This document shows, one piece after another, positions 1 through 40,216 of a DNA stretch of 40,216 bases (positions within the stretch are counted from its first letter, which is position 1; every line of letters begins with the position of its first letter). The stretch comes from an uncultured bacterium (lineage in GTDB: Bacteria; Fidelibacterota; Marinisomatia; SCGC-AAA003-L08; GCA-002704045). Where the stretch lies: the NCBI GenBank assembly GCA_964439775.1, contig CAYTPF010000001.1, positions 761 to 40,976 of the forward strand. Reading direction: 5' to 3'. A program made the position numbers and the translations under genes. The notes under the pieces are model-generated. The model did not search any database, was not told the origin of the DNA, and saw nothing but the letters and a program-made list of their open reading frames with translations.

Positions 1-3000
1 CACCGCCATCGATCGTATCATCACCAGCACCGCCCGTGATCGTGTCGTCTCCGTCTTCACCCTCGAGGATATCGTCACCGGCACGGCCCTCGATCGTATC
101 GTCACCGTCATAGCCAAGGATCTCGTCGTCGCCGGCACCGCCATCAACAGTATCATCACCCGCACCAGCCTCGATGGCGTCGTCACCATCACCGCCATCA
201 ACAGTATCATTACCCGCACCAGCCTCGATGGTGTCATCACCGGAACCGCCCACAATGATGTTGTCCCCTTCATCACCGTAAACCGTGACCGGAACCGATC
301 CGACAATCGTGATGTTATCGGCCGCAACATCACCAGTCAGAACAAGCTGATTGAGAGAGGTGTCATGGGAGACCGTAATGTCTCCATCATCGAAGCGCAG
401 GGTCTCAACACCGGTCACCGTGTCGACGTCATTATTGACCGTATCTGTGATCGTGACCGTCAGGCCGTCAGCTGAAGACTCAAACGTGTAATCCGCCTGG
501 TTGCCGGCAAAGATTGCAATGTCATTATCTGCACCGCCATCGATCGTATCATCACCAGCACCGCCCGTGATCGTGTCGTCTCCGTCATTACCGTCGATGG
601 TGTCGTCGCCATCCTGGCCAAAAATCAAATCATCAATTGTATCGCCTTCAACCGTATCATCACCGGCGCCCGCTTTGATAGTGATAGGAATAGACCCAAC
701 GACCTGAATACTGTCAGGACCATTTGAGCCCGTCAGGACCATACCGTTTGCATCTAGCGATACACCGATATCACCGTCATCAAATCGCAGACTTTCAACA
801 CCTGTAATCGTGTCAACGAAGTTATTTCTGGTGTCGGTAACGTAAATCGTTAGGCCGTCTGAAGACGAAGCAAATTGGTAATCAGCCTGACTACCCGCAA
901 ATACAGCAGCATCAATCCCGTGGCCGCCAGATATCAGATCGTCGCCATCTCCACCAATCAGGGTGTCATGGCCACTTTCTCCAACGAGCGTGTCATCACC
1001 ATAGCCGCCGCTCAGGACATCACTGCCTTCGCCGCCCTCTATAACGTCGTCCCCGACATAACCATCAATGTTATCGCTGCCACCGGCGCCTCGGAGGAGA
1101 TCATCGCCGGCACCCCCGCGAAGATCATCGGCACCGCCGACACCGAGCACGGTAACCGGATGTGGGCCAATGACTTTAATACTATCCTCATTACCCGACC
1201 CTGTGAGAACGAGACCTTGGGCATCCTGAGATACCGCGATGTCACCATCATCGAACCGTAAGGTTTCAATACCCGTCACCGTATCAACATCGTTATTAAG
1301 CGTATCCGTGATCGTGATCGTCAGCCCATCTTCAGACGACGCAAATGTATAGTCAGACTGATCACCAGCGAATACGGCCGTATCAATATCTCCAACGATT
1401 TGGTCAACGCCGGTCTGAACATTATTCGCATCCGGTAACTTCGCAGCCACGAGTTCGTCGTAAACATACGTCGTCGTCACTTCATTAACGGTATTCGAGA
1501 TAAAGGCGTACAGCTTACCTGTTCCGGGCTCGCTGTAGACATCAACAGTGTGCGTGCTGTCGAGTTGATAGGCAGAAGTCTCCAGTGTCCAGCCATCGCC
1601 TACTGGGTCCATAGTCGTCGGGTTGCTTGAGCCATCGTCAGGCGCAACGACGTAACCATCCACGAGCGGCGTCAGCGTTTGCAGAACAGCATCGTAAAGG
1701 TGTTCATCGTTGTTGGTATCACTATAAATTGGCAGGTTATCTGCACGGACCGCCACAAACCCACCGTTGACTGGGTCTTCGGTCCAATAGTTGGTTCCGT
1801 CGTGATACAGGTCCGACTGGCGGGCTAGCATGTGCGTGCTGAATGAGGAAGTAGCGGAGTTCCAGTCCCAATTTTCCTGACTGACCGCCTGACCACCATC
1901 AACCAGCATCCAAACCGCACCTTCCGGCGTCTGTTGCTCAGAAACTTCACGATAAGTCACGGTCTCGCCGAGGCCTGCACCAAACTCCACGAAAGTTGTC
2001 GAATTGTAATCGTAAGCCGATACCGAAGACATGAATGTGACACTTTCACCAGTAACTTGTGTCAAACCTGTCGCGTCGGCCGGCGCTGTTCCAGCGTGAT
2101 GGTAGTCCGGACTATATGTCACCTGATAGGTTGAGAGGACATTCCCACCATCGATCGTGTCGTCGCCGGCACCGCCGGTAATGACGTCATCCCCCTTCCC
2201 ACCGAGAATTGTATCGTCGTCGGCGCCACCATCAATCGTATCAGCACCTCCTCCACCCTCGATGGCATCATTACCAGCACCACCTATAATATCGTCATCA
2301 CCGACCGAGCCCTTAAGAAGGTCGTCTCCGCCCCCACCGGCAATGATGTCAGCACCATCAACACCGAAGACGGTGACTGGGTTACTTCCTACAATTGTTA
2401 TTGTGTCTGTGCCTGTTGTGCCTGTGAGGACGAGACGATTGAGCGCGTCATCGTGGGAGACCGTAATGTCTCCATCGCTGAACCTCAGTGTCTCAACACC
2501 CCGGACCACATCTTTATCACCGGTGCCTACCTCGGTGACCGTCACCCTTAGACCATCTGAGGATGCCTCAAAGGTATAATCCGCCTGATTGCCAGCATAG
2601 ATAGAAATATCCTGTCCAAGCCCGCCCACAATCGCATCATTACCAGCACCGCCTGTGATGACATCATCGTCATCGCCACCATAAATTGTATCGCTACCAT
2701 CTCCGCCATAAATTTCATCGGCCCCTTGGTCACCGCTTATCTGGTCACCTCCAACACCGCCATAAATGAGATCCGCACCATCTCCTGCTGTCACATCGTC
2801 ATTTCCGGCGTTACCGAAGATCGTATCAACACCATCACCACCACTGATAATGTCATCGCCTTCGCCACCAATGATTTGATCGTCCCCGGCGTCACCCTGG
2901 ATTGTGTCGTTCCCGATATTACCTTTCAAAATGTCATTGCCGGCGCCACCATCCAGGTAATCATCTCCATGATAACCACTGATGGTGTCGTTTCCGTCTG

Positions 3001-6000
3001 CGCCATCCACGGAAATTCCGGTTGCTGTTTCGCTTTCCAACGTGAAGAAGTTCTCAGCTGGAATGATGCTTGCTTCTTGTCCGTCATAGGCCCACTCGAG
3101 GCGCATGCGATCACTGCCGTCTTCTTCGAACATTTCCAATTCGAAGGGATACAGACTTCCACTTTGCATCGTGAAGGTGCCTGAACTGCTATACGACTCG
3201 TTATCAGAGGAAACAGACTGGCTCCAGTTATTGAAGACCTCCGTACCCCCGATCGTTAGCCGGGCGCCATCATCATGGTAACCGTGGAAAGTGATCTCTC
3301 CATCAGCGGGCGCCTGAATAAGACCCGTCCACCTTACGGCAATATCACTATATGCACGGGTCAGCGTAATAGTATCGATGCCTTCGCCGAGATTGATGAG
3401 AGAGTAGTCGTCGACACCTGTGAATGTGAATGAGGAGTTGAGATCATCACCGAGGGTTGTGGCGACACCTTTGGTTCCGTCGGCGGAGAAGCGCTGGGCC
3501 CGGATGTCGTAGCTGGAGCCGCCGCTATGGCCGCTGCTGTCCTGCCAGGTGACCACGAAACCACCATCGACGAGGGCGGTAACCGACGGCTCACTCTGGG
3601 TGCTGCTATTATATGTGTTAACCCGGAACTCATCGTTGAACGGGGTTCCATCAGCGTTATAGATCTGGCCACGGATATCTGAGGATCCGTCGTTGTACCA
3701 GGTCACGACGAAACCACCATCGGCAAGCCCGGTTACGGAAGGCGTATATTGATTATTGGAGATATAATCGCTGACAATCGGCATCTCATCGCCGACCGGG
3801 CTTCCGGCGGCATCGTAGCGCTGACCCATGATGGTATATGAGTGGTGTTGGTCGCCGTAGTAGGACGCGTAAGTGACGATAAAGCCGCCGTCACTCAAGT
3901 CTGCAACCGACGGCGCATACTGAGTGTGATAGGTGCCGTCATTGACCCGGAAATCAGACCCGGCTTCTACCGGTGTCGTCAGCGCATCACCATTGGCATC
4001 CTTGGTGGTGAAGATCTGCGCCCGGATATCATCGCTTGAGCCTGTCGTTGCGTCGTCGCCGCTCTTATCATGAGAGCTGCCCTGAGAATCCCGCCAGGTG
4101 ACCACGAACTGGCCGTTACCAAGTCCGGCGACCGAAGGCTCATACTGAGAGCCGGTGTCCGCATCGGCATTGATCAGGAACTCATCGCCCACCTTGACAG
4201 AGTTGGCATCAAAGCGCTGGCCGAAGACATCGACACCGGAGCCCTCACGGGAATCTGTGGCACCATTGTTATCGCGCCAGGTCACGACAAAGCCGCCGTC
4301 ATCGAGACTGGCGATTGACGGATCGTACTGATCGTCGTCAATCGTCGTATGGATCTGGAACTCGCCACCCTGTGGCTCGCCGGAGGCACTGTAGTGCTGG
4401 CCGTAGACACCGTAGCTGCTGCCCGCATCTTGGTACCGCGAGCCCCAGGTGATGACATAACTGCCGTCTTCGAGGCTCGTGACTTCCGGGTTCCTCTGGG
4501 TGTGACCCGTGTGGGTGTTGACCCGGTACTCGCCGCCAATGGGATCGCCGAGAATATTATAGTTCTGGGCATAGACGTCGTCCCGGTTCTCATCGTACCA
4601 GGTGGTGACAAAGTTGCCGTCACCATAGGCGCTCACCGAAGGATTGTGCTGGTCCCCACTGATGTTGGCATTGACCATGAACTCGCCGGTCTCGGTGACC
4701 GAAACCGTCAGTTCAGCGCCGTCGTCAAAACGGAGCATCTCGATGTCATACAGGGTATCGGTACCCTCGTTACCGTCCGCGACATTAAGATCGGTCACCG
4801 TCATCGTGGCGAGATTGATGGCGTAATCAGAAGCGTCCCCAAGGAACGTGGCAACGTCATACCCTTCGCCACCGCGGAGGATGTCGTCACCAAGGCCACC
4901 GCTCAGAATATTGTCGTTGGCATTGCCGAAGATCTCGTTGTCGGTCGCGCTACCGATACCAGTTATTGACAGCTCGCCGCTGAGATACAGCTCTTCGACG
5001 TTGTCCCAAAGGGTCGTCGTCTCGAGCGCCGAGTAGACGGTATCGATGCCACCGTTGGCACGCTCGATAACCGTATCATTGAGGTCGGCTTCGCTGATGC
5101 TGTACGTATCGTTACCGTCGCCACCCTCCAGCATATCCGATCCGGCACCGCCGCTCAGGAAGTCATGCCCGGCGCCGCCCTCAAGCGTGTCGTCACCGAT
5201 GTTGCCGGTTAGGACATCGTTACCGGAACCGCCGACCAGCTGATCATCGCCAGTTGCGCCATACAGATGATCGTTGCCGGTACCACCATCCACATAGACG
5301 CCGGCATCACCCTTGACTTGAACAAAGTCATTGCCGCCACCCAGATCGACCGTCTCAACATTCGTCACCGTCAGCGTATCCCGGGCATCCCCGAAGGTCA
5401 GGGTATCGATGCCGGCACCAAGATCGACATTGAGGCCGAGCTGACCATCGGCCAGGAAGATGTCTTCATTGGCAGCTGTGCCGGTCAGTTCGGCCTGGCT
5501 CGCCGGCGTACCGTCGCTGTCGAACCGTCTGGAGAACACGCCGTAGCTGTGATCATAGCTGCCGGAACTGTTCGGGCTGTCCCTGTAATCGGACATCCAC
5601 GAAACCGCAAATCCGCCATCGGCAAGAGCCGCAATCGAGGGCTGGTTTGAATTGTATGAATTATCGGGATCAACTTCGATCTCGCCGCCGACCTTGGTGC
5701 CGTCCGCATTGAAGACCTGGGCTCTGATATCGTCATTATTGCCGTTGTACCAGACGGCGACAAAGTTGCCGTTGGTCAGCGTGGCAACGTAAGCGTCACT
5801 CTGAGTACTGTTGGTCGTCGAGTTGATCTGGAACTGATCCCCCGACATGGATACGGCGTCTTCGCCTTCAACGTTGCTGGTGGTAAACACCTGGCCGAAG
5901 ACACCCCAACCGCTGGTGTCCGTACCCGGACGGTTGGCATGGGTCGTCTCATCTCCCCAGGTAACGACAAACTGACCGTTGTCGAGCCCGGTGACATCCA

Positions 6001-9000
6001 CTTGGGACTGATTGCCGCTCGTCCAGGTATTGACGGGGAACTCATCACCACGAACCTCACCGTCCGAACCGTAGCGTTGGCCACGAATACCATAGCCAGA
6101 AGTATCGTCGCTATCTTGCGAGGTATTGTCTTGCCAGGTGATGACAAACCCGCCATCCGACAGAGAGGCCACCGCCGGATGGGTCTGCTCTCCTGACGTA
6201 TAGGTATTGACCCGGAACTCACTACCGGAAGGTGTGCCATTAGCATCGTAACGTTGGCCATAAATACCGTAGTCGCTGCTACCCGTATCCTGGTAGCGCG
6301 AGTGCCAGGTGACCACATAGCCGCCGTCAGCCAACGCCGTGACTTCCGGTCCTGTCTGATCGTCGTAAGTCTGGGTATTGATCAGAACTTCCGGACCCTG
6401 AGCAACACCGCTGGCATTATAGAGCTGGCCGCGCACATCCCAGCTCTCTCCACCACCAATCTGATTGTTAGAGCCACTGCTGTCCTGCCAAGTGATGAAG
6501 AAGCCGCCGTTCTCAAGACCGGTAACTTCCGCCCGCTCCTGTTCGTTCCCTGTCCAGGTATTGACCTGGAACTCTTCGCCAAGAGGTTGGCCGCTGGCGC
6601 CATAGCGCTGGGCAAAGACACCGTCACCGGAGCCGTCCTGATTATAGGATTCCCAAGTAACGACATAACCGCCGTCGGTCAGTCCGGCCATGGACGGCTG
6701 CTGTTGGTGGCCTTCAATGTAGGTATTGACCTGGAACTCTTCGCTGTCTGTCGACGTAAACGTGACTTCGGTTCCGTCACCGAAGCGGACGCTCTCAATA
6801 TCTCTGAGCGTATCCGTACCGCCGTCACCGTCTGCGGTGTTGGCGTCGATGATCTGGCTGTTGGTTACGTCGACCCTGTACGCGTCCGCATCACCCTCGA
6901 AGACGGCGACATCGTCACCCTCGCCACCGTCCAGCACATCGTCACCAAGGCCTCCGACAAGCGTATCGTCGCCAGCCTGACCCTGCAGATGATCGGCACC
7001 GTCGCCACCCGACAAGACATCACCACCAACGCCGCCAATCAGAAGGTCATCGCCGTCATCGCCGTAGACCGATGAGCCAATCTTTGCCGTGCCGGAGACG
7101 ACAATCTCCGCATTAAACGTATCCTGCGTAACACTGGCACTGCCCAGGGTTACGGTCTGAACCGCGTTATCACTGAGCGTTCCACCATCAGTTGCGGTTG
7201 CAGTCAGAGCAAACGACGTACCCTCACCCGCGCTCAGAATAACTTCGTTAACACCGCCGCCGGTCGTCGCCGTTACGTCGAGCCCGGCTCCGTTCACGGC
7301 CGACACCAACTGTTCTCTGACATCGGTCATGGTGTCGCCGGCGACCGCCGTGTACGTCACATCCTGATCATCAAGGGTCAGCGTGTAGCTATCGCCCGCT
7401 TCAATGTCGCCGAACAGACGAACCGCTTCGAGGGTGGAGCCGGTGATATCCGCTGACTGGGCCGAAGAAGCAAACGTGACGGGGGCACCGCTGGCATCGA
7501 AACGGTGGCCGTAAATGCCGTAGCCATTGCCATCCTGTCCGGCCGATTCCCAACTGACGAGGAAGCCGCCATCCACAAGAGCCGTCACCGACGGATCCTG
7601 CTGGCTTCCCTGGGTCTCTGCATTGACCCGGAACTCACCACCGACCTCGACACCTTGGCTGTTGTAAAGCTGGCCATAGACGCCGTAGCCGCCGCCGTCC
7701 TGCATGCTCGACCAGGTTACGACAAAGCCCGCATCCGTCCCGGTCAGGCCGGTGACGTCGTGCATCTTCTGGTCGCCGGCAATCTCTGTATTGGCCAGGA
7801 ACTCACCGCCGACCTTGTTGCCGTTCTGATCAAATACCTGACCCTGAATGTCGTAACCGCTGCCGTCATTGCTGGTGGTGTTGTCTTCCCAGGTAACGAC
7901 GAAGCCGCCGCCGTCCAGGCGGGCAACCTCAGGCTGATAACTTGAGCTGTGCTGACTGACTTCGAACTCGCCGCCTTGTGGGCTGCCGTCCCGGTCAAAG
8001 ATCTGGGCGAAGGTCTTGTTGTGGCTGTCGGAATACCACGTCACCACAAACCCGCCACCATCCAGATCCGTAACGGATTGCTGATACTGGTTGCTGGAAG
8101 TCGTGGTATTGACCCGGAACTCATAGCTCTCGGCTTCGCCTTCCGCATCATACATCTTGCCGTAGACGCCCCAGGTGTTGCTCGAGTCCTGGTAGTAGGA
8201 ATCCCAGGTGACAACGAAGCCGCCGTTATCAAGCGCCGCAATCGAGGGCTCCTGCTGATCCCGATTGGTGTACGTGTTGACCTGGAACTCGTCACCCTTC
8301 GCCGTTCCGTCGGCACCGAACCGCTGACCGAAGATACCGTTGTAGCTATCGTTCTGGCCCTGCTCTTGATAGGTGCCCTGCCAGGTGACGACAAAGTCAC
8401 CGCTCTTCAGTGCCGTGACACTCGGTTTAGTTTGCTGTGCGCTCGAGTTCGAATTGTACGTATGGACCTGGAACTCACCGCCCAGCATCGCGCCGTCGGC
8501 ACTATGGAGTTGCCCGTAGATCCCGTATCCGCTGCCGTCCTGGCTCTCGGATTCCCAAGTCGTCACAAAATTGCCGTCTTCCAGACGCGTCGTCGACGGG
8601 TTCTGCTGATCGCCATCAGTATAGGTGTTGATCTGGAACTCGTTGGCGCCCGATACCATGGACGTCAGCACCAGTTCGCTGGCGCTATCGCCACCGCCGG
8701 CCGTGACCATGGATGCCGCCTGGGCATCGGTATTGATTGCGCCCACCAGGCCGGCCCGGACCTCGACAAGCGTGTCACCCGGCTGTGTCTCATAGCTGAC
8801 GTCATGGCCGTTAACGGTGACCGTGTAGATATCCCGGACCTCACCCGAAAGCGTGATCTTGCTGACCTGGCTCGCCACCACGGTTCCGTCGATCGTCACC
8901 ATGTCATCGCCGTCACCTGCATTGACGATCTCGGTATCGCGGACGATCGCCGAATCGTCACCATCACCGAGAGTGATGGTGTCGTTGCCGGCGCCAAGAT

Positions 9001-12000
9001 CGATCAGCAGGTTGGTCGCACTCGCAACCGCCTCCGTATCGTCACCGTCCGTTCCGGTGTACAGCGTCATCTCCGCCGGCGTCGCACCCGGCGTATCGCC
9101 GGTCATGCTGACATCGAAGCGCTGACCGTAAATACCGTAACCCGAACCATCCTGACCGCTGGATTCCCAGGTGACCATGAAGCCGCCATCGGCAAGAGAG
9201 GCTACCGACGGGTCGACCTGCTGGCTCGAAATATAGGTGTTGGCCATGAACTCGTCGCCAACCGGCGTGCCCGTGATGTCGAACAACTGACCGCGAATAT
9301 CCGAGCTGGATCCACCGTTCTGGCCACTGTCGTCCTGCCAGGTGACAACAAAGCCAGCGTTCGTGCCCTCAAGAGCCGTCACCGACGGCAGGTACTGGGA
9401 ACTGCTGGTCCAGGTGTTGATCCGGAAATCCCCACCCAGGGCCTCCGGCGTTGTTAACGCATCACCATTATCGTCAACCGTGGTAAAGATCTGGCCGCGA
9501 ACGTCGTAGCTGGAACCCGTTGTGCTGTCGTTATCGTTCGTGTCGTGGTAGCTGCCATGGTCATCACGCCAGGTAACGATGAACTTACCATTGCCGAGAT
9601 CAGCCATCGCCGGCTCGTACTGCGCGCCGCTGTCCGCATCGGCATTGACCAGGAAGTCCTCGCCGACCTTCTCACCCGCCGCATCAAAGCGCTGACCAAA
9701 GACATCAATACCGCTGCCGCCATCATGGCTGCCGCCATTGTTATCACGCCAGGTGACGACAAAGCCGCCGTCCGACAGAGAGGTAATCGCCGGATCATAC
9801 TGACTGCCCGACGTATAAGTGTTCACCAGAATCTCGTCGGCGGACACAATCGGCGTATCGACCGGATTGCCGTCCGCATCCGTCACGCTCACAATCTTGG
9901 CGAAGATGTCGTGGCTGGAGCCGCCACGTGAACCCGCGTTGCCGTCGTCATCGCGCCAGGCCACCGCAAAATTACCATCCGCAAGTGCCGTGATCGAACC
10001 TTCGTACTGGCTGCCGGAGGTATAGGTATTGACGATAAACTCACTGCCCTGCGCCGATCCCGTTGCATCATAGCGCTGACCAAAGACGCCGTAGTCCCAG
10101 CCACCGGCGTCATAGAGACCGTCCCAGGTAATGACGAAGCCGCCGTCCTCGAGCGCCGTGATATCTGGCCGCTGCTGATAATAATAAGTCTTCGTATTGA
10201 CCTGGAAGCTCTCGCCCGAGGGCAATCCGGAAGGTCCGTACACCTGGGCGTAGATGCCCTGCTGACTACCATCCTCGCCATAGGAATCCCAGGTCACCAC
10301 GTAGCCGCCGTCGGCAAGGCCGGTAACCGCCGGGTTGAGCTGGTCATTCATGCCATAGGACGTATTGACCTGGAACTCTTCCAGGGTCTCGGTCGTATAA
10401 CCGGCGGTCTGCGTCGTCGAGCCTGTATCGGTCGTCGTCGTCGTCGTCGAACCGCTGCCCGATCCCGCACCTTGCGCCGCCAGAGCATCTACCGCGTCCG
10501 CTTGCGCCGAAACCGCAGCCGCATCAACCGCTTCACCCGCCTGCGCCGCGCCACTTTGTTGCGCGGCAACGCCGCTCGCCGAAAGCGCGGCATCGGGAGC
10601 CGATACTTGATAGTCGGTCACCGTGACCAGGCCGCTGAGCGTCGTCACAGCACTATCCGCCGTGTGTGTCAGGGTCGTGTCAGTACCATCGTCCCCAATC
10701 GCGTAGTCGCCGTCATCAAACCGCAGCGTCTCGATGCCATAGAGCGTATCGGCATCGCCGGCGCTATCCGTCACCGTCAGGACGCCGGCCTCGACCGTCA
10801 CCGTGTAGTCCGTGAAGTTCCCGCCGAAGATCGCGATATCGGCGTCCGCACCCCCAGCAAGGATGTCACGGCCTTCACCACCAATCAGGGTATCGTCGCC
10901 GTCACCGCCGACCACCGTGTCGTCGCCGCCGCCACCACGGACGAAGTCGTTACCATCACCGCCCTGGAGAATGTCATCGCTGTCGCCGCCGTAAAGGGCA
11001 TCGTTCCCGGCTTCACCGTCAACCCGCGCACCAAGCGCATCACCGGCGCTGAACACCTGGGTCGCATTTAGTGCGCCAGCACCCGTCGCATCCACCGACA
11101 GACTGAACTGCTGCGGCTCACCATTGGCATCAAAGCGGCGGGCGTAGATATCTGTGCTTGAACCGCCACGGTCGCCGCCGCTGCCATCATGATCGGCCCA
11201 GGAAATCAGGAAGCCGCCGTCGTCAAGCCTACTGATTGTCTGCTCGTTCTGCGTCCCCGAAAGATGCTCATCGTTGGCGACAATCTCATCACCAACCTTC
11301 TGAGGCGTGCCGCTGACCGGATTACCATTAGCATCCGTGGTCGAGAAGGCCTGGCCGTAGACGTCTCCATTCCAGTAATACCAGGCAACGGCAAAGCCTT
11401 CGTCTGTAGCCGTAACCTCGGGATATGCCATATGGATGTCCATCGAGGTATTGATCCGGAACTCGTCACCGTCCGGGGCCCCGGTTGCGTCGTAGCGCTG
11501 ACCGAAGACACCGTAATGGGAGCCGCCATCAACGCTCGAATGGGTCGAATGGCTGGTCCAGGTGACAACGAAACCGCCGTCATCAAGCGAGGCAACCGAC
11601 GGGTATTCCTGGGTTCCCGATTTGGAATTGATGACCGTACCGTTGCTATTCTGCGTTGCGCCGTCGCCGCTGGCGTTGACCAGAAACTCGTCAATGCCCA
11701 CAACCGGTGTGTCTACCGGGCCGTTACTGCCATCCGTGGTCGTGAATGTCTTGGCAAAAATATCGTGACTGGATCCCTCGCGACCATCCGCACTGCCGTC
11801 TGAATCTTCCCAGGTCACCACAAAGCCATCACCGTGCGCGGCTATCGAGGAGTGGTACTGGGTCCCGCCGGCGTAGCTGTTGACCAGGAACTCGGCACCC
11901 ACTTCCGTACCCGTCGCGTCATAGCGCTGACCGTACACATCCGTGCCACTTCCTGGGTCTGCATTATTGCTGCCTTCGTTATCACCCCAAAGGATGACAA

Positions 12001-15000
12001 ACCCGCCGTCCTGCAACGCCGTGATCTGAGGATCATTTTGCGTGCCGCTGACGGCCGTGTTGACCAGGAACTCATCGATCTGGGTGATCGGCGTATCAAC
12101 AGGCGTTGCGCCGTCGTGCGTCGTGAAGATCTTGGCGCGGATATCTGTGCTGCTGCCGTCCCCGTGACCGCTGTCGTCCTGCCACGTCACCACGAAGCCG
12201 TCACCATGCGGGGCTACCGATGCATAATACTGAGTGCTGCTTGTATAGCTGTTGACCATGAACTCATCGCCAACCGCCTGTCCGCCCGCATCGTAGCGCT
12301 GACCGAAGACACCGCTGCTATCTTGAGCACCACTCCCATGCCAAATAACAACGTAGCTACCATCGCTCAGCGTTGTGCTTGATGGATCGTTCTGACTGCT
12401 CGATACGTAGCTGTTGACCCGGAACGCACCGGCGCCGGCCTCATTGGCCCGCACAATAATGTCATCAGAGCCGTCACCGATCATCGCCGTGACCGCTGCC
12501 GACACATCGGCATCGCCGTTGATGGCATCAATCAGGCCGGCGCGCACCTCGGCGACATCGTCGCCGGCCGCAGCCGTATAAGTCACCGTCGTGCCGTTCA
12601 CGGTCGCCGTGAAGTCTTCACCCTCGGCAACCGTGCCGCTGATCGTCATCCGGTCCGTCTGGTGCGCGAAGTTCTCACCGCTAACAACCGCCAGGTCGTC
12701 GCCACCACCGAGGTTCACTTCTTCGACATTGGAGACCGTGATCGCATCTGCCTGATCGCCCAAGTCGACCCGGTCGATACCGTCACCAAGATCGATGCTA
12801 ACGCCGCTCTGGGCCGCATCGAAGACCAGTATCTCGTCCGCCGAACCGCCAATCAGCTTCGCTTCCGTCGCCTTACTGCCGTCGGCGTTGAAGTGCTGGC
12901 CGTAAATGCCGTAGGAACTGGAGTAATCCTGATAACGCGATTCCCAGGTGACGACGAAGCTGCCATCGTCGAGAGCCGTCACCGACGGATCTTGCTGATC
13001 ATGGCTCGTATAACTATTAACCCGGAACTCAGAGCCCTGCTCGGCACCGGTGGCATTGAACACCTGACCATAAATACCGTAGCCCGAACCATCCTGGTTG
13101 CTGGATTGCCAGGTGGCAACAAAGCCACCCTCACTCAACGCCGTCACCGACGGATAGCTCTGGGTGCTGCTCGTATAACTGTTGACCCGGAACTCGGAGC
13201 CCTGCTCGGTACCATCGGCATTGAACATCTGCGCATAGACGTCCGCACGTCCACCGTCGTACCAGGTGACGACAAACGCATCATCGGCAAGCGCCGTCAC
13301 CGACGGATAGTACTGCTCACTGGACGTGGTATCGGTGTTGACCAGGAACTCACCATCACTGTGCGGCGTGCCGTCAGCTGCGAAGCGCTGACCGTAGATG
13401 CCGTACTGGCTGCCATCCTGGCCGTTCGACATCCAGGTGACGATGTAACCGCCGTCACTGAAACTGGTCACCGACGGTTGTTGTTGATGGTTATTGGTAT
13501 GGGTGTTGACCTGGAACTGACCGCCCGCAACCGCTGTCGGCGTATCCACACCCGTTGTCGTAAACTGCTGGCCGAAGACAGCGTAGTTGCTGCCATCGGT
13601 GAACCCGGCGTCTGTCCGGGTCGTATTGCCCGCCTCATCGCCCCAGGTCACAACAAAGTTACCGCTGCCAAGATCCGTCACCGATGGATGATGTTGGTCA
13701 CCCGACGTGTAACTGTTGACAGCAAACTCATCGCCCAACATCTGTCCATTGCTATCAAAACGCTGGCCAACGATGCCGTAGCCAGCATCATCGTAATCGG
13801 CAATGTCGCCATCTCGTGTGCTGTTCGATTCCCAGGTAACGACGAAGCTACCGTCGCTCAGCCCCGTAACCGATGGCTCGCTTTGGTGATTATGCGTATC
13901 GGTATTGACCCGGAACTCCTCACCAAGGGCTTCGCCGCCGTTGGTATAGAGCTGGCCGTAGGTGTTGTAATAGCTCCCGTCGTCGTCCTGGTTATAGGAT
14001 TGCCAGACCACCACATAACCGCCGCCAGCCAGCTTATCGACCGATGCATTGACCTGATGGTTGTGTGTAAAGGTGTTAACCCGGAACTCGTCTTCCGCAT
14101 CACCGGAGAAAGTCAGCTCGCCGTCATTGAACTGGATCGTCTCGACGTCCTTACCCAGCGTGTCGGTGCCATCATCACCGTCGGCAAGATCACCGTCAGT
14201 AATCGTCCGGTTGGTCATGTCGAGGCGGTAGTCCGACATCTCTCCGGAATAGAGAGCAACGTCATCTCCGTCGCCACCGGCAATCATGTCATCACCGGCA
14301 CCACCGATCATCACATCATCACCGGAACCGCCCTGGATCAGGTCGTCACCAATGCCACCATCAATGCGGTCGTCGCCACTACCGCCCTGAAGCTTGTCCT
14401 CACCAGCGTCACCTTTGAGAACGTCATCGCCACCCGAACCGGCAATCCGGTCATCACCATCACCACCGGACAGGTTGTCCGCAGCACCGCCGCCTATCAG
14501 TGCATCGTCACCATCGCCGCCGTAGACGGCGCCGAAGGTATCGGTGCCGCTGAGCTCATGGCTGACCGTCGCCGCATTGTCATCCGTGCTCGCCAGCGAT
14601 GTCGTGTTCTGGGTGCTGCCGCTGGCCGCAAACGTCGCTCCCGCCGTCGTCGCCGTCAGGATGATCTGGCCGTCTTCGGAACCCGCGCTCGCCGTCACCG
14701 TTGTGCTGATCGTAGCGTCGGCATCAAGACTGGTTAGTAAGCTGTCGCGAATGTCGGCAATGCTCTCACCCGTCGAGACCGTGTGGGAGACACTGTCGCC
14801 ACCAATGCTGAGTGTGTAGCTGTCACCCGCCTCGATGGTACCAGCAACCGTCACCTGGCTGACCTGGTTCACATTGGCACTGGTGTCACTGACCGTCGTT
14901 ACCGTCGCGCTGTCCGCCGGTGCAACCGACGTCTGCAGGGCTGTCCCCGCATCAACGGTGCTGAGAACGATCGTCGAAGCACCCTCGCCTTCGGCCCTGA

Positions 15001-18000
15001 CCATGGAACTCACATCCGGGTCGGCACCGATGGAACCCATCAGGCCGGCGCGGACGGCTGCAGCCGTATCACCCGCCTGAGCCGTGTAACTCACCGTATG
15101 TGTATCGGTGCCATCCGAGACGCTGAGGCTGTATTCCTCGCCCTGCGTAATGCTGGTCAGGTCAATCCGGTCAATCTGGTGCAGGCTGGCCACCGCATCG
15201 TGCAAGACGTCAACCGTCACCGTCGCATCATCGAGACCGCCCGCATTGTTAAACGCTTCAGCCGAAGCGAAGAAGGGGTTGGTCGAACCATCGACGCCAA
15301 AGCGCTGACCATAAATACCGTAACCCGAGCCGTCCTGGCCGCTGGATTCCCAAGTGACCATGAAGCCGCCGTCTTTGAGCGCCGCCACCGACGGATCATA
15401 CTGATCGCTCGAGGTGTAGGTGTTGACCTGGAACTCGTCGCCGAAGGTGTTGCCCTGCGCGTCATAACGCTGACCAAAGATACCGTAGCTTGAGCCATCC
15501 TGACCGCTGGACTGCCACGTGACGACAAAGCCGCCGTCCAGCAAGGCCGTGACGTCTGGCTTTGTCTGCTCACTCGAGGTGTAGGTGTTGGCCTGGAACT
15601 CATTACCGTCCGTGCTGCCATCGGCGTTGAAGCGCTGGCCGTAGATGCCGTAGCCCGAGCCATCCTGACCGCTGGATTCCCAGGTAATGACGAAGCCGCC
15701 GTCGGCAAGGTCGGCAATCGACGGGTTGTACTGATCGTTGTTCGTATAGGTATTGACCTGGAACTCGGTGCCATCCGCATTGCCGTCGGCATCGAAGCGC
15801 TGGCCGTAAATACCGTAGTTGCTGTTGCCATTACCATTGCTGTCGAGGTCATCCTGGTAACGGCTCTCCCATGTGACCACAAAGCCGCCATCCTGGAGCG
15901 AGGCTATCGATGGGTCTTCCTGATTATTATACGTCTCCGTATTAATCTGGAAGGCATTACCCGCCTGTTCGCCATCCACATCAAAGCGCTGGCCGTAGAC
16001 ACTGTAACCGTCATCATCCCCGTAAGATGAACTTCCCACCGTCCAGGTTGTGACAAAGCCGCCGTCCTTAAGACCCGTAATCGAAGGCTGGGACGGTGAA
16101 TAGTTCGCATCCGCAACGACAAACTCGCTGCCCGAAGGCGTGCCGTCCGCATCATAGCGCTGGCCGCGAAGGTCGTTATTGTTGCCGCTGTACCAAGCTG
16201 CGACAAAACCGCCGTCCTCAAGCGCCGTCACCGATACACTGTTCTGAGAGGAGTTGGTCAGGGTATTGACCCGGAACTCATCACCGATAGCATTGCCGCT
16301 GGCGTCATAACGCTGGCCATAGACACCTTCACCAGAACCGTCTCGGCCACTCTCATCGGTCCACATCACCACCACGCTGCCGTCATTCAGCGTCGTCGCC
16401 GAAGGATCTTTCTGCGTGCTCGACGTGTACGTATTAATCTGAAACTCTTTCTGGACACCCGCTTCGCCGGCCCGGATCACGATCTCGTCGGCCGCGTCAC
16501 CTGCCATGACAACGACCGCATCGGAAGCCCCGGCATTCAGCGCATCGATCAGGCCGGTCCGAACCTCGGCAATGCTATCGCCATCCTCGACCCGGTAGCT
16601 CACCTTCGTCGCATTGACCGTGACCGTGTAAACATCACCCGTCTCAATCGTGCCGGACAGCTTAACCACGTCCGTCTGGTGCGCCAGGTTGTCGCCGGTA
16701 ACGACCGCCATATCATTGCCGTCACCGAGGTCGACCGTCTCCGTATTGGCCACCGCAATGCTGTCGTCGCCGGCGCCAAGCGTCAGCGTATCGATGCCGT
16801 CACCGAGATCGATGGCAAGACCGTCCTGAGCCGCATCAAAGATCAGCGTCTCGTCACCCGAACCGCCAATCAGCTTGGCATCACTGGCCTTCGTGCCGTC
16901 GGCATTGAAGTGCTGCGAGAAGATGCCCCAGTCGCTGGAGCCATTGTTATCTTGATACTCAGATTCCCAAGCGACAACAAAGCTGCCGTCGGCAAGCGCT
17001 GTCACCACCGGATCTTGCTGCGACTGATACGTCTCCGTGCTCACCTGGAACTCATCGCCAACCGGGACACCGCTGGTGTCATAGCGCTGGGCGAAGATCC
17101 CATATTCGTGACCGTCTTGATTGTAGCCTGCCCAGGTGACAACAAAACCGTCGCTGCCCAGGCTGGTCACCGTCGCGTCATACTGCGTACTACTTGTGTA
17201 CGTATTGGCCTGGAACAAATCACCGTTCGGGACCGGCGTATCATCATCCGTTCCCGAAACCATCGTGAACTTCTGACCAAACACCGCCCAGTCGCTGTTA
17301 TCGAACCCGGAACCCAGCTCATTCGAGCGGGAGTTGGTCGCCTCATCACCCCAGGTGACAACGAACTCGCCGTTGTCGAGGCCGGCCACCGAGGGCTGAT
17401 GCTGATCGCGAACTGTCCGGTCCGCATTGACCATAAACTCGTCGCCAACCGTGTTGCCCGAAGCATCGAACTGCTGGCCGTAAATGTTATAATAACCGCC
17501 GTCGCCATCCTGATTATAGGATTCCCAGACCTTCACAAAGCCGCCATCCGAGAGCGATGCCAAAGCCTCACCTGAGTTGGCACCCGGGTTATACTGATTG
17601 CTTGAGGTATAGGTGTTGACCTGGAACAGATCCCCGTCCGTCGACGGCGTATCGCCACCCACCGTCGTAAACTTCTGACCAAATACCGCCCAATCGCTGT
17701 TGTCGAAACCGGAGCCCAGCTCGCTTGAGCGCGAGCTTGTGCTCTCGTCACTCCAGGTGATGACAAACTCACCATTATCGAGACCGGTTACCGACGGGTC
17801 ATGCTGATCACGGATCGTCCGATCCACATTGGCCATGAACTCGTCGCCAACTGAACCGCCATTCGCATCAAAACGCTGACCATAGATATTATAGTAATGG
17901 CTGTCGCCATCCTGGTAGTCCGACTCCCAGGTAACGACAAAACCGCCGTCCGACAGCGAGGCGATCGAAGGATCACTCTGGGTCTGATAGGTCGTGGTGT

Positions 18001-21000
18001 TAACCCGGAACTCTTCGCCGAGCGGCGCGCCGCTTGGCGTGAAGACCTGACCGCGGATGTCCGCGCCACTGCCACCATCATGACCACTGTCGTCCTGCCA
18101 GGTCACCACATAGTTGCCATCGGCAAGACCCGTGATCGACGGATCATGCTGGGAGGAAGGCTCCCAGGTATTGACCTGAACCTCTTCCGCCTCGCTCGAC
18201 AGCGTCAGTTCGCCGTCACTGAAGCGAACCGTCTCGATGCCATCCAGCGTATCCGTGCCGTCGTCACCATCCGTTGTATTGATATCAGTGACCGTGCCGG
18301 CATCCGTATCCAGGCGGTAATCCGACATCTTCCCGGAGAACTCGGCAACGTCACTACCGTCGCCACCCTTCAACGTGTCGTCCCCGGCGCCGCCGATCAG
18401 GACGTCATCACCACGGCCACCCTTCAGCGTGTCGTTACCGCCAGCACCGTCGAGGATATTGGCCCCGCCGCTGCCTTCAATCACGTTCGCCGCGTCGTTA
18501 CCCGTACCAGAGACCGCATCCGGACCGCTGAGATCCAGCTCTTCGATATTGTCACTCAGGGTGTAACTCTCACCCGTGCTGATCACACGGTCTGCACCCT
18601 CACCCGTCAGTTCCGTCACCACATCGTCGGCACTGTTGACCGTATAGGTGTCGTCGCCGTCGCCACCAATGAGCGTATCCGCACCAGCGCCGCTGGTTAT
18701 CCGATCATCACCGCTGCCCGCCGTAACGACAGCACCGGTCTCACCCTCGATCGTCAGCGTGTTGTCGCCTTCGCCAAGGTTGACCGTCTCCACATTCTCG
18801 ACACGAAGCTGATCATCGCCGGCACCAAGCGTCAGGCTATCCGTACCCTCACCAAGATCAACCGCACGCTCATTCATCGTCTGACTGAAGGTCACCGCTT
18901 CATCGGCAACGCCACCGGTAAAGCGGATCGTCGACAGCGGCAGGCCGTTGGCATCATAACGCTGACTGTAGATGCCTGAACCACTGCTGTCCTGTCCGTC
19001 CTCCGACGTCCAGGTGACAACAAAACCACCGTTATCGAGTGCCGCAACCGACGGATCATGCTGAGAAGAGTTGGTATAGCTGTTGGCCATGAACTCGTCG
19101 CCAACCGGCGTACCCGTACCATCAAACATCTGACCACGGATATCCGCACCGGAACCGCCATCATGGCCACTGTCGTCACGCCAGGTGACGACAAAACCGC
19201 CGTTATCAAGGGTTGTCACCGACGGCTGATACTGGGAACCCGACGTGTAATCGTTGATACGGAAGTCGCCGCCCAGGACCTGTGGCGTCAGGATCAGATC
19301 GCCATCATCATCGGTCGCAGTCGTCGTAAAGATCTGACCGCGGACATCGTAACCGGATCCTGTCGCGCTGTCGTTGTCGTTCGTATCGTGTGAGCTGCCA
19401 CTGTCATCACGCCAGATCACCACGAACGTGCCATTGCCAAGATCGGCCATCGCCGGCTCATACTGCGAGCCGCTGTCCGCATCGGCATTGATCAGGAAGT
19501 CGTCACCAACCTTCTGACCCGCCGCATCGAAGCGCTGACCAAAGACATCAATACCACTGCCACCGTCATGACTGCTGCCCTTGTCATCACGCCAGGTGAC
19601 GACAAAGCCACCGTCTGAGAGCGATGTAATCGCCGGGTCGTACTGGCTGCCCGACGTATAGGTGTTCACCAGGACTTCATCTGCGTCAACAATCGGCGTA
19701 TCGACCGGATTACTGCTCGCATCCGTCGTCGTGAAGGTCTTAACGAAGATGTCGTTGCTGCTGCCGCCTTGGCCATCATTACTACCGTCACTATCGTACC
19801 AAGCCACAGCAAAACCGTCACCGTGGGCAACGATCGCCGGATCATACTGCTCGCCCGAGACATTCGTATTGACGAGAAGTTCCTCGCCAATCATCTCGCC
19901 ATCCACATCGAAGCGCTGAGCCCGAATGTCGTAGCTAGAACCGGCATCATGGCCGCTGTTATCACGCCAAGTGATGACAAACCCGCCGTCGTTCAGCGTT
20001 GTCACCGAGGGCTCATACTGATGGCTCGAGGTATAGGTGTTGACCCGGAACTCATCACCGATCAGCGCACCCGTCTCATTGAACAGCTGAGCTCGGATGT
20101 CGTAATTAGAACCGCCGCTATGGCCGCTGCTGTCCGCCCAAGTCACCACATACTTACCGCCGGCAAGGCCTGTCACTGAAGGCGTATACTGCGTACCTGA
20201 GACGTACGTATTAACCTGGATCTCGCCGTCGTTATCGTCAGAGACTTCCAGTCGCTGACCGTCGGCAAAGGCAAGCGTCTCGACACTCGTTAGGCTGTCC
20301 GTGCCGTCATCGCCGTTCGTTGTATCGACATCAGTGACCGTAATCGTCGTGCCATCTGCACTGGTCGTGACCCGGTAATCAGAGATGTCGCCGGCGAACG
20401 TCGCCGTATCCGAGCCCGCGCCGCCATCAATCGTATCGTCACCGGCGCCGCCCGTTATAACGTCACTGCCCGAGCCCGCATTAATCTGATCAACACCTTG
20501 GCCACCGTCCAGTGTGTCCATGCCAGACCCAGCGTTCAGGACATCGTTACCAGAGCCGCCAACGAGCGTATCCGAGCCAGAGCCGCCAATTAGGATGTCC
20601 TCGCCGGAACCGCCGTCCAATAAGCTGCCCGCGTTGTTCGCAAACAGGCGGTCGTCGCCACCCTCGCCAAAGACGTTGCTCGCCTCATCGCCCGCGACCG
20701 TAACAACATCAGCACCGCCACCCGCGTACACATACTCCGTGCCAGAAACAAAGAAGGTGCTCTCCGCATTACCCGTCAGCGTAATAGTATCGATGCCTTC
20801 GCCGAGATTGATGAGAGAGTAGTCGTCGACACCTGTGAATGTGAATGAGGAGTTGAGATCATCACCGAGGGTTGTGGCGACACCTTTGGTTCCGTCGGCG
20901 GAGAAGCGCTGGGCCCGGATGTCGTAGCTGGAGCCGCCGCTATGGCCGCTGCTGTCCTGCCAGGTGACCACGAAACCACCATCGACGAGGGCGGTAACCG

Positions 21001-24000
21001 ACGGCTCACTCTGGGTGCTGCTATTATATGTGTTAACCCGGAACTCATCGTTGAACGGGGTTCCATCAGCGTTATAGATCTGGCCACGGATATCTGAGGA
21101 TCCGTCGTTGTACCAGGTCACGACGAAACCACCATCGGCAAGCCCGGTTACGGAAGGCGTATATTGATTATTGGAGATATAATCGCTGACAATCGGCATC
21201 TCATCGCCGACCGGGCTTCCGGCGGCATCGTAGCGCTGACCCATGATGGTATATGAGTGGTGTTGGTCGCCGTAGTAGGACGCGTAAGTGACGATAAAGC
21301 CGCCGTCACTCAAGTCTGCAACCGACGGCGCATACTGAGTGTGATAGGTGCCGTCATTGACCCGGAAATCAGACCCGGCTTCTACCGGTGTCGTCAGCGC
21401 ATCACCATTGGCATCCTTGGTGGTGAAGATCTGCGCCCGGATATCATCGCTTGAGCCTGTCGTTGCGTCGTCGCCGCTCTTATCATGAGAGCTGCCCTGA
21501 GAATCCCGCCAGGTGACCACGAACTGGCCGTTACCAAGTCCGGCGACCGAAGGCTCATACTGAGAGCCGGTGTCCGCATCGGCATTGATCAGGAACTCAT
21601 CGCCCACCTTGACAGAGTTGGCATCAAAGCGCTGGCCGAAGACATCGACACCGGAGCCCTCACGGGAATCTGTGGCACCATTGTTATCGCGCCAGGTCAC
21701 GACAAAGCCGCCGTCATCGAGACTGGCGATTGACGGATCGTACTGATCGTCGTCAATCGTCGTATGGATCTGGAACTCGCCACCCTGTGGCTCGCCGGAG
21801 GCACTGTAGTGCTGGCCGTAGACACCGTAGCTGCTGCCCGCATCTTGGTACCGCGAGCCCCAGGTGATGACATAACTGCCGTCTTCGAGGCTCGTGACTT
21901 CCGGGTTCCTCTGGGTGTGACCCGTGTGGGTGTTGACCCGGTACTCGCCGCCAATGGGATCGCCGAGAATATTATAGTTCTGGGCATAGACGTCGTCCCG
22001 GTTCTCATCGTACCAGGTGGTGACAAAGTTGCCGTCACCATAGGCGCTCACCGAAGGATTGTGCTGGTCCCCACTGATGTTGGCATTGACCATGAACTCG
22101 CCGGTCTCGGTGACCGAAACCGTCAGTTCAGCGCCGTCGTCAAAACGGAGCATCTCGATGTCATACAGGGTATCGGTACCCTCGTTACCGTCCGCGACAT
22201 TAAGATCGGTCACCGTCATCGTGGCGAGATTGATGGCGTAATCAGAAGCGTCCCCAAGGAACGTGGCAACGTCATACCCTTCGCCACCGCGGAGGATGTC
22301 GTCACCAAGGCCACCGCTCAGAATATTGTCGTTGGCATTGCCGAAGATCTCGTTGTCGGTCGCGCTACCGATACCAGTTATTGACAGCTCGCCGCTGAGA
22401 TACAGCTCTTCGACGTTGTCCCAAAGGGTCGTCGTCTCGAGCGCCGAGTAGACGGTATCGATGCCACCGTTGGCACGCTCGATAACCGTATCATTGAGGT
22501 CGGCTTCGCTGATGCTGTACGTATCGTTACCGTCGCCACCCTCCAGCATATCCGATCCGGCACCGCCGCTCAGGAAGTCATGCCCGGCGCCGCCCTCAAG
22601 CGTGTCGTCACCGATGTTGCCGGTTAGGACATCGTTACCGGAACCGCCGACCAGCTGATCATCGCCAGTTGCGCCATACAGATGATCGTTGCCGGTACCA
22701 CCATCCACATAGACGCCGGCATCACCCTTGACTTGAACAAAGTCATTGCCGCCACCCAGATCGACCGTCTCAACATTCGTCACCGTCAGCGTATCCCGGG
22801 CATCCCCGAAGGTCAGGGTATCGATGCCGGCACCAAGATCGACATTGAGGCCGAGCTGACCATCGGCCAGGAAGATGTCTTCATTGGCAGCTGTGCCGGT
22901 CAGTTCGGCCTGGCTCGCCGGCGTACCGTCGCTGTCGAACCGTCTGGAGAACACGCCGTAGCTGTGATCATAGCTGCCGGAACTGTTCGGGCTGTCCCTG
23001 TAATCGGACATCCACGAAACCGCAAATCCGCCATCGGCAAGAGCCGCAATCGAGGGCTGGTTTGAATTGTATGAATTATCGGGATCAACTTCGATCTCGC
23101 CGCCGACCTTGGTGCCGTCCGCATTGAAGACCTGGGCTCTGATATCGTCATTATTGCCGTTGTACCAGACGGCGACAAAGTTGCCGTTGGTCAGCGTGGC
23201 AACGTAAGCGTCACTCTGAGTACTGTTGGTCGTCGAGTTGATCTGGAACTGATCCCCCGACATGGATACGGCGTCTTCGCCTTCAACGTTGCTGGTGGTA
23301 AACACCTGGCCGAAGACACCCCAACCGCTGGTGTCCGTACCCGGACGGTTGGCATGGGTCGTCTCATCTCCCCAGGTAACGACAAACTGACCGTTGTCGA
23401 GCCCGGTGACATCCACTTGGGACTGATTGCCGCTCGTCCAGGTATTGACGGGGAACTCATCACCACGAACCTCACCGTCCGAACCGTAGCGTTGGCCACG
23501 AATACCATAGCCAGAAGTATCGTCGCTATCTTGCGAGGTATTGTCTTGCCAGGTGATGACAAACCCGCCATCCGACAGAGAGGCCACCGCCGGATGGGTC
23601 TGCTCTCCTGACGTATAGGTATTGACCCGGAACTCACTACCGGAAGGTGTGCCATTAGCATCGTAACGTTGGCCATAAATACCGTAGTCGCTGCTACCCG
23701 TATCCTGGTAGCGCGAGTGCCAGGTGACCACATAGCCGCCGTCAGCCAACGCCGTGACTTCCGGTCCTGTCTGATCGTCGTAAGTCTGGGTATTGATCAG
23801 AACTTCCGGACCCTGAGCAACACCGCTGGCATTATAGAGCTGGCCGCGCACATCCCAGCTCTCTCCACCACCAATCTGATTGTTAGAGCCACTGCTGTCC
23901 TGCCAAGTGATGAAGAAGCCGCCGTTCTCAAGACCGGTAACTTCCGCCCGCTCCTGTTCGTTCCCTGTCCAGGTATTGACCTGGAACTCTTCGCCAAGAG

Positions 24001-27000
24001 GTTGGCCGCTGGCGCCATAGCGCTGGGCAAAGACACCGTCACCGGAGCCGTCCTGATTATAGGATTCCCAAGTAACGACATAACCGCCGTCGGTCAGTCC
24101 GGCCATGGACGGCTGCTGTTGGTGGCCTTCAATGTAGGTATTGACCTGGAACTCTTCGCTGTCTGTCGACGTAAACGTGACTTCGGTTCCGTCACCGAAG
24201 CGGACGCTCTCAATATCTCTGAGCGTATCCGTACCGCCGTCACCGTCTGCGGTGTTGGCGTCGATGATCTGGCTGTTGGTTACGTCGACCCTGTACGCGT
24301 CCGCATCACCCTCGAAGACGGCGACATCGTCACCCTCGCCACCGTCCAGCACATCGTCACCAAGGCCTCCGACAAGCGTATCGTCGCCAGCCTGACCCTG
24401 CAGATGATCGGCACCGTCGCCACCCGACAAGACATCACCACCAACGCCGCCAATCAGAAGGTCATCGCCGTCATCGCCGTAGACCGATGAGCCAATCTTT
24501 GCCGTGCCGGAGACGACAATCTCCGCATTAAACGTATCCTGCGTAACACTGGCACTGCCCAGGGTTACGGTCTGAACCGCGTTATCACTGAGCGTTCCAC
24601 CATCAGTTGCGGTTGCAGTCAGAGCAAACGACGTACCCTCACCCGCGCTCAGAATAACTTCGTTAACACCGCCGCCGGTCGTCGCCGTTACGTCGAGCCC
24701 GGCTCCGTTCACGGCCGACACCAACTGTTCTCTGACATCGGTCATGGTGTCGCCGGCGACCGCCGTGTACGTCACATCCTGATCATCAAGGGTCAGCGTG
24801 TAGCTATCGCCCGCTTCAATGTCGCCGAACAGACGAACCGCTTCGAGGGTGGAGCCGGTGATATCCGCTGACTGGGCCGAAGAAGCAAACGTGACGGGGG
24901 CACCGCTGGCATCGAAACGGTGGCCGTAAATGCCGTAGCCATTGCCATCCTGTCCGGCCGATTCCCAACTGACGAGGAAGCCGCCATCCACAAGAGCCGT
25001 CACCGACGGATCCTGCTGGCTTCCCTGGGTCTCTGCATTGACCCGGAACTCACCACCGACCTCGACACCTTGGCTGTTGTAAAGCTGGCCATAGACGCCG
25101 TAGCCGCCGCCGTCCTGCATGCTCGACCAGGTTACGACAAAGCCCGCATCCGTCCCGGTCAGGCCGGTGACGTCGTGCATCTTCTGGTCGCCGGCAATCT
25201 CTGTATTGGCCAGGAACTCACCGCCGACCTTGTTGCCGTTCTGATCAAATACCTGACCCTGAATGTCGTAACCGCTGCCGTCATTGCTGGTGGTGTTGTC
25301 TTCCCAGGTAACGACGAAGCCGCCGCCGTCCAGGCGGGCAACCTCAGGCTGATAACTTGAGCTGTGCTGACTGACTTCGAACTCGCCGCCTTGTGGGCTG
25401 CCGTCCCGGTCAAAGATCTGGGCGAAGGTCTTGTTGTGGCTGTCGGAATACCACGTCACCACAAACCCGCCACCATCCAGATCCGTAACGGATTGCTGAT
25501 ACTGGTTGCTGGAAGTCGTGGTATTGACCCGGAACTCATAGCTCTCGGCTTCGCCTTCCGCATCATACATCTTGCCGTAGACGCCCCAGGTGTTGCTCGA
25601 GTCCTGGTAGTAGGAATCCCAGGTGACAACGAAGCCGCCGTTATCAAGCGCCGCAATCGAGGGCTCCTGCTGATCCCGATTGGTGTACGTGTTGACCTGG
25701 AACTCGTCACCCTTCGCCGTTCCGTCGGCACCGAACCGCTGACCGAAGATACCGTTGTAGCTATCGTTCTGGCCCTGCTCTTGATAGGTGCCCTGCCAGG
25801 TGACGACAAAGTCACCGCTCTTCAGTGCCGTGACACTCGGTTTAGTTTGCTGTGCGCTCGAGTTCGAATTGTACGTATGGACCTGGAACTCACCGCCCAG
25901 CATCGCGCCGTCGGCACTATGGAGTTGCCCGTAGATCCCGTATCCGCTGCCGTCCTGGCTCTCGGATTCCCAAGTCGTCACAAAATTGCCGTCTTCCAGA
26001 CGCGTCGTCGACGGGTTCTGCTGATCGCCATCAGTATAGGTGTTGATCTGGAACTCGTTGGCGCCCGATACCATGGACGTCAGCACCAGTTCGCTGGCGC
26101 TATCGCCACCGCCGGCCGTGACCATGGATGCCGCCTGGGCATCGGTATTGATTGCGCCCACCAGGCCGGCCCGGACCTCGACAAGCGTGTCACCCGGCTG
26201 TGTCTCATAGCTGACGTCATGGCCGTTAACGGTGACCGTGTAGATATCCCGGACCTCACCCGAAAGCGTGATCTTGCTGACCTGGCTCGCCACCACGGTT
26301 CCGTCGATCGTCACCATGTCATCGCCGTCACCTGCATTGACGATCTCGGTATCGCGGACGATCGCCGAATCGTCACCATCACCGAGAGTGATGGTGTCGT
26401 TGCCGGCGCCAAGATCGATCAGCAGGTTGGTCGCACTCGCAACCGCCTCCGTATCGTCACCGTCCGTTCCGGTGTACAGCGTCATCTCCGCCGGCGTCGC
26501 ACCCGGCGTATCGCCGGTCATGCTGACATCGAAGCGCTGACCGTAAATACCGTAACCCGAACCATCCTGACCGCTGGATTCCCAGGTGACCATGAAGCCG
26601 CCATCGGCAAGAGAGGCTACCGACGGGTCGACCTGCTGGCTCGAAATATAGGTGTTGGCCATGAACTCGTCGCCAACCGGCGTGCCCGTGATGTCGAACA
26701 ACTGACCGCGAATATCCGAGCTGGATCCACCGTTCTGGCCACTGTCGTCCTGCCAGGTGACAACAAAGCCAGCGTTCGTGCCCTCAAGAGCCGTCACCGA
26801 CGGCAGGTACTGGGAACTGCTGGTCCAGGTGTTGATCCGGAAATCCCCACCCAGGGCCTCCGGCGTTGTTAACGCATCACCATTATCGTCAACCGTGGTA
26901 AAGATCTGGCCGCGAACGTCGTAGCTGGAACCCGTTGTGCTGTCGTTATCGTTCGTGTCGTGGTAGCTGCCATGGTCATCACGCCAGGTAACGATGAACT

Positions 27001-30000
27001 TACCATTGCCGAGATCAGCCATCGCCGGCTCGTACTGCGCGCCGCTGTCCGCATCGGCATTGACCAGGAAGTCCTCGCCGACCTTCTCACCCGCCGCATC
27101 AAAGCGCTGACCAAAGACATCAATACCGCTGCCGCCATCATGGCTGCCGCCATTGTTATCACGCCAGGTGACGACAAAGCCGCCGTCCGACAGAGAGGTA
27201 ATCGCCGGATCATACTGACTGCCCGACGTATAAGTGTTCACCAGAATCTCGTCGGCGGACACAATCGGCGTATCGACCGGATTGCCGTCCGCATCCGTCA
27301 CGCTCACAATCTTGGCGAAGATGTCGTGGCTGGAGCCGCCACGTGAACCCGCGTTGCCGTCGTCATCGCGCCAGGCCACCGCAAAATTACCATCCGCAAG
27401 TGCCGTGATCGAACCTTCGTACTGGCTGCCGGAGGTATAGGTATTGACGATAAACTCACTGCCCTGCGCCGATCCCGTTGCATCATAGCGCTGACCAAAG
27501 ACGCCGTAGTCCCAGCCACCGGCGTCATAGAGACCGTCCCAGGTAATGACGAAGCCGCCGTCCTCGAGCGCCGTGATATCTGGCCGCTGCTGATAATAAT
27601 AAGTCTTCGTATTGACCTGGAAGCTCTCGCCCGAGGGCAATCCGGAAGGTCCGTACACCTGGGCGTAGATGCCCTGCTGACTACCATCCTCGCCATAGGA
27701 ATCCCAGGTCACCACGTAGCCGCCGTCGGCAAGGCCGGTAACCGCCGGGTTGAGCTGGTCATTCATGCCATAGGACGTATTGACCTGGAACTCTTCCAGG
27801 GTCTCGGTCGTATAACCGGCGGTCTGCGTCGTCGAGCCTGTATCGGTCGTCGTCGTCGTCGTCGAACCGCTGCCCGATCCCGCACCTTGCGCCGCCAGAG
27901 CATCTACCGCGTCCGCTTGCGCCGAAACCGCAGCCGCATCAACCGCTTCACCCGCCTGCGCCGCGCCACTTTGTTGCGCGGCAACGCCGCTCGCCGAAAG
28001 CGCGGCATCGGGAGCCGATACTTGATAGTCGGTCACCGTGACCAGGCCGCTGAGCGTCGTCACAGCACTATCCGCCGTGTGTGTCAGGGTCGTGTCAGTA
28101 CCATCGTCCCCAATCGCGTAGTCGCCGTCATCAAACCGCAGCGTCTCGATGCCATAGAGCGTATCGGCATCGCCGGCGCTATCCGTCACCGTCAGGACGC
28201 CGGCCTCGACCGTCACCGTGTAGTCCGTGAAGTTCCCGCCGAAGATCGCGATATCGGCGTCCGCACCCCCAGCAAGGATGTCACGGCCTTCACCACCAAT
28301 CAGGGTATCGTCGCCGTCACCGCCGACCACCGTGTCGTCGCCGCCGCCACCACGGACGAAGTCGTTACCATCACCGCCCTGGAGAATGTCATCGCTGTCG
28401 CCGCCGTAAAGGGCATCGTTCCCGGCTTCACCGTCAACCCGCGCACCAAGCGCATCACCGGCGCTGAACACCTGGGTCGCATTTAGTGCGCCAGCACCCG
28501 TCGCATCCACCGACAGACTGAACTGCTGCGGCTCACCATTGGCATCAAAGCGGCGGGCGTAGATATCTGTGCTTGAACCGCCACGGTCGCCGCCGCTGCC
28601 ATCATGATCGGCCCAGGAAATCAGGAAGCCGCCGTCGTCAAGCCTACTGATTGTCTGCTCGTTCTGCGTCCCCGAAAGATGCTCATCGTTGGCGACAATC
28701 TCATCACCAACCTTCTGAGGCGTGCCGCTGACCGGATTACCATTAGCATCCGTGGTCGAGAAGGCCTGGCCGTAGACGTCTCCATTCCAGTAATACCAGG
28801 CAACGGCAAAGCCTTCGTCTGTAGCCGTAACCTCGGGATATGCCATATGGATGTCCATCGAGGTATTGATCCGGAACTCGTCACCGTCCGGGGCCCCGGT
28901 TGCGTCGTAGCGCTGACCGAAGACACCGTAATGGGAGCCGCCATCAACGCTCGAATGGGTCGAATGGCTGGTCCAGGTGACAACGAAACCGCCGTCATCA
29001 AGCGAGGCAACCGACGGGTATTCCTGGGTTCCCGATTTGGAATTGATGACCGTACCGTTGCTATTCTGCGTTGCGCCGTCGCCGCTGGCGTTGACCAGAA
29101 ACTCGTCAATGCCCACAACCGGTGTGTCTACCGGGCCGTTACTGCCATCCGTGGTCGTGAATGTCTTGGCAAAAATATCGTGACTGGATCCCTCGCGACC
29201 ATCCGCACTGCCGTCTGAATCTTCCCAGGTCACCACAAAGCCATCACCGTGCGCGGCTATCGAGGAGTGGTACTGGGTCCCGCCGGCGTAGCTGTTGACC
29301 AGGAACTCGGCACCCACTTCCGTACCCGTCGCGTCATAGCGCTGACCGTACACATCCGTGCCACTTCCTGGGTCTGCATTATTGCTGCCTTCGTTATCAC
29401 CCCAAAGGATGACAAACCCGCCGTCCTGCAACGCCGTGATCTGAGGATCATTTTGCGTGCCGCTGACGGCCGTGTTGACCAGGAACTCATCGATCTGGGT
29501 GATCGGCGTATCAACAGGCGTTGCGCCGTCGTGCGTCGTGAAGATCTTGGCGCGGATATCTGTGCTGCTGCCGTCCCCGTGACCGCTGTCGTCCTGCCAC
29601 GTCACCACGAAGCCGTCACCATGCGGGGCTACCGATGCATAATACTGAGTGCTGCTTGTATAGCTGTTGACCATGAACTCATCGCCAACCGCCTGTCCGC
29701 CCGCATCGTAGCGCTGACCGAAGACACCGCTGCTATCTTGAGCACCACTCCCATGCCAAATAACAACGTAGCTACCATCGCTCAGCGTTGTGCTTGATGG
29801 ATCGTTCTGACTGCTCGATACGTAGCTGTTGACCCGGAACGCACCGGCGCCGGCCTCATTGGCCCGCACAATAATGTCATCAGAGCCGTCACCGATCATC
29901 GCCGTGACCGCTGCCGACACATCGGCATCGCCGTTGATGGCATCAATCAGGCCGGCGCGCACCTCGGCGACATCGTCGCCGGCCGCAGCCGTATAAGTCA

Positions 30001-33000
30001 CCGTCGTGCCGTTCACGGTCGCCGTGAAGTCTTCACCCTCGGCAACCGTGCCGCTGATCGTCATCCGGTCCGTCTGGTGCGCGAAGTTCTCACCGCTAAC
30101 AACCGCCAGGTCGTCGCCACCACCGAGGTTCACTTCTTCGACATTGGAGACCGTGATCGCATCTGCCTGATCGCCCAAGTCGACCCGGTCGATACCGTCA
30201 CCAAGATCGATGCTAACGCCGCTCTGGGCCGCATCGAAGACCAGTATCTCGTCCGCCGAACCGCCAATCAGCTTCGCTTCCGTCGCCTTACTGCCGTCGG
30301 CGTTGAAGTGCTGGCCGTAAATGCCGTAGGAACTGGAGTAATCCTGATAACGCGATTCCCAGGTGACGACGAAGCTGCCATCGTCGAGAGCCGTCACCGA
30401 CGGATCTTGCTGATCATGGCTCGTATAACTATTAACCCGGAACTCAGAGCCCTGCTCGGCACCGGTGGCATTGAACACCTGACCATAAATACCGTAGCCC
30501 GAACCATCCTGGTTGCTGGATTGCCAGGTGGCAACAAAGCCACCCTCACTCAACGCCGTCACCGACGGATAGCTCTGGGTGCTGCTCGTATAACTGTTGA
30601 CCCGGAACTCGGAGCCCTGCTCGGTACCATCGGCATTGAACATCTGCGCATAGACGTCCGCACGTCCACCGTCGTACCAGGTGACGACAAACGCATCATC
30701 GGCAAGCGCCGTCACCGACGGATAGTACTGCTCACTGGACGTGGTATCGGTGTTGACCAGGAACTCACCATCACTGTGCGGCGTGCCGTCAGCTGCGAAG
30801 CGCTGACCGTAGATGCCGTACTGGCTGCCATCCTGGCCGTTCGACATCCAGGTGACGATGTAACCGCCGTCACTGAAACTGGTCACCGACGGTTGTTGTT
30901 GATGGTTATTGGTATGGGTGTTGACCTGGAACTGACCGCCCGCAACCGCTGTCGGCGTATCCACACCCGTTGTCGTAAACTGCTGGCCGAAGACAGCGTA
31001 GTTGCTGCCATCGGTGAACCCGGCGTCTGTCCGGGTCGTATTGCCCGCCTCATCGCCCCAGGTCACAACAAAGTTACCGCTGCCAAGATCCGTCACCGAT
31101 GGATGATGTTGGTCACCCGACGTGTAACTGTTGACAGCAAACTCATCGCCCAACATCTGTCCATTGCTATCAAAACGCTGGCCAACGATGCCGTAGCCAG
31201 CATCATCGTAATCGGCAATGTCGCCATCTCGTGTGCTGTTCGATTCCCAGGTAACGACGAAGCTACCGTCGCTCAGCCCCGTAACCGATGGCTCGCTTTG
31301 GTGATTATGCGTATCGGTATTGACCCGGAACTCCTCACCAAGGGCTTCGCCGCCGTTGGTATAGAGCTGGCCGTAGGTGTTGTAATAGCTCCCGTCGTCG
31401 TCCTGGTTATAGGATTGCCAGACCACCACATAACCGCCGCCAGCCAGCTTATCGACCGATGCATTGACCTGATGGTTGTGTGTAAAGGTGTTAACCCGGA
31501 ACTCGTCTTCCGCATCACCGGAGAAAGTCAGCTCGCCGTCATTGAACTGGATCGTCTCGACGTCCTTACCCAGCGTGTCGGTGCCATCATCACCGTCGGC
31601 AAGATCACCGTCAGTAATCGTCCGGTTGGTCATGTCGAGGCGGTAGTCCGACATCTCTCCGGAATAGAGAGCAACGTCATCTCCGTCGCCACCGGCAATC
31701 ATGTCATCACCGGCACCACCGATCATCACATCATCACCGGAACCGCCCTGGATCAGGTCGTCACCAATGCCACCATCAATGCGGTCGTCGCCACTACCGC
31801 CCTGAAGCTTGTCCTCACCAGCGTCACCTTTGAGAACGTCATCGCCACCCGAACCGGCAATCCGGTCATCACCATCACCACCGGACAGGTTGTCCGCAGC
31901 ACCGCCGCCTATCAGTGCATCGTCACCATCGCCGCCGTAGACGGCGCCGAAGGTATCGGTGCCGCTGAGCTCATGGCTGACCGTCGCCGCATTGTCATCC
32001 GTGCTCGCCAGCGATGTCGTGTTCTGGGTGCTGCCGCTGGCCGCAAACGTCGCTCCCGCCGTCGTCGCCGTCAGGATGATCTGGCCGTCTTCGGAACCCG
32101 CGCTCGCCGTCACCGTTGTGCTGATCGTAGCGTCGGCATCAAGACTGGTTAGTAAGCTGTCGCGAATGTCGGCAATGCTCTCACCCGTCGAGACCGTGTG
32201 GGAGACACTGTCGCCACCAATGCTGAGTGTGTAGCTGTCACCCGCCTCGATGGTACCAGCAACCGTCACCTGGCTGACCTGGTTCACATTGGCACTGGTG
32301 TCACTGACCGTCGTTACCGTCGCGCTGTCCGCCGGTGCAACCGACGTCTGCAGGGCTGTCCCCGCATCAACGGTGCTGAGAACGATCGTCGAAGCACCCT
32401 CGCCTTCGGCCCTGACCATGGAACTCACATCCGGGTCGGCACCGATGGAACCCATCAGGCCGGCGCGGACGGCTGCAGCCGTATCACCCGCCTGAGCCGT
32501 GTAACTCACCGTATGTGTATCGGTGCCATCCGAGACGCTGAGGCTGTATTCCTCGCCCTGCGTAATGCTGGTCAGGTCAATCCGGTCAATCTGGTGCAGG
32601 CTGGCCACCGCATCGTGCAAGACGTCAACCGTCACCGTCGCATCATCGAGACCGCCCGCATTGTTAAACGCTTCAGCCGAAGCGAAGAAGGGGTTGGTCG
32701 AACCATCGACGCCAAAGCGCTGACCATAAATACCGTAACCCGAGCCGTCCTGGCCGCTGGATTCCCAAGTGACCATGAAGCCGCCGTCTTTGAGCGCCGC
32801 CACCGACGGATCATACTGATCGCTCGAGGTGTAGGTGTTGACCTGGAACTCGTCGCCGAAGGTGTTGCCCTGCGCGTCATAACGCTGACCAAAGATACCG
32901 TAGCTTGAGCCATCCTGACCGCTGGACTGCCACGTGACGACAAAGCCGCCGTCCAGCAAGGCCGTGACGTCTGGCTTTGTCTGCTCACTCGAGGTGTAGG

Positions 33001-36000
33001 TGTTGGCCTGGAACTCATTACCGTCCGTGCTGCCATCGGCGTTGAAGCGCTGGCCGTAGATGCCGTAGCCCGAGCCATCCTGACCGCTGGATTCCCAGGT
33101 AATGACGAAGCCGCCGTCGGCAAGGTCGGCAATCGACGGGTTGTACTGATCGTTGTTCGTATAGGTATTGACCTGGAACTCGGTGCCATCCGCATTGCCG
33201 TCGGCATCGAAGCGCTGGCCGTAAATACCGTAGTTGCTGTTGCCATTACCATTGCTGTCGAGGTCATCCTGGTAACGGCTCTCCCATGTGACCACAAAGC
33301 CGCCATCCTGGAGCGAGGCTATCGATGGGTCTTCCTGATTATTATACGTCTCCGTATTAATCTGGAAGGCATTACCCGCCTGTTCGCCATCCACATCAAA
33401 GCGCTGGCCGTAGACACTGTAACCGTCATCATCCCCGTAAGATGAACTTCCCACCGTCCAGGTTGTGACAAAGCCGCCGTCCTTAAGACCCGTAATCGAA
33501 GGCTGGGACGGTGAATAGTTCGCATCCGCAACGACAAACTCGCTGCCCGAAGGCGTGCCGTCCGCATCATAGCGCTGGCCGCGAAGGTCGTTATTGTTGC
33601 CGCTGTACCAAGCTGCGACAAAACCGCCGTCCTCAAGCGCCGTCACCGATACACTGTTCTGAGAGGAGTTGGTCAGGGTATTGACCCGGAACTCATCACC
33701 GATAGCATTGCCGCTGGCGTCATAACGCTGGCCATAGACACCTTCACCAGAACCGTCTCGGCCACTCTCATCGGTCCACATCACCACCACGCTGCCGTCA
33801 TTCAGCGTCGTCGCCGAAGGATCTTTCTGCGTGCTCGACGTGTACGTATTAATCTGAAACTCTTTCTGGACACCCGCTTCGCCGGCCCGGATCACGATCT
33901 CGTCGGCCGCGTCACCTGCCATGACAACGACCGCATCGGAAGCCCCGGCATTCAGCGCATCGATCAGGCCGGTCCGAACCTCGGCAATGCTATCGCCATC
34001 CTCGACCCGGTAGCTCACCTTCGTCGCATTGACCGTGACCGTGTAAACATCACCCGTCTCAATCGTGCCGGACAGCTTAACCACGTCCGTCTGGTGCGCC
34101 AGGTTGTCGCCGGTAACGACCGCCATATCATTGCCGTCACCGAGGTCGACCGTCTCCGTATTGGCCACCGCAATGCTGTCGTCGCCGGCGCCAAGCGTCA
34201 GCGTATCGATGCCGTCACCGAGATCGATGGCAAGACCGTCCTGAGCCGCATCAAAGATCAGCGTCTCGTCACCCGAACCGCCAATCAGCTTGGCATCACT
34301 GGCCTTCGTGCCGTCGGCATTGAAGTGCTGCGAGAAGATGCCCCAGTCGCTGGAGCCATTGTTATCTTGATACTCAGATTCCCAAGCGACAACAAAGCTG
34401 CCGTCGGCAAGCGCTGTCACCACCGGATCTTGCTGCGACTGATACGTCTCCGTGCTCACCTGGAACTCATCGCCAACCGGGACACCGCTGGTGTCATAGC
34501 GCTGGGCGAAGATCCCATATTCGTGACCGTCTTGATTGTAGCCTGCCCAGGTGACAACAAAACCGTCGCTGCCCAGGCTGGTCACCGTCGCGTCATACTG
34601 CGTACTACTTGTGTACGTATTGGCCTGGAACAAATCACCGTTCGGGACCGGCGTATCATCATCCGTTCCCGAAACCATCGTGAACTTCTGACCAAACACC
34701 GCCCAGTCGCTGTTATCGAACCCGGAACCCAGCTCATTCGAGCGGGAGTTGGTCGCCTCATCACCCCAGGTGACAACGAACTCGCCGTTGTCGAGGCCGG
34801 CCACCGAGGGCTGATGCTGATCGCGAACTGTCCGGTCCGCATTGACCATAAACTCGTCGCCAACCGTGTTGCCCGAAGCATCGAACTGCTGGCCGTAAAT
34901 GTTATAATAACCGCCGTCGCCATCCTGATTATAGGATTCCCAGACCTTCACAAAGCCGCCATCCGAGAGCGATGCCAAAGCCTCACCTGAGTTGGCACCC
35001 GGGTTATACTGATTGCTTGAGGTATAGGTGTTGACCTGGAACAGATCCCCGTCCGTCGACGGCGTATCGCCACCCACCGTCGTAAACTTCTGACCAAATA
35101 CCGCCCAATCGCTGTTGTCGAAACCGGAGCCCAGCTCGCTTGAGCGCGAGCTTGTGCTCTCGTCACTCCAGGTGATGACAAACTCACCATTATCGAGACC
35201 GGTTACCGACGGGTCATGCTGATCACGGATCGTCCGATCCACATTGGCCATGAACTCGTCGCCAACTGAACCGCCATTCGCATCAAAACGCTGACCATAG
35301 ATATTATAGTAATGGCTGTCGCCATCCTGGTAGTCCGACTCCCAGGTAACGACAAAACCGCCGTCCGACAGCGAGGCGATCGAAGGATCACTCTGGGTCT
35401 GATAGGTCGTGGTGTTAACCCGGAACTCTTCGCCGAGCGGCGCGCCGCTTGGCGTGAAGACCTGACCGCGGATGTCCGCGCCACTGCCACCATCATGACC
35501 ACTGTCGTCCTGCCAGGTCACCACATAGTTGCCATCGGCAAGACCCGTGATCGACGGATCATGCTGGGAGGAAGGCTCCCAGGTATTGACCTGAACCTCT
35601 TCCGCCTCGCTCGACAGCGTCAGTTCGCCGTCACTGAAGCGAACCGTCTCGATGCCATCCAGCGTATCCGTGCCGTCGTCACCATCCGTTGTATTGATAT
35701 CAGTGACCGTGCCGGCATCCGTATCCAGGCGGTAATCCGACATCTTCCCGGAGAACTCGGCAACGTCACTACCGTCGCCACCCTTCAACGTGTCGTCCCC
35801 GGCGCCGCCGATCAGGACGTCATCACCACGGCCACCCTTCAGCGTGTCGTTACCGCCAGCACCGTCGAGGATATTGGCCCCGCCGCTGCCTTCAATCACG
35901 TTCGCCGCGTCGTTACCCGTACCAGAGACCGCATCCGGACCGCTGAGATCCAGCTCTTCGATATTGTCACTCAGGGTGTAACTCTCACCCGTGCTGATCA

Positions 36001-39000
36001 CACGGTCTGCACCCTCACCCGTCAGTTCCGTCACCACATCGTCGGCACTGTTGACCGTATAGGTGTCGTCGCCGTCGCCACCAATGAGCGTATCCGCACC
36101 AGCGCCGCTGGTTATCCGATCATCACCGCTGCCCGCCGTAACGACAGCACCGGTCTCACCCTCGATCGTCAGCGTGTTGTCGCCTTCGCCAAGGTTGACC
36201 GTCTCCACATTCTCGACACGAAGCTGATCATCGCCGGCACCAAGCGTCAGGCTATCCGTACCCTCACCAAGATCAACCGCACGCTCATTCATCGTCTGAC
36301 TGAAGGTCACCGCTTCATCGGCAACGCCACCGGTAAAGCGGATCGTCGACAGCGGCAGGCCGTTGGCATCATAACGCTGACTGTAGATGCCTGAACCACT
36401 GCTGTCCTGTCCGTCCTCCGACGTCCAGGTGACAACAAAACCACCGTTATCGAGTGCCGCAACCGACGGATCATGCTGAGAAGAGTTGGTATAGCTGTTG
36501 GCCATGAACTCGTCGCCAACCGGCGTACCCGTACCATCAAACATCTGACCACGGATATCCGCACCGGAACCGCCATCATGGCCACTGTCGTCACGCCAGG
36601 TGACGACAAAACCGCCGTTATCAAGGGTTGTCACCGACGGCTGATACTGGGAACCCGACGTGTAATCGTTGATACGGAAGTCGCCGCCCAGGACCTGTGG
36701 CGTCAGGATCAGATCGCCATCATCATCGGTCGCAGTCGTCGTAAAGATCTGACCGCGGACATCGTAACCGGATCCTGTCGCGCTGTCGTTGTCGTTCGTA
36801 TCGTGTGAGCTGCCACTGTCATCACGCCAGATCACCACGAACGTGCCATTGCCAAGATCGGCCATCGCCGGCTCATACTGCGAGCCGCTGTCCGCATCGG
36901 CATTGATCAGGAAGTCGTCACCAACCTTCTGACCCGCCGCATCGAAGCGCTGACCAAAGACATCAATACCACTGCCACCGTCATGACTGCTGCCCTTGTC
37001 ATCACGCCAGGTGACGACAAAGCCACCGTCTGAGAGCGATGTAATCGCCGGGTCGTACTGGCTGCCCGACGTATAGGTGTTCACCAGGACTTCATCTGCG
37101 TCAACAATCGGCGTATCGACCGGATTACTGCTCGCATCCGTCGTCGTGAAGGTCTTAACGAAGATGTCGTTGCTGCTGCCGCCTTGGCCATCATTACTAC
37201 CGTCACTATCGTACCAAGCCACAGCAAAACCGTCACCGTGGGCAACGATCGCCGGATCATACTGCTCGCCCGAGACATTCGTATTGACGAGAAGTTCCTC
37301 GCCAATCATCTCGCCATCCACATCGAAGCGCTGAGCCCGAATGTCGTAGCTAGAACCGGCATCATGGCCGCTGTTATCACGCCAAGTGATGACAAACCCG
37401 CCGTCGTTCAGCGTTGTCACCGAGGGCTCATACTGATGGCTCGAGGTATAGGTGTTGACCCGGAACTCATCACCGATCAGCGCACCCGTCTCATTGAACA
37501 GCTGAGCTCGGATGTCGTAATTAGAACCGCCGCTATGGCCGCTGCTGTCCGCCCAAGTCACCACATACTTACCGCCGGCAAGGCCTGTCACTGAAGGCGT
37601 ATACTGCGTACCTGAGACGTACGTATTAACCTGGATCTCGCCGTCGTTATCGTCAGAGACTTCCAGTCGCTGACCGTCGGCAAAGGCAAGCGTCTCGACA
37701 CTCGTTAGGCTGTCCGTGCCGTCATCGCCGTTCGTTGTATCGACATCAGTGACCGTAATCGTCGTGCCATCTGCACTGGTCGTGACCCGGTAATCAGAGA
37801 TGTCGCCGGCGAACGTCGCCGTATCCGAGCCCGCGCCGCCATCAATCGTATCGTCACCGGCGCCGCCCGTTATAACGTCACTGCCCGAGCCCGCATTAAT
37901 CTGATCAACACCTTGGCCACCGTCCAGTGTGTCCATGCCAGACCCAGCGTTCAGGACATCGTTACCAGAGCCGCCAACGAGCGTATCCGAGCCAGAGCCG
38001 CCAATTAGGATGTCCTCGCCGGAACCGCCGTCCAATAAGCTGCCCGCGTTGTTCGCAAACAGGCGGTCGTCGCCACCCTCGCCAAAGACGTTGCTCGCCT
38101 CATCGCCCGCGACCGTAACAACATCAGCACCGCCACCCGCGTACACATACTCCGTGCCAGAAACAAAGAAGGTGCTGTTGATGCTTCCGGAAGCGGATGG
38201 CAATGCACCACCCCAGTCACCTTCAAAATTAATCGTCGTATCAATGCGTGTGCTGTATATCGAGCCGCTGTTGAAGTCGCCTGTGCTGCCAGTATTGGTG
38301 AAGTACTCGGCGCTCAATCCGCTGATATAATTATTGCTCTGGATCGTAATGAGGTCATCTACCGAAGAGCCAGTCAGTGTAATCCTGCCATCAAATGTAG
38401 ATGTCACCGACAAATCGCCATCATCGAACGAGAGCGTTTCCACCTCCAAAATTGAGTCAGTGCCCAAAGAAGGATCGATGTTCGCAATTGTCAGAGTGCC
38501 GTAATCATCGACGTTAAAGGTATAATCGGACTTATTGCCGGCATAAATTAGCGTATCTGAACCAGCCCCACCCGTAATCATATCGTTTCCGCGGCTCGCG
38601 GTTATAGTGTCGTCGCCAGCGTTCCCATCTATAACATCATCGCCATCACCGCCATTGATCGCGTCATTACCCAATCCGCCATCGATGAAGTCATTTCTCG
38701 TACTGCCAAGGAAGGTGTCGTTCCCGGATCCACCTTCGATACTCTCGATATTAACGAATGTATCCGAACCTATGTCAGTCCCGGTCGCACTACCCGTTGA
38801 CATATCAACATCGATGCTTGTGGAAATATCCCGGTAATCGGCGGTATCAAATCCGTCACCACCATCAATTTGATCATTTCCAAGACCACCACTGAAGTAG
38901 TCGTCTCCACCCGCCCCCATAAGAGTATCGTTACCGTCGGAGCCTTGAAGAATATCGTCGCCTTCACCACCATCCAGGAAGTCGTCGCCACCTGAGCCGG

Positions 39001-40216: not shown

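What the first reader, a model, noticed from the sequence alone, without database searches (positions are those of the whole stretch)
3360..38176. Perfect 17,402-nt head-to-tail duplication with a period of 17,415 nt (exactly 5,805 codons) inside the ORF
Positions 3360-20761 and 20775-38176 appear identical at every base. All ORF-track entries recur at +17,415 with identical sequences in multiple frames and on both strands, and my raw-sequence spot checks found no mismatch. Identity stops abruptly at 3359/20774 and at 20762/38177. The period is divisible by 3, so the giant ORF stays open and gains 5,805 residues, including nine complete seven-blade blocks. The older internal paralogues of the same gene are only about 75-90 % identical at the nucleotide level. 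A 17.4-kb stretch with zero divergence therefore means a very recent duplication, ongoing gene conversion, or an assembly/amplification artefact. If it is real, it offers a direct view of how giant repeat proteins grow by multi-kb in-frame steps, and it predicts copy-number polymorphism between strains.
Basis: seen in the sequence. Interest (0 to 1): 0.85.

Follow-up and report, generated by a model that had tools for sequence, protein, structure and literature searches.

The report
Identical 17-kb repeat in giant gene
A giant bacterial surface-protein gene carries two base-for-base identical 17.4-kb in-frame copies of a nine-propeller module, sitting inside a split sugar-binding domain; the arrangement is old and is most likely kept identical by recombination, not made by a fresh duplication.

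Summary
Window 3360-20761 equals 20775-38176 with 0 mismatches in 17,402 nt. The period is 17,415 nt (5,805 codons). It lies inside one minus-strand reading frame that stays open across all 40,216 nt.

The "very recent duplication" reading does not hold:
- The 13-nt joint is not a scar. It completes a normal inter-propeller linker.
- Four independent metagenome contigs at 92-94.5% nt identity carry the joint (dS about 0.25, dN/dS about 0.08).
- Homologues at about 44% aa identity run colinearly across it (…7-8-9-linker-1-2-3…).

The repeated unit is exactly the insert that splits a PA14 domain. Removing it in silico restores a full PA14. An orthologue at 79% nt identity already has the same unit-to-PA14 junction. 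A relative 99.4% identical has room for only one copy.

Best reading: an old two-period in-frame array, recently homogenised by recombination between the copies, with copy-number turnover. The assembly could still be wrong about exact identity or copy number, because no reads were available. Near-identical module repeats are common in this protein family. This 5,805-aa unit is the largest I saw. I rate it a new variant of a known kind, of moderate interest.

The parts
38321..40216 (-). N-side flank of the giant ORF. The ORF runs on beyond the window. This part holds RTX calcium-binding repeats.
   Evidence: Pfam HemolysinCabind, 12 stretches, E 1.3e-69. The frame is open.
38177..38320 (-). N-terminal fragment of a split PA14 domain (GLSAEYFTNTG...ALPSASGSIN; about profile positions 3-42).
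   Evidence: Joined in silico to the C-side flank, it gives PA14 positions 3-146 of 147 at 72.5 bits, against 64.8 bits for the C part alone. The join aligns end to end with solved PA14 domains 6qdi and 6qe7.
20775..38176 (-). Unit copy 1, upstream in gene sense (aa 681-6481). It holds nine 7-bladed propellers separated by linkers and RTX segments.
   Evidence: Identical to 3360-20761. Blade clusters. RTX is the only Pfam family hit in the unit.
24869..26083 (-). Propeller block 7 of copy 1, the block that was modelled. The same block in copy 2 is at 7454-8668.
   Evidence: AlphaFold2 model with pLDDT 85.8, pTM 0.89 and 27 strands. The Foldseek top hit is CylK 7fh6, TMq 0.74, E 6e-14. The 7-bladed lectin 6gxs scores TMq 0.70.
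20762..20774 (-). Joint J: 13 nt comprising the third base of a Thr codon plus GGT AAT GCG GAG (GNAE).
   Evidence: It matches neither outer flank. It aligns to the 'GdgdD' positions of the internal linker profile. It reads GTAE or GTAD in four independent contigs.
20684..20812 (-). Complete inter-propeller linker module, made of unit end + J + unit start (INLGEGIDTITLTGNAESTFFVSGTEYVYAGGGADVVTVAGDE).
   Evidence: The profile built from 5 internal linkers matches the joint over positions 2-43 of 44 at 40.7 bits. The N-junction matches only positions 19-43 (18.8 bits). The C-junction convincingly matches only about positions 2-13 (16.8 bits). Distant homologues are gapless across it.
3360..20761 (-). 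Unit copy 2, downstream in gene sense (aa 6486-12286).
   Evidence: Identical to copy 1. A relative contig (L001) is colinear with it at 99.4%.
3053..3359 (-). C-terminal fragment of the split PA14 domain (loop residues RAY, then SDIAVRWTG...; profile positions 43-146).
   Evidence: Pfam PA14, 64.8 bits against a cutoff of 24, residues 3-102 of the flank. The same junction occurs in L001 (98.5% nt), L160 (88.6% nt) and L003 (79.1% nt).
1..3052 (-). C-side flank: RTX repeats plus an unannotated domain of about 246 aa (window 1406-2143). The ORF continues beyond the window.
   Evidence: Pfam and NCBIfam find only RTX-type matches. In the relative, the gene runs on for at least 8 kb more and includes a second, intact PA14.

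Best explanation
The window is an internal piece of a giant secreted RTX-type surface protein of an uncultured marine bacterium. The protein exceeds 13,405 aa within the window and is probably over 20,000 aa in all.

One of its PA14 (carbohydrate-binding) domains is interrupted in a loop by a propeller array. The array is two periods of a 17,415-nt cycle. Each period is nine 7-bladed beta-propellers with their linkers, and the two periods are joined by a normal linker.

The array is old. The perfect identity of the two periods reflects a very recent round of recombinational homogenisation between them. That could be unequal exchange between sister chromosomes (2 to 3/1 to 2 copies), pop-out and re-integration of a one-period circle, or long-tract gene conversion. 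This is concerted evolution with copy-number turnover.

Shown:
- the identity and the open frame;
- the split PA14;
- the native character and the age of the joint;
- purifying selection across the joint;
- room for only one copy in a close relative.

Inferred:
- the recombination mechanism;
- that selection keeps at least 2 copies in some lineages;
- that the array entered PA14 as, or from, a pre-existing periodic or circular form.
For: Identity and frame:
- 0 differences in 17,402 nt; the frame is open.

The joint is a native linker, not a scar:
- J plus its flanks match the internal-linker profile over its full length (40.7 bits). Each outer junction matches only half of it.
- Homologues at about 50% aa identity are gapless across the joint.
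- Four homologues align with unit+unit in single colinear HSPs of 2,370-4,015 columns that span blocks 7-8-9, the linker and blocks 1-2-3.

The joint is old:
- It is present in L081, L082, L084 and L159, from four different assemblies, at 92.0-94.5% nt identity.
- dS is 0.25-0.27 and dN/dS is 0.08-0.085 across it.
- If the copies had evolved apart since then, about 1,100 differences would be expected. About 100 would be expected even on the time scale of the closest relative. None are seen.

The unit sits in PA14, and has for a long time:
- PA14 is restored by deleting the array in silico.
- The same unit-to-PA14 junction occurs in relatives at 98.5%, 88.6% and 79.1% nt identity.
- Blade motifs occur only inside the unit. 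There are none in 21.5 kb upstream or 11.7 kb downstream of it in the relative's gene.

Copy number varies:
- In contig_9980_pilon only 23,376 nt lie between the unit end and locus L083, which has no unit sequence. Two copies would need 34,817 nt.

The family shows the same tendency:
- 30 of 144 long representatives carry near-identical tandem module repeats.
- A homologue at about 44% identity has a 13,770-nt (3 x 4,590) period that is 99.4% identical over the visible 1,848 nt.

General background:
- Tandem repeats in bacteria expand and contract readily (PMC11721125).
- An RTX adhesin with about 120 identical repeats is known (PMC4083281, PMC5550230).
Against: - No reads were available. Exact identity and a copy number of exactly 2 rest on one assembly.
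- In no second genome are both copies resolved. The classical concerted-evolution comparison (copy 1 against copy 2 within a genome, versus between genomes) is therefore done for one genome only.
- The one-copy state of the relative could be an assembly collapse. The 13.8 kb between L001 and L083 was not read.
- The N-side junction (PA14 N part to unit start) was seen only in the window.
- Bacterial tandem duplications of 17 kb are normally lost quickly. Long persistence therefore needs selection or frequent re-expansion, and I did not test either.
Confidence: 0.6

Rival explanations
1. Assembly or polishing artefact in degree. The tandem arrangement is real, but the two copies are not truly identical because multi-mapped reads homogenised them during consensus or polishing. 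Alternatively, the true copy number is not 2.
For: - A 34.8-kb perfect repeat can be resolved only by reads longer than 17.4 kb that are anchored in the joint or the flanks.
- Repeat-rich adhesin genes are a known source of assembly error (PMC6868369, PMC5550230).
- A close relative's long-read assembly shows a different copy number. So at least one of the two assemblies, or the biology, differs.
Against: - The joint itself is independently confirmed four times.
- The window has no frameshift in 40 kb, which indicates a high-quality consensus.
- Near-identical repeats are common in this family across many independent assemblies.
- Identity ends exactly at the linker boundaries rather than fading.
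Confidence: 0.2
2. A fresh one-step tandem duplication in this lineage, with a 13-nt filler at the new junction.
For: - Zero divergence between the copies.
- The run of identity is 13 nt shorter than the period, which on its own looks like a filler junction.
Against: - The same joint, with homologous sequence (GNAE / GTAE / GTAD), is found in four contigs that are 5.5-8% diverged.
- The 'filler' aligns to conserved linker positions.
- The 'filler' lies within sequence that is contiguous in homologues at about 44-50% identity.
- The breakpoints coincide with the borders of the PA14 insertion. A random duplication would not do that.
Confidence: 0.05
3. Recent re-creation of the second copy from a one-copy allele. 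This could happen by homologous (Campbell-type) integration of a popped-out one-period circle, or by recombination with a two-copy allele from another strain. It is a special case of homogenisation in which the lineage passed through a one-copy state.
For: - The closest relative appears to have one copy.
- A circle of unit + J integrating into a resident unit gives exactly unit-J-unit, with identity of P-13 and unchanged outer junctions (inferred).
- Between the window and that relative, the unit is 0.57% diverged. The adjacent flank has patches of 4-8% divergence. This pattern suggests recombinational exchange in the region.
Against: - There is no direct evidence for circles.
- The data cannot separate this reading from unequal sister-chromosome exchange.
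- The flank patches lie in RTX repeats, which may exchange with paralogous repeats.
Confidence: 0.15

Closest known systems
Identical tandem extender repeats of RTX adhesins, e.g. Marinomonas primoryensis MpIBP/MpAFP region II (about 120 identical 104-residue repeats, more than 37 kb; PMC4083281, PMC5550230)
   Same: - A giant RTX-repeat protein. Type I secretion is inferred here, not shown.
- In-frame head-to-tail repeats identical at the sequence level.
- PA14 ligand-binding domains in the same protein.
- A repeat region that is hard to assemble.
   Different: - The unit here is 5,805 aa (nine different propellers plus linkers), not one 104-aa Ig-like domain.
- There are two copies, not about 120.
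- The array lies inside a PA14 domain rather than forming a separate region.
- The N- and C-terminal modules that define the adhesin class lie outside the window.
Bacterial tandem duplication-amplification with recombination-driven expansion and contraction (reviewed in PMC11721125)
   Same: - Head-to-tail copies of more than 10 kb with identical sequence.
- An apparent copy-number difference between close relatives.
   Different: - The event is intragenic and in frame, not a gene-dosage change.
- The joint is a conserved native linker shared by lineages with dS of about 0.25, so the array persists over evolutionary time rather than being transient.
Concerted evolution of intragenic repeats in surface proteins (own knowledge: alpha C / Rib proteins of group B streptococci, staphylococcal SD-repeat proteins; PMC3324548 covers the latter)
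   Same: Copies within a genome are identical although the arrangement predates strain divergence. Copy number varies between strains.
   Different: The unit is one to two orders of magnitude longer. No host-immunity context is known.
CylK-type calcium-binding domain plus seven-bladed beta-propeller (PDB 7fh6)
   Same: It is the best structural match of a modelled block (TMq 0.74, E 6e-14). RTX-like calcium-binding segments sit next to the propellers.
   Different: - Only 14% sequence identity.
- No test of catalytic residues.
- Here 18 propellers are strung in one chain.
- No Pfam or NCBIfam family matches the blades.
Nested domain insertions that involve PA14 (own knowledge: PA14 inserted into GH3 beta-glucosidases)
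   Same: One domain is interrupted in a loop by other folded modules, in frame.
   Different: Here PA14 is the host, not the guest. The guest is about 11,600 aa long.

Membership tests
Simple one-step tandem duplication | Two adjacent direct copies, head to tail | tested here: met
   3360-20761 equals 20775-38176.
Simple one-step tandem duplication | The run of identity equals the period, and the junction consists only of the two breakpoint sequences | tested here: not met
   Identity is 17,402 nt against a period of 17,415. The 13 nt in between match neither flank.
Simple one-step tandem duplication | The junction is novel, i.e. absent from relatives and outgroups | tested here: not met
   The joint is present in four contigs at 92-94.5% identity. 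Homologues at about 44-50% identity are contiguous across it.
Concerted evolution of a tandem array | Copies within a genome are more alike than the same region between genomes, although the array predates the split | tested here: met
   0% divergence within the window, against 5.5-8% to joint-bearing relatives with dS 0.25-0.27.
Concerted evolution of a tandem array | The same pattern in a second genome with both copies resolved | not testable with these tools
   Joint-bearing relatives are contigs of 1.3-2.2 kb. The only long relative contig seems to have one copy.
Concerted evolution of a tandem array | Copy-number variation among relatives | tested here: inconclusive
   The relative contig_9980_pilon has room for at most 1.34 units. 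However, 13.8 kb of it was not read, and assembly collapse cannot be excluded.
PA14 domain (Pfam PF07691) | Profile match above the curated threshold | tested here: met
   The C part alone scores 64.8 bits against a cutoff of 24. The reconstructed domain scores 72.5 bits over positions 3-146 of 147. It matches solved PA14 domains with E 2.7e-27.
PA14 domain (Pfam PF07691) | A contiguous domain | tested here: not met
   About 11,606 residues lie between profile positions 42 and 43. A second PA14 in the relative's gene is intact.
RTX adhesin / type I secretion substrate | RTX nonapeptide repeats | tested here: met
   HemolysinCabind with E 1e-69 to 3e-81 in the flanks and 1e-27 to 1e-31 in the unit.
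RTX adhesin / type I secretion substrate | C-terminal secretion signal, N-terminal retention module, adjacent T1SS genes | not testable with these tools
   The ORF is open at both window ends. The relative loci do not reach the gene ends.
Seven-bladed beta-propeller | Seven four-stranded blades closing a ring | tested here: met
   This rests on a predicted model only. It shows 27 strands with pLDDT 85.8 and pTM 0.89. Foldseek hits propellers: CylK at TMq 0.74 and lectin 6gxs at TMq 0.70.

The most novel reading that the evidence does not exclude
The 17,415-nt cycle (nine propellers plus one linker) behaves as a self-contained in-frame cassette. It can leave an array as a one-period circle and re-enter by recombination. 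It once landed in a PA14 loop with both ends at the same linker point. Giant surface proteins of this family would then grow and shrink in multi-kb, multi-domain steps that selection keeps in frame. The split PA14 halves might still pair, turning the 11,600-residue array into a closed loop.
Probability: 0.15. Interest if true: 0.7.

Novelty: new variant of a known kind. Interest (0 to 1): 0.5.

Why it matters
If the identity is real, this is an unusually clear case of concerted evolution acting on a 17.4-kb, 5,805-codon coding unit inside a single bacterial gene.

- **Old arrangement, very recent coalescence.** The joint is shared at dS of about 0.25, and the linker is shared with homologues at about 44% identity. 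Yet the two copies show no differences at all.
- **How giant repeat proteins change length.** They appear to change by whole multi-domain periods rather than by single domains. Perfect identity therefore does not date a duplication.
- **An extreme domain insertion.** About 11,600 residues sit inside a PA14 loop, and the junction is conserved down to 79% nt identity.
- **A practical warning.** Copy number in such genes cannot be trusted from assemblies. Short-read MAGs break exactly at these units.

Tried and rejected
**Sub-period.** I looked for a fixed 1,935-nt sub-period (17,415 / 9) and found none. Blades recur at about 165 nt with indels, and the blocks differ in length.

**Locating the source genome.**
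- It is not among the GTDB species representatives. The best hits to the joint query were 46-57% aa identical. One of those loci, L003, turned out to be a 79% nt orthologue of the unit end.
- It is also not among the representatives clustered at 50% identity. The best there was 48%.

**Walking up the relative contig.**
- A 3,270-aa query timed out.
- The N-flank query returned only generic RTX proteins. The search for homologous proteins returns only hits whose length is within about 0.57-1.75 times the query length.
- The 13.8-kb gap between L001 and L083 therefore stayed unread.

**Ideas considered and dropped.**
- The unit start (STFFV...) might be a PA14 remnant, or a microhomology with PA14 SDIAV. 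Rejected: it aligns much better with the internal linkers, and the nucleotide similarity is at chance level.
- 'RAY' at the C-junction might be filler or a decayed J. Rejected: solved PA14 domains have loop residues there (SINQDQ-KFSVRWTG), so RAY is probably native PA14.
- A PA14-flanked unequal crossover would leave a hybrid PA14 at the joint. None is present.

**Family databases.** Pfam and NCBIfam give no family for the blades.

**Literature.** Searches found no description of this protein or of the split PA14.


Full report
**1. Observation**

Window 3360-20761 and 20775-38176 are identical at all 17,402 positions. Self-BLAST gives a single gapless 100% HSP. At the same offset of 17,415 nt, the sequence just outside these intervals is essentially unrelated. 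The 13 nt between the copies (20762-20774) match neither the sequence before copy 1 nor the sequence after copy 2.

The whole window is one open reading frame on the minus strand. It has 13,405 codons and no stop, and it is open at both ends. Every other frame has 100 to about 1,000 stops. The period is 3 x 5,805, so the frame is kept.

The protein is acidic, rich in Gly, Asp, Thr and Ser, and has no cysteine at all.

- The internal paralogues are 65-80% identical over at most 700 nt, not 75-90%.
- There is no regular 1,935-nt sub-period.

The 'nine seven-blade blocks' claim is right. Blade motifs fall into nine clusters of seven. A modelled block is a confident 7-bladed beta-propeller, with pLDDT 85.8 and pTM 0.89. 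Its best solved match is the propeller of CylK, at TMq 0.74.

**2. Anatomy in gene orientation (minus strand)**

| Protein residues | Feature |
|---|---|
| aa 1-680 | RTX repeats, ending in the first ~48 residues of a PA14 domain |
| aa 681-6481 | unit copy 1 |
| aa 6482-6485 | GNAE, encoded by the joint |
| aa 6486-12286 | unit copy 2 |
| aa 12287 onward | the rest of the PA14 domain, then more RTX repeats and an unannotated domain of about 246 aa |

The C-side flank alone matches Pfam PA14 positions 43-146. Joining the two flanks in silico gives positions 3-146 of 147 with a higher score. That joined sequence aligns end to end with solved PA14 domains 6qdi and 6qe7 at E 2.7e-27, without a break at the join.

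So the repeated unit is exactly the insert that splits a PA14 domain in a loop, just before the conserved 'xVRWTG' strand. If two ambiguous bases are assigned to PA14, the insert is exactly 11,605 codons.

Inside the unit, Pfam finds only RTX repeats. Neither Pfam nor NCBIfam has a model for the blades.

**3. The joint is a native linker, not a scar**

Five of the eight internal inter-propeller linkers share a module, roughly (I/V)DLGxGxDTLTLGxGDDxxxVxNxExVxLGxGxD. I built a profile from those five and scored the three junctions:

| Junction | Profile positions matched | Score |
|---|---|---|
| joint | 2-43 of 44 | 40.7 bits |
| N-junction | 19-43 | 18.8 bits |
| C-junction | about 2-13 (convincing part) | 16.8 bits |

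GNAE falls on the profile's 'GdgdD' positions.

Homologues at about 50% aa identity are gapless across the joint. For example, L007 reads ...DYSSIDFGAGEDTVTFVGDSNDTFFVVDAETVHAGGGDDVV....

When two units are laid end to end, four such homologues align in single colinear HSPs of 2,370-4,015 columns. These run from blocks 7-9 through the linker into blocks 1-3.

The adjacency 'block 9 - linker - block 1' is therefore ancestral. The derived breakpoints are the two outer junctions with PA14. Both lie at the same point of the linker, on either side of J.

This also explains why the run of identity is 13 nt shorter than the period. The array is two turns of a closed 17,415-nt cycle, opened at J.

**4. 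Age of the arrangement**

Four contigs from different assemblies carry the joint colinearly:

| Locus | Source | Length | nt identity | Joint reads |
|---|---|---|---|---|
| L081 | NCBI GCA_036230485.1 | 2,245 nt | 93.5% | GTAE |
| L082 | NCBI GCA_030741115.1 | 1,892 nt | 93.0% | GTAE |
| L084 | JGI Ga0115105 | 1,713 nt | 94.5% | GTAD |
| L159 | ENA ERZ2438579 | 1,351 nt | 92.0% | GTAE |

Across the joint, dS is 0.25-0.27 and dN/dS is 0.08-0.085, so the region is under purifying selection.

The unit-to-PA14 C-junction (…TITLT|RAYSDIAVRWTG) is older still. It is found in:
- L001, at 98.5% nt overall and 99.4% in the unit;
- L160, at 88.6%;
- L003, a GTDB representative MAG labelled uncultured Acidiferrobacteraceae. 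It is colinear over 6.8 kb at 79.1% and reads …ATFT|RANSDIGVRWSG.

In the relative's gene, blade motifs occur only inside the unit. There are none in 21.5 kb upstream or 11.7 kb downstream. A second PA14 further downstream is intact.

**5. What zero divergence means**

- If the two copies had evolved independently since the ancestor shared with the joint-bearing relatives, about 1,100 differences would be expected.
- On the time scale of the closest relative (55 differences in 9,571 nt), about 100 would be expected.
- None are seen.

The copies therefore coalesced very recently although the arrangement is old. This is the signature of concerted evolution.

The closest relative, contig_9980_pilon (541 kb), has only 23,376 nt between the unit end and locus L083. 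L083 contains no unit sequence. Two copies would need 34,817 nt. That assembly therefore holds one copy. Either copy number varies between close relatives or that assembly collapsed the repeat.

A one-copy allele has no joint and cannot regenerate it. The window's lineage must therefore have kept the two-period form or re-acquired it.

Mechanistically, the following would all give unit-J-unit with unchanged outer junctions and identical copies:
- unequal exchange between sister chromosomes;
- long-tract gene conversion;
- pop-out and Campbell-type re-integration of a one-period circle.

The data do not separate these. Expansion and contraction of bacterial tandem repeats is well documented (PMC11721125).

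**6. Family context**

The propeller/RTX family is very large. It has 22,224 representatives with E below 1e-30, many of them 3,000-7,900 aa long.

Of 144 representatives of at least 1,500 aa, 30 have long runs of exact 10-mers recurring at one offset. The periods range from 244 to 2,415 aa.

A homologue at about 44% identity (L002) has its first 1,848 nt repeated at its end with 11 real mismatches. The offset is 13,770 nt, which is 3 x 4,590. Contig merging may contribute to this.

Near-identical in-frame module repeats are therefore a habit of this family. The 5,805-aa unit here is the largest I saw.

The closest described parallel is the RTX adhesin MpIBP. It has about 120 identical 104-residue repeats and its own PA14 sugar-binding domain (PMC4083281, PMC5550230).

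**7. Caveats**

- No reads were available, so exact identity and a copy number of exactly two rest on a single assembly. Repeat-rich adhesin genes are known to be misassembled (PMC6868369).
- The N-junction was seen only in the window.
- No second genome has both copies resolved.
- The source organism is unidentified. Relatives are Tara and other marine metagenome bins labelled Pseudomonadota or Acidiferrobacteraceae, and one is probably mis-binned as Acidimicrobiales.

**8. Verdict**

This is a new variant of a known kind, namely concerted evolution of in-frame repeats in a giant RTX surface protein. It is remarkable for the size of the unit and for being nested in a split PA14 domain. Interest is 0.5.

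Noticed in passing
window 38177-38320 and 3053-3359: The two 'PA14 flanks' are the two halves of one PA14 domain, split between profile positions 42 and 43 by the whole 34.8-kb array. Deleting the array in silico restores a full-length PA14 that aligns with solved structures.
   Followed up: yes
L002 (PAPL01000003.1) 1-1848 and 13771-15618: A homologue at about 44% identity, from a different marine MAG, repeats its first 1,848 nt at its end. There are 11 real mismatches, and the offset is 13,770 nt (3 x 4,590). This is a second multi-kb in-frame near-identical super-repeat, though contig merging may contribute.
   Followed up: partly
proteins P0361-P0510: Of 144 family representatives of at least 1,500 aa, 30 have at least 100 exact 10-mers recurring at a single offset. 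The periods range from 244 to 2,415 aa. Near-identical tandem module repeats are common in this family.
   Followed up: partly
whole window, minus-strand frame 0: There is not a single cysteine in 13,405 residues. Gly, Asp, Thr and Ser make up 46% of the protein.
   Followed up: no
window 1406-2143 (minus strand; aa 12692-12937): A non-repetitive domain of about 246 residues (NVLSTYQVTYSPDYHH...) lies between RTX blocks. It has no Pfam or NCBIfam match. It is 98-100% conserved in Tara and ENA fragments P0001 and P0002.
   Followed up: no
window 2872-3089 versus L001: Between the window and its 99.4% relative, the unit differs by 0.57%. The adjacent PA14/RTX flank has dense patches of third-codon-position differences, 4-8% locally. 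The pattern looks like recombination mosaicism.
   Followed up: partly
L001 14009-14974: The relative's gene continues at least 8 kb beyond the window's 3' side in gene sense. That stretch includes a second, intact PA14 domain and then cadherin-like domains. Upstream (L083) there are RTX and cadherin-like/Big_9 domains. The complete gene probably exceeds 60-70 kb.
   Followed up: partly
window plus strand, e.g. 12662-14737, 7949-9457: ORFs of up to 691 aa lie antisense to the giant gene. They recur at +17,415 only because of the repeat. They are most likely by-products of the codon composition, not genes.
   Followed up: no
L159, and proteins P0123, P0125, P0127, P0129: Several short ENA contigs of relatives end in peptides such as LSLIHI, CLLYTSPSPRD and MCIRDS. 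I recognise these as translated sequencing-adapter sequence, so those contig ends are not biological.
   Followed up: no

What the first reader, a model, noticed from the sequence alone, without database searches (positions are those of the whole stretch)
3044..38320. The duplicated 34.8-kb block sits exactly inside a PA14 domain, splitting it into two halves 11,605 codons apart
Just upstream of the block (38320-38177) the protein reads GLSAEYFTNTGSTGDFNSGSIYSTRIDTTINFEGDWGGALPSASGSIN, the N-terminal strands of PA14. Just downstream (3358-3044) it reads RAYSDIAVRWTGLIQAPADGEITFHGYHDDGARLTIGG...LYPFELEMFEEDGSDRMRLEWAYDGQEASIIPAENFF, the rest of PA14. Neither half is complete on its own. The break points coincide to the nucleotide with the ends of the perfect repeat. 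Deleting 3362-38176 (34,815 nt = 11,605 codons, with the dinucleotide GT present at both edges) would restore a continuous in-frame PA14: ...WGGALPSASGSIN-T-RAYSDIAVRWTGLIQAP.... So the block looks like an in-frame insertion of almost exactly two unit lengths into a surface loop of a once-intact PA14 carbohydrate-binding domain. I see no target-site duplication beyond 2 nt, no inverted repeats and no transposase, which argues for illegitimate recombination rather than transposition. The alternative explanations are a chimeric or concatemeric assembly or amplification artefact, or a genuine nested-domain architecture.
Basis: partly seen in the sequence, partly recalled or inferred. Interest (0 to 1): 0.9.

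Follow-up and report, generated by a model that had tools for sequence, protein, structure and literature searches.

The report
Giant repeat block nested inside PA14
A small sugar-binding-type (PA14) domain in a giant secreted bacterial surface protein is naturally interrupted by a 5,800-residue repeat block, present twice here. Other marine metagenome assemblies carry the same junctions, so this is a real and extreme case of one protein domain nested inside another, not an assembly error.

Summary
The whole window is one stop-free minus-strand ORF of 13,405 codons. Two perfectly identical 17,402-nt copies of a unit U (3360-20761 and 20775-38176) sit between the N-terminal 48 residues and the C-terminal ~106 residues of one PA14 domain. 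The halves are complementary on a PA14 profile: 33 and 98 bits alone, 134 bits rejoined.

The interpretation needs revising. This is neither a misassembly nor a recent illegitimate recombination. Both outer junctions recur in independent metagenome assemblies, including orthologues only 58-63% identical. Both PA14 halves appear to be under purifying selection, on small counts. The U-U junction (turn GNAE) recurs in three other assemblies as GTAE or GTAD. It is collinear with five paralogous beta-roll-like linker modules inside U, so it is native sequence, not filler. The insert therefore starts and ends in the same turn of a linker module, which is reciprocally split. That would bring the insert's ends together and let PA14 close (inferred).

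A ~98%-identical contig carries only one U, so copy number either varies or was collapsed in that assembly. The exact count of two in this window cannot be verified without reads. The closest known kind is the split domains of RTX adhesins, but this insert is 50-100 times larger than usual.

The parts
38321..40216 (-). N-terminal flank of the host module. It holds RTX nonapeptide beta-roll repeats and 'DYTF...TVTD' modules and runs off the window.
   Evidence: PF00353, 229 bits, 12 stretches. Collinear with the region upstream of the intact PA14 paralogue P0001.
38177..38320 (-). PA14 N-terminal part (aa 633-680, GLSAEYF...SASGSIN).
   Evidence: 33.3 bits on PA14 profile positions 5-47. 55% identical to the N half of the intact paralogue (tblastn E 1.8e-15). 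pN/pS 0.05 against contig_9980.
38057..38176 (-). Start of the insert: the C-terminal part of a split beta-roll-like linker module (STFFVSGTEYVYAGGGADVVTVAGDE...), leading into canonical RTX repeats.
   Evidence: Matches linker-module profile positions 56-88 (16.5 bits). The junction PA14N|STFFVSG is also seen in L001, L049 and, in an orthologue about 58% identical, L047.
20775..38176 (-). U copy 1 in protein order: a 5,801-aa super-repeat. It has at least 40 beta-propeller blade repeats of ~55-60 aa, six RTX clusters and five internal linker modules.
   Evidence: Identical to 3360-20761. Repeat anatomy. Pfam finds only PF00353. The blades resemble beta-propellers by Foldseek.
20762..20774 (-). 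U-U junction: a four-residue turn GNAE (plus one wobble base) inside a contiguous linker module.
   Evidence: Collinear with the five internal paralogues. 50.8 bits across linker profile positions 3-88. Present as GTAE or GTAD in L050, L051 and L024. The AF2 model shows strand-turn-strand here.
3360..20761 (-). U copy 2 in protein order.
   Evidence: Identical to 20775-38176.
3362..3496 (-). End of the insert: the N-terminal part of the split linker module (...FTFTGVDDYSLINLGEGIDTITLT).
   Evidence: The left-outer segment scores 31.8 bits on the linker profile. The alignment covers HMM positions 3-71, although the junction lies near position 56. The junction TITLT|RAYSD is also seen in L002, L046 and, in a ~63%-identical orthologue, L048.
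3044..3361 (-). PA14 C-terminal part (aa 12286-12391, RAYSDIAVRWTG...HDDGARLTIGG...AENFF).
   Evidence: PF07691 positions 42-146/147, 67.7 bits. 98.4 bits on the local profile, positions 55-151. pN/pS 0.14. 71% identical in orthologue L048, against 48.5% for the adjacent end of U.
2..3043 (-). C-terminal flank: RTX repeats, DYTF modules and one orphan domain of ~270 aa. It runs off the window.
   Evidence: PF00353, 267 bits, 16 stretches. The orphan stretch has no PDB hit.

Best explanation
The window is an internal piece of one giant RTX-type, presumably secreted, surface protein gene from an uncultured marine bacterium. One of its PA14 (lectin-type) domains serves as a natural 'split' host domain.

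Shown:
- The chain makes the first ~48 PA14 residues. It leaves in the loop just before the conserved VRWTG strand and runs through a 5,801-residue super-repeat U made of beta-propeller blades, RTX beta-rolls and beta-roll-like linker modules. It then returns to complete PA14.
- U is present here as two identical tandem copies joined by the turn GNAE.
- The arrangement is old and maintained. It is shared by orthologues only ~60% identical, and both PA14 halves appear to be under purifying selection.
- The insert is phase-matched. It begins and ends inside the same turn of a linker module, so that module is split reciprocally to PA14.

Inferred:
- In the U-U junction those two strands are joined by only four residues. 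The two ends of the insert should therefore lie next to each other when the module folds with Ca2+ outside the cell. That would satisfy the close-termini rule for domain insertion, let the two PA14 halves assemble, and turn the insert into a closed 0.6-1.2 MDa loop.
- Copy number of U changes by homologous unequal crossover between the identical copies. U-GNAE-U can collapse to U without touching the outer junctions.
- The architecture arose when a slice of whole periods from a tandem U array was inserted into a once-intact PA14 module. A popped-out circle integrating by a single crossover is one possible route.
For: Junctions are real and independent:
- PA14N|STFFVSG occurs in ERZ28548074 contig_9980 (L001), in ERZ28548068 (L049) and, in an orthologue about 58% identical, in ERZ836686 (L047).
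- TITLT|RAYSD occurs in L002, in ERZ2438567 (L046) and, in a ~63%-identical orthologue, in ERZ2438880 (L048).
- The U-U junction occurs in JGI Ga0115105 (L024), ERZ28548084 (L050, which aligns contiguously to window 24355-10626) and ERZ2438579 (L051).

PA14 halves are complementary: 33.3 + 98.4 bits alone, 133.8 bits rejoined. Pfam coverage is 42-146 for the C half and 3-146 rejoined. The rejoined sequence is collinear with solved PA14 structures 6qdi and 6qe7 and with intact paralogues P0001 and P0004, with only 4 extra residues at the joint.

Selection: pN/pS is 0.05 for PA14N and 0.14 for PA14C. In the divergent orthologues the halves are 65% and 71% identical, against 51% and 48.5% for the adjacent insert ends.

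The linker module is reciprocally split: the mid junction scores 50.8 bits collinear over profile positions 3-88. The left outer junction scores 31.8 bits and the right outer junction 16.5 bits. See also the alignment and the contiguous homologues at 50% identity, L025 and L026.

Structure: the AF2 model of the mid module (pLDDT 72) shows strand, GNAE turn, strand, then strands at a 9-residue period as in a beta-roll.

One-U form: in contig_9980 PA14N and PA14C are ~17,399 nt apart.

Precedent: split domains, including beta-roll, vWFA and CBM hosts, and identical tandem repeats are documented in RTX adhesins (PMC10865825, PMC12077191, bioRxiv 10.1101/2025.09.30.679566).
Against: - No experiment or structure shows that the two PA14 halves assemble across 5,801-11,605 residues.
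- Typical inserted domains are ~115 residues and smaller than their hosts (PMC13114784). Folding a host domain around a megadalton insert has no precedent.
- If the protein is secreted C-terminus first through a type I system, PA14C would have to wait unfolded for the whole insert to emerge.
- The two U copies have 0 mismatches in 17.4 kb. This may reflect how the assembler or polisher resolved a repeat cycle, so the count of two is unverified.
- The single U in contig_9980 may itself be an assembly collapse.
- The divergent orthologues are known only from contigs of 0.8-1.2 kb. The length of their inserts is unknown.
- Neither end of the gene lies in the window, so the T1SS signal and retention module are unseen.
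Confidence: 0.7

Rival explanations
1. The outer junctions are real, but the exact two-copy structure is an assembly product. On this view the assembler traversed a repeat cycle a fixed number of times, or polishing homogenised the copies. The true genome would then carry a different number of U copies (one, or more than two) or slightly different copies.
For: There are 0 mismatches over 17,402 nt. A ~98%-identical contig has one U. Another assembly yielded a 17,303-nt contig, about one period long, spanning the U-U junction; this is what a collapsed tandem cycle looks like. Misassembly of repetitive RTX adhesin genes is well documented (bioRxiv 10.1101/2025.09.30.679566).
Against: The U-U junction exists in three independent assemblies, so at least two copies occur in nature. 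The window's ORF is intact over 40 kb, which points to a high-quality consensus. Perfectly identical tandem repeats are normal in RTX adhesin genes (same preprint).
Confidence: 0.25
2. The insertion destroyed PA14. The two halves are relics, or have been taken over as ordinary linker or beta-strand segments, and never reassemble. The protein simply tolerates a broken domain.
For: The distance between the halves is enormous. No structural evidence for reassembly exists. Pfam does not recognise the N half on its own. An intact PA14 paralogue 4.4 kb downstream in the same gene could supply the lectin function.
Against: Both halves are kept in orthologues ~60% identical and are more conserved than the neighbouring sequence. 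pN/pS is 0.05 and 0.14. The loop at the joint has nearly normal length, only 3-4 extra residues. The conserved DD of the HDDGARL motif is retained. The phase-matched ends of the insert are hard to explain unless closure matters.
Confidence: 0.15
3. A natively split PA14 with a single U is the ancestral state. The window carries a recent tandem duplication of U whose novel joint was filled with 12-13 random nucleotides.
For: contig_9980 has a single U. The two copies are identical.
Against: The 'filler' is collinear with five internal paralogous modules, needing only a one-residue insertion, and with contiguous modules in 50%-identical homologues. The same junction occurs with substitutions (GTAE, GTAD) in three other assemblies 92-97% identical. 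So it predates the divergence of these strains.
Confidence: 0.07

Closest known systems
Split (host) domains with projecting ligand-binding domains in RTX adhesins (MpIBP, V. cholerae FrhA, A. hydrophila AhLap)
   Same: In both, a beta-rich domain of an RTX megaprotein is begun, interrupted by other folded sequence and then completed. [quoted passage not shown] RTX repeats flank the region here too.
   Different: The known inserts are single compact domains of about 15-30 kDa. Here the insert is 5,801 or 11,605 residues (about 0.6-1.2 MDa), multi-domain and variable in copy number. PA14, normally the projected lectin, is the host. The insert itself is bounded by the two halves of another split module.
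PA14 domain (PF07691), e.g. the tandem PA14 of Clostridium RsgI3 (PDB 6qe7, 6qdi) and the PA14 sugar-binding domain of MpIBP
   Same: The rejoined sequence matches the full profile and aligns collinearly with 6qdi and 6qe7. The conserved DD...G motif is present.
   Different: The sequence is discontinuous, and carbohydrate binding is untested. In glycoside hydrolase family 3 beta-glucosidases PA14 is itself the inserted domain (my own knowledge, Rigden et al. 2004), which is the opposite role.
Identical tandem extender repeats of RTX adhesin genes, with copy-number variation
   Same: Perfectly identical in-frame tandem copies. Copy number appears to differ between strains. Assemblies are prone to collapsing them (bioRxiv 10.1101/2025.09.30.679566).
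   Different: The reported units are ~250-650 bp, one Ig-like domain each. Here the unit is 17,415 bp, and the array lies inside another domain.
General domain-insertion architectures (ECOD survey, PMC13114784)
   Same: The topology is A1-B-A2. The ends of the insert are expected to lie close together, which here follows from the 4-residue U-U turn.
   Different: In the survey the median insert is 115 residues, the median host is 199, and inserts are smaller than hosts in 77% of cases. Here the insert-to-host ratio is about 40-80 to 1.

Membership tests
PA14 domain (PF07691) | Profile match above Pfam's gathering score (24 bits) | tested here: met
   The C half alone scores 67.7 bits and the rejoined sequence 74.2 bits.
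PA14 domain (PF07691) | Full-length coverage of the domain by one contiguous stretch of sequence | tested here: not met
   In the native sequence PA14N covers profile positions 5-47 and PA14C covers 55-151, and they lie 11,605 codons apart. Full coverage appears only after in-silico rejoining. The apparent native coverage of HMM 6-146 adds no score on a sharper profile.
PA14 domain (PF07691) | Collinear alignment with a solved PA14 structure | tested here: met
   The rejoined sequence aligns at residues 3-159 to residues 3-142 of 6qdi (E 4e-27). The joint falls in the loop before the VRWTG strand.
PA14 domain (PF07691) | Ca2+-dependent carbohydrate binding through the DD (cis-peptide) motif and a second loop | not testable with these tools
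   DD is present in HDDGARLTIGG. The second loop and actual binding cannot be assessed. The model of the paralogue P0001 was too poor to use (pLDDT 49.6).
RTX adhesin split-domain architecture | A host domain interrupted by an insert and then completed | tested here: met
   The profile halves are complementary. The arrangement is conserved in orthologues.
RTX adhesin split-domain architecture | The insert is a single compact ligand-binding domain with adjacent termini | tested here: not met
   The insert is 5,801-11,605 aa and multi-domain. Adjacency of its termini is only inferred from the 4-residue U-U turn.
RTX adhesin split-domain architecture | RTX nonapeptide beta-roll repeats in the protein | tested here: met
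   PF00353 matches in both flanks and within U.
RTX adhesin split-domain architecture | [quoted passage not shown] | not testable with these tools
   The ORF runs off both ends of the window and off the 10-kb flanks fetched from contig_9980.
Transposon or insertion-sequence insertion | Transposase gene, terminal inverted repeats, target-site duplication | tested here: not met
   No inverted repeats at the junctions. Only RTX families are found in U. The overlap at the edges is only the 2-nt GT. The insert is one continuous in-frame coding sequence.
Intein or other protein-splicing insert | Hint/intein domain at the ends of the insert | tested here: not met
   The Pfam scan of the whole of U returns only PF00353. 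The ends of the insert are the halves of a beta-roll-like module.

The most novel reading that the evidence does not exclude
The reciprocally split PA14 domain and split beta-roll linker module may act together as a Ca2+-dependent clasp. In cis the clasp would close a copy-number-variable loop of 5,800-11,600 residues, studded with beta-propellers, on the cell surface. In trans, the N half of one molecule could pair with the C half of another and link molecules into a mesh. Either would be a way of building megadalton looped or networked surface structures that has not been described. It would also be by far the largest natural domain insertion known.
Probability: 0.3. Interest if true: 0.8.

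Novelty: new variant of a known kind. Interest (0 to 1): 0.6.

Why it matters
Surveys of domain insertion find that inserted domains are small (median 115 residues), usually smaller than their host, and have termini close together. This is a conserved natural case in which a host of ~150 residues carries an in-frame insert of 5,801 to 11,605 residues. The close-termini rule appears to be met in an unusual way: the insert is cut within a single turn of one of its own repeat modules.

If the halves do reassemble, several things follow. It would stretch current ideas about how far apart in sequence the parts of one domain can lie. It would raise a folding problem for a protein secreted C-terminus first. 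It would also suggest a design principle, reciprocal split modules acting as a clasp, for looped megaproteins.

There is a practical lesson as well. Domain annotation and gene callers will miss such architectures, and assemblers may collapse or expand the 17.4-kb identical repeat.

Tried and rejected
- Scan of genome contigs with the U-end|PA14C protein. No close relative was found among 185,579 species representatives. Only the blade repeats matched, at 33-56% identity, mostly in Alphaproteobacteria. The organism therefore remains unnamed.
- Structure prediction of a mini-nested construct (PA14N + U-start + linker + U-end + PA14C).
- AF2 model of the intact paralogue P0001 with a 7-sequence alignment. 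It was too poor to use (pLDDT 49.6). It was used only to note that the insertion point falls in a predicted loop, and it was not sent to fold search.
- Third homologue search, with P0001. It returned only 4 hits, too few to deepen the alignment.
- Sequence searches of the blades and of the orphan C-flank domain against PDB, and of U against NCBIfam. Nothing appeared beyond sub-threshold RTX matches.
- Mobile-element, intein and excision-element readings. All were rejected: there are no inverted repeats, no recombinase or Hint domains, and the frame is continuous.
- The idea that the end of U supplies the missing PA14 strands, prompted by Pfam's native alignment at HMM 6-146. It was rejected because a sharper profile shows no score gain.
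- A sharp step in strain divergence exactly at the junctions. It is only partly seen. Divergence is mosaic, so no recent-transfer claim is made.

Full report
**1. What is in the window.** The minus strand, frame 0, is open across all 40,216 nt (13,405 codons). Every other frame is full of stop codons. The listed plus-strand ORFs of up to 691 aa lie antisense to this frame and occur twice because of the repeat. Window 3360-20761 is identical, with 0 mismatches, to 20775-38176. That is 17,402 nt at an offset of 17,415 nt, or 5,805 codons. Thirteen unmatched bases lie between the copies at 20762-20774.

In protein order the sequence reads as follows:
- an RTX flank;
- GLSAEYF...WGGALPSASGSIN;
- U, which runs STFFVSG...GIDTITLT;
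- the turn GNAE;
- U again;
- RAYSDIAVRWTGLIQAP...AENFF;
- a second RTX flank.

**2. Are the two fragments halves of one PA14?** Pfam PF07691 matches the C fragment at HMM positions 42-146/147 (67.7 bits). It does not detect the N fragment alone. It matches positions 3-146/147 (74.2 bits) after the in-silico deletion of 3362-38176, which also leaves a stop-free frame.

Pfam's N-terminal columns carry little information. In the native context Pfam even stretches its alignment into the end of U (HMM 6-146, 72.2 bits). I therefore built a sharper profile from 548 PA14 domain instances in the 147 nearest representatives. On that profile:
- the N fragment scores 33.3 bits (positions 5-47);
- the C fragment scores 98.4 bits (positions 55-151);
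- the rejoined sequence scores 133.8 bits (positions 5-151);
- the native U-end plus C fragment scores 97.5 bits, which is no gain.

The rejoined sequence is collinear with the solved PA14 structures 6qdi and 6qe7. It is also collinear with the intact paralogues P0001 and P0004, with 3-4 extra residues at the joint. The joint falls in the loop just before the conserved VRWTG strand. The fragments are therefore complementary, and neither is complete.

**3. Is it an artefact?** No, as far as the junctions are concerned.

The junction PA14N|STFFVSG is present in three other assemblies:
- ENA ERZ28548074 contig_9980, 541,584 nt, about 98% nucleotide identity within U (L001);
- ERZ28548068 (L049);
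- ERZ836686 (L047), an orthologue only about 58% identical, where it reads ...SASGDVN|NTFFVSNTE.

The junction TITLT|RAYSD is present in:
- contig_9980 (L002);
- ERZ2438567 (L046, 92% identical);
- ERZ2438880 (L048), a ~63%-identical orthologue, where it reads ...ADTVTFT|RAYSDIGVRW.

In the exhaustive representative search, 6,815 proteins matched the query. Among the 150 best listed, only the two split sequences (P0005, P0002) align as a close match through the U-end|PA14C junction. Most of the others start aligning at about the first PA14C residue.

The split architecture is therefore real, rare and old.

**4. Are the halves maintained?**
- Against contig_9980, PA14N shows 6 synonymous and 1 non-synonymous differences (pN/pS 0.05).
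- PA14C shows 6.5 synonymous and 3.5 non-synonymous differences (pN/pS 0.14).
- The comparable values are ~0.2 for the flanks and ~0.1 for U. The counts are small.
- In the divergent orthologues the PA14 halves are 64.6% and 71.1% identical. The adjacent insert ends are 51% and 48.5% identical.
- The DD of the HDDGARL motif is retained.

This argues against relic halves.

**5. What is the 13-nt 'joint'?** U contains five internal linker modules of the form ...F(N/D)ADG(T/S)KA...(I/V)DLGxGxDxLTLG-xxDD-xxxVxNxExVxLGxGxD.... The U-U junction...INLGEGIDTITLT-GNAE-STFFVSGTEYVYAGGGADVV..., is a sixth copy of this module. It is collinear with the five, needing only a one-residue insertion.

A profile of the five modules scores as follows:
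- 50.8 bits for the junction, in one alignment over positions 3-88;
- 31.8 bits for the left outer junction;
- 16.5 bits for the right outer junction.

The same contiguous module occurs in 50%-identical homologues (L025, L026).

The U-U junction itself is found in three independent assemblies, with substitutions in the turn:
- GTAD in JGI Ga0115105_10281197 (L024);
- GTAE in ERZ28548084 (L050, a 17,303-nt contig that aligns contiguously to window 24355-10626);
- GTAE in ERZ2438579 (L051).

GNAE is therefore native sequence, not filler. The linker module is split at the outer junctions, reciprocally to PA14.

The AF2 model of the junction region has a mean pLDDT of 72. It predicts a strand (TITLT), a short turn around GNAE, a strand (STFFV), and then short strands every nine residues, as in an RTX beta-roll. 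The upstream blade repeats resemble 5- or 6-bladed beta-propellers. Those blades have no Pfam, NCBIfam or PDB sequence match.

**6. Copy number.** In contig_9980, PA14N (L001:10316-10495) and PA14C (L002:5562-5890) are ~17,399 nt apart. The 1,670-nt gap between the two fetched loci equals window 8921-10590 exactly. That contig therefore carries one U. At least two copies exist in the window and in the three assemblies that hold the U-U junction.

Homologous unequal crossover between identical copies converts U-GNAE-U to U without changing the outer junctions. This would explain such a polymorphism. Two cautions apply:
- The single copy could be an assembly collapse.
- The window's count of exactly two, with 0 mismatches, cannot be checked without reads. 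Misassembly of repetitive RTX adhesin genes is well documented (bioRxiv 10.1101/2025.09.30.679566).

**7. Origin (inferred).** The N flank, PA14N, PA14C and C flank together are collinear, at 51-54% identity, with an intact 'DYTF module - PA14 - RTX' unit. That unit lies 4.4 kb downstream in the same gene of contig_9980 (P0001). The host was therefore once an ordinary PA14 module.

The insert equals whole periods of U minus the 12-nt turn. One way to obtain both ends in the same turn is a single illegitimate crossover between the PA14 loop and a circle popped out of a tandem U array. Another is selection, because only phase-matched inserts would let both split modules fold. Neither route can be tested here.

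**8. How it probably works (inferred).** The survey PMC13114784 finds that inserted domains have close termini (median 14.3 Å) and a median length of 115 residues. Here the two ends of the insert are the two parts of one module, which in the U-U junction are joined by four residues. If that module folds, probably with Ca2+ as RTX rolls do, the ends come together and the PA14 halves can assemble. The 0.6-1.2 MDa insert would then form a closed loop. Pairing in trans between molecules is an untested alternative.

**9. Comparison with known systems.** 'Split domains' from which ligand-binding domains project are established in RTX adhesins. [quoted passage not shown] This locus has the same topology and the same RTX context. 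It fails the 'single compact inserted domain' feature by two orders of magnitude. It also reverses the usual role of PA14 and adds a second, reciprocal split. I file it as a new variant of a known kind.

**10. Limits.**
There is no close relative in the genome collection. The nearest named homologues of the blades are alphaproteobacterial.
- Both ends of the gene lie outside the window.
- The nested construct could not be modelled.
- The divergent orthologues are known only from very short contigs.

Noticed in passing
window 3360-38176 compared with 1-3359 and 38177-40216 (against L001/L002): Between the window and contig_9980, synonymous divergence of U (pS 0.018-0.042) is about 2 to 10 times lower than that of the PA14 halves and flanks (pS 0.09-0.19). 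Nucleotide identity is 98.7-99.4% for U and 92.4-96.5% for the flanks. The profile is mosaic, not a clean step at the junctions. It may reflect recent recombinational exchange or homogenisation of U between strains.
   Followed up: partly
L002:10247-10729 (contig_9980), about 4.4 kb beyond the window's left end: A second, intact PA14 domain (P0001) lies in the same giant gene. It is 52.7% identical to the rejoined split PA14 and has the same upstream DYTF module and downstream RTX repeats.
   Followed up: partly
window ~1300-2150, minus strand: An orphan non-repetitive stretch of ~270 aa (NVLSTYQVTYSPDYHH...KLPDANNVQTG) lies between RTX repeats and a DYTF module. It has no Pfam or PDB sequence match. 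It is also the least diverged part of the C flank. It might be a ligand-binding domain projecting from a beta-roll.
   Followed up: partly
throughout U, e.g. window 36317-37636, minus strand: The blade repeat of ~55-60 aa (VNTYTSxxQxxPSVTxLxDGGFVVTW...GQRF) has no Pfam, NCBIfam or PDB sequence match. It models as beta-propeller blades. It is widespread in Alphaproteobacteria, Zoogloea and Accumulibacter genomes. It looks like an uncurated repeat family.
   Followed up: partly
window 3330-3359, minus strand (RAYSDIAVRWTG): The first PA14C residues after the junction align weakly with the continuation of the linker-module paralogues (AGDDSIAVANTE). This drew MAFFT and the linker profile past the junction. 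It is probably coincidence, but it could have supplied local similarity at the ancestral joint.
   Followed up: no
window plus strand, e.g. 12662-14737 and 30077-32152: Long plus-strand ORFs (up to 691 aa, frame +1 with only 100 stops) lie antisense to the giant gene and are duplicated with U. They are most likely by-products of the GC-rich repetitive coding strand, not genes.
   Followed up: no
L001:1-10000 and L002:11700-20966 (contig_9980): The same gene continues on both sides into arrays of bacterial cadherin-like/Big_9 domains and Laminin_G_3 domains. The gene therefore exceeds 43 kb with one U, and would exceed 60 kb with two. That long-read assembly is full of frameshifts, which break the gene into many called genes.
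   Followed up: partly

What the first reader, a model, noticed from the sequence alone, without database searches (positions are those of the whole stretch)
3470..37635. About 60-aa repeat of no family I can name, always in groups of exactly seven: 18 putative beta-propellers in the window
About 70 % of each unit consists of a repeat with the approximate consensus (E/D)-F-x-(V/I)-N-(T/S)-(Y/W/T)-T-x(2,3)-Q-x(2)-P-(S/A)-(V/I)-(T/A)-x-L-x-(D/N)-G-(G/S)-(F/Y)-V-(V/I)-(T/V)-W-x(5-25)-(Y/D)-(G/D)-(I/V)-(Y/F/R)-(G/A)-Q-(R/L/Q)-(F/Y)-(D/N/S)-x(2)-G-x(3)-G. I counted blade starts in all nine blocks of a unit, and each block has exactly seven repeats before a non-repeat linker or RTX module interrupts. 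A fixed count of seven in nine independent blocks is what a closed seven-bladed toroid would require. An open solenoid would not constrain the number. The P-S-V-x-x-L-x-D-G-G-F-V-V-x-W core weakly resembles TolB/PD40-type blades (PF07676), but the repeat is longer and I cannot assign it to a named family from memory. A string of propellers separated by Ca-binding RTX hinges would be an unusual extender for an RTX adhesin, since known ones use Ig-like or cadherin-like domains.
Basis: partly seen in the sequence, partly recalled or inferred. Interest (0 to 1): 0.75.

Follow-up and report, generated by a model that had tools for sequence, protein, structure and literature searches.

The report
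Eighteen seven-bladed propellers in giant protein
The window lies inside one enormous calcium-binding surface-protein gene that strings together 18 ring-shaped seven-bladed propeller domains (9 distinct, duplicated exactly); the domain family is very common in bacteria but has no model in the domain libraries I could search.

Summary
The whole window is one stop-free frame on the minus strand (13,405 codons, open at both ends). A blade HMM finds 126 blades in 18 blocks of exactly seven, at the stated coordinates (3470-37645). Only nine blocks are distinct, because window 3360-20761 and 20775-38176 are 100% identical (a 17,415-nt in-frame tandem copy).

AlphaFold2 models one block at pLDDT 92.4 and pTM 0.92 with 7 x 4 strands. 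The best solved matches are seven-bladed propellers: CylK (TM 0.78) and the lectin CV39L.

Pfam, NCBIfam and a profile search of PDB sequences give no family for the repeat, including PD40. The family is nevertheless huge: 67,174 clusters at 50% identity. Contiguous blade runs in relatives come in sevens (7, 14, 21, 28, 35, 42, 49).

The domain occurs alone behind a signal peptide, inside flagellins, and with T9SS, SLH and RTX parts. I therefore read it as an extracellular, probably ligand-binding, module.

- Only 6 of 9 linkers per unit carry RTX runs.
- Poly-propeller giants of this family are common in metagenomes.
- The array sits inside a split PA14 domain.
- A 98-99% identical contig seems to hold only one unit.

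The fold is known. The sequence family and this RTX architecture appear undescribed.

The parts
2..40216 (-). Single stop-free reading frame of 13,405 codons, an internal part of a giant RTX-type protein. Both protein ends lie outside the window.
   Evidence: RTX repeats PF00353 at E 9.5e-85, 1.6e-23 and 1.9e-79 in three pieces.
20775..38176 (-). Tandem unit, N-terminal copy (about aa 681-6480): nine propeller blocks B1-B9 with their linkers.
   Evidence: 100% identical to 3360-20761 at an offset of 17,415 nt, which is 5,805 codons and in frame.
3360..20761 (-). Tandem unit, C-terminal copy (about aa 6486-12285): blocks B1'-B9'.
   Evidence: Parts of it recur at 98.2-99.4% identity in two public contigs.
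36353..37645 (-). Propeller B1 (aa 858-1288), 7 blades. Exact copy B1' at 18938-20230.
   Evidence: Blade HMM; coordinates.
34304..35605 (-). Propeller B2 (aa 1538-1971), 7 blades. Copy B2' at 16889-18190.
32696..33865 (-). Propeller B3 (aa 2118-2507), 7 blades. This is the block that was modelled.
   Evidence: AF2 pLDDT 92.4, pTM 0.92. Foldseek top hits are seven-bladed propellers.
30287..31510 (-). Propeller B4 (aa 2903-3310), 7 blades. Copy B4' at 12872-14095.
28529..29845 (-). Propeller B5 (aa 3458-3896), 7 blades, the most divergent block. Copy B5' at 11114-12430.
26516..27796 (-). Propeller B6 (aa 4141-4567), 7 blades, 66% identical to B1. Copy B6' at 9101-10381.
24893..26059 (-). Propeller B7 (aa 4720-5108), 7 blades. 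Copy B7' at 7478-8644.
22919..24160 (-). Propeller B8 (aa 5353-5766), 7 blades. It was modelled together with its upstream RTX roll. Copy B8' at 5504-6745.
   Evidence: AF2 of aa 5240-5770: pLDDT 86.5, pTM 0.83.
20885..22105 (-). Propeller B9 (aa 6038-6444), 7 blades. Copy B9' at 3470-4690.
24317..24478 (-). Example of an RTX nonapeptide run followed by a cap, directly upstream of a propeller (before B8, aa 5247-5300). Similar runs precede B1 (37814-38083), B2 (35756-36082), B4 (31667-31936), B6 (28298-28432) and B9 (22289-22702). Each has a copy 17,415 nt lower.
   Evidence: Motif positions. In the AF2 model, strands fall every 9 residues (5-7, 14-16 ... 59-61), which is a beta-roll.
33866..34303 (-). 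Example of the non-RTX linker type (B2 to B3, aa 1972-2117): a degenerate roll plus an unassigned domain of about 85 aa ('GTIETGDVYTVTVN...VRTGLIDALN...'). The same type lies between B4/B5 and B6/B7. Further copies of the small domain follow B3 and B7.
   Evidence: Sequence. No Pfam family even at E <= 10.
38168..38323 (-). N-terminal third of a PA14 domain (aa 632-683), ending exactly where the tandem array begins.
   Evidence: 58% identical to the start of the intact PA14 of P0126, E 1.4e-13.
3041..3340 (-). Remainder of the same PA14 domain (aa 12293-12392), starting just after the array ends.
   Evidence: PF07691 at E 1e-18. The two halves joined align without a break to intact PA14 domains at 52% identity (P0126, and L004 14285-14755).

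Best explanation
Each block of about 390-440 aa is an autonomous, closed, seven-bladed beta-propeller.

Fold. A blade is strand A (PSVTAL), B (GFVVTW), C (GIYGQRF) and D (GxEFRV). Every block starts with a lone D strand (EFxVN) and ends after a C strand, so the N-terminal strand completes the last blade. This is velcro closure.

Family. The domain belongs to a very large extracellular family with no model in the libraries searched here.

This protein. Nine diverged copies alternate with Ca2+-binding RTX beta-rolls (6 linkers) or small unassigned domains (3 linkers) to form a 5,805-aa unit. The unit is present twice and is inserted in frame into a PA14 carbohydrate-binding domain.

Proposed mechanism (inferred). 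The protein leaves the cell unfolded through a type I secretion system. The RTX rolls, and possibly the propellers, fold on meeting extracellular Ca2+. The result is a long beads-on-a-string surface fibre, whose propellers act as multivalent ligand-binding heads, most likely for glycans or other surface polymers, rather than as inert spacers or enzymes.

Shown here: the reading frame, the blade counts, the fold, the family size, the extracellular contexts and the split PA14. Inferred: the secretion route, Ca2+-dependent folding and ligand binding.
For: Blade count and fold:
- 126 blades in 18 blocks of seven.
- AF2 pLDDT 92.4, pTM 0.92, 28 strands, with the N-terminal strand 4-6 left over.
- Foldseek against solved structures: CylK seven-bladed propeller E 3e-16, TMq 0.78. 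Lectin CV39L TMq 0.72 and TMt 0.78. PL42, GH145 and PL24/25 propellers also match. CylK and CV39L are described as seven-bladed in PMC8916777 and PMC11186620.

Quantisation in relatives:
- 111 of the 120 closest relatives have exactly 7 blades.
- In 150 multi-domain relatives, contiguous runs are 7 (358 times), 14 (16), 21 (7), 28 (4), and 35, 42 and 49 once each.

Extracellular module:
- Stand-alone proteins of about 415 aa carry a signal peptide directly before the first EFRVN.
- Fusions confirmed by Pfam: flagellin_N-propeller-flagellin_C, T9SS sorting tail, SLH, dockerin, PKD and cadherin spacers.

Symmetry and context:
- All seven blades keep the same polar residues (N8, Q15, D25, D39, Q48, R49 of the blade). 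That fits repeated structural or binding sites rather than one asymmetric active site.
- Viral structural look-alikes are heads of fibre and structural proteins.
- RTX repeats and PA14 place the protein in the type I secretion surface-protein class.
Against: - No ligand, no Ca2+ site and no secretion signal has been shown.
- Neither protein end nor any neighbouring secretion gene is in the window.
- Model coordinates could not be inspected, so ring closure is inferred from strand order, pTM and superposition on closed propellers.
- Many of the top structural neighbours are enzymes (CylK, lyases, sialidases), so catalysis is not excluded.
- The second unit may be an assembly product. A 98.5-99.4% identical contig appears to carry only one unit.
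- A PA14 domain split by about 11,600 aa may simply be inactive.
Confidence: 0.6

Rival explanations
1. The propellers are enzymes, for example polysaccharide lyases or glycosidases, or CylK-like alkylating enzymes that use the adjacent Ca2+ beta-roll. The giant protein would then be a multi-catalytic surface machine.
For: - The top Foldseek hits are enzymes: CylK, PL42 rhamnose-glucuronate lyase, GH145, sialidases and ulvan lyases.
- CylK also has a Ca2+ beta-roll N-terminal to a seven-bladed propeller (PMC8916777).
- Some relatives give one-blade matches to GH43: P0002 at 37.1 bits and P0019 at 44.1 bits against a cut-off of 32.2.
Against: - Identity to these enzymes is only 7-17%, and an A1 profile finds none of them by sequence.
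- The roll-plus-propeller model does not superpose on whole CylK: TMt stays at 0.48-0.49 with rmsd about 20 A.
- In most RTX-bearing relatives the RTX lies after the propeller, not before it.
- Conservation is the same in all blades, with no blade-specific catalytic set.
- Nine to eighteen tandem catalytic domains in one chain would be unusual.
Confidence: 0.15
2. The propellers are inert structural beads. They serve as spacers that lengthen and stiffen the fibre or form a coat, as BIg domains do in known RTX adhesins. Binding would be left to other parts such as PA14 and the cadherin-like domains downstream.
For: - The modules repeat many times along the chain, as extender domains do.
- Relatives alternate the propeller with cadherin or PKD domains, or stack up to 49 blades with no spacer.
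- The conserved residues are those expected of a structural repeat.
Against: - The same domain occurs alone as a small secreted protein and as the exposed middle domain of flagellins. A mere spacer makes little sense in either place.
- The nine blocks have diverged to 36-66% identity, with variable-length loops between strands B and C. This is what diversified binding surfaces look like.
Confidence: 0.2
3. There are really 9 propellers here, not 18. On this view the second, 100% identical 17.4-kb unit is an assembly artefact, or a very recent duplication present only in some strains.
For: - There is not one mismatch in 17,402 nt.
- On a 541-kb ENA contig, 98.5-99.4% identical where it overlaps the window, the sequence 13.8 kb upstream of the matching part has no similarity to the window. 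That leaves room for only one unit.
Against: - The period is an exact multiple of three and the junction keeps the frame.
- The ENA assembly has many frameshifts in this gene and could itself have collapsed the repeat.
- Tandem copy-number change is common in giant repeat genes (general knowledge).
Confidence: 0.3
4. The repeat forms an open solenoid or a propeller with a different blade number.
For: None found beyond the fact that no experimental structure exists.
Against: AF2 gives 28 strands with high confidence. The best superpositions are on seven-bladed rings. Blade runs come in multiples of seven.
Confidence: 0.02

Closest known systems
CylK (PDB 7fh6, 7roo), the Friedel-Crafts alkylating enzyme of cylindrocyclophane biosynthesis
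   Same: It is the best structural match of the propeller (E 3e-16, TMq 0.77-0.78). It is a seven-bladed propeller preceded in the chain by a Ca2+-binding beta-roll with a small sheet cap. Its structure paper reports Ca2+ sites at each blade junction (PMC8916777).
   Different: - Identity is only 16-17%, and the profile search does not find it by sequence.
- The predicted roll-propeller arrangement does not superpose on it (TMt 0.49, rmsd about 20 A).
- CylK is a single soluble biosynthetic enzyme, not a repeated module of a giant surface protein.
- Its catalytic residues were not tested here.
Seven-bladed propeller lectins BP39L and CV39L (PropLec7C, PDB 6gxs)
   Same: Same size and fold (TMq 0.72, TMt 0.78, rmsd 3.6 A). 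It is a bacterial tandem-repeat lectin that binds fucose and mannose (PMC11186620). It serves as a model for how a symmetric propeller can act as a multivalent binder.
   Different: Identity is 10-11% and no sequence relationship was detected. The sugar-binding residues were not compared. These lectins are stand-alone proteins of about 39 kDa.
RTX adhesins of the LapA, MpIBP and FrhA type
   Same: Giant size, many RTX Ca2+-binding repeats, a PA14 domain near the C-terminal part, and a repetitive middle region.
   Different: The repeated middle modules are seven-bladed propellers with RTX rolls, not BIg or cadherin-like sandwiches. No BIg domain was found in the window. The N-terminal retention module, the C-terminal signal and the transporter genes are outside the window. 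The PA14 domain is split by the array.
Other poly-propeller giant proteins, such as the RCC1-repeat giants of Oscillospiraceae (bioRxiv 10.1101/2023.11.21.568195)
   Same: Very long bacterial proteins built largely from seven-bladed propeller repeats and predicted to be extracellular.
   Different: They belong to a different, named repeat family (RCC1, PF00415), have no RTX modules and come from a different phylum.

Membership tests
Seven-bladed beta-propeller (fold class) | Seven four-stranded antiparallel blades arranged in a ring | tested here: met
   AF2 model at pLDDT 92.4 and pTM 0.92 with 28 strands in 7 groups. TM 0.72-0.78 to solved seven-bladed propellers.
Seven-bladed beta-propeller (fold class) | Ring closed by a velcro strand shared between the two chain ends | tested here: inconclusive
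   Every block begins with a lone D strand (EFxVN) and ends after a C strand. In the model, strand 4-6 has no blade of its own. The model coordinates could not be inspected, so the contact itself was not seen.
PD40 / TolB-type repeat (PF07676) | Match to the Pfam model | tested here: not met
   No PD40 hit for the window at E <= 0.01, nor for relatives at E <= 1.
Glycoside hydrolase family 43 (PF04616) | Five-bladed propeller matching most of the 288-position model | tested here: not met
   No hit in the window. Some relatives match one blade only, profile positions 113-177 of 288. This domain has seven blades.
CylK / BrtB family | Detectable sequence similarity to CylK | tested here: not met
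   Neither phmmer nor the A1 profile against PDB sequences finds CylK at E <= 1.
CylK / BrtB family | [quoted passage not shown] | tested here: not met
   The roll-plus-propeller model aligns over 616-626 columns, but TMt stays at 0.48-0.49 with rmsd about 20 A. AF2 inter-domain geometry is itself uncertain.
CylK / BrtB family | Catalytic Arg105, Tyr473 and Asp440 | not tested
   No residue-level structural alignment was available.
RTX protein / type I secretion substrate | Tandem GGxGxDxUx nonapeptide repeats | tested here: met
   PF00353 at E 9.5e-85, 1.6e-23 and 1.9e-79. 35 motif matches per unit, in six runs. The model shows a beta-roll.
RTX protein / type I secretion substrate | C-terminal secretion signal and nearby ABC transporter, MFP and TolC genes | not testable with these tools
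   The C-terminus lies about 4.3-5.1 kb beyond the window (L004). No transporter gene appears in the 21-kb loci fetched.
RTX adhesin (LapA / MpIBP type) | Extender made of tandem BIg or cadherin-like beta-sandwich domains | tested here: not met
   No BIg or cadherin family in the window. Propellers fill that position. Cadherin-like domains appear only downstream in the related contig.
RTX adhesin (LapA / MpIBP type) | Ligand-binding domain, such as PA14, near the C-terminal end | tested here: inconclusive
   PA14 is present but split by the array of about 11,600 aa. A second, intact PA14 lies downstream in the relative.
PropLec7C lectins (CV39L / BP39L) | Sequence family IPR016285 and conserved sugar-binding sites between blades | not tested
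   Only fold similarity was measured (TM 0.72-0.78, 10-11% identity).

The most novel reading that the evidence does not exclude
This repeat defines a very large, still unnamed family of Ca2+-dependent, multivalent ligand-binding propellers that bacteria of many phyla mount on whatever surface scaffold they have: RTX fibres, flagellar filaments, T9SS cargo or S-layer anchors. In this protein an 18-propeller array is nested inside a PA14 domain that still folds, so the array would form a closed protein loop of about 11,600 residues displayed from a lectin base.
Probability: 0.15. Interest if true: 0.8.

Novelty: new variant of a known kind. Interest (0 to 1): 0.55.

Why it matters
A family with about 67,000 clusters at 50% identity that has no Pfam or NCBIfam model and no solved relative detectable by sequence is a sizeable blind spot in annotation. 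Giant marine surface proteins, some flagellins and many secreted proteins currently read as 'hypothetical' or merely 'calcium-binding'.

A model for the family would annotate tens of thousands of proteins at once. If the propellers are lectin-like, they would point to a widespread, modular way for bacteria to stick to polymers or hosts. For RTX biology, it would add a second kind of repeated module, a propeller plus a roll, to the BIg extender paradigm.

The strict quantisation in sevens, up to 49 blades in one run, is also a clean natural example for studies of how propellers evolve and fold.

Tried and rejected
1. PF26862, listed among the precomputed Pfam hits of some relatives, turned out to be Phage_T4_Y10B with only a 'faint' hit. 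It is not a family for this repeat.
2. Exact 42-mer searches of genome contigs and metagenome contigs found nothing, so the source genome is not identified.
With a single block it returned only two loci.
4. The third homologue search, with the window's N-terminal 640 aa, returned only generic RTX proteins and no near-identical fragment. It could not locate the gene's upstream end directly. Copy number in the ENA contig was instead inferred from L005.
5. The idea, from memory, that the linker domain of about 85 aa is a 'flagellin hook IN' motif got no Pfam support, even at E <= 10.
6. A Pfam score comparison of spliced against unspliced PA14 was uninformative (74.4 against 71.9 bits). BLAST against intact PA14 homologues settled the question.
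7. The CylK-like two-domain arrangement was tested and not found.
8. The genomic context of a stand-alone homologue (hrcA-grpE-dnaK-dnaJ, alanine dehydrogenase) gave no functional hint.
9. Literature searches found no description of this repeat or of propeller strings in RTX proteins.

Full report
**What is in the window.** The plus strand holds only short open frames, at most 784 codons. One minus-strand frame is free of stops over the entire window, 13,405 codons from window 40216 down to 2, and runs off both ends. The window is therefore an internal piece of one giant gene.

Window 3360-20761 is identical, base for base, to 20775-38176. The period is 17,415 nt, exactly 5,805 codons, so the frame is kept. 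Pfam and NCBIfam recognise only RTX nonapeptide repeats (PF00353; E 9.5e-85, 1.6e-23 and 1.9e-79 in three pieces) and one PA14 domain near the C-terminal side.

**Checking the observation.** I built a 58-position HMM from 62 blades and scanned the whole translation. It finds 126 blades at 40-94 bits each. They fall into 18 blocks, each with exactly seven blades, and there is no isolated blade in any linker. Twenty shuffled copies plus the reversed protein gave five weak hits altogether.

Because the two units are identical, there are nine distinct blocks (63 blades) plus an exact copy. The nine are 36-66% identical to each other, with B1 and B6 the closest pair. Blades make up 64% of a unit.

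**Fold.** I modelled block 3 (aa 2116-2510) with AlphaFold2 on an alignment of the nine window blocks and 41 single-domain relatives. It gave pLDDT 92.4 and pTM 0.92. The model is all-beta, with strands grouped as seven sets of four.

Within a blade, the strands are:
- A: Q-x-x-P-S-V-T
- B: F-V-V-T-W
- C: G-I-Y-G-Q-R-F
- D: x-x-G-x-E-F-R

The sequence block begins with a lone 'EFQ' strand (residues 4-6) and ends after a C strand. The N-terminal strand is therefore the missing D strand of blade 7, the usual velcro closure. This last step is inferred from strand order, because the coordinates could not be inspected.

Foldseek against the PDB puts CylK first (7fh6, 7roo; E 3e-16, TMq 0.77-0.78, 16-17% identity). 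Next come the PL42 lyase FoRham1, Dfer_1899, GH145 enzymes, sialidases, ulvan lyases and the lectin CV39L (TMq 0.72, TMt 0.78, rmsd 3.6 A). CylK and CV39L are described as seven-bladed propellers in their papers (PMC8916777; PMC11186620).

**Is the family named?** Not in the libraries I could search:
- Pfam-A gives no hit to the repeat in the window, nor in relatives apart from scattered sub-threshold or one-blade matches (GH43, CopC, DUF5122). There is no PD40 hit.
- NCBIfam gives only RTX-related models.
- phmmer and a 50-sequence profile against all PDB sequences give nothing below E 0.38.
- The PF26862 tag seen in precomputed lists is a faint hit to a phage family and is spurious.
- I found no paper describing the repeat or propeller strings in RTX proteins.

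CDD, SMART, ECOD and the newest InterPro could not be queried.

**How common it is, and whether seven is a rule.** The word-indexed search returned more than 5,170 proteins at E <= 1e-5. The exhaustive profile search of 1.84 billion cluster representatives found 67,174 at E <= 1e-3, 48,875 at <= 1e-10 and 25,571 at <= 1e-30.

Of the 120 closest relatives, 111 have exactly seven blades. The exceptions are 6, 8, 11 or 12, and several of these lie on short contigs.

In the 150 top multi-domain representatives, contiguous blade runs are 7 (358 times), 14 (16), 21 (7), 28 (4), and 35, 42 and 49 once each. Runs of 1-6 also appear. I attribute these, untested, to divergent blades missed by a model trained only on the window.

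This series is better evidence for a closed seven-fold ring than the nine window blocks. Those are paralogues with some blade-position correspondence: 25 of 63 best matches fall on the same blade position, against 9 expected by chance. Overall blade identity is flat at 44-46%.

**Context of the domain elsewhere.** Many relatives are proteins of about 415 aa with a signal peptide followed at once by the first EFRVN strand. Pfam confirms fusions in several forms:
- as the middle domain of flagellins (P0041: Flagellin_N 4-142, propeller 195-584, Flagellin_C 594-678; also P0014);
- with T9SS sorting tails (P0060, P0019);
- with SLH (P0059);
- with dockerin (P0287);
- alternating with PKD (P0244) or cadherin domains (P0245).

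Only 31 of the 150 multi-propeller representatives have five or more RTX motifs, and 83 have none. Source names span Nitrosomonas, Chlamydiae, Coxiella, Actinomycetota, Bacteroidota, Anaerolineae, Hyphomicrobiaceae and Vibrio. The domain is thus a promiscuous extracellular module. The RTX-spaced string seen here is one of several string architectures.

**Linkers.** In each unit, canonical RTX runs precede B1, B2, B4, B6, B8 and B9. Each run is followed by a cap of about 40 aa (DY...V-T-D...DG-T-D-T-L...IE-x-L-x-F-x-DG).

The other three linkers (B2/B3, B4/B5, B6/B7) hold a degenerate roll and a domain of about 85 aa. That small domain also follows B3 and B7, and has no Pfam match even at E <= 10.

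The AF2 model of aa 5240-5770 (pLDDT 86.5, pTM 0.83) shows a regular beta-roll with a strand every nine residues, then the cap, then the propeller. CylK remains the top hit for this model, but TMt stays at 0.48-0.49 with rmsd about 20 A. The CylK-type packing of roll on propeller is therefore not reproduced. In most RTX-bearing relatives the RTX follows rather than precedes the propeller.

**Where the array sits.** Just upstream of the first unit, aa 632-683 read like the start of a PA14 domain. Just after the second unit, aa 12293-12392 are the rest of one.

Joined in silico, the two pieces align without a break to intact PA14 domains. They are 52% identical over 164 aa to P0126 and 52% over 166 aa to a second PA14 downstream in the related contig L004. 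The N-piece alone matches P0126 at E 1.4e-13.

In P0126 the sequence runs '...NSNF|AVRWTG...'. In the window it runs '...NSTF|[about 11,600 aa]|AVRWTG...'. The whole propeller array is therefore an in-frame insertion into a PA14 domain. Whether that PA14 can still fold is unknown.

**Relatives of this very gene.**
- A 7.9-kb contig of a MAG labelled 'Micrococcales bacterium isolate RS404' is 98.2% identical to window 10441-18352. That taxonomic label is probably a binning error for such a short contig.
- A TARA protein fragment is 100% identical to part of the C-terminal region.
- A 541-kb ENA contig is 98.5-99.4% identical to window 1-12928. The gene there is broken by frameshifts.
- In that contig the gene continues 4.3-5.1 kb beyond the window's low end, with more RTX, a second PA14 and cadherin-like domains. 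Another giant cadherin/RTX gene follows.
- The sequence 13.8 kb upstream of the matching part (L005) has no similarity to the window. This leaves room for one unit only. The duplication is thus either strain-specific or collapsed or expanded in one of the two assemblies.

**Interpretation.** The structural part is well supported: nine distinct propellers, 18 in the window as assembled, each a closed seven-bladed ring from an undescribed but very abundant family.

The functional part is inference. Four observations favour a multivalent binding head over an enzyme or an inert spacer:
1. Every context is extracellular.
2. The domain occurs alone and on flagella.
3. It is multiplied many times within one chain.
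4. Conservation is the same in every blade.

Fold-level neighbours include lectins, carbohydrate-active propellers and the head domains of viral fibres, which fits the same reading only by analogy. Secretion through a type I system and Ca2+-triggered folding follow from the RTX repeats and from established knowledge of RTX proteins. Neither was tested here.

**Verdict.** The corrections concern PD40, the independence of the nine blocks, the RTX 'hinges', and how rare the architecture is. The fold is known. The sequence family and the propeller-plus-roll RTX architecture appear undescribed in the sources I could search. I rate it a new variant of a known kind, of moderate interest.

Noticed in passing
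window 38168-38323 and 3041-3340 (minus strand; aa 632-683 and 12293-12392): A PA14 domain is split in two by the whole array of about 11,600 aa. The two halves, joined, align without a break to intact PA14 domains (52% identity), and the break lies exactly at '...STF | AVRWTG...'. The propeller array is an in-frame insertion into PA14.
   Followed up: partly
window 3360-20761 = 20775-38176: This is a perfect (100%) in-frame tandem duplication of 17,415 nt. A 98.5-99.4% identical 541-kb ENA contig (ERZ28548074 grub_3__contig_9980_pilon; L004, L005) seems to have room for only one unit. Copy number is therefore either variable or an assembly issue.
   Followed up: partly
window 33866-34303 (aa 1972-2117). 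Similar linkers between B4/B5 and B6/B7; more copies at aa about 2540-2740 and 5110-5240.: A recurring domain of about 85 aa ('G-T-I-E-x-G-D-x-Y-T-V-T-V-N-G...V-R-x-G-L-x-x-A-I-N...V-T-A...I-x-L') has no Pfam match even at E <= 10. It is a second unassigned module of this protein.
   Followed up: partly
P0041 and P0014 (relatives): These flagellins have their variable middle domain replaced by this seven-bladed propeller (Flagellin_N 4-142, propeller 195-584, Flagellin_C 594-678). The propeller would decorate the flagellar filament.
   Followed up: partly
Stand-alone relatives P0012, P0009, P0043, P0046, P0049, P0099 and others; also P0042, P0083, P0116: The single-propeller proteins end in one of two conserved short tails, '(I/L)VPVEL-x-x-F-x-V-E' or 'GDLIFK(N/D)GF(E/Q)', right after the last blade. 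Their meaning is unknown; a sorting or anchoring signal is one possibility.
   Followed up: no
L002 = PBWE01000012.1, whole contig (7,912 nt): This contig is 98.2% identical to window 10441-18352 but is binned in a MAG labelled 'Micrococcales bacterium isolate RS404'. An RTX giant gene in an actinobacterial bin looks like a binning error.
   Followed up: no
L004 18794-21257 and L005 1-13268 (ENA contig around the related gene): The related gene is flanked by further very large RTX and cadherin-like genes. One is 2,511 aa or more and carries Cadherin_4/5, Laminin_G_3 and RTX. The locus looks like a cluster of giant surface-protein genes.
   Followed up: no
window about 27800-28100 (aa about 4040-4140), before B6; copy 17,415 nt lower: A low-complexity stretch rich in A, Q, S and T ('...AAQQSGAAQAGEAVDAAAVSAQADAVDALAAQGAGSGSGSTTTTTTDTGSTTQT...') lies between an RTX cap and propeller B6. 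It is the only clearly disordered-looking linker in the unit.
   Followed up: no
plus strand, e.g. 12383-14734 and 29798-32149: Long plus-strand open frames (up to 784 codons; 691 aa from the first start codon) lie opposite the giant gene and repeat with the 17,415-nt period. They look like shadow frames of a G+C-rich repeat gene, not genes.
   Followed up: no

What the first reader, a model, noticed from the sequence alone, without database searches (positions are those of the whole stretch)
20700..20830. The copy-to-copy joint reads like ancestral contiguous sequence, while the outer ends of the block are truncated motifs
Across the joint the protein reads INLGEGIDTITL-TGNAE-STFFVSGTEYVYAGGGADVVTVAGD. 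This aligns, with one indel, to the intact linker motif found five other times in each unit. Examples are VDLGAGIDTLTF-GDARD-TLTVTNVETVDLGGGNDFVQVKGD (about 5330-5460), IDLGDGIDTLTLGAGDDSIAVANTETVDLGDGNDMAVVTGD (about 16700-16830) and IDLGDGIDRVDLGDQADAITVSNVEEVNLGGGDDLAVVSGE (about 12690-12810). The 13 'unique' nucleotides are therefore probably not random filler but the native middle of this motif. At the outer ends the motif is cut. The block starts abruptly at STFFVSG (lacking the IDLG.G.DT.TL half) and ends at IDTITL (lacking the second half). The inserted block thus looks like a linear excerpt of a head-to-tail array, or of a circular or rolling-circle intermediate opened within about 15 nt of the same phase at both ends. 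This implies that the unit existed as a tandem or circular form before it landed in PA14.
Basis: inference. Interest (0 to 1): 0.6.

Follow-up and report, generated by a model that had tools for sequence, protein, structure and literature searches.

The report
Giant repeat joint is native linker
The seam between two identical 17.4-kb repeats in a giant calcium-binding surface-protein gene is an old, ordinary junction between protein modules, and the whole repeat block sits inside a split PA14 lectin domain in distant relatives too, so it is an inherited architecture and not a recent mobile insertion.

Summary
Window 3360-20761 and 20775-38176 are identical (17,402 nt) and separated by 13 nt. 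One minus-strand ORF runs through everything. The joint peptide matches a profile of the five internal linkers (29.5-42 bits; 1000 shuffles reach at most 10.5). The block's outer ends match only half of that profile.

The score comes from the unit's own ends. Random replacements of the four residues the 13 nt encode do as well in 10% of trials. What shows the 13 nt are native is conservation: the joint is gap-free in two independent assemblies at 93% nt identity and in homologues at 58-61% and 45% aa identity.

Both outer junctions are also old. PA14-N|unit occurs at the same residue in a 55% homologue. Unit|PA14-C occurs at the same codon in a 99% long-read contig and in an 80% orthologue with saturated synonymous sites.

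Best reading: a conserved split-PA14 host carries a modular guest array. The 100% identity between copies reflects concerted evolution and/or an assembler passing twice through a graph loop.

I found no mobile-element hallmarks.

The parts
20687..20812 (-). Joint linker: end cap of the last module of the N-proximal unit (INLGEGIDTITLT), then GNAE, then the start cap of the first module of the next unit (STFFVSGTEYVYAGGGADVVTVAGD)
   Evidence: Linker HMM 29.5-42 bits, full-length match. HSPs span it. Conserved in L102, L103, P0137 and P0130.
20762..20774 (-). The 13 nt (j) between the two exact copies. They encode G-N-A-E and complete the Thr codon.
   Evidence: Same length in relatives at 93% nt identity. 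The content is not significant on its own (p about 0.10).
20775..38176 (-). Unit copy nearer the protein N-terminus: 17,402 nt, six modules a-f, GC3 0.68
3360..20761 (-). Unit copy nearer the protein C-terminus, 100% identical to the other copy
   Evidence: L021 (long-read contig) is 99.4% identical over its last 12.2 kb.
38177..38326 (-). PA14 N-terminal half (ISGLSAEYF...PSASGSIN) ending at the X|U junction
   Evidence: The joined flanks give PF07691 at 74 bits, profile 3-146. The same junction occurs in P0141/L104.
3044..3358 (-). PA14 C-terminal half (RAYSDIAVRWTG...AENFF) starting at the U|Y junction
   Evidence: PF07691 65 bits, profile 42-146. The junction is conserved in L021 and L001. 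pN 0.19 against pS 0.86.
38102..38176 (-). Outer start of the block: module start cap only (second half of the linker profile)
   Evidence: HMM positions 19-41, 9.3 bits
3359..3397 (-). Outer end of the block: module end cap only (first half of the linker profile). The profile match runs on to position 22 into RAYSD-IAV.
   Evidence: HMM positions 1-22, 7.6 bits
22721..22843 (-). Internal linker 5, the closest analogue of the joint because an RTX run follows it. Equivalent linkers lie at 36155-36277, 34106-34228, 30089-30211 and 26297-26419, and in the other copy at 18740-18862, 16691-16813, 12674-12796, 8882-9004 and 5306-5428.
38327..40216 (-). Upstream host region X: RTX runs and about 45-aa modules, GC3 0.50. 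The ORF runs off the contig end.
2..3043 (-). Downstream host region Y after PA14: RTX runs and a non-repetitive domain, GC3 0.51. The ORF continues beyond the window.

Best explanation
The window is a fragment of a giant RTX-type, probably secreted adhesin-like protein. In it, one PA14 domain acts as a split host domain. The chain leaves PA14 in the loop before the '(F/I)AVRWTG' strand, runs through a guest array of at least 11,605 residues, and returns to finish PA14. The guest is built of modules (beta-propeller blocks plus RTX beta-roll). Each module begins with a start cap (xTFFVxGTExVxxGGGxDxVxVxGD type) and ends with an end cap (xDLGxGxDTxTL). The copy-to-copy joint is therefore the ordinary, ancient junction between module f and module a. 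The 'truncated' outer ends are the natural first and last caps of the array, joined to the PA14 loop. These two caps are neighbouring rungs of one beta-roll in every intact linker. If they pair in the same way at the block's ends, the guest's N- and C-termini would meet, as a domain insertion requires. This last step is inferred. The six-module super-unit is present at least twice. Its 100% identity, against 1-55% divergence between lineages, comes from recent unequal homologous recombination or gene conversion (concerted evolution), from a short-read assembler walking one graph loop twice, or from both. Shown here: the anatomy, the collinearity, and the conservation of all three junction types. 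Inferred: cap pairing, the homogenisation mechanism, and the true copy number.
For: The exact repeat and open frame are. The joined flanks form one contiguous PA14 hit, and an intact paralogue 57% identical spans the split site. The joint is collinear with the five internal boundaries. The joint is conserved in L102 and L103 (93% nt, gap-free), in P0137/P0132 (58-61% aa) and in P0130 (45% aa, collinear e-f-joint-a). X|U is conserved at the same residue in P0141/L104 (55% aa over 333 aa). U|Y is conserved at the same codon in L021 (99.4% nt, 541-kb pilon-polished contig) and in L001 (80% aa over 2,255 aa). For PA14-C, pS is 0.86 and pN 0.19. Within the unit dN/dS is 0.13-0.16. The start cap also follows a non-PA14, non-end-cap context in P0150 (HMM 14-38 only). 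The GC3 step at the host/guest boundaries recurs in three lineages: ours 0.50/0.68/0.51, L001 0.70/0.57, L104 0.48/0.68. It therefore looks like a maintained property of the array and not a fading foreign signature. An AlphaFold2 model of the joint region shows short strands running without a break from the end cap through the start cap into a regular RTX roll, with pLDDT 59-82 at the linker and about 90 in the roll. Published RTX adhesins use split domains, including a beta-roll and a vWFA domain as hosts, and the termini of the guest lie adjacent (PMC12077191). Identical tandem repeats are common in these genes, and short-read assemblies misjudge them (bioRxiv 10.1101/2025.09.30.679566).
Against: No single relative was seen to carry all three junctions on one molecule. 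X|U was found only in a 55% homologue, which may be a paralogue: it comes from MAG GCA_036230885.1, and its accession number lies close to those of two near-identical unit fragments. Copy number and the 100% identity cannot be checked without reads. I could not walk upstream on the long-read contig. Cap pairing is untested because chimeric constructs are not accepted by the fold tool. The model of the linker has only moderate confidence, and Foldseek matches to RTX structures are weak (E at least 0.04). That the block's two ends lie at the same phase is equally what an insertion of a pre-formed array would give.
Confidence: 0.6

Rival explanations
1. A pre-existing head-to-tail array, or a circular or rolling-circle multimer of the 17,415-nt period, was opened within about 13 nt of one phase and inserted into a PA14 loop in a distant ancestor. 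All junctions have been inherited since.
For: The block starts and ends 13 nt apart in phase within a 17,415-nt period. For two independent breakpoints this has a chance of roughly 0.1-0.2%. A tandem duplication without filler is excluded: j matches neither the last 13 nt of X (4/13) nor the first 13 nt of Y (2/13) (my count on the sequences). The joint is native and old. The block's GC3 differs from that of the host.
Against: There is no recombinase or any other Pfam family on the plus-strand ORFs of the unit. There are no terminal repeats or target-site duplication. Nothing matches in plasmids, phages or viral contigs. The same-phase ends are also explained by selection, since a guest must have adjacent termini, and by the caps being natural module ends. 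The GC3 step persists across lineages with saturated dS, which argues against a foreign relic. The event, if it happened, is too old to test.
Confidence: 0.2
2. Assembly product. The genome has only one unit between the PA14 halves, or a different number of non-identical units. The f-j-a edge comes from another copy, locus or strain. A path-extending short-read assembler joined them as X-U-j-U-Y, the shortest walk that uses every edge of a loop.
For: The contig sits in a 258-contig, 1.63-Mb MAG and carries a 100-N gap flanked by the same RTX sequence, which suggests short-read scaffolding. It is a mis-binned contig: 57.7% GC against 30.9% for the MAG. Identity of exactly 100% over 17.4 kb is what a twice-walked edge gives. 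Contigs of relatives break at or near the unit ends: P0122 stops 19 aa before the unit end, and P0132 starts exactly at j. The literature warns about such genes.
Against: The j edge carries this strain's own sequence, with 5 differences in 93 nt from the 93% lineage. So X|U, U-j-U and U|Y all exist in this population, which requires at least two near-identical unit copies somewhere. All three junctions are in frame. f-j-a adjacency is ancestral in the family. The N run may be an operator mask and not a scaffold gap.
Confidence: 0.15
3. A recent duplication of the whole guest by illegitimate end joining. The 13 nt are random filler that happen to keep the frame.
For: The four residues encoded by j are not significantly motif-like (10% of random 4-mers score as well). 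The copies are 100% identical.
Against: The same 13-nt spacer is present, gap-free, in lineages with dS 0.25-0.27. Its Gly-Asn is kept in a 58-61% homologue. A recent random event cannot be shared in this way. Its breakpoints would also have to coincide with both host/guest boundaries.
Confidence: 0.03

Closest known systems
Split-domain plus budding-guest architecture of RTX adhesins (AhLap, FrhA, MpIBP region III; PMC12077191, PMC10865825)
   Same: A host domain's sequence is interrupted, the chain builds another folded unit, then returns to finish the host. RTX beta-rolls and vWFA domains can also be hosts, and guest termini lie adjacent. Here the two flanks join into one PA14 hit, and the arrangement is conserved in homologues.
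   Different: In the described cases the host is usually an Ig-like extender and the guest is one ligand-binding domain of about 17-30 kDa. PA14-type lectins are guests there, not hosts. Here PA14 is the host and the guest has at least 11,605 residues (12 modules). No structure shows that this PA14 still folds.
Identical tandem repeats in bacterial surface proteins kept alike by unequal recombination (RTX adhesin extenders, MpIBP region II, Bap/Rib/alpha-C type proteins)
   Same: Head-to-tail, in-frame copies are identical at the DNA level within a genome while orthologues diverge. Short-read assemblies do not resolve them.
   Different: Known units are about 250-650 bp, one domain each. This unit is 17,415 bp (5,805 codons, six composite modules). 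Only two copies are seen, and their number and identity are not verified.
RTX beta-roll (PF00353) with capping structures
   Same: PF00353 hits run throughout. The modelled linker continues into a regular 9-residue roll. The best structural neighbours are RTX blocks of adenylate cyclase toxin, lipases, alkaline proteases and AhLap 9CSE.
   Different: The matches are weak (E at least 0.04, TM 0.2-0.43). The 41-aa linker is not a canonical nonapeptide run and has no family of its own in Pfam.
Campbell-type integration of a circular multimer, or rolling-circle concatemer insertion
   Same: An insert made of more than one period, whose two ends lie at the same phase.
   Different: There is no recombinase, attachment-site repeat, target duplication or extrachromosomal relative. 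The junctions are ancient and coding.

Membership tests
RTX (repeats-in-toxin) adhesin / type I secretion substrate | Runs of Ca2+-binding nonapeptide repeats (PF00353) | tested here: met
   E 2.7e-69 and 3.1e-81 in the flanks; 1e-26 to 1e-30 in each half of the unit
RTX (repeats-in-toxin) adhesin / type I secretion substrate | [quoted passage not shown] | not testable with these tools
   The ORF runs off both ends of the contig. L021 shows the gene fragmented by frameshifts, and I did not analyse its end.
RTX (repeats-in-toxin) adhesin / type I secretion substrate | Tandem Ig-like extender domains and an N-terminal retention module | tested here: not met
   Pfam finds only PF00353 and PA14/GLEYA in the window. 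The repeats are propeller-like 60-aa blades, not BIg extenders. The N-terminus is absent from the window.
Split host domain with inserted guest | Two separated pieces that together make one complete domain | tested here: met
   Joined flanks: PA14 74 bits, profile 3-146. The C-side flank alone: 65 bits, profile 42-146. The N-side flank alone: no hit. The paralogue is contiguous across the site.
Split host domain with inserted guest | Arrangement conserved and both halves under purifying selection | tested here: met
   X|U in a 55% homologue. U|Y in an 80% orthologue with pN 0.19 against pS 0.86 in PA14-C. Selection on the N half was not measured.
Split host domain with inserted guest | Guest N- and C-termini adjacent in space; host still folds | not testable with these tools
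   Inferred from the caps being consecutive strands in the model of the intact linker. Chimeric constructs cannot be submitted.
Tandem repeat under concerted evolution | Copies more alike within a genome than between lineages | tested here: inconclusive
   100% identity within the contig against 99.4%, 93% and about 73% nt to L021, L102/L103 and L001. The 100% may be an assembly product.
Tandem repeat under concerted evolution | Copy-number variation among strains | not testable with these tools
The long-read contig could not be read upstream.
Mobile or circular DNA element | Own recombinase, transposase or replication gene | tested here: not met
   The five largest plus-strand ORFs have no Pfam family. 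The minus strand is one structural ORF.
Mobile or circular DNA element | Terminal repeats or target-site duplication; copies in plasmids, phages or viral contigs | tested here: not met
   The junction sequences share nothing. No megablast hit in plasmids or phages. No viral-contig relative.
Mobile or circular DNA element | Extrachromosomal circular or concatemeric molecules | not testable with these tools
A circle junction would in any case be identical to the tandem joint.

The most novel reading that the evidence does not exclude
A conserved family of giant proteins in marine Pseudomonadota (relatives are labelled Acidiferrobacteraceae) in which a PA14 lectin fold hosts a guest of more than 11,000 residues inside one loop. 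The guest consists of 17.4-kb (5,805-codon) super-repeats kept identical by ongoing recombination, and that recombination also holds the array's GC3 about 0.18 above the host gene through GC-biased gene conversion. This would be by far the largest domain insertion and the largest in-frame identical repeat unit described in a bacterial protein.
Probability: 0.3. Interest if true: 0.7.

Novelty: new variant of a known kind. Interest (0 to 1): 0.45.

Why it matters
For the narrow finding, the result removes a tempting story. The seam of the repeat is not evidence of a circular or rolling-circle element that recently landed in a gene. It is an inherited junction between protein modules.

The wider picture is more interesting. 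A PA14 domain split by a guest of about 11,600 residues is conserved from 99% down to about 45-55% identity, and the host half remains under purifying selection. That extends the split-domain design rule of RTX adhesins to a new host fold and to a guest size two orders of magnitude larger.

The case also shows how giant identical repeats in metagenome contigs should be read: copy number and identity are assembler-dependent. If the identity is real, the conserved GC3 step at the host/guest boundaries offers a natural test case for recombination-driven base composition inside one gene.

Tried and rejected
I could not search the MAGs of L001 or the VX411/VYC03 relatives.
- Walking upstream on the 541-kb long-read contig failed. 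The 3,829-aa neighbouring product was not returned by a dedicated search. A 40-kb query is too long for the cluster look-up. No cluster member lies on that contig.
- The JGI metagenome scan with the X|U junction found only distant RTX proteins at 27-54% identity.
- The search of 1.84 billion representatives with the X|U region was swamped by generic RTX giants at 34-49% identity and gave nothing.
- No other contig of the MAG carries related sequence or an empty PA14 site.
- Plasmid, phage and viral-contig searches returned nothing. The scan's own notes hold no look-alike window.
- A tandem duplication without filler, of U plus 13 nt of either flank, is rejected. j matches the end of X at 4/13 positions and the start of Y at 2/13 (my count on the sequences).
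- 'Recent random filler' is rejected by conservation.
- Foreign origin of the block inferred from GC3 is weakened, because the step recurs in lineages with saturated dS.
- Foldseek on the linker model gave only weak RTX hits.
Full report
WHAT IS THERE. The window is bases 761-40976 of a 40,976-bp contig (C1) in a 258-contig, 1.63-Mb metagenome-assembled genome. C1 has 57.7% GC against 30.9% for the bin, so it is a mis-binned contig. One minus-strand reading frame is open over the whole window (13,405 codons, no stop) and runs off both ends. A self-comparison gives a single exact repeat: 3360-20761 equals 20775-38176 (17,402 nt, 100%). Thirteen bases (CTCCGCATTACCC, 20762-20774) lie between the copies, and the period is 17,415 nt = 5,805 codons. 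No other contig of the bin carries related sequence.

THE FLANKS. Pfam finds RTX nonapeptide repeats throughout, and a PA14 hit covering only profile positions 42-146 right after the block. Joining the last residues before the block to the first residues after it gives one contiguous PA14 hit (74 bits, profile 3-146). An intact PA14 paralogue further downstream in the same ORF (C1:5-349, outside the window) aligns at 57% identity straight across the split site. The block therefore lies in the PA14 loop before the (F/I)AVRWTG strand.

THE OBSERVATION. Each unit contains five copies of a 41-aa linker that separate six modules of about 630-1,340 aa. The modules are 35-70% identical to one another. 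The joint reads INLGEGIDTITL-T-GNAE-STFFVSGTEYVYAGGGADVVTVAGD.
- A 550-aa query centred on the joint aligns to all five internal boundaries as single HSPs that span the joint (E 5e-100 to 4e-54). MAFFT places one extra residue.
- A profile of the five internal linkers scores the joint at 42.1 bits as a peptide, against 0.2 +/- 4.0 (maximum 10.5) for 1000 shuffles. In the whole protein it scores 29.5 bits and is the only full-length hit apart from the ten internal linkers.
- In leave-one-out tests the joint scores 37-44 bits and the internal linkers 48-68.
- The outer ends are half hits: profile 19-41 at the start of the block and 1-22 at its end.

WHAT CARRIES THE SIGNAL. Replacing the four j-encoded residues with random residues leaves 38.9 +/- 2.5 bits, and 10% of random 4-mers do as well as GNAE. 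A 3-residue spacer would fit slightly better than the actual 4. So the resemblance comes from the unit's own two ends. The motif test alone cannot tell native sequence from filler.

INDEPENDENT ASSEMBLIES SETTLE IT.
- Joint, close relatives. Two NCBI MAG contigs (L102 from GCA_030741115.1 and L103 from GCA_036230485.1) are 93.0-93.5% identical at the nucleotide level. They cross the joint without a gap. Their spacer is also 13 nt, CGGTACTGCGGAG (GTAE), and dS to the window is 0.25-0.27.
- Joint, distant relatives. TARA proteins P0137/P0132 (58-61% aa) read ...DLGEGTDTITFT-GNSN-STFFVDGTEFVYAGGG and are collinear from module f through the joint into module a and its linker. P0130 (45% aa) is collinear over e-f-joint-a.
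- U|Y, close relative. A 541,584-bp pilon-polished ENA contig (L021) is 99.4% identical over the last 12.2 kb of the unit and has the junction at the same base.
- U|Y, distant relative. An Acidiferrobacteraceae MAG contig (L001) is 80% identical over 2,255 aa and has the junction at the same codon. Between the window and L001, synonymous sites of the PA14 C-half are saturated (pS 0.86) while pN is 0.19. In the unit, dS is 0.67-1.24 and dN/dS 0.13-0.16.
- X|U. P0141/L104 (GCA_036230885.1; 55% identity over 333 aa with 2 gaps) reads ...FQGDWDGGLPSASGDVN|NTFFVSNTEVVRAGGGDD. The PA14 N-half is followed by the start cap at exactly the same residue.
All three junction types are therefore real, independent of this assembly, and old.

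REINTERPRETING THE 'TRUNCATED' ENDS. In P0150 (48% aa) the same start sequence (IFFVNGTEEVKAGGGDDVVMIRD) follows a region carrying Big_9/cadherin-type Pfam hits. The linker profile matches only positions 14-38 there, so no first half is present. The second half of the 'linker' is thus the normal N-terminal cap of a module, and the first half is the normal C-terminal cap. An array of such modules necessarily starts with one half and ends with the other, whatever its history, and every internal junction looks like an intact motif.

An AlphaFold2 model of 240 aa around the joint (8-row alignment; mean pLDDT 68; 59-82 over the linker; about 90 in the roll) shows short strands running continuously from the end cap through the start cap into a regular RTX roll. 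Foldseek neighbours are all RTX rolls, but the matches are weak.

Published RTX adhesins project ligand-binding units out of split domains. Beta-rolls and a vWFA domain can serve as hosts, and the termini of the guest lie next to each other (PMC12077191). My inference is that the first start cap and the last end cap pair as neighbouring rungs, which would bring the guest's two termini together at the PA14 loop. This would explain why the two ends lie at the same phase without invoking a circle. I could not test it, because chimeric constructs are not accepted by the fold tool.

THE 100% IDENTITY. Both the f-j-a adjacency and the outer junctions are ancient, yet the two units do not differ at a single base. 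There are two non-exclusive explanations.
- Concerted evolution by unequal recombination or gene conversion, as in the identical extender repeats of RTX adhesins.
- An assembly effect. X enters U, and U exits to j (back to U) or to Y. This is a simple loop, and the shortest walk using all its edges is X-U-j-U-Y, in which the two copies are identical by construction. The bin's fragmentation and a 100-N gap flanked by the same RTX sequence suggest short-read scaffolding, although the N run could be a mask.
Because the j edge carries this strain's own sequence (5 differences in 93 nt from the 93% lineage), at least two near-identical unit copies exist in this population. Their number and exact identity are unverified.

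COMPOSITION. GC3 is 0.50 in X, 0.68 in the unit and 0.51 in Y, and it switches at the block boundaries. The same step is seen in L001 (0.70/0.57) and L104 (0.48/0.68). Neighbouring DNA on the long-read contig is 51-55% GC. A step that survives saturated synonymous divergence looks maintained, possibly by GC-biased gene conversion in a recombining array, and not like a fading foreign signature. This is an inference.

MOBILE-ELEMENT TESTS. The five largest plus-strand ORFs in the unit have no Pfam family. The four junction sequences share no repeat or duplication. The unit has no megablast match in plasmids or phages and no relative in viral contigs. A tandem duplication without filler is excluded, because j matches neither the end of X (4/13) nor the start of Y (2/13).

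WHAT COULD NOT BE DONE. The look-up of sequencing runs and the genome search were closed, and the ENA record is not held. I could not read upstream on the long-read contig. The JGI scan and the representative search gave only distant RTX proteins.

VERDICT. The claim that the joint is native sequence is supported, by conservation and not by the content of the 13 nt. The claim of a tandem or circular excerpt that 'landed' in PA14 is not supported as a recent event, is not needed to explain the half motifs, and remains an untestable possibility for the distant origin. The thing itself is a new variant of the split-domain architecture of RTX adhesins with an exceptionally large repeat unit. The scan's own notes on the PA14 split and the perfect duplication (e1-3809956, e1-3809955) agree with what I measured.

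Noticed in passing
whole window (contig C1 of the bin): C1 has 57.7% GC in a 30.9% GC, 1.63-Mb bin. Only 14 of 258 contigs exceed 45% GC. Its relatives are labelled Acidiferrobacteraceae or Pseudomonadota. The contig is a binning contaminant, so the bin's taxonomy should not be applied to this gene.
   Followed up: partly
window 3360-38176 versus 1-3359 and 38177-40216; L001; L104: Third-position GC steps from 0.50 to 0.68 and back to 0.51 exactly at the block boundaries. The same step occurs in an 80% orthologue and a 55% homologue. This suggests a maintained, recombination-linked bias and not a foreign relic.
   Followed up: partly
C1:5-349, just outside the window (left of the 100-N run at C1:661-760): A second, uninterrupted PA14 domain lies about 1,250 residues downstream in the same ORF. 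It is 57% identical to the joined halves and serves as a natural 'empty-site' comparison.
   Followed up: partly
window 3344-3358 (RAYSD) and following IAVRW: The linker profile match at the block's C-terminal end runs on to position 22, so T-RAYSD-IAV aligns with the spacer and first strand of an intact linker (GAGDD-SIAV). The first five codons of Y may be the diverged counterpart of j, or the similarity may be chance.
   Followed up: partly
L021:12237-22670 (ENA ERZ28548074, 541-kb contig): In the long-read assembly the gene is broken into at least 10 called ORFs by frameshifts, for example right after HGYHDDGA in PA14-C. These are either residual long-read indel errors or a decaying gene. 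A second giant cadherin/Laminin_G gene (2,511 aa and more) follows downstream.
   Followed up: no
L104:1-480 (GCA_036230885.1): In the 55% homologue the ORF starts only about 70 residues before the PA14 N-half, preceded by AT-rich sequence with stops in all frames. That protein would therefore begin almost directly with the split PA14.
   Followed up: no
P0132 (TARA_123_MIX scaffold15487 gene 2) and P0122: Contigs or genes of relatives break at the unit boundary: P0132 starts exactly at GNSN|STFFV, and P0122 stops 19 residues before the unit end. This is what a branch point in their assembly graphs would give, and it hints that those lineages also have both f-j-a and f|Y continuations.
   Followed up: no
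window 1-20 and C1:640-660: The 100-N run is flanked on both sides by the same RTX sequence (CACCGCCATC...). This is typical of a repeat-induced scaffold gap, and an unknown number of RTX repeats may be missing there.
   Followed up: no
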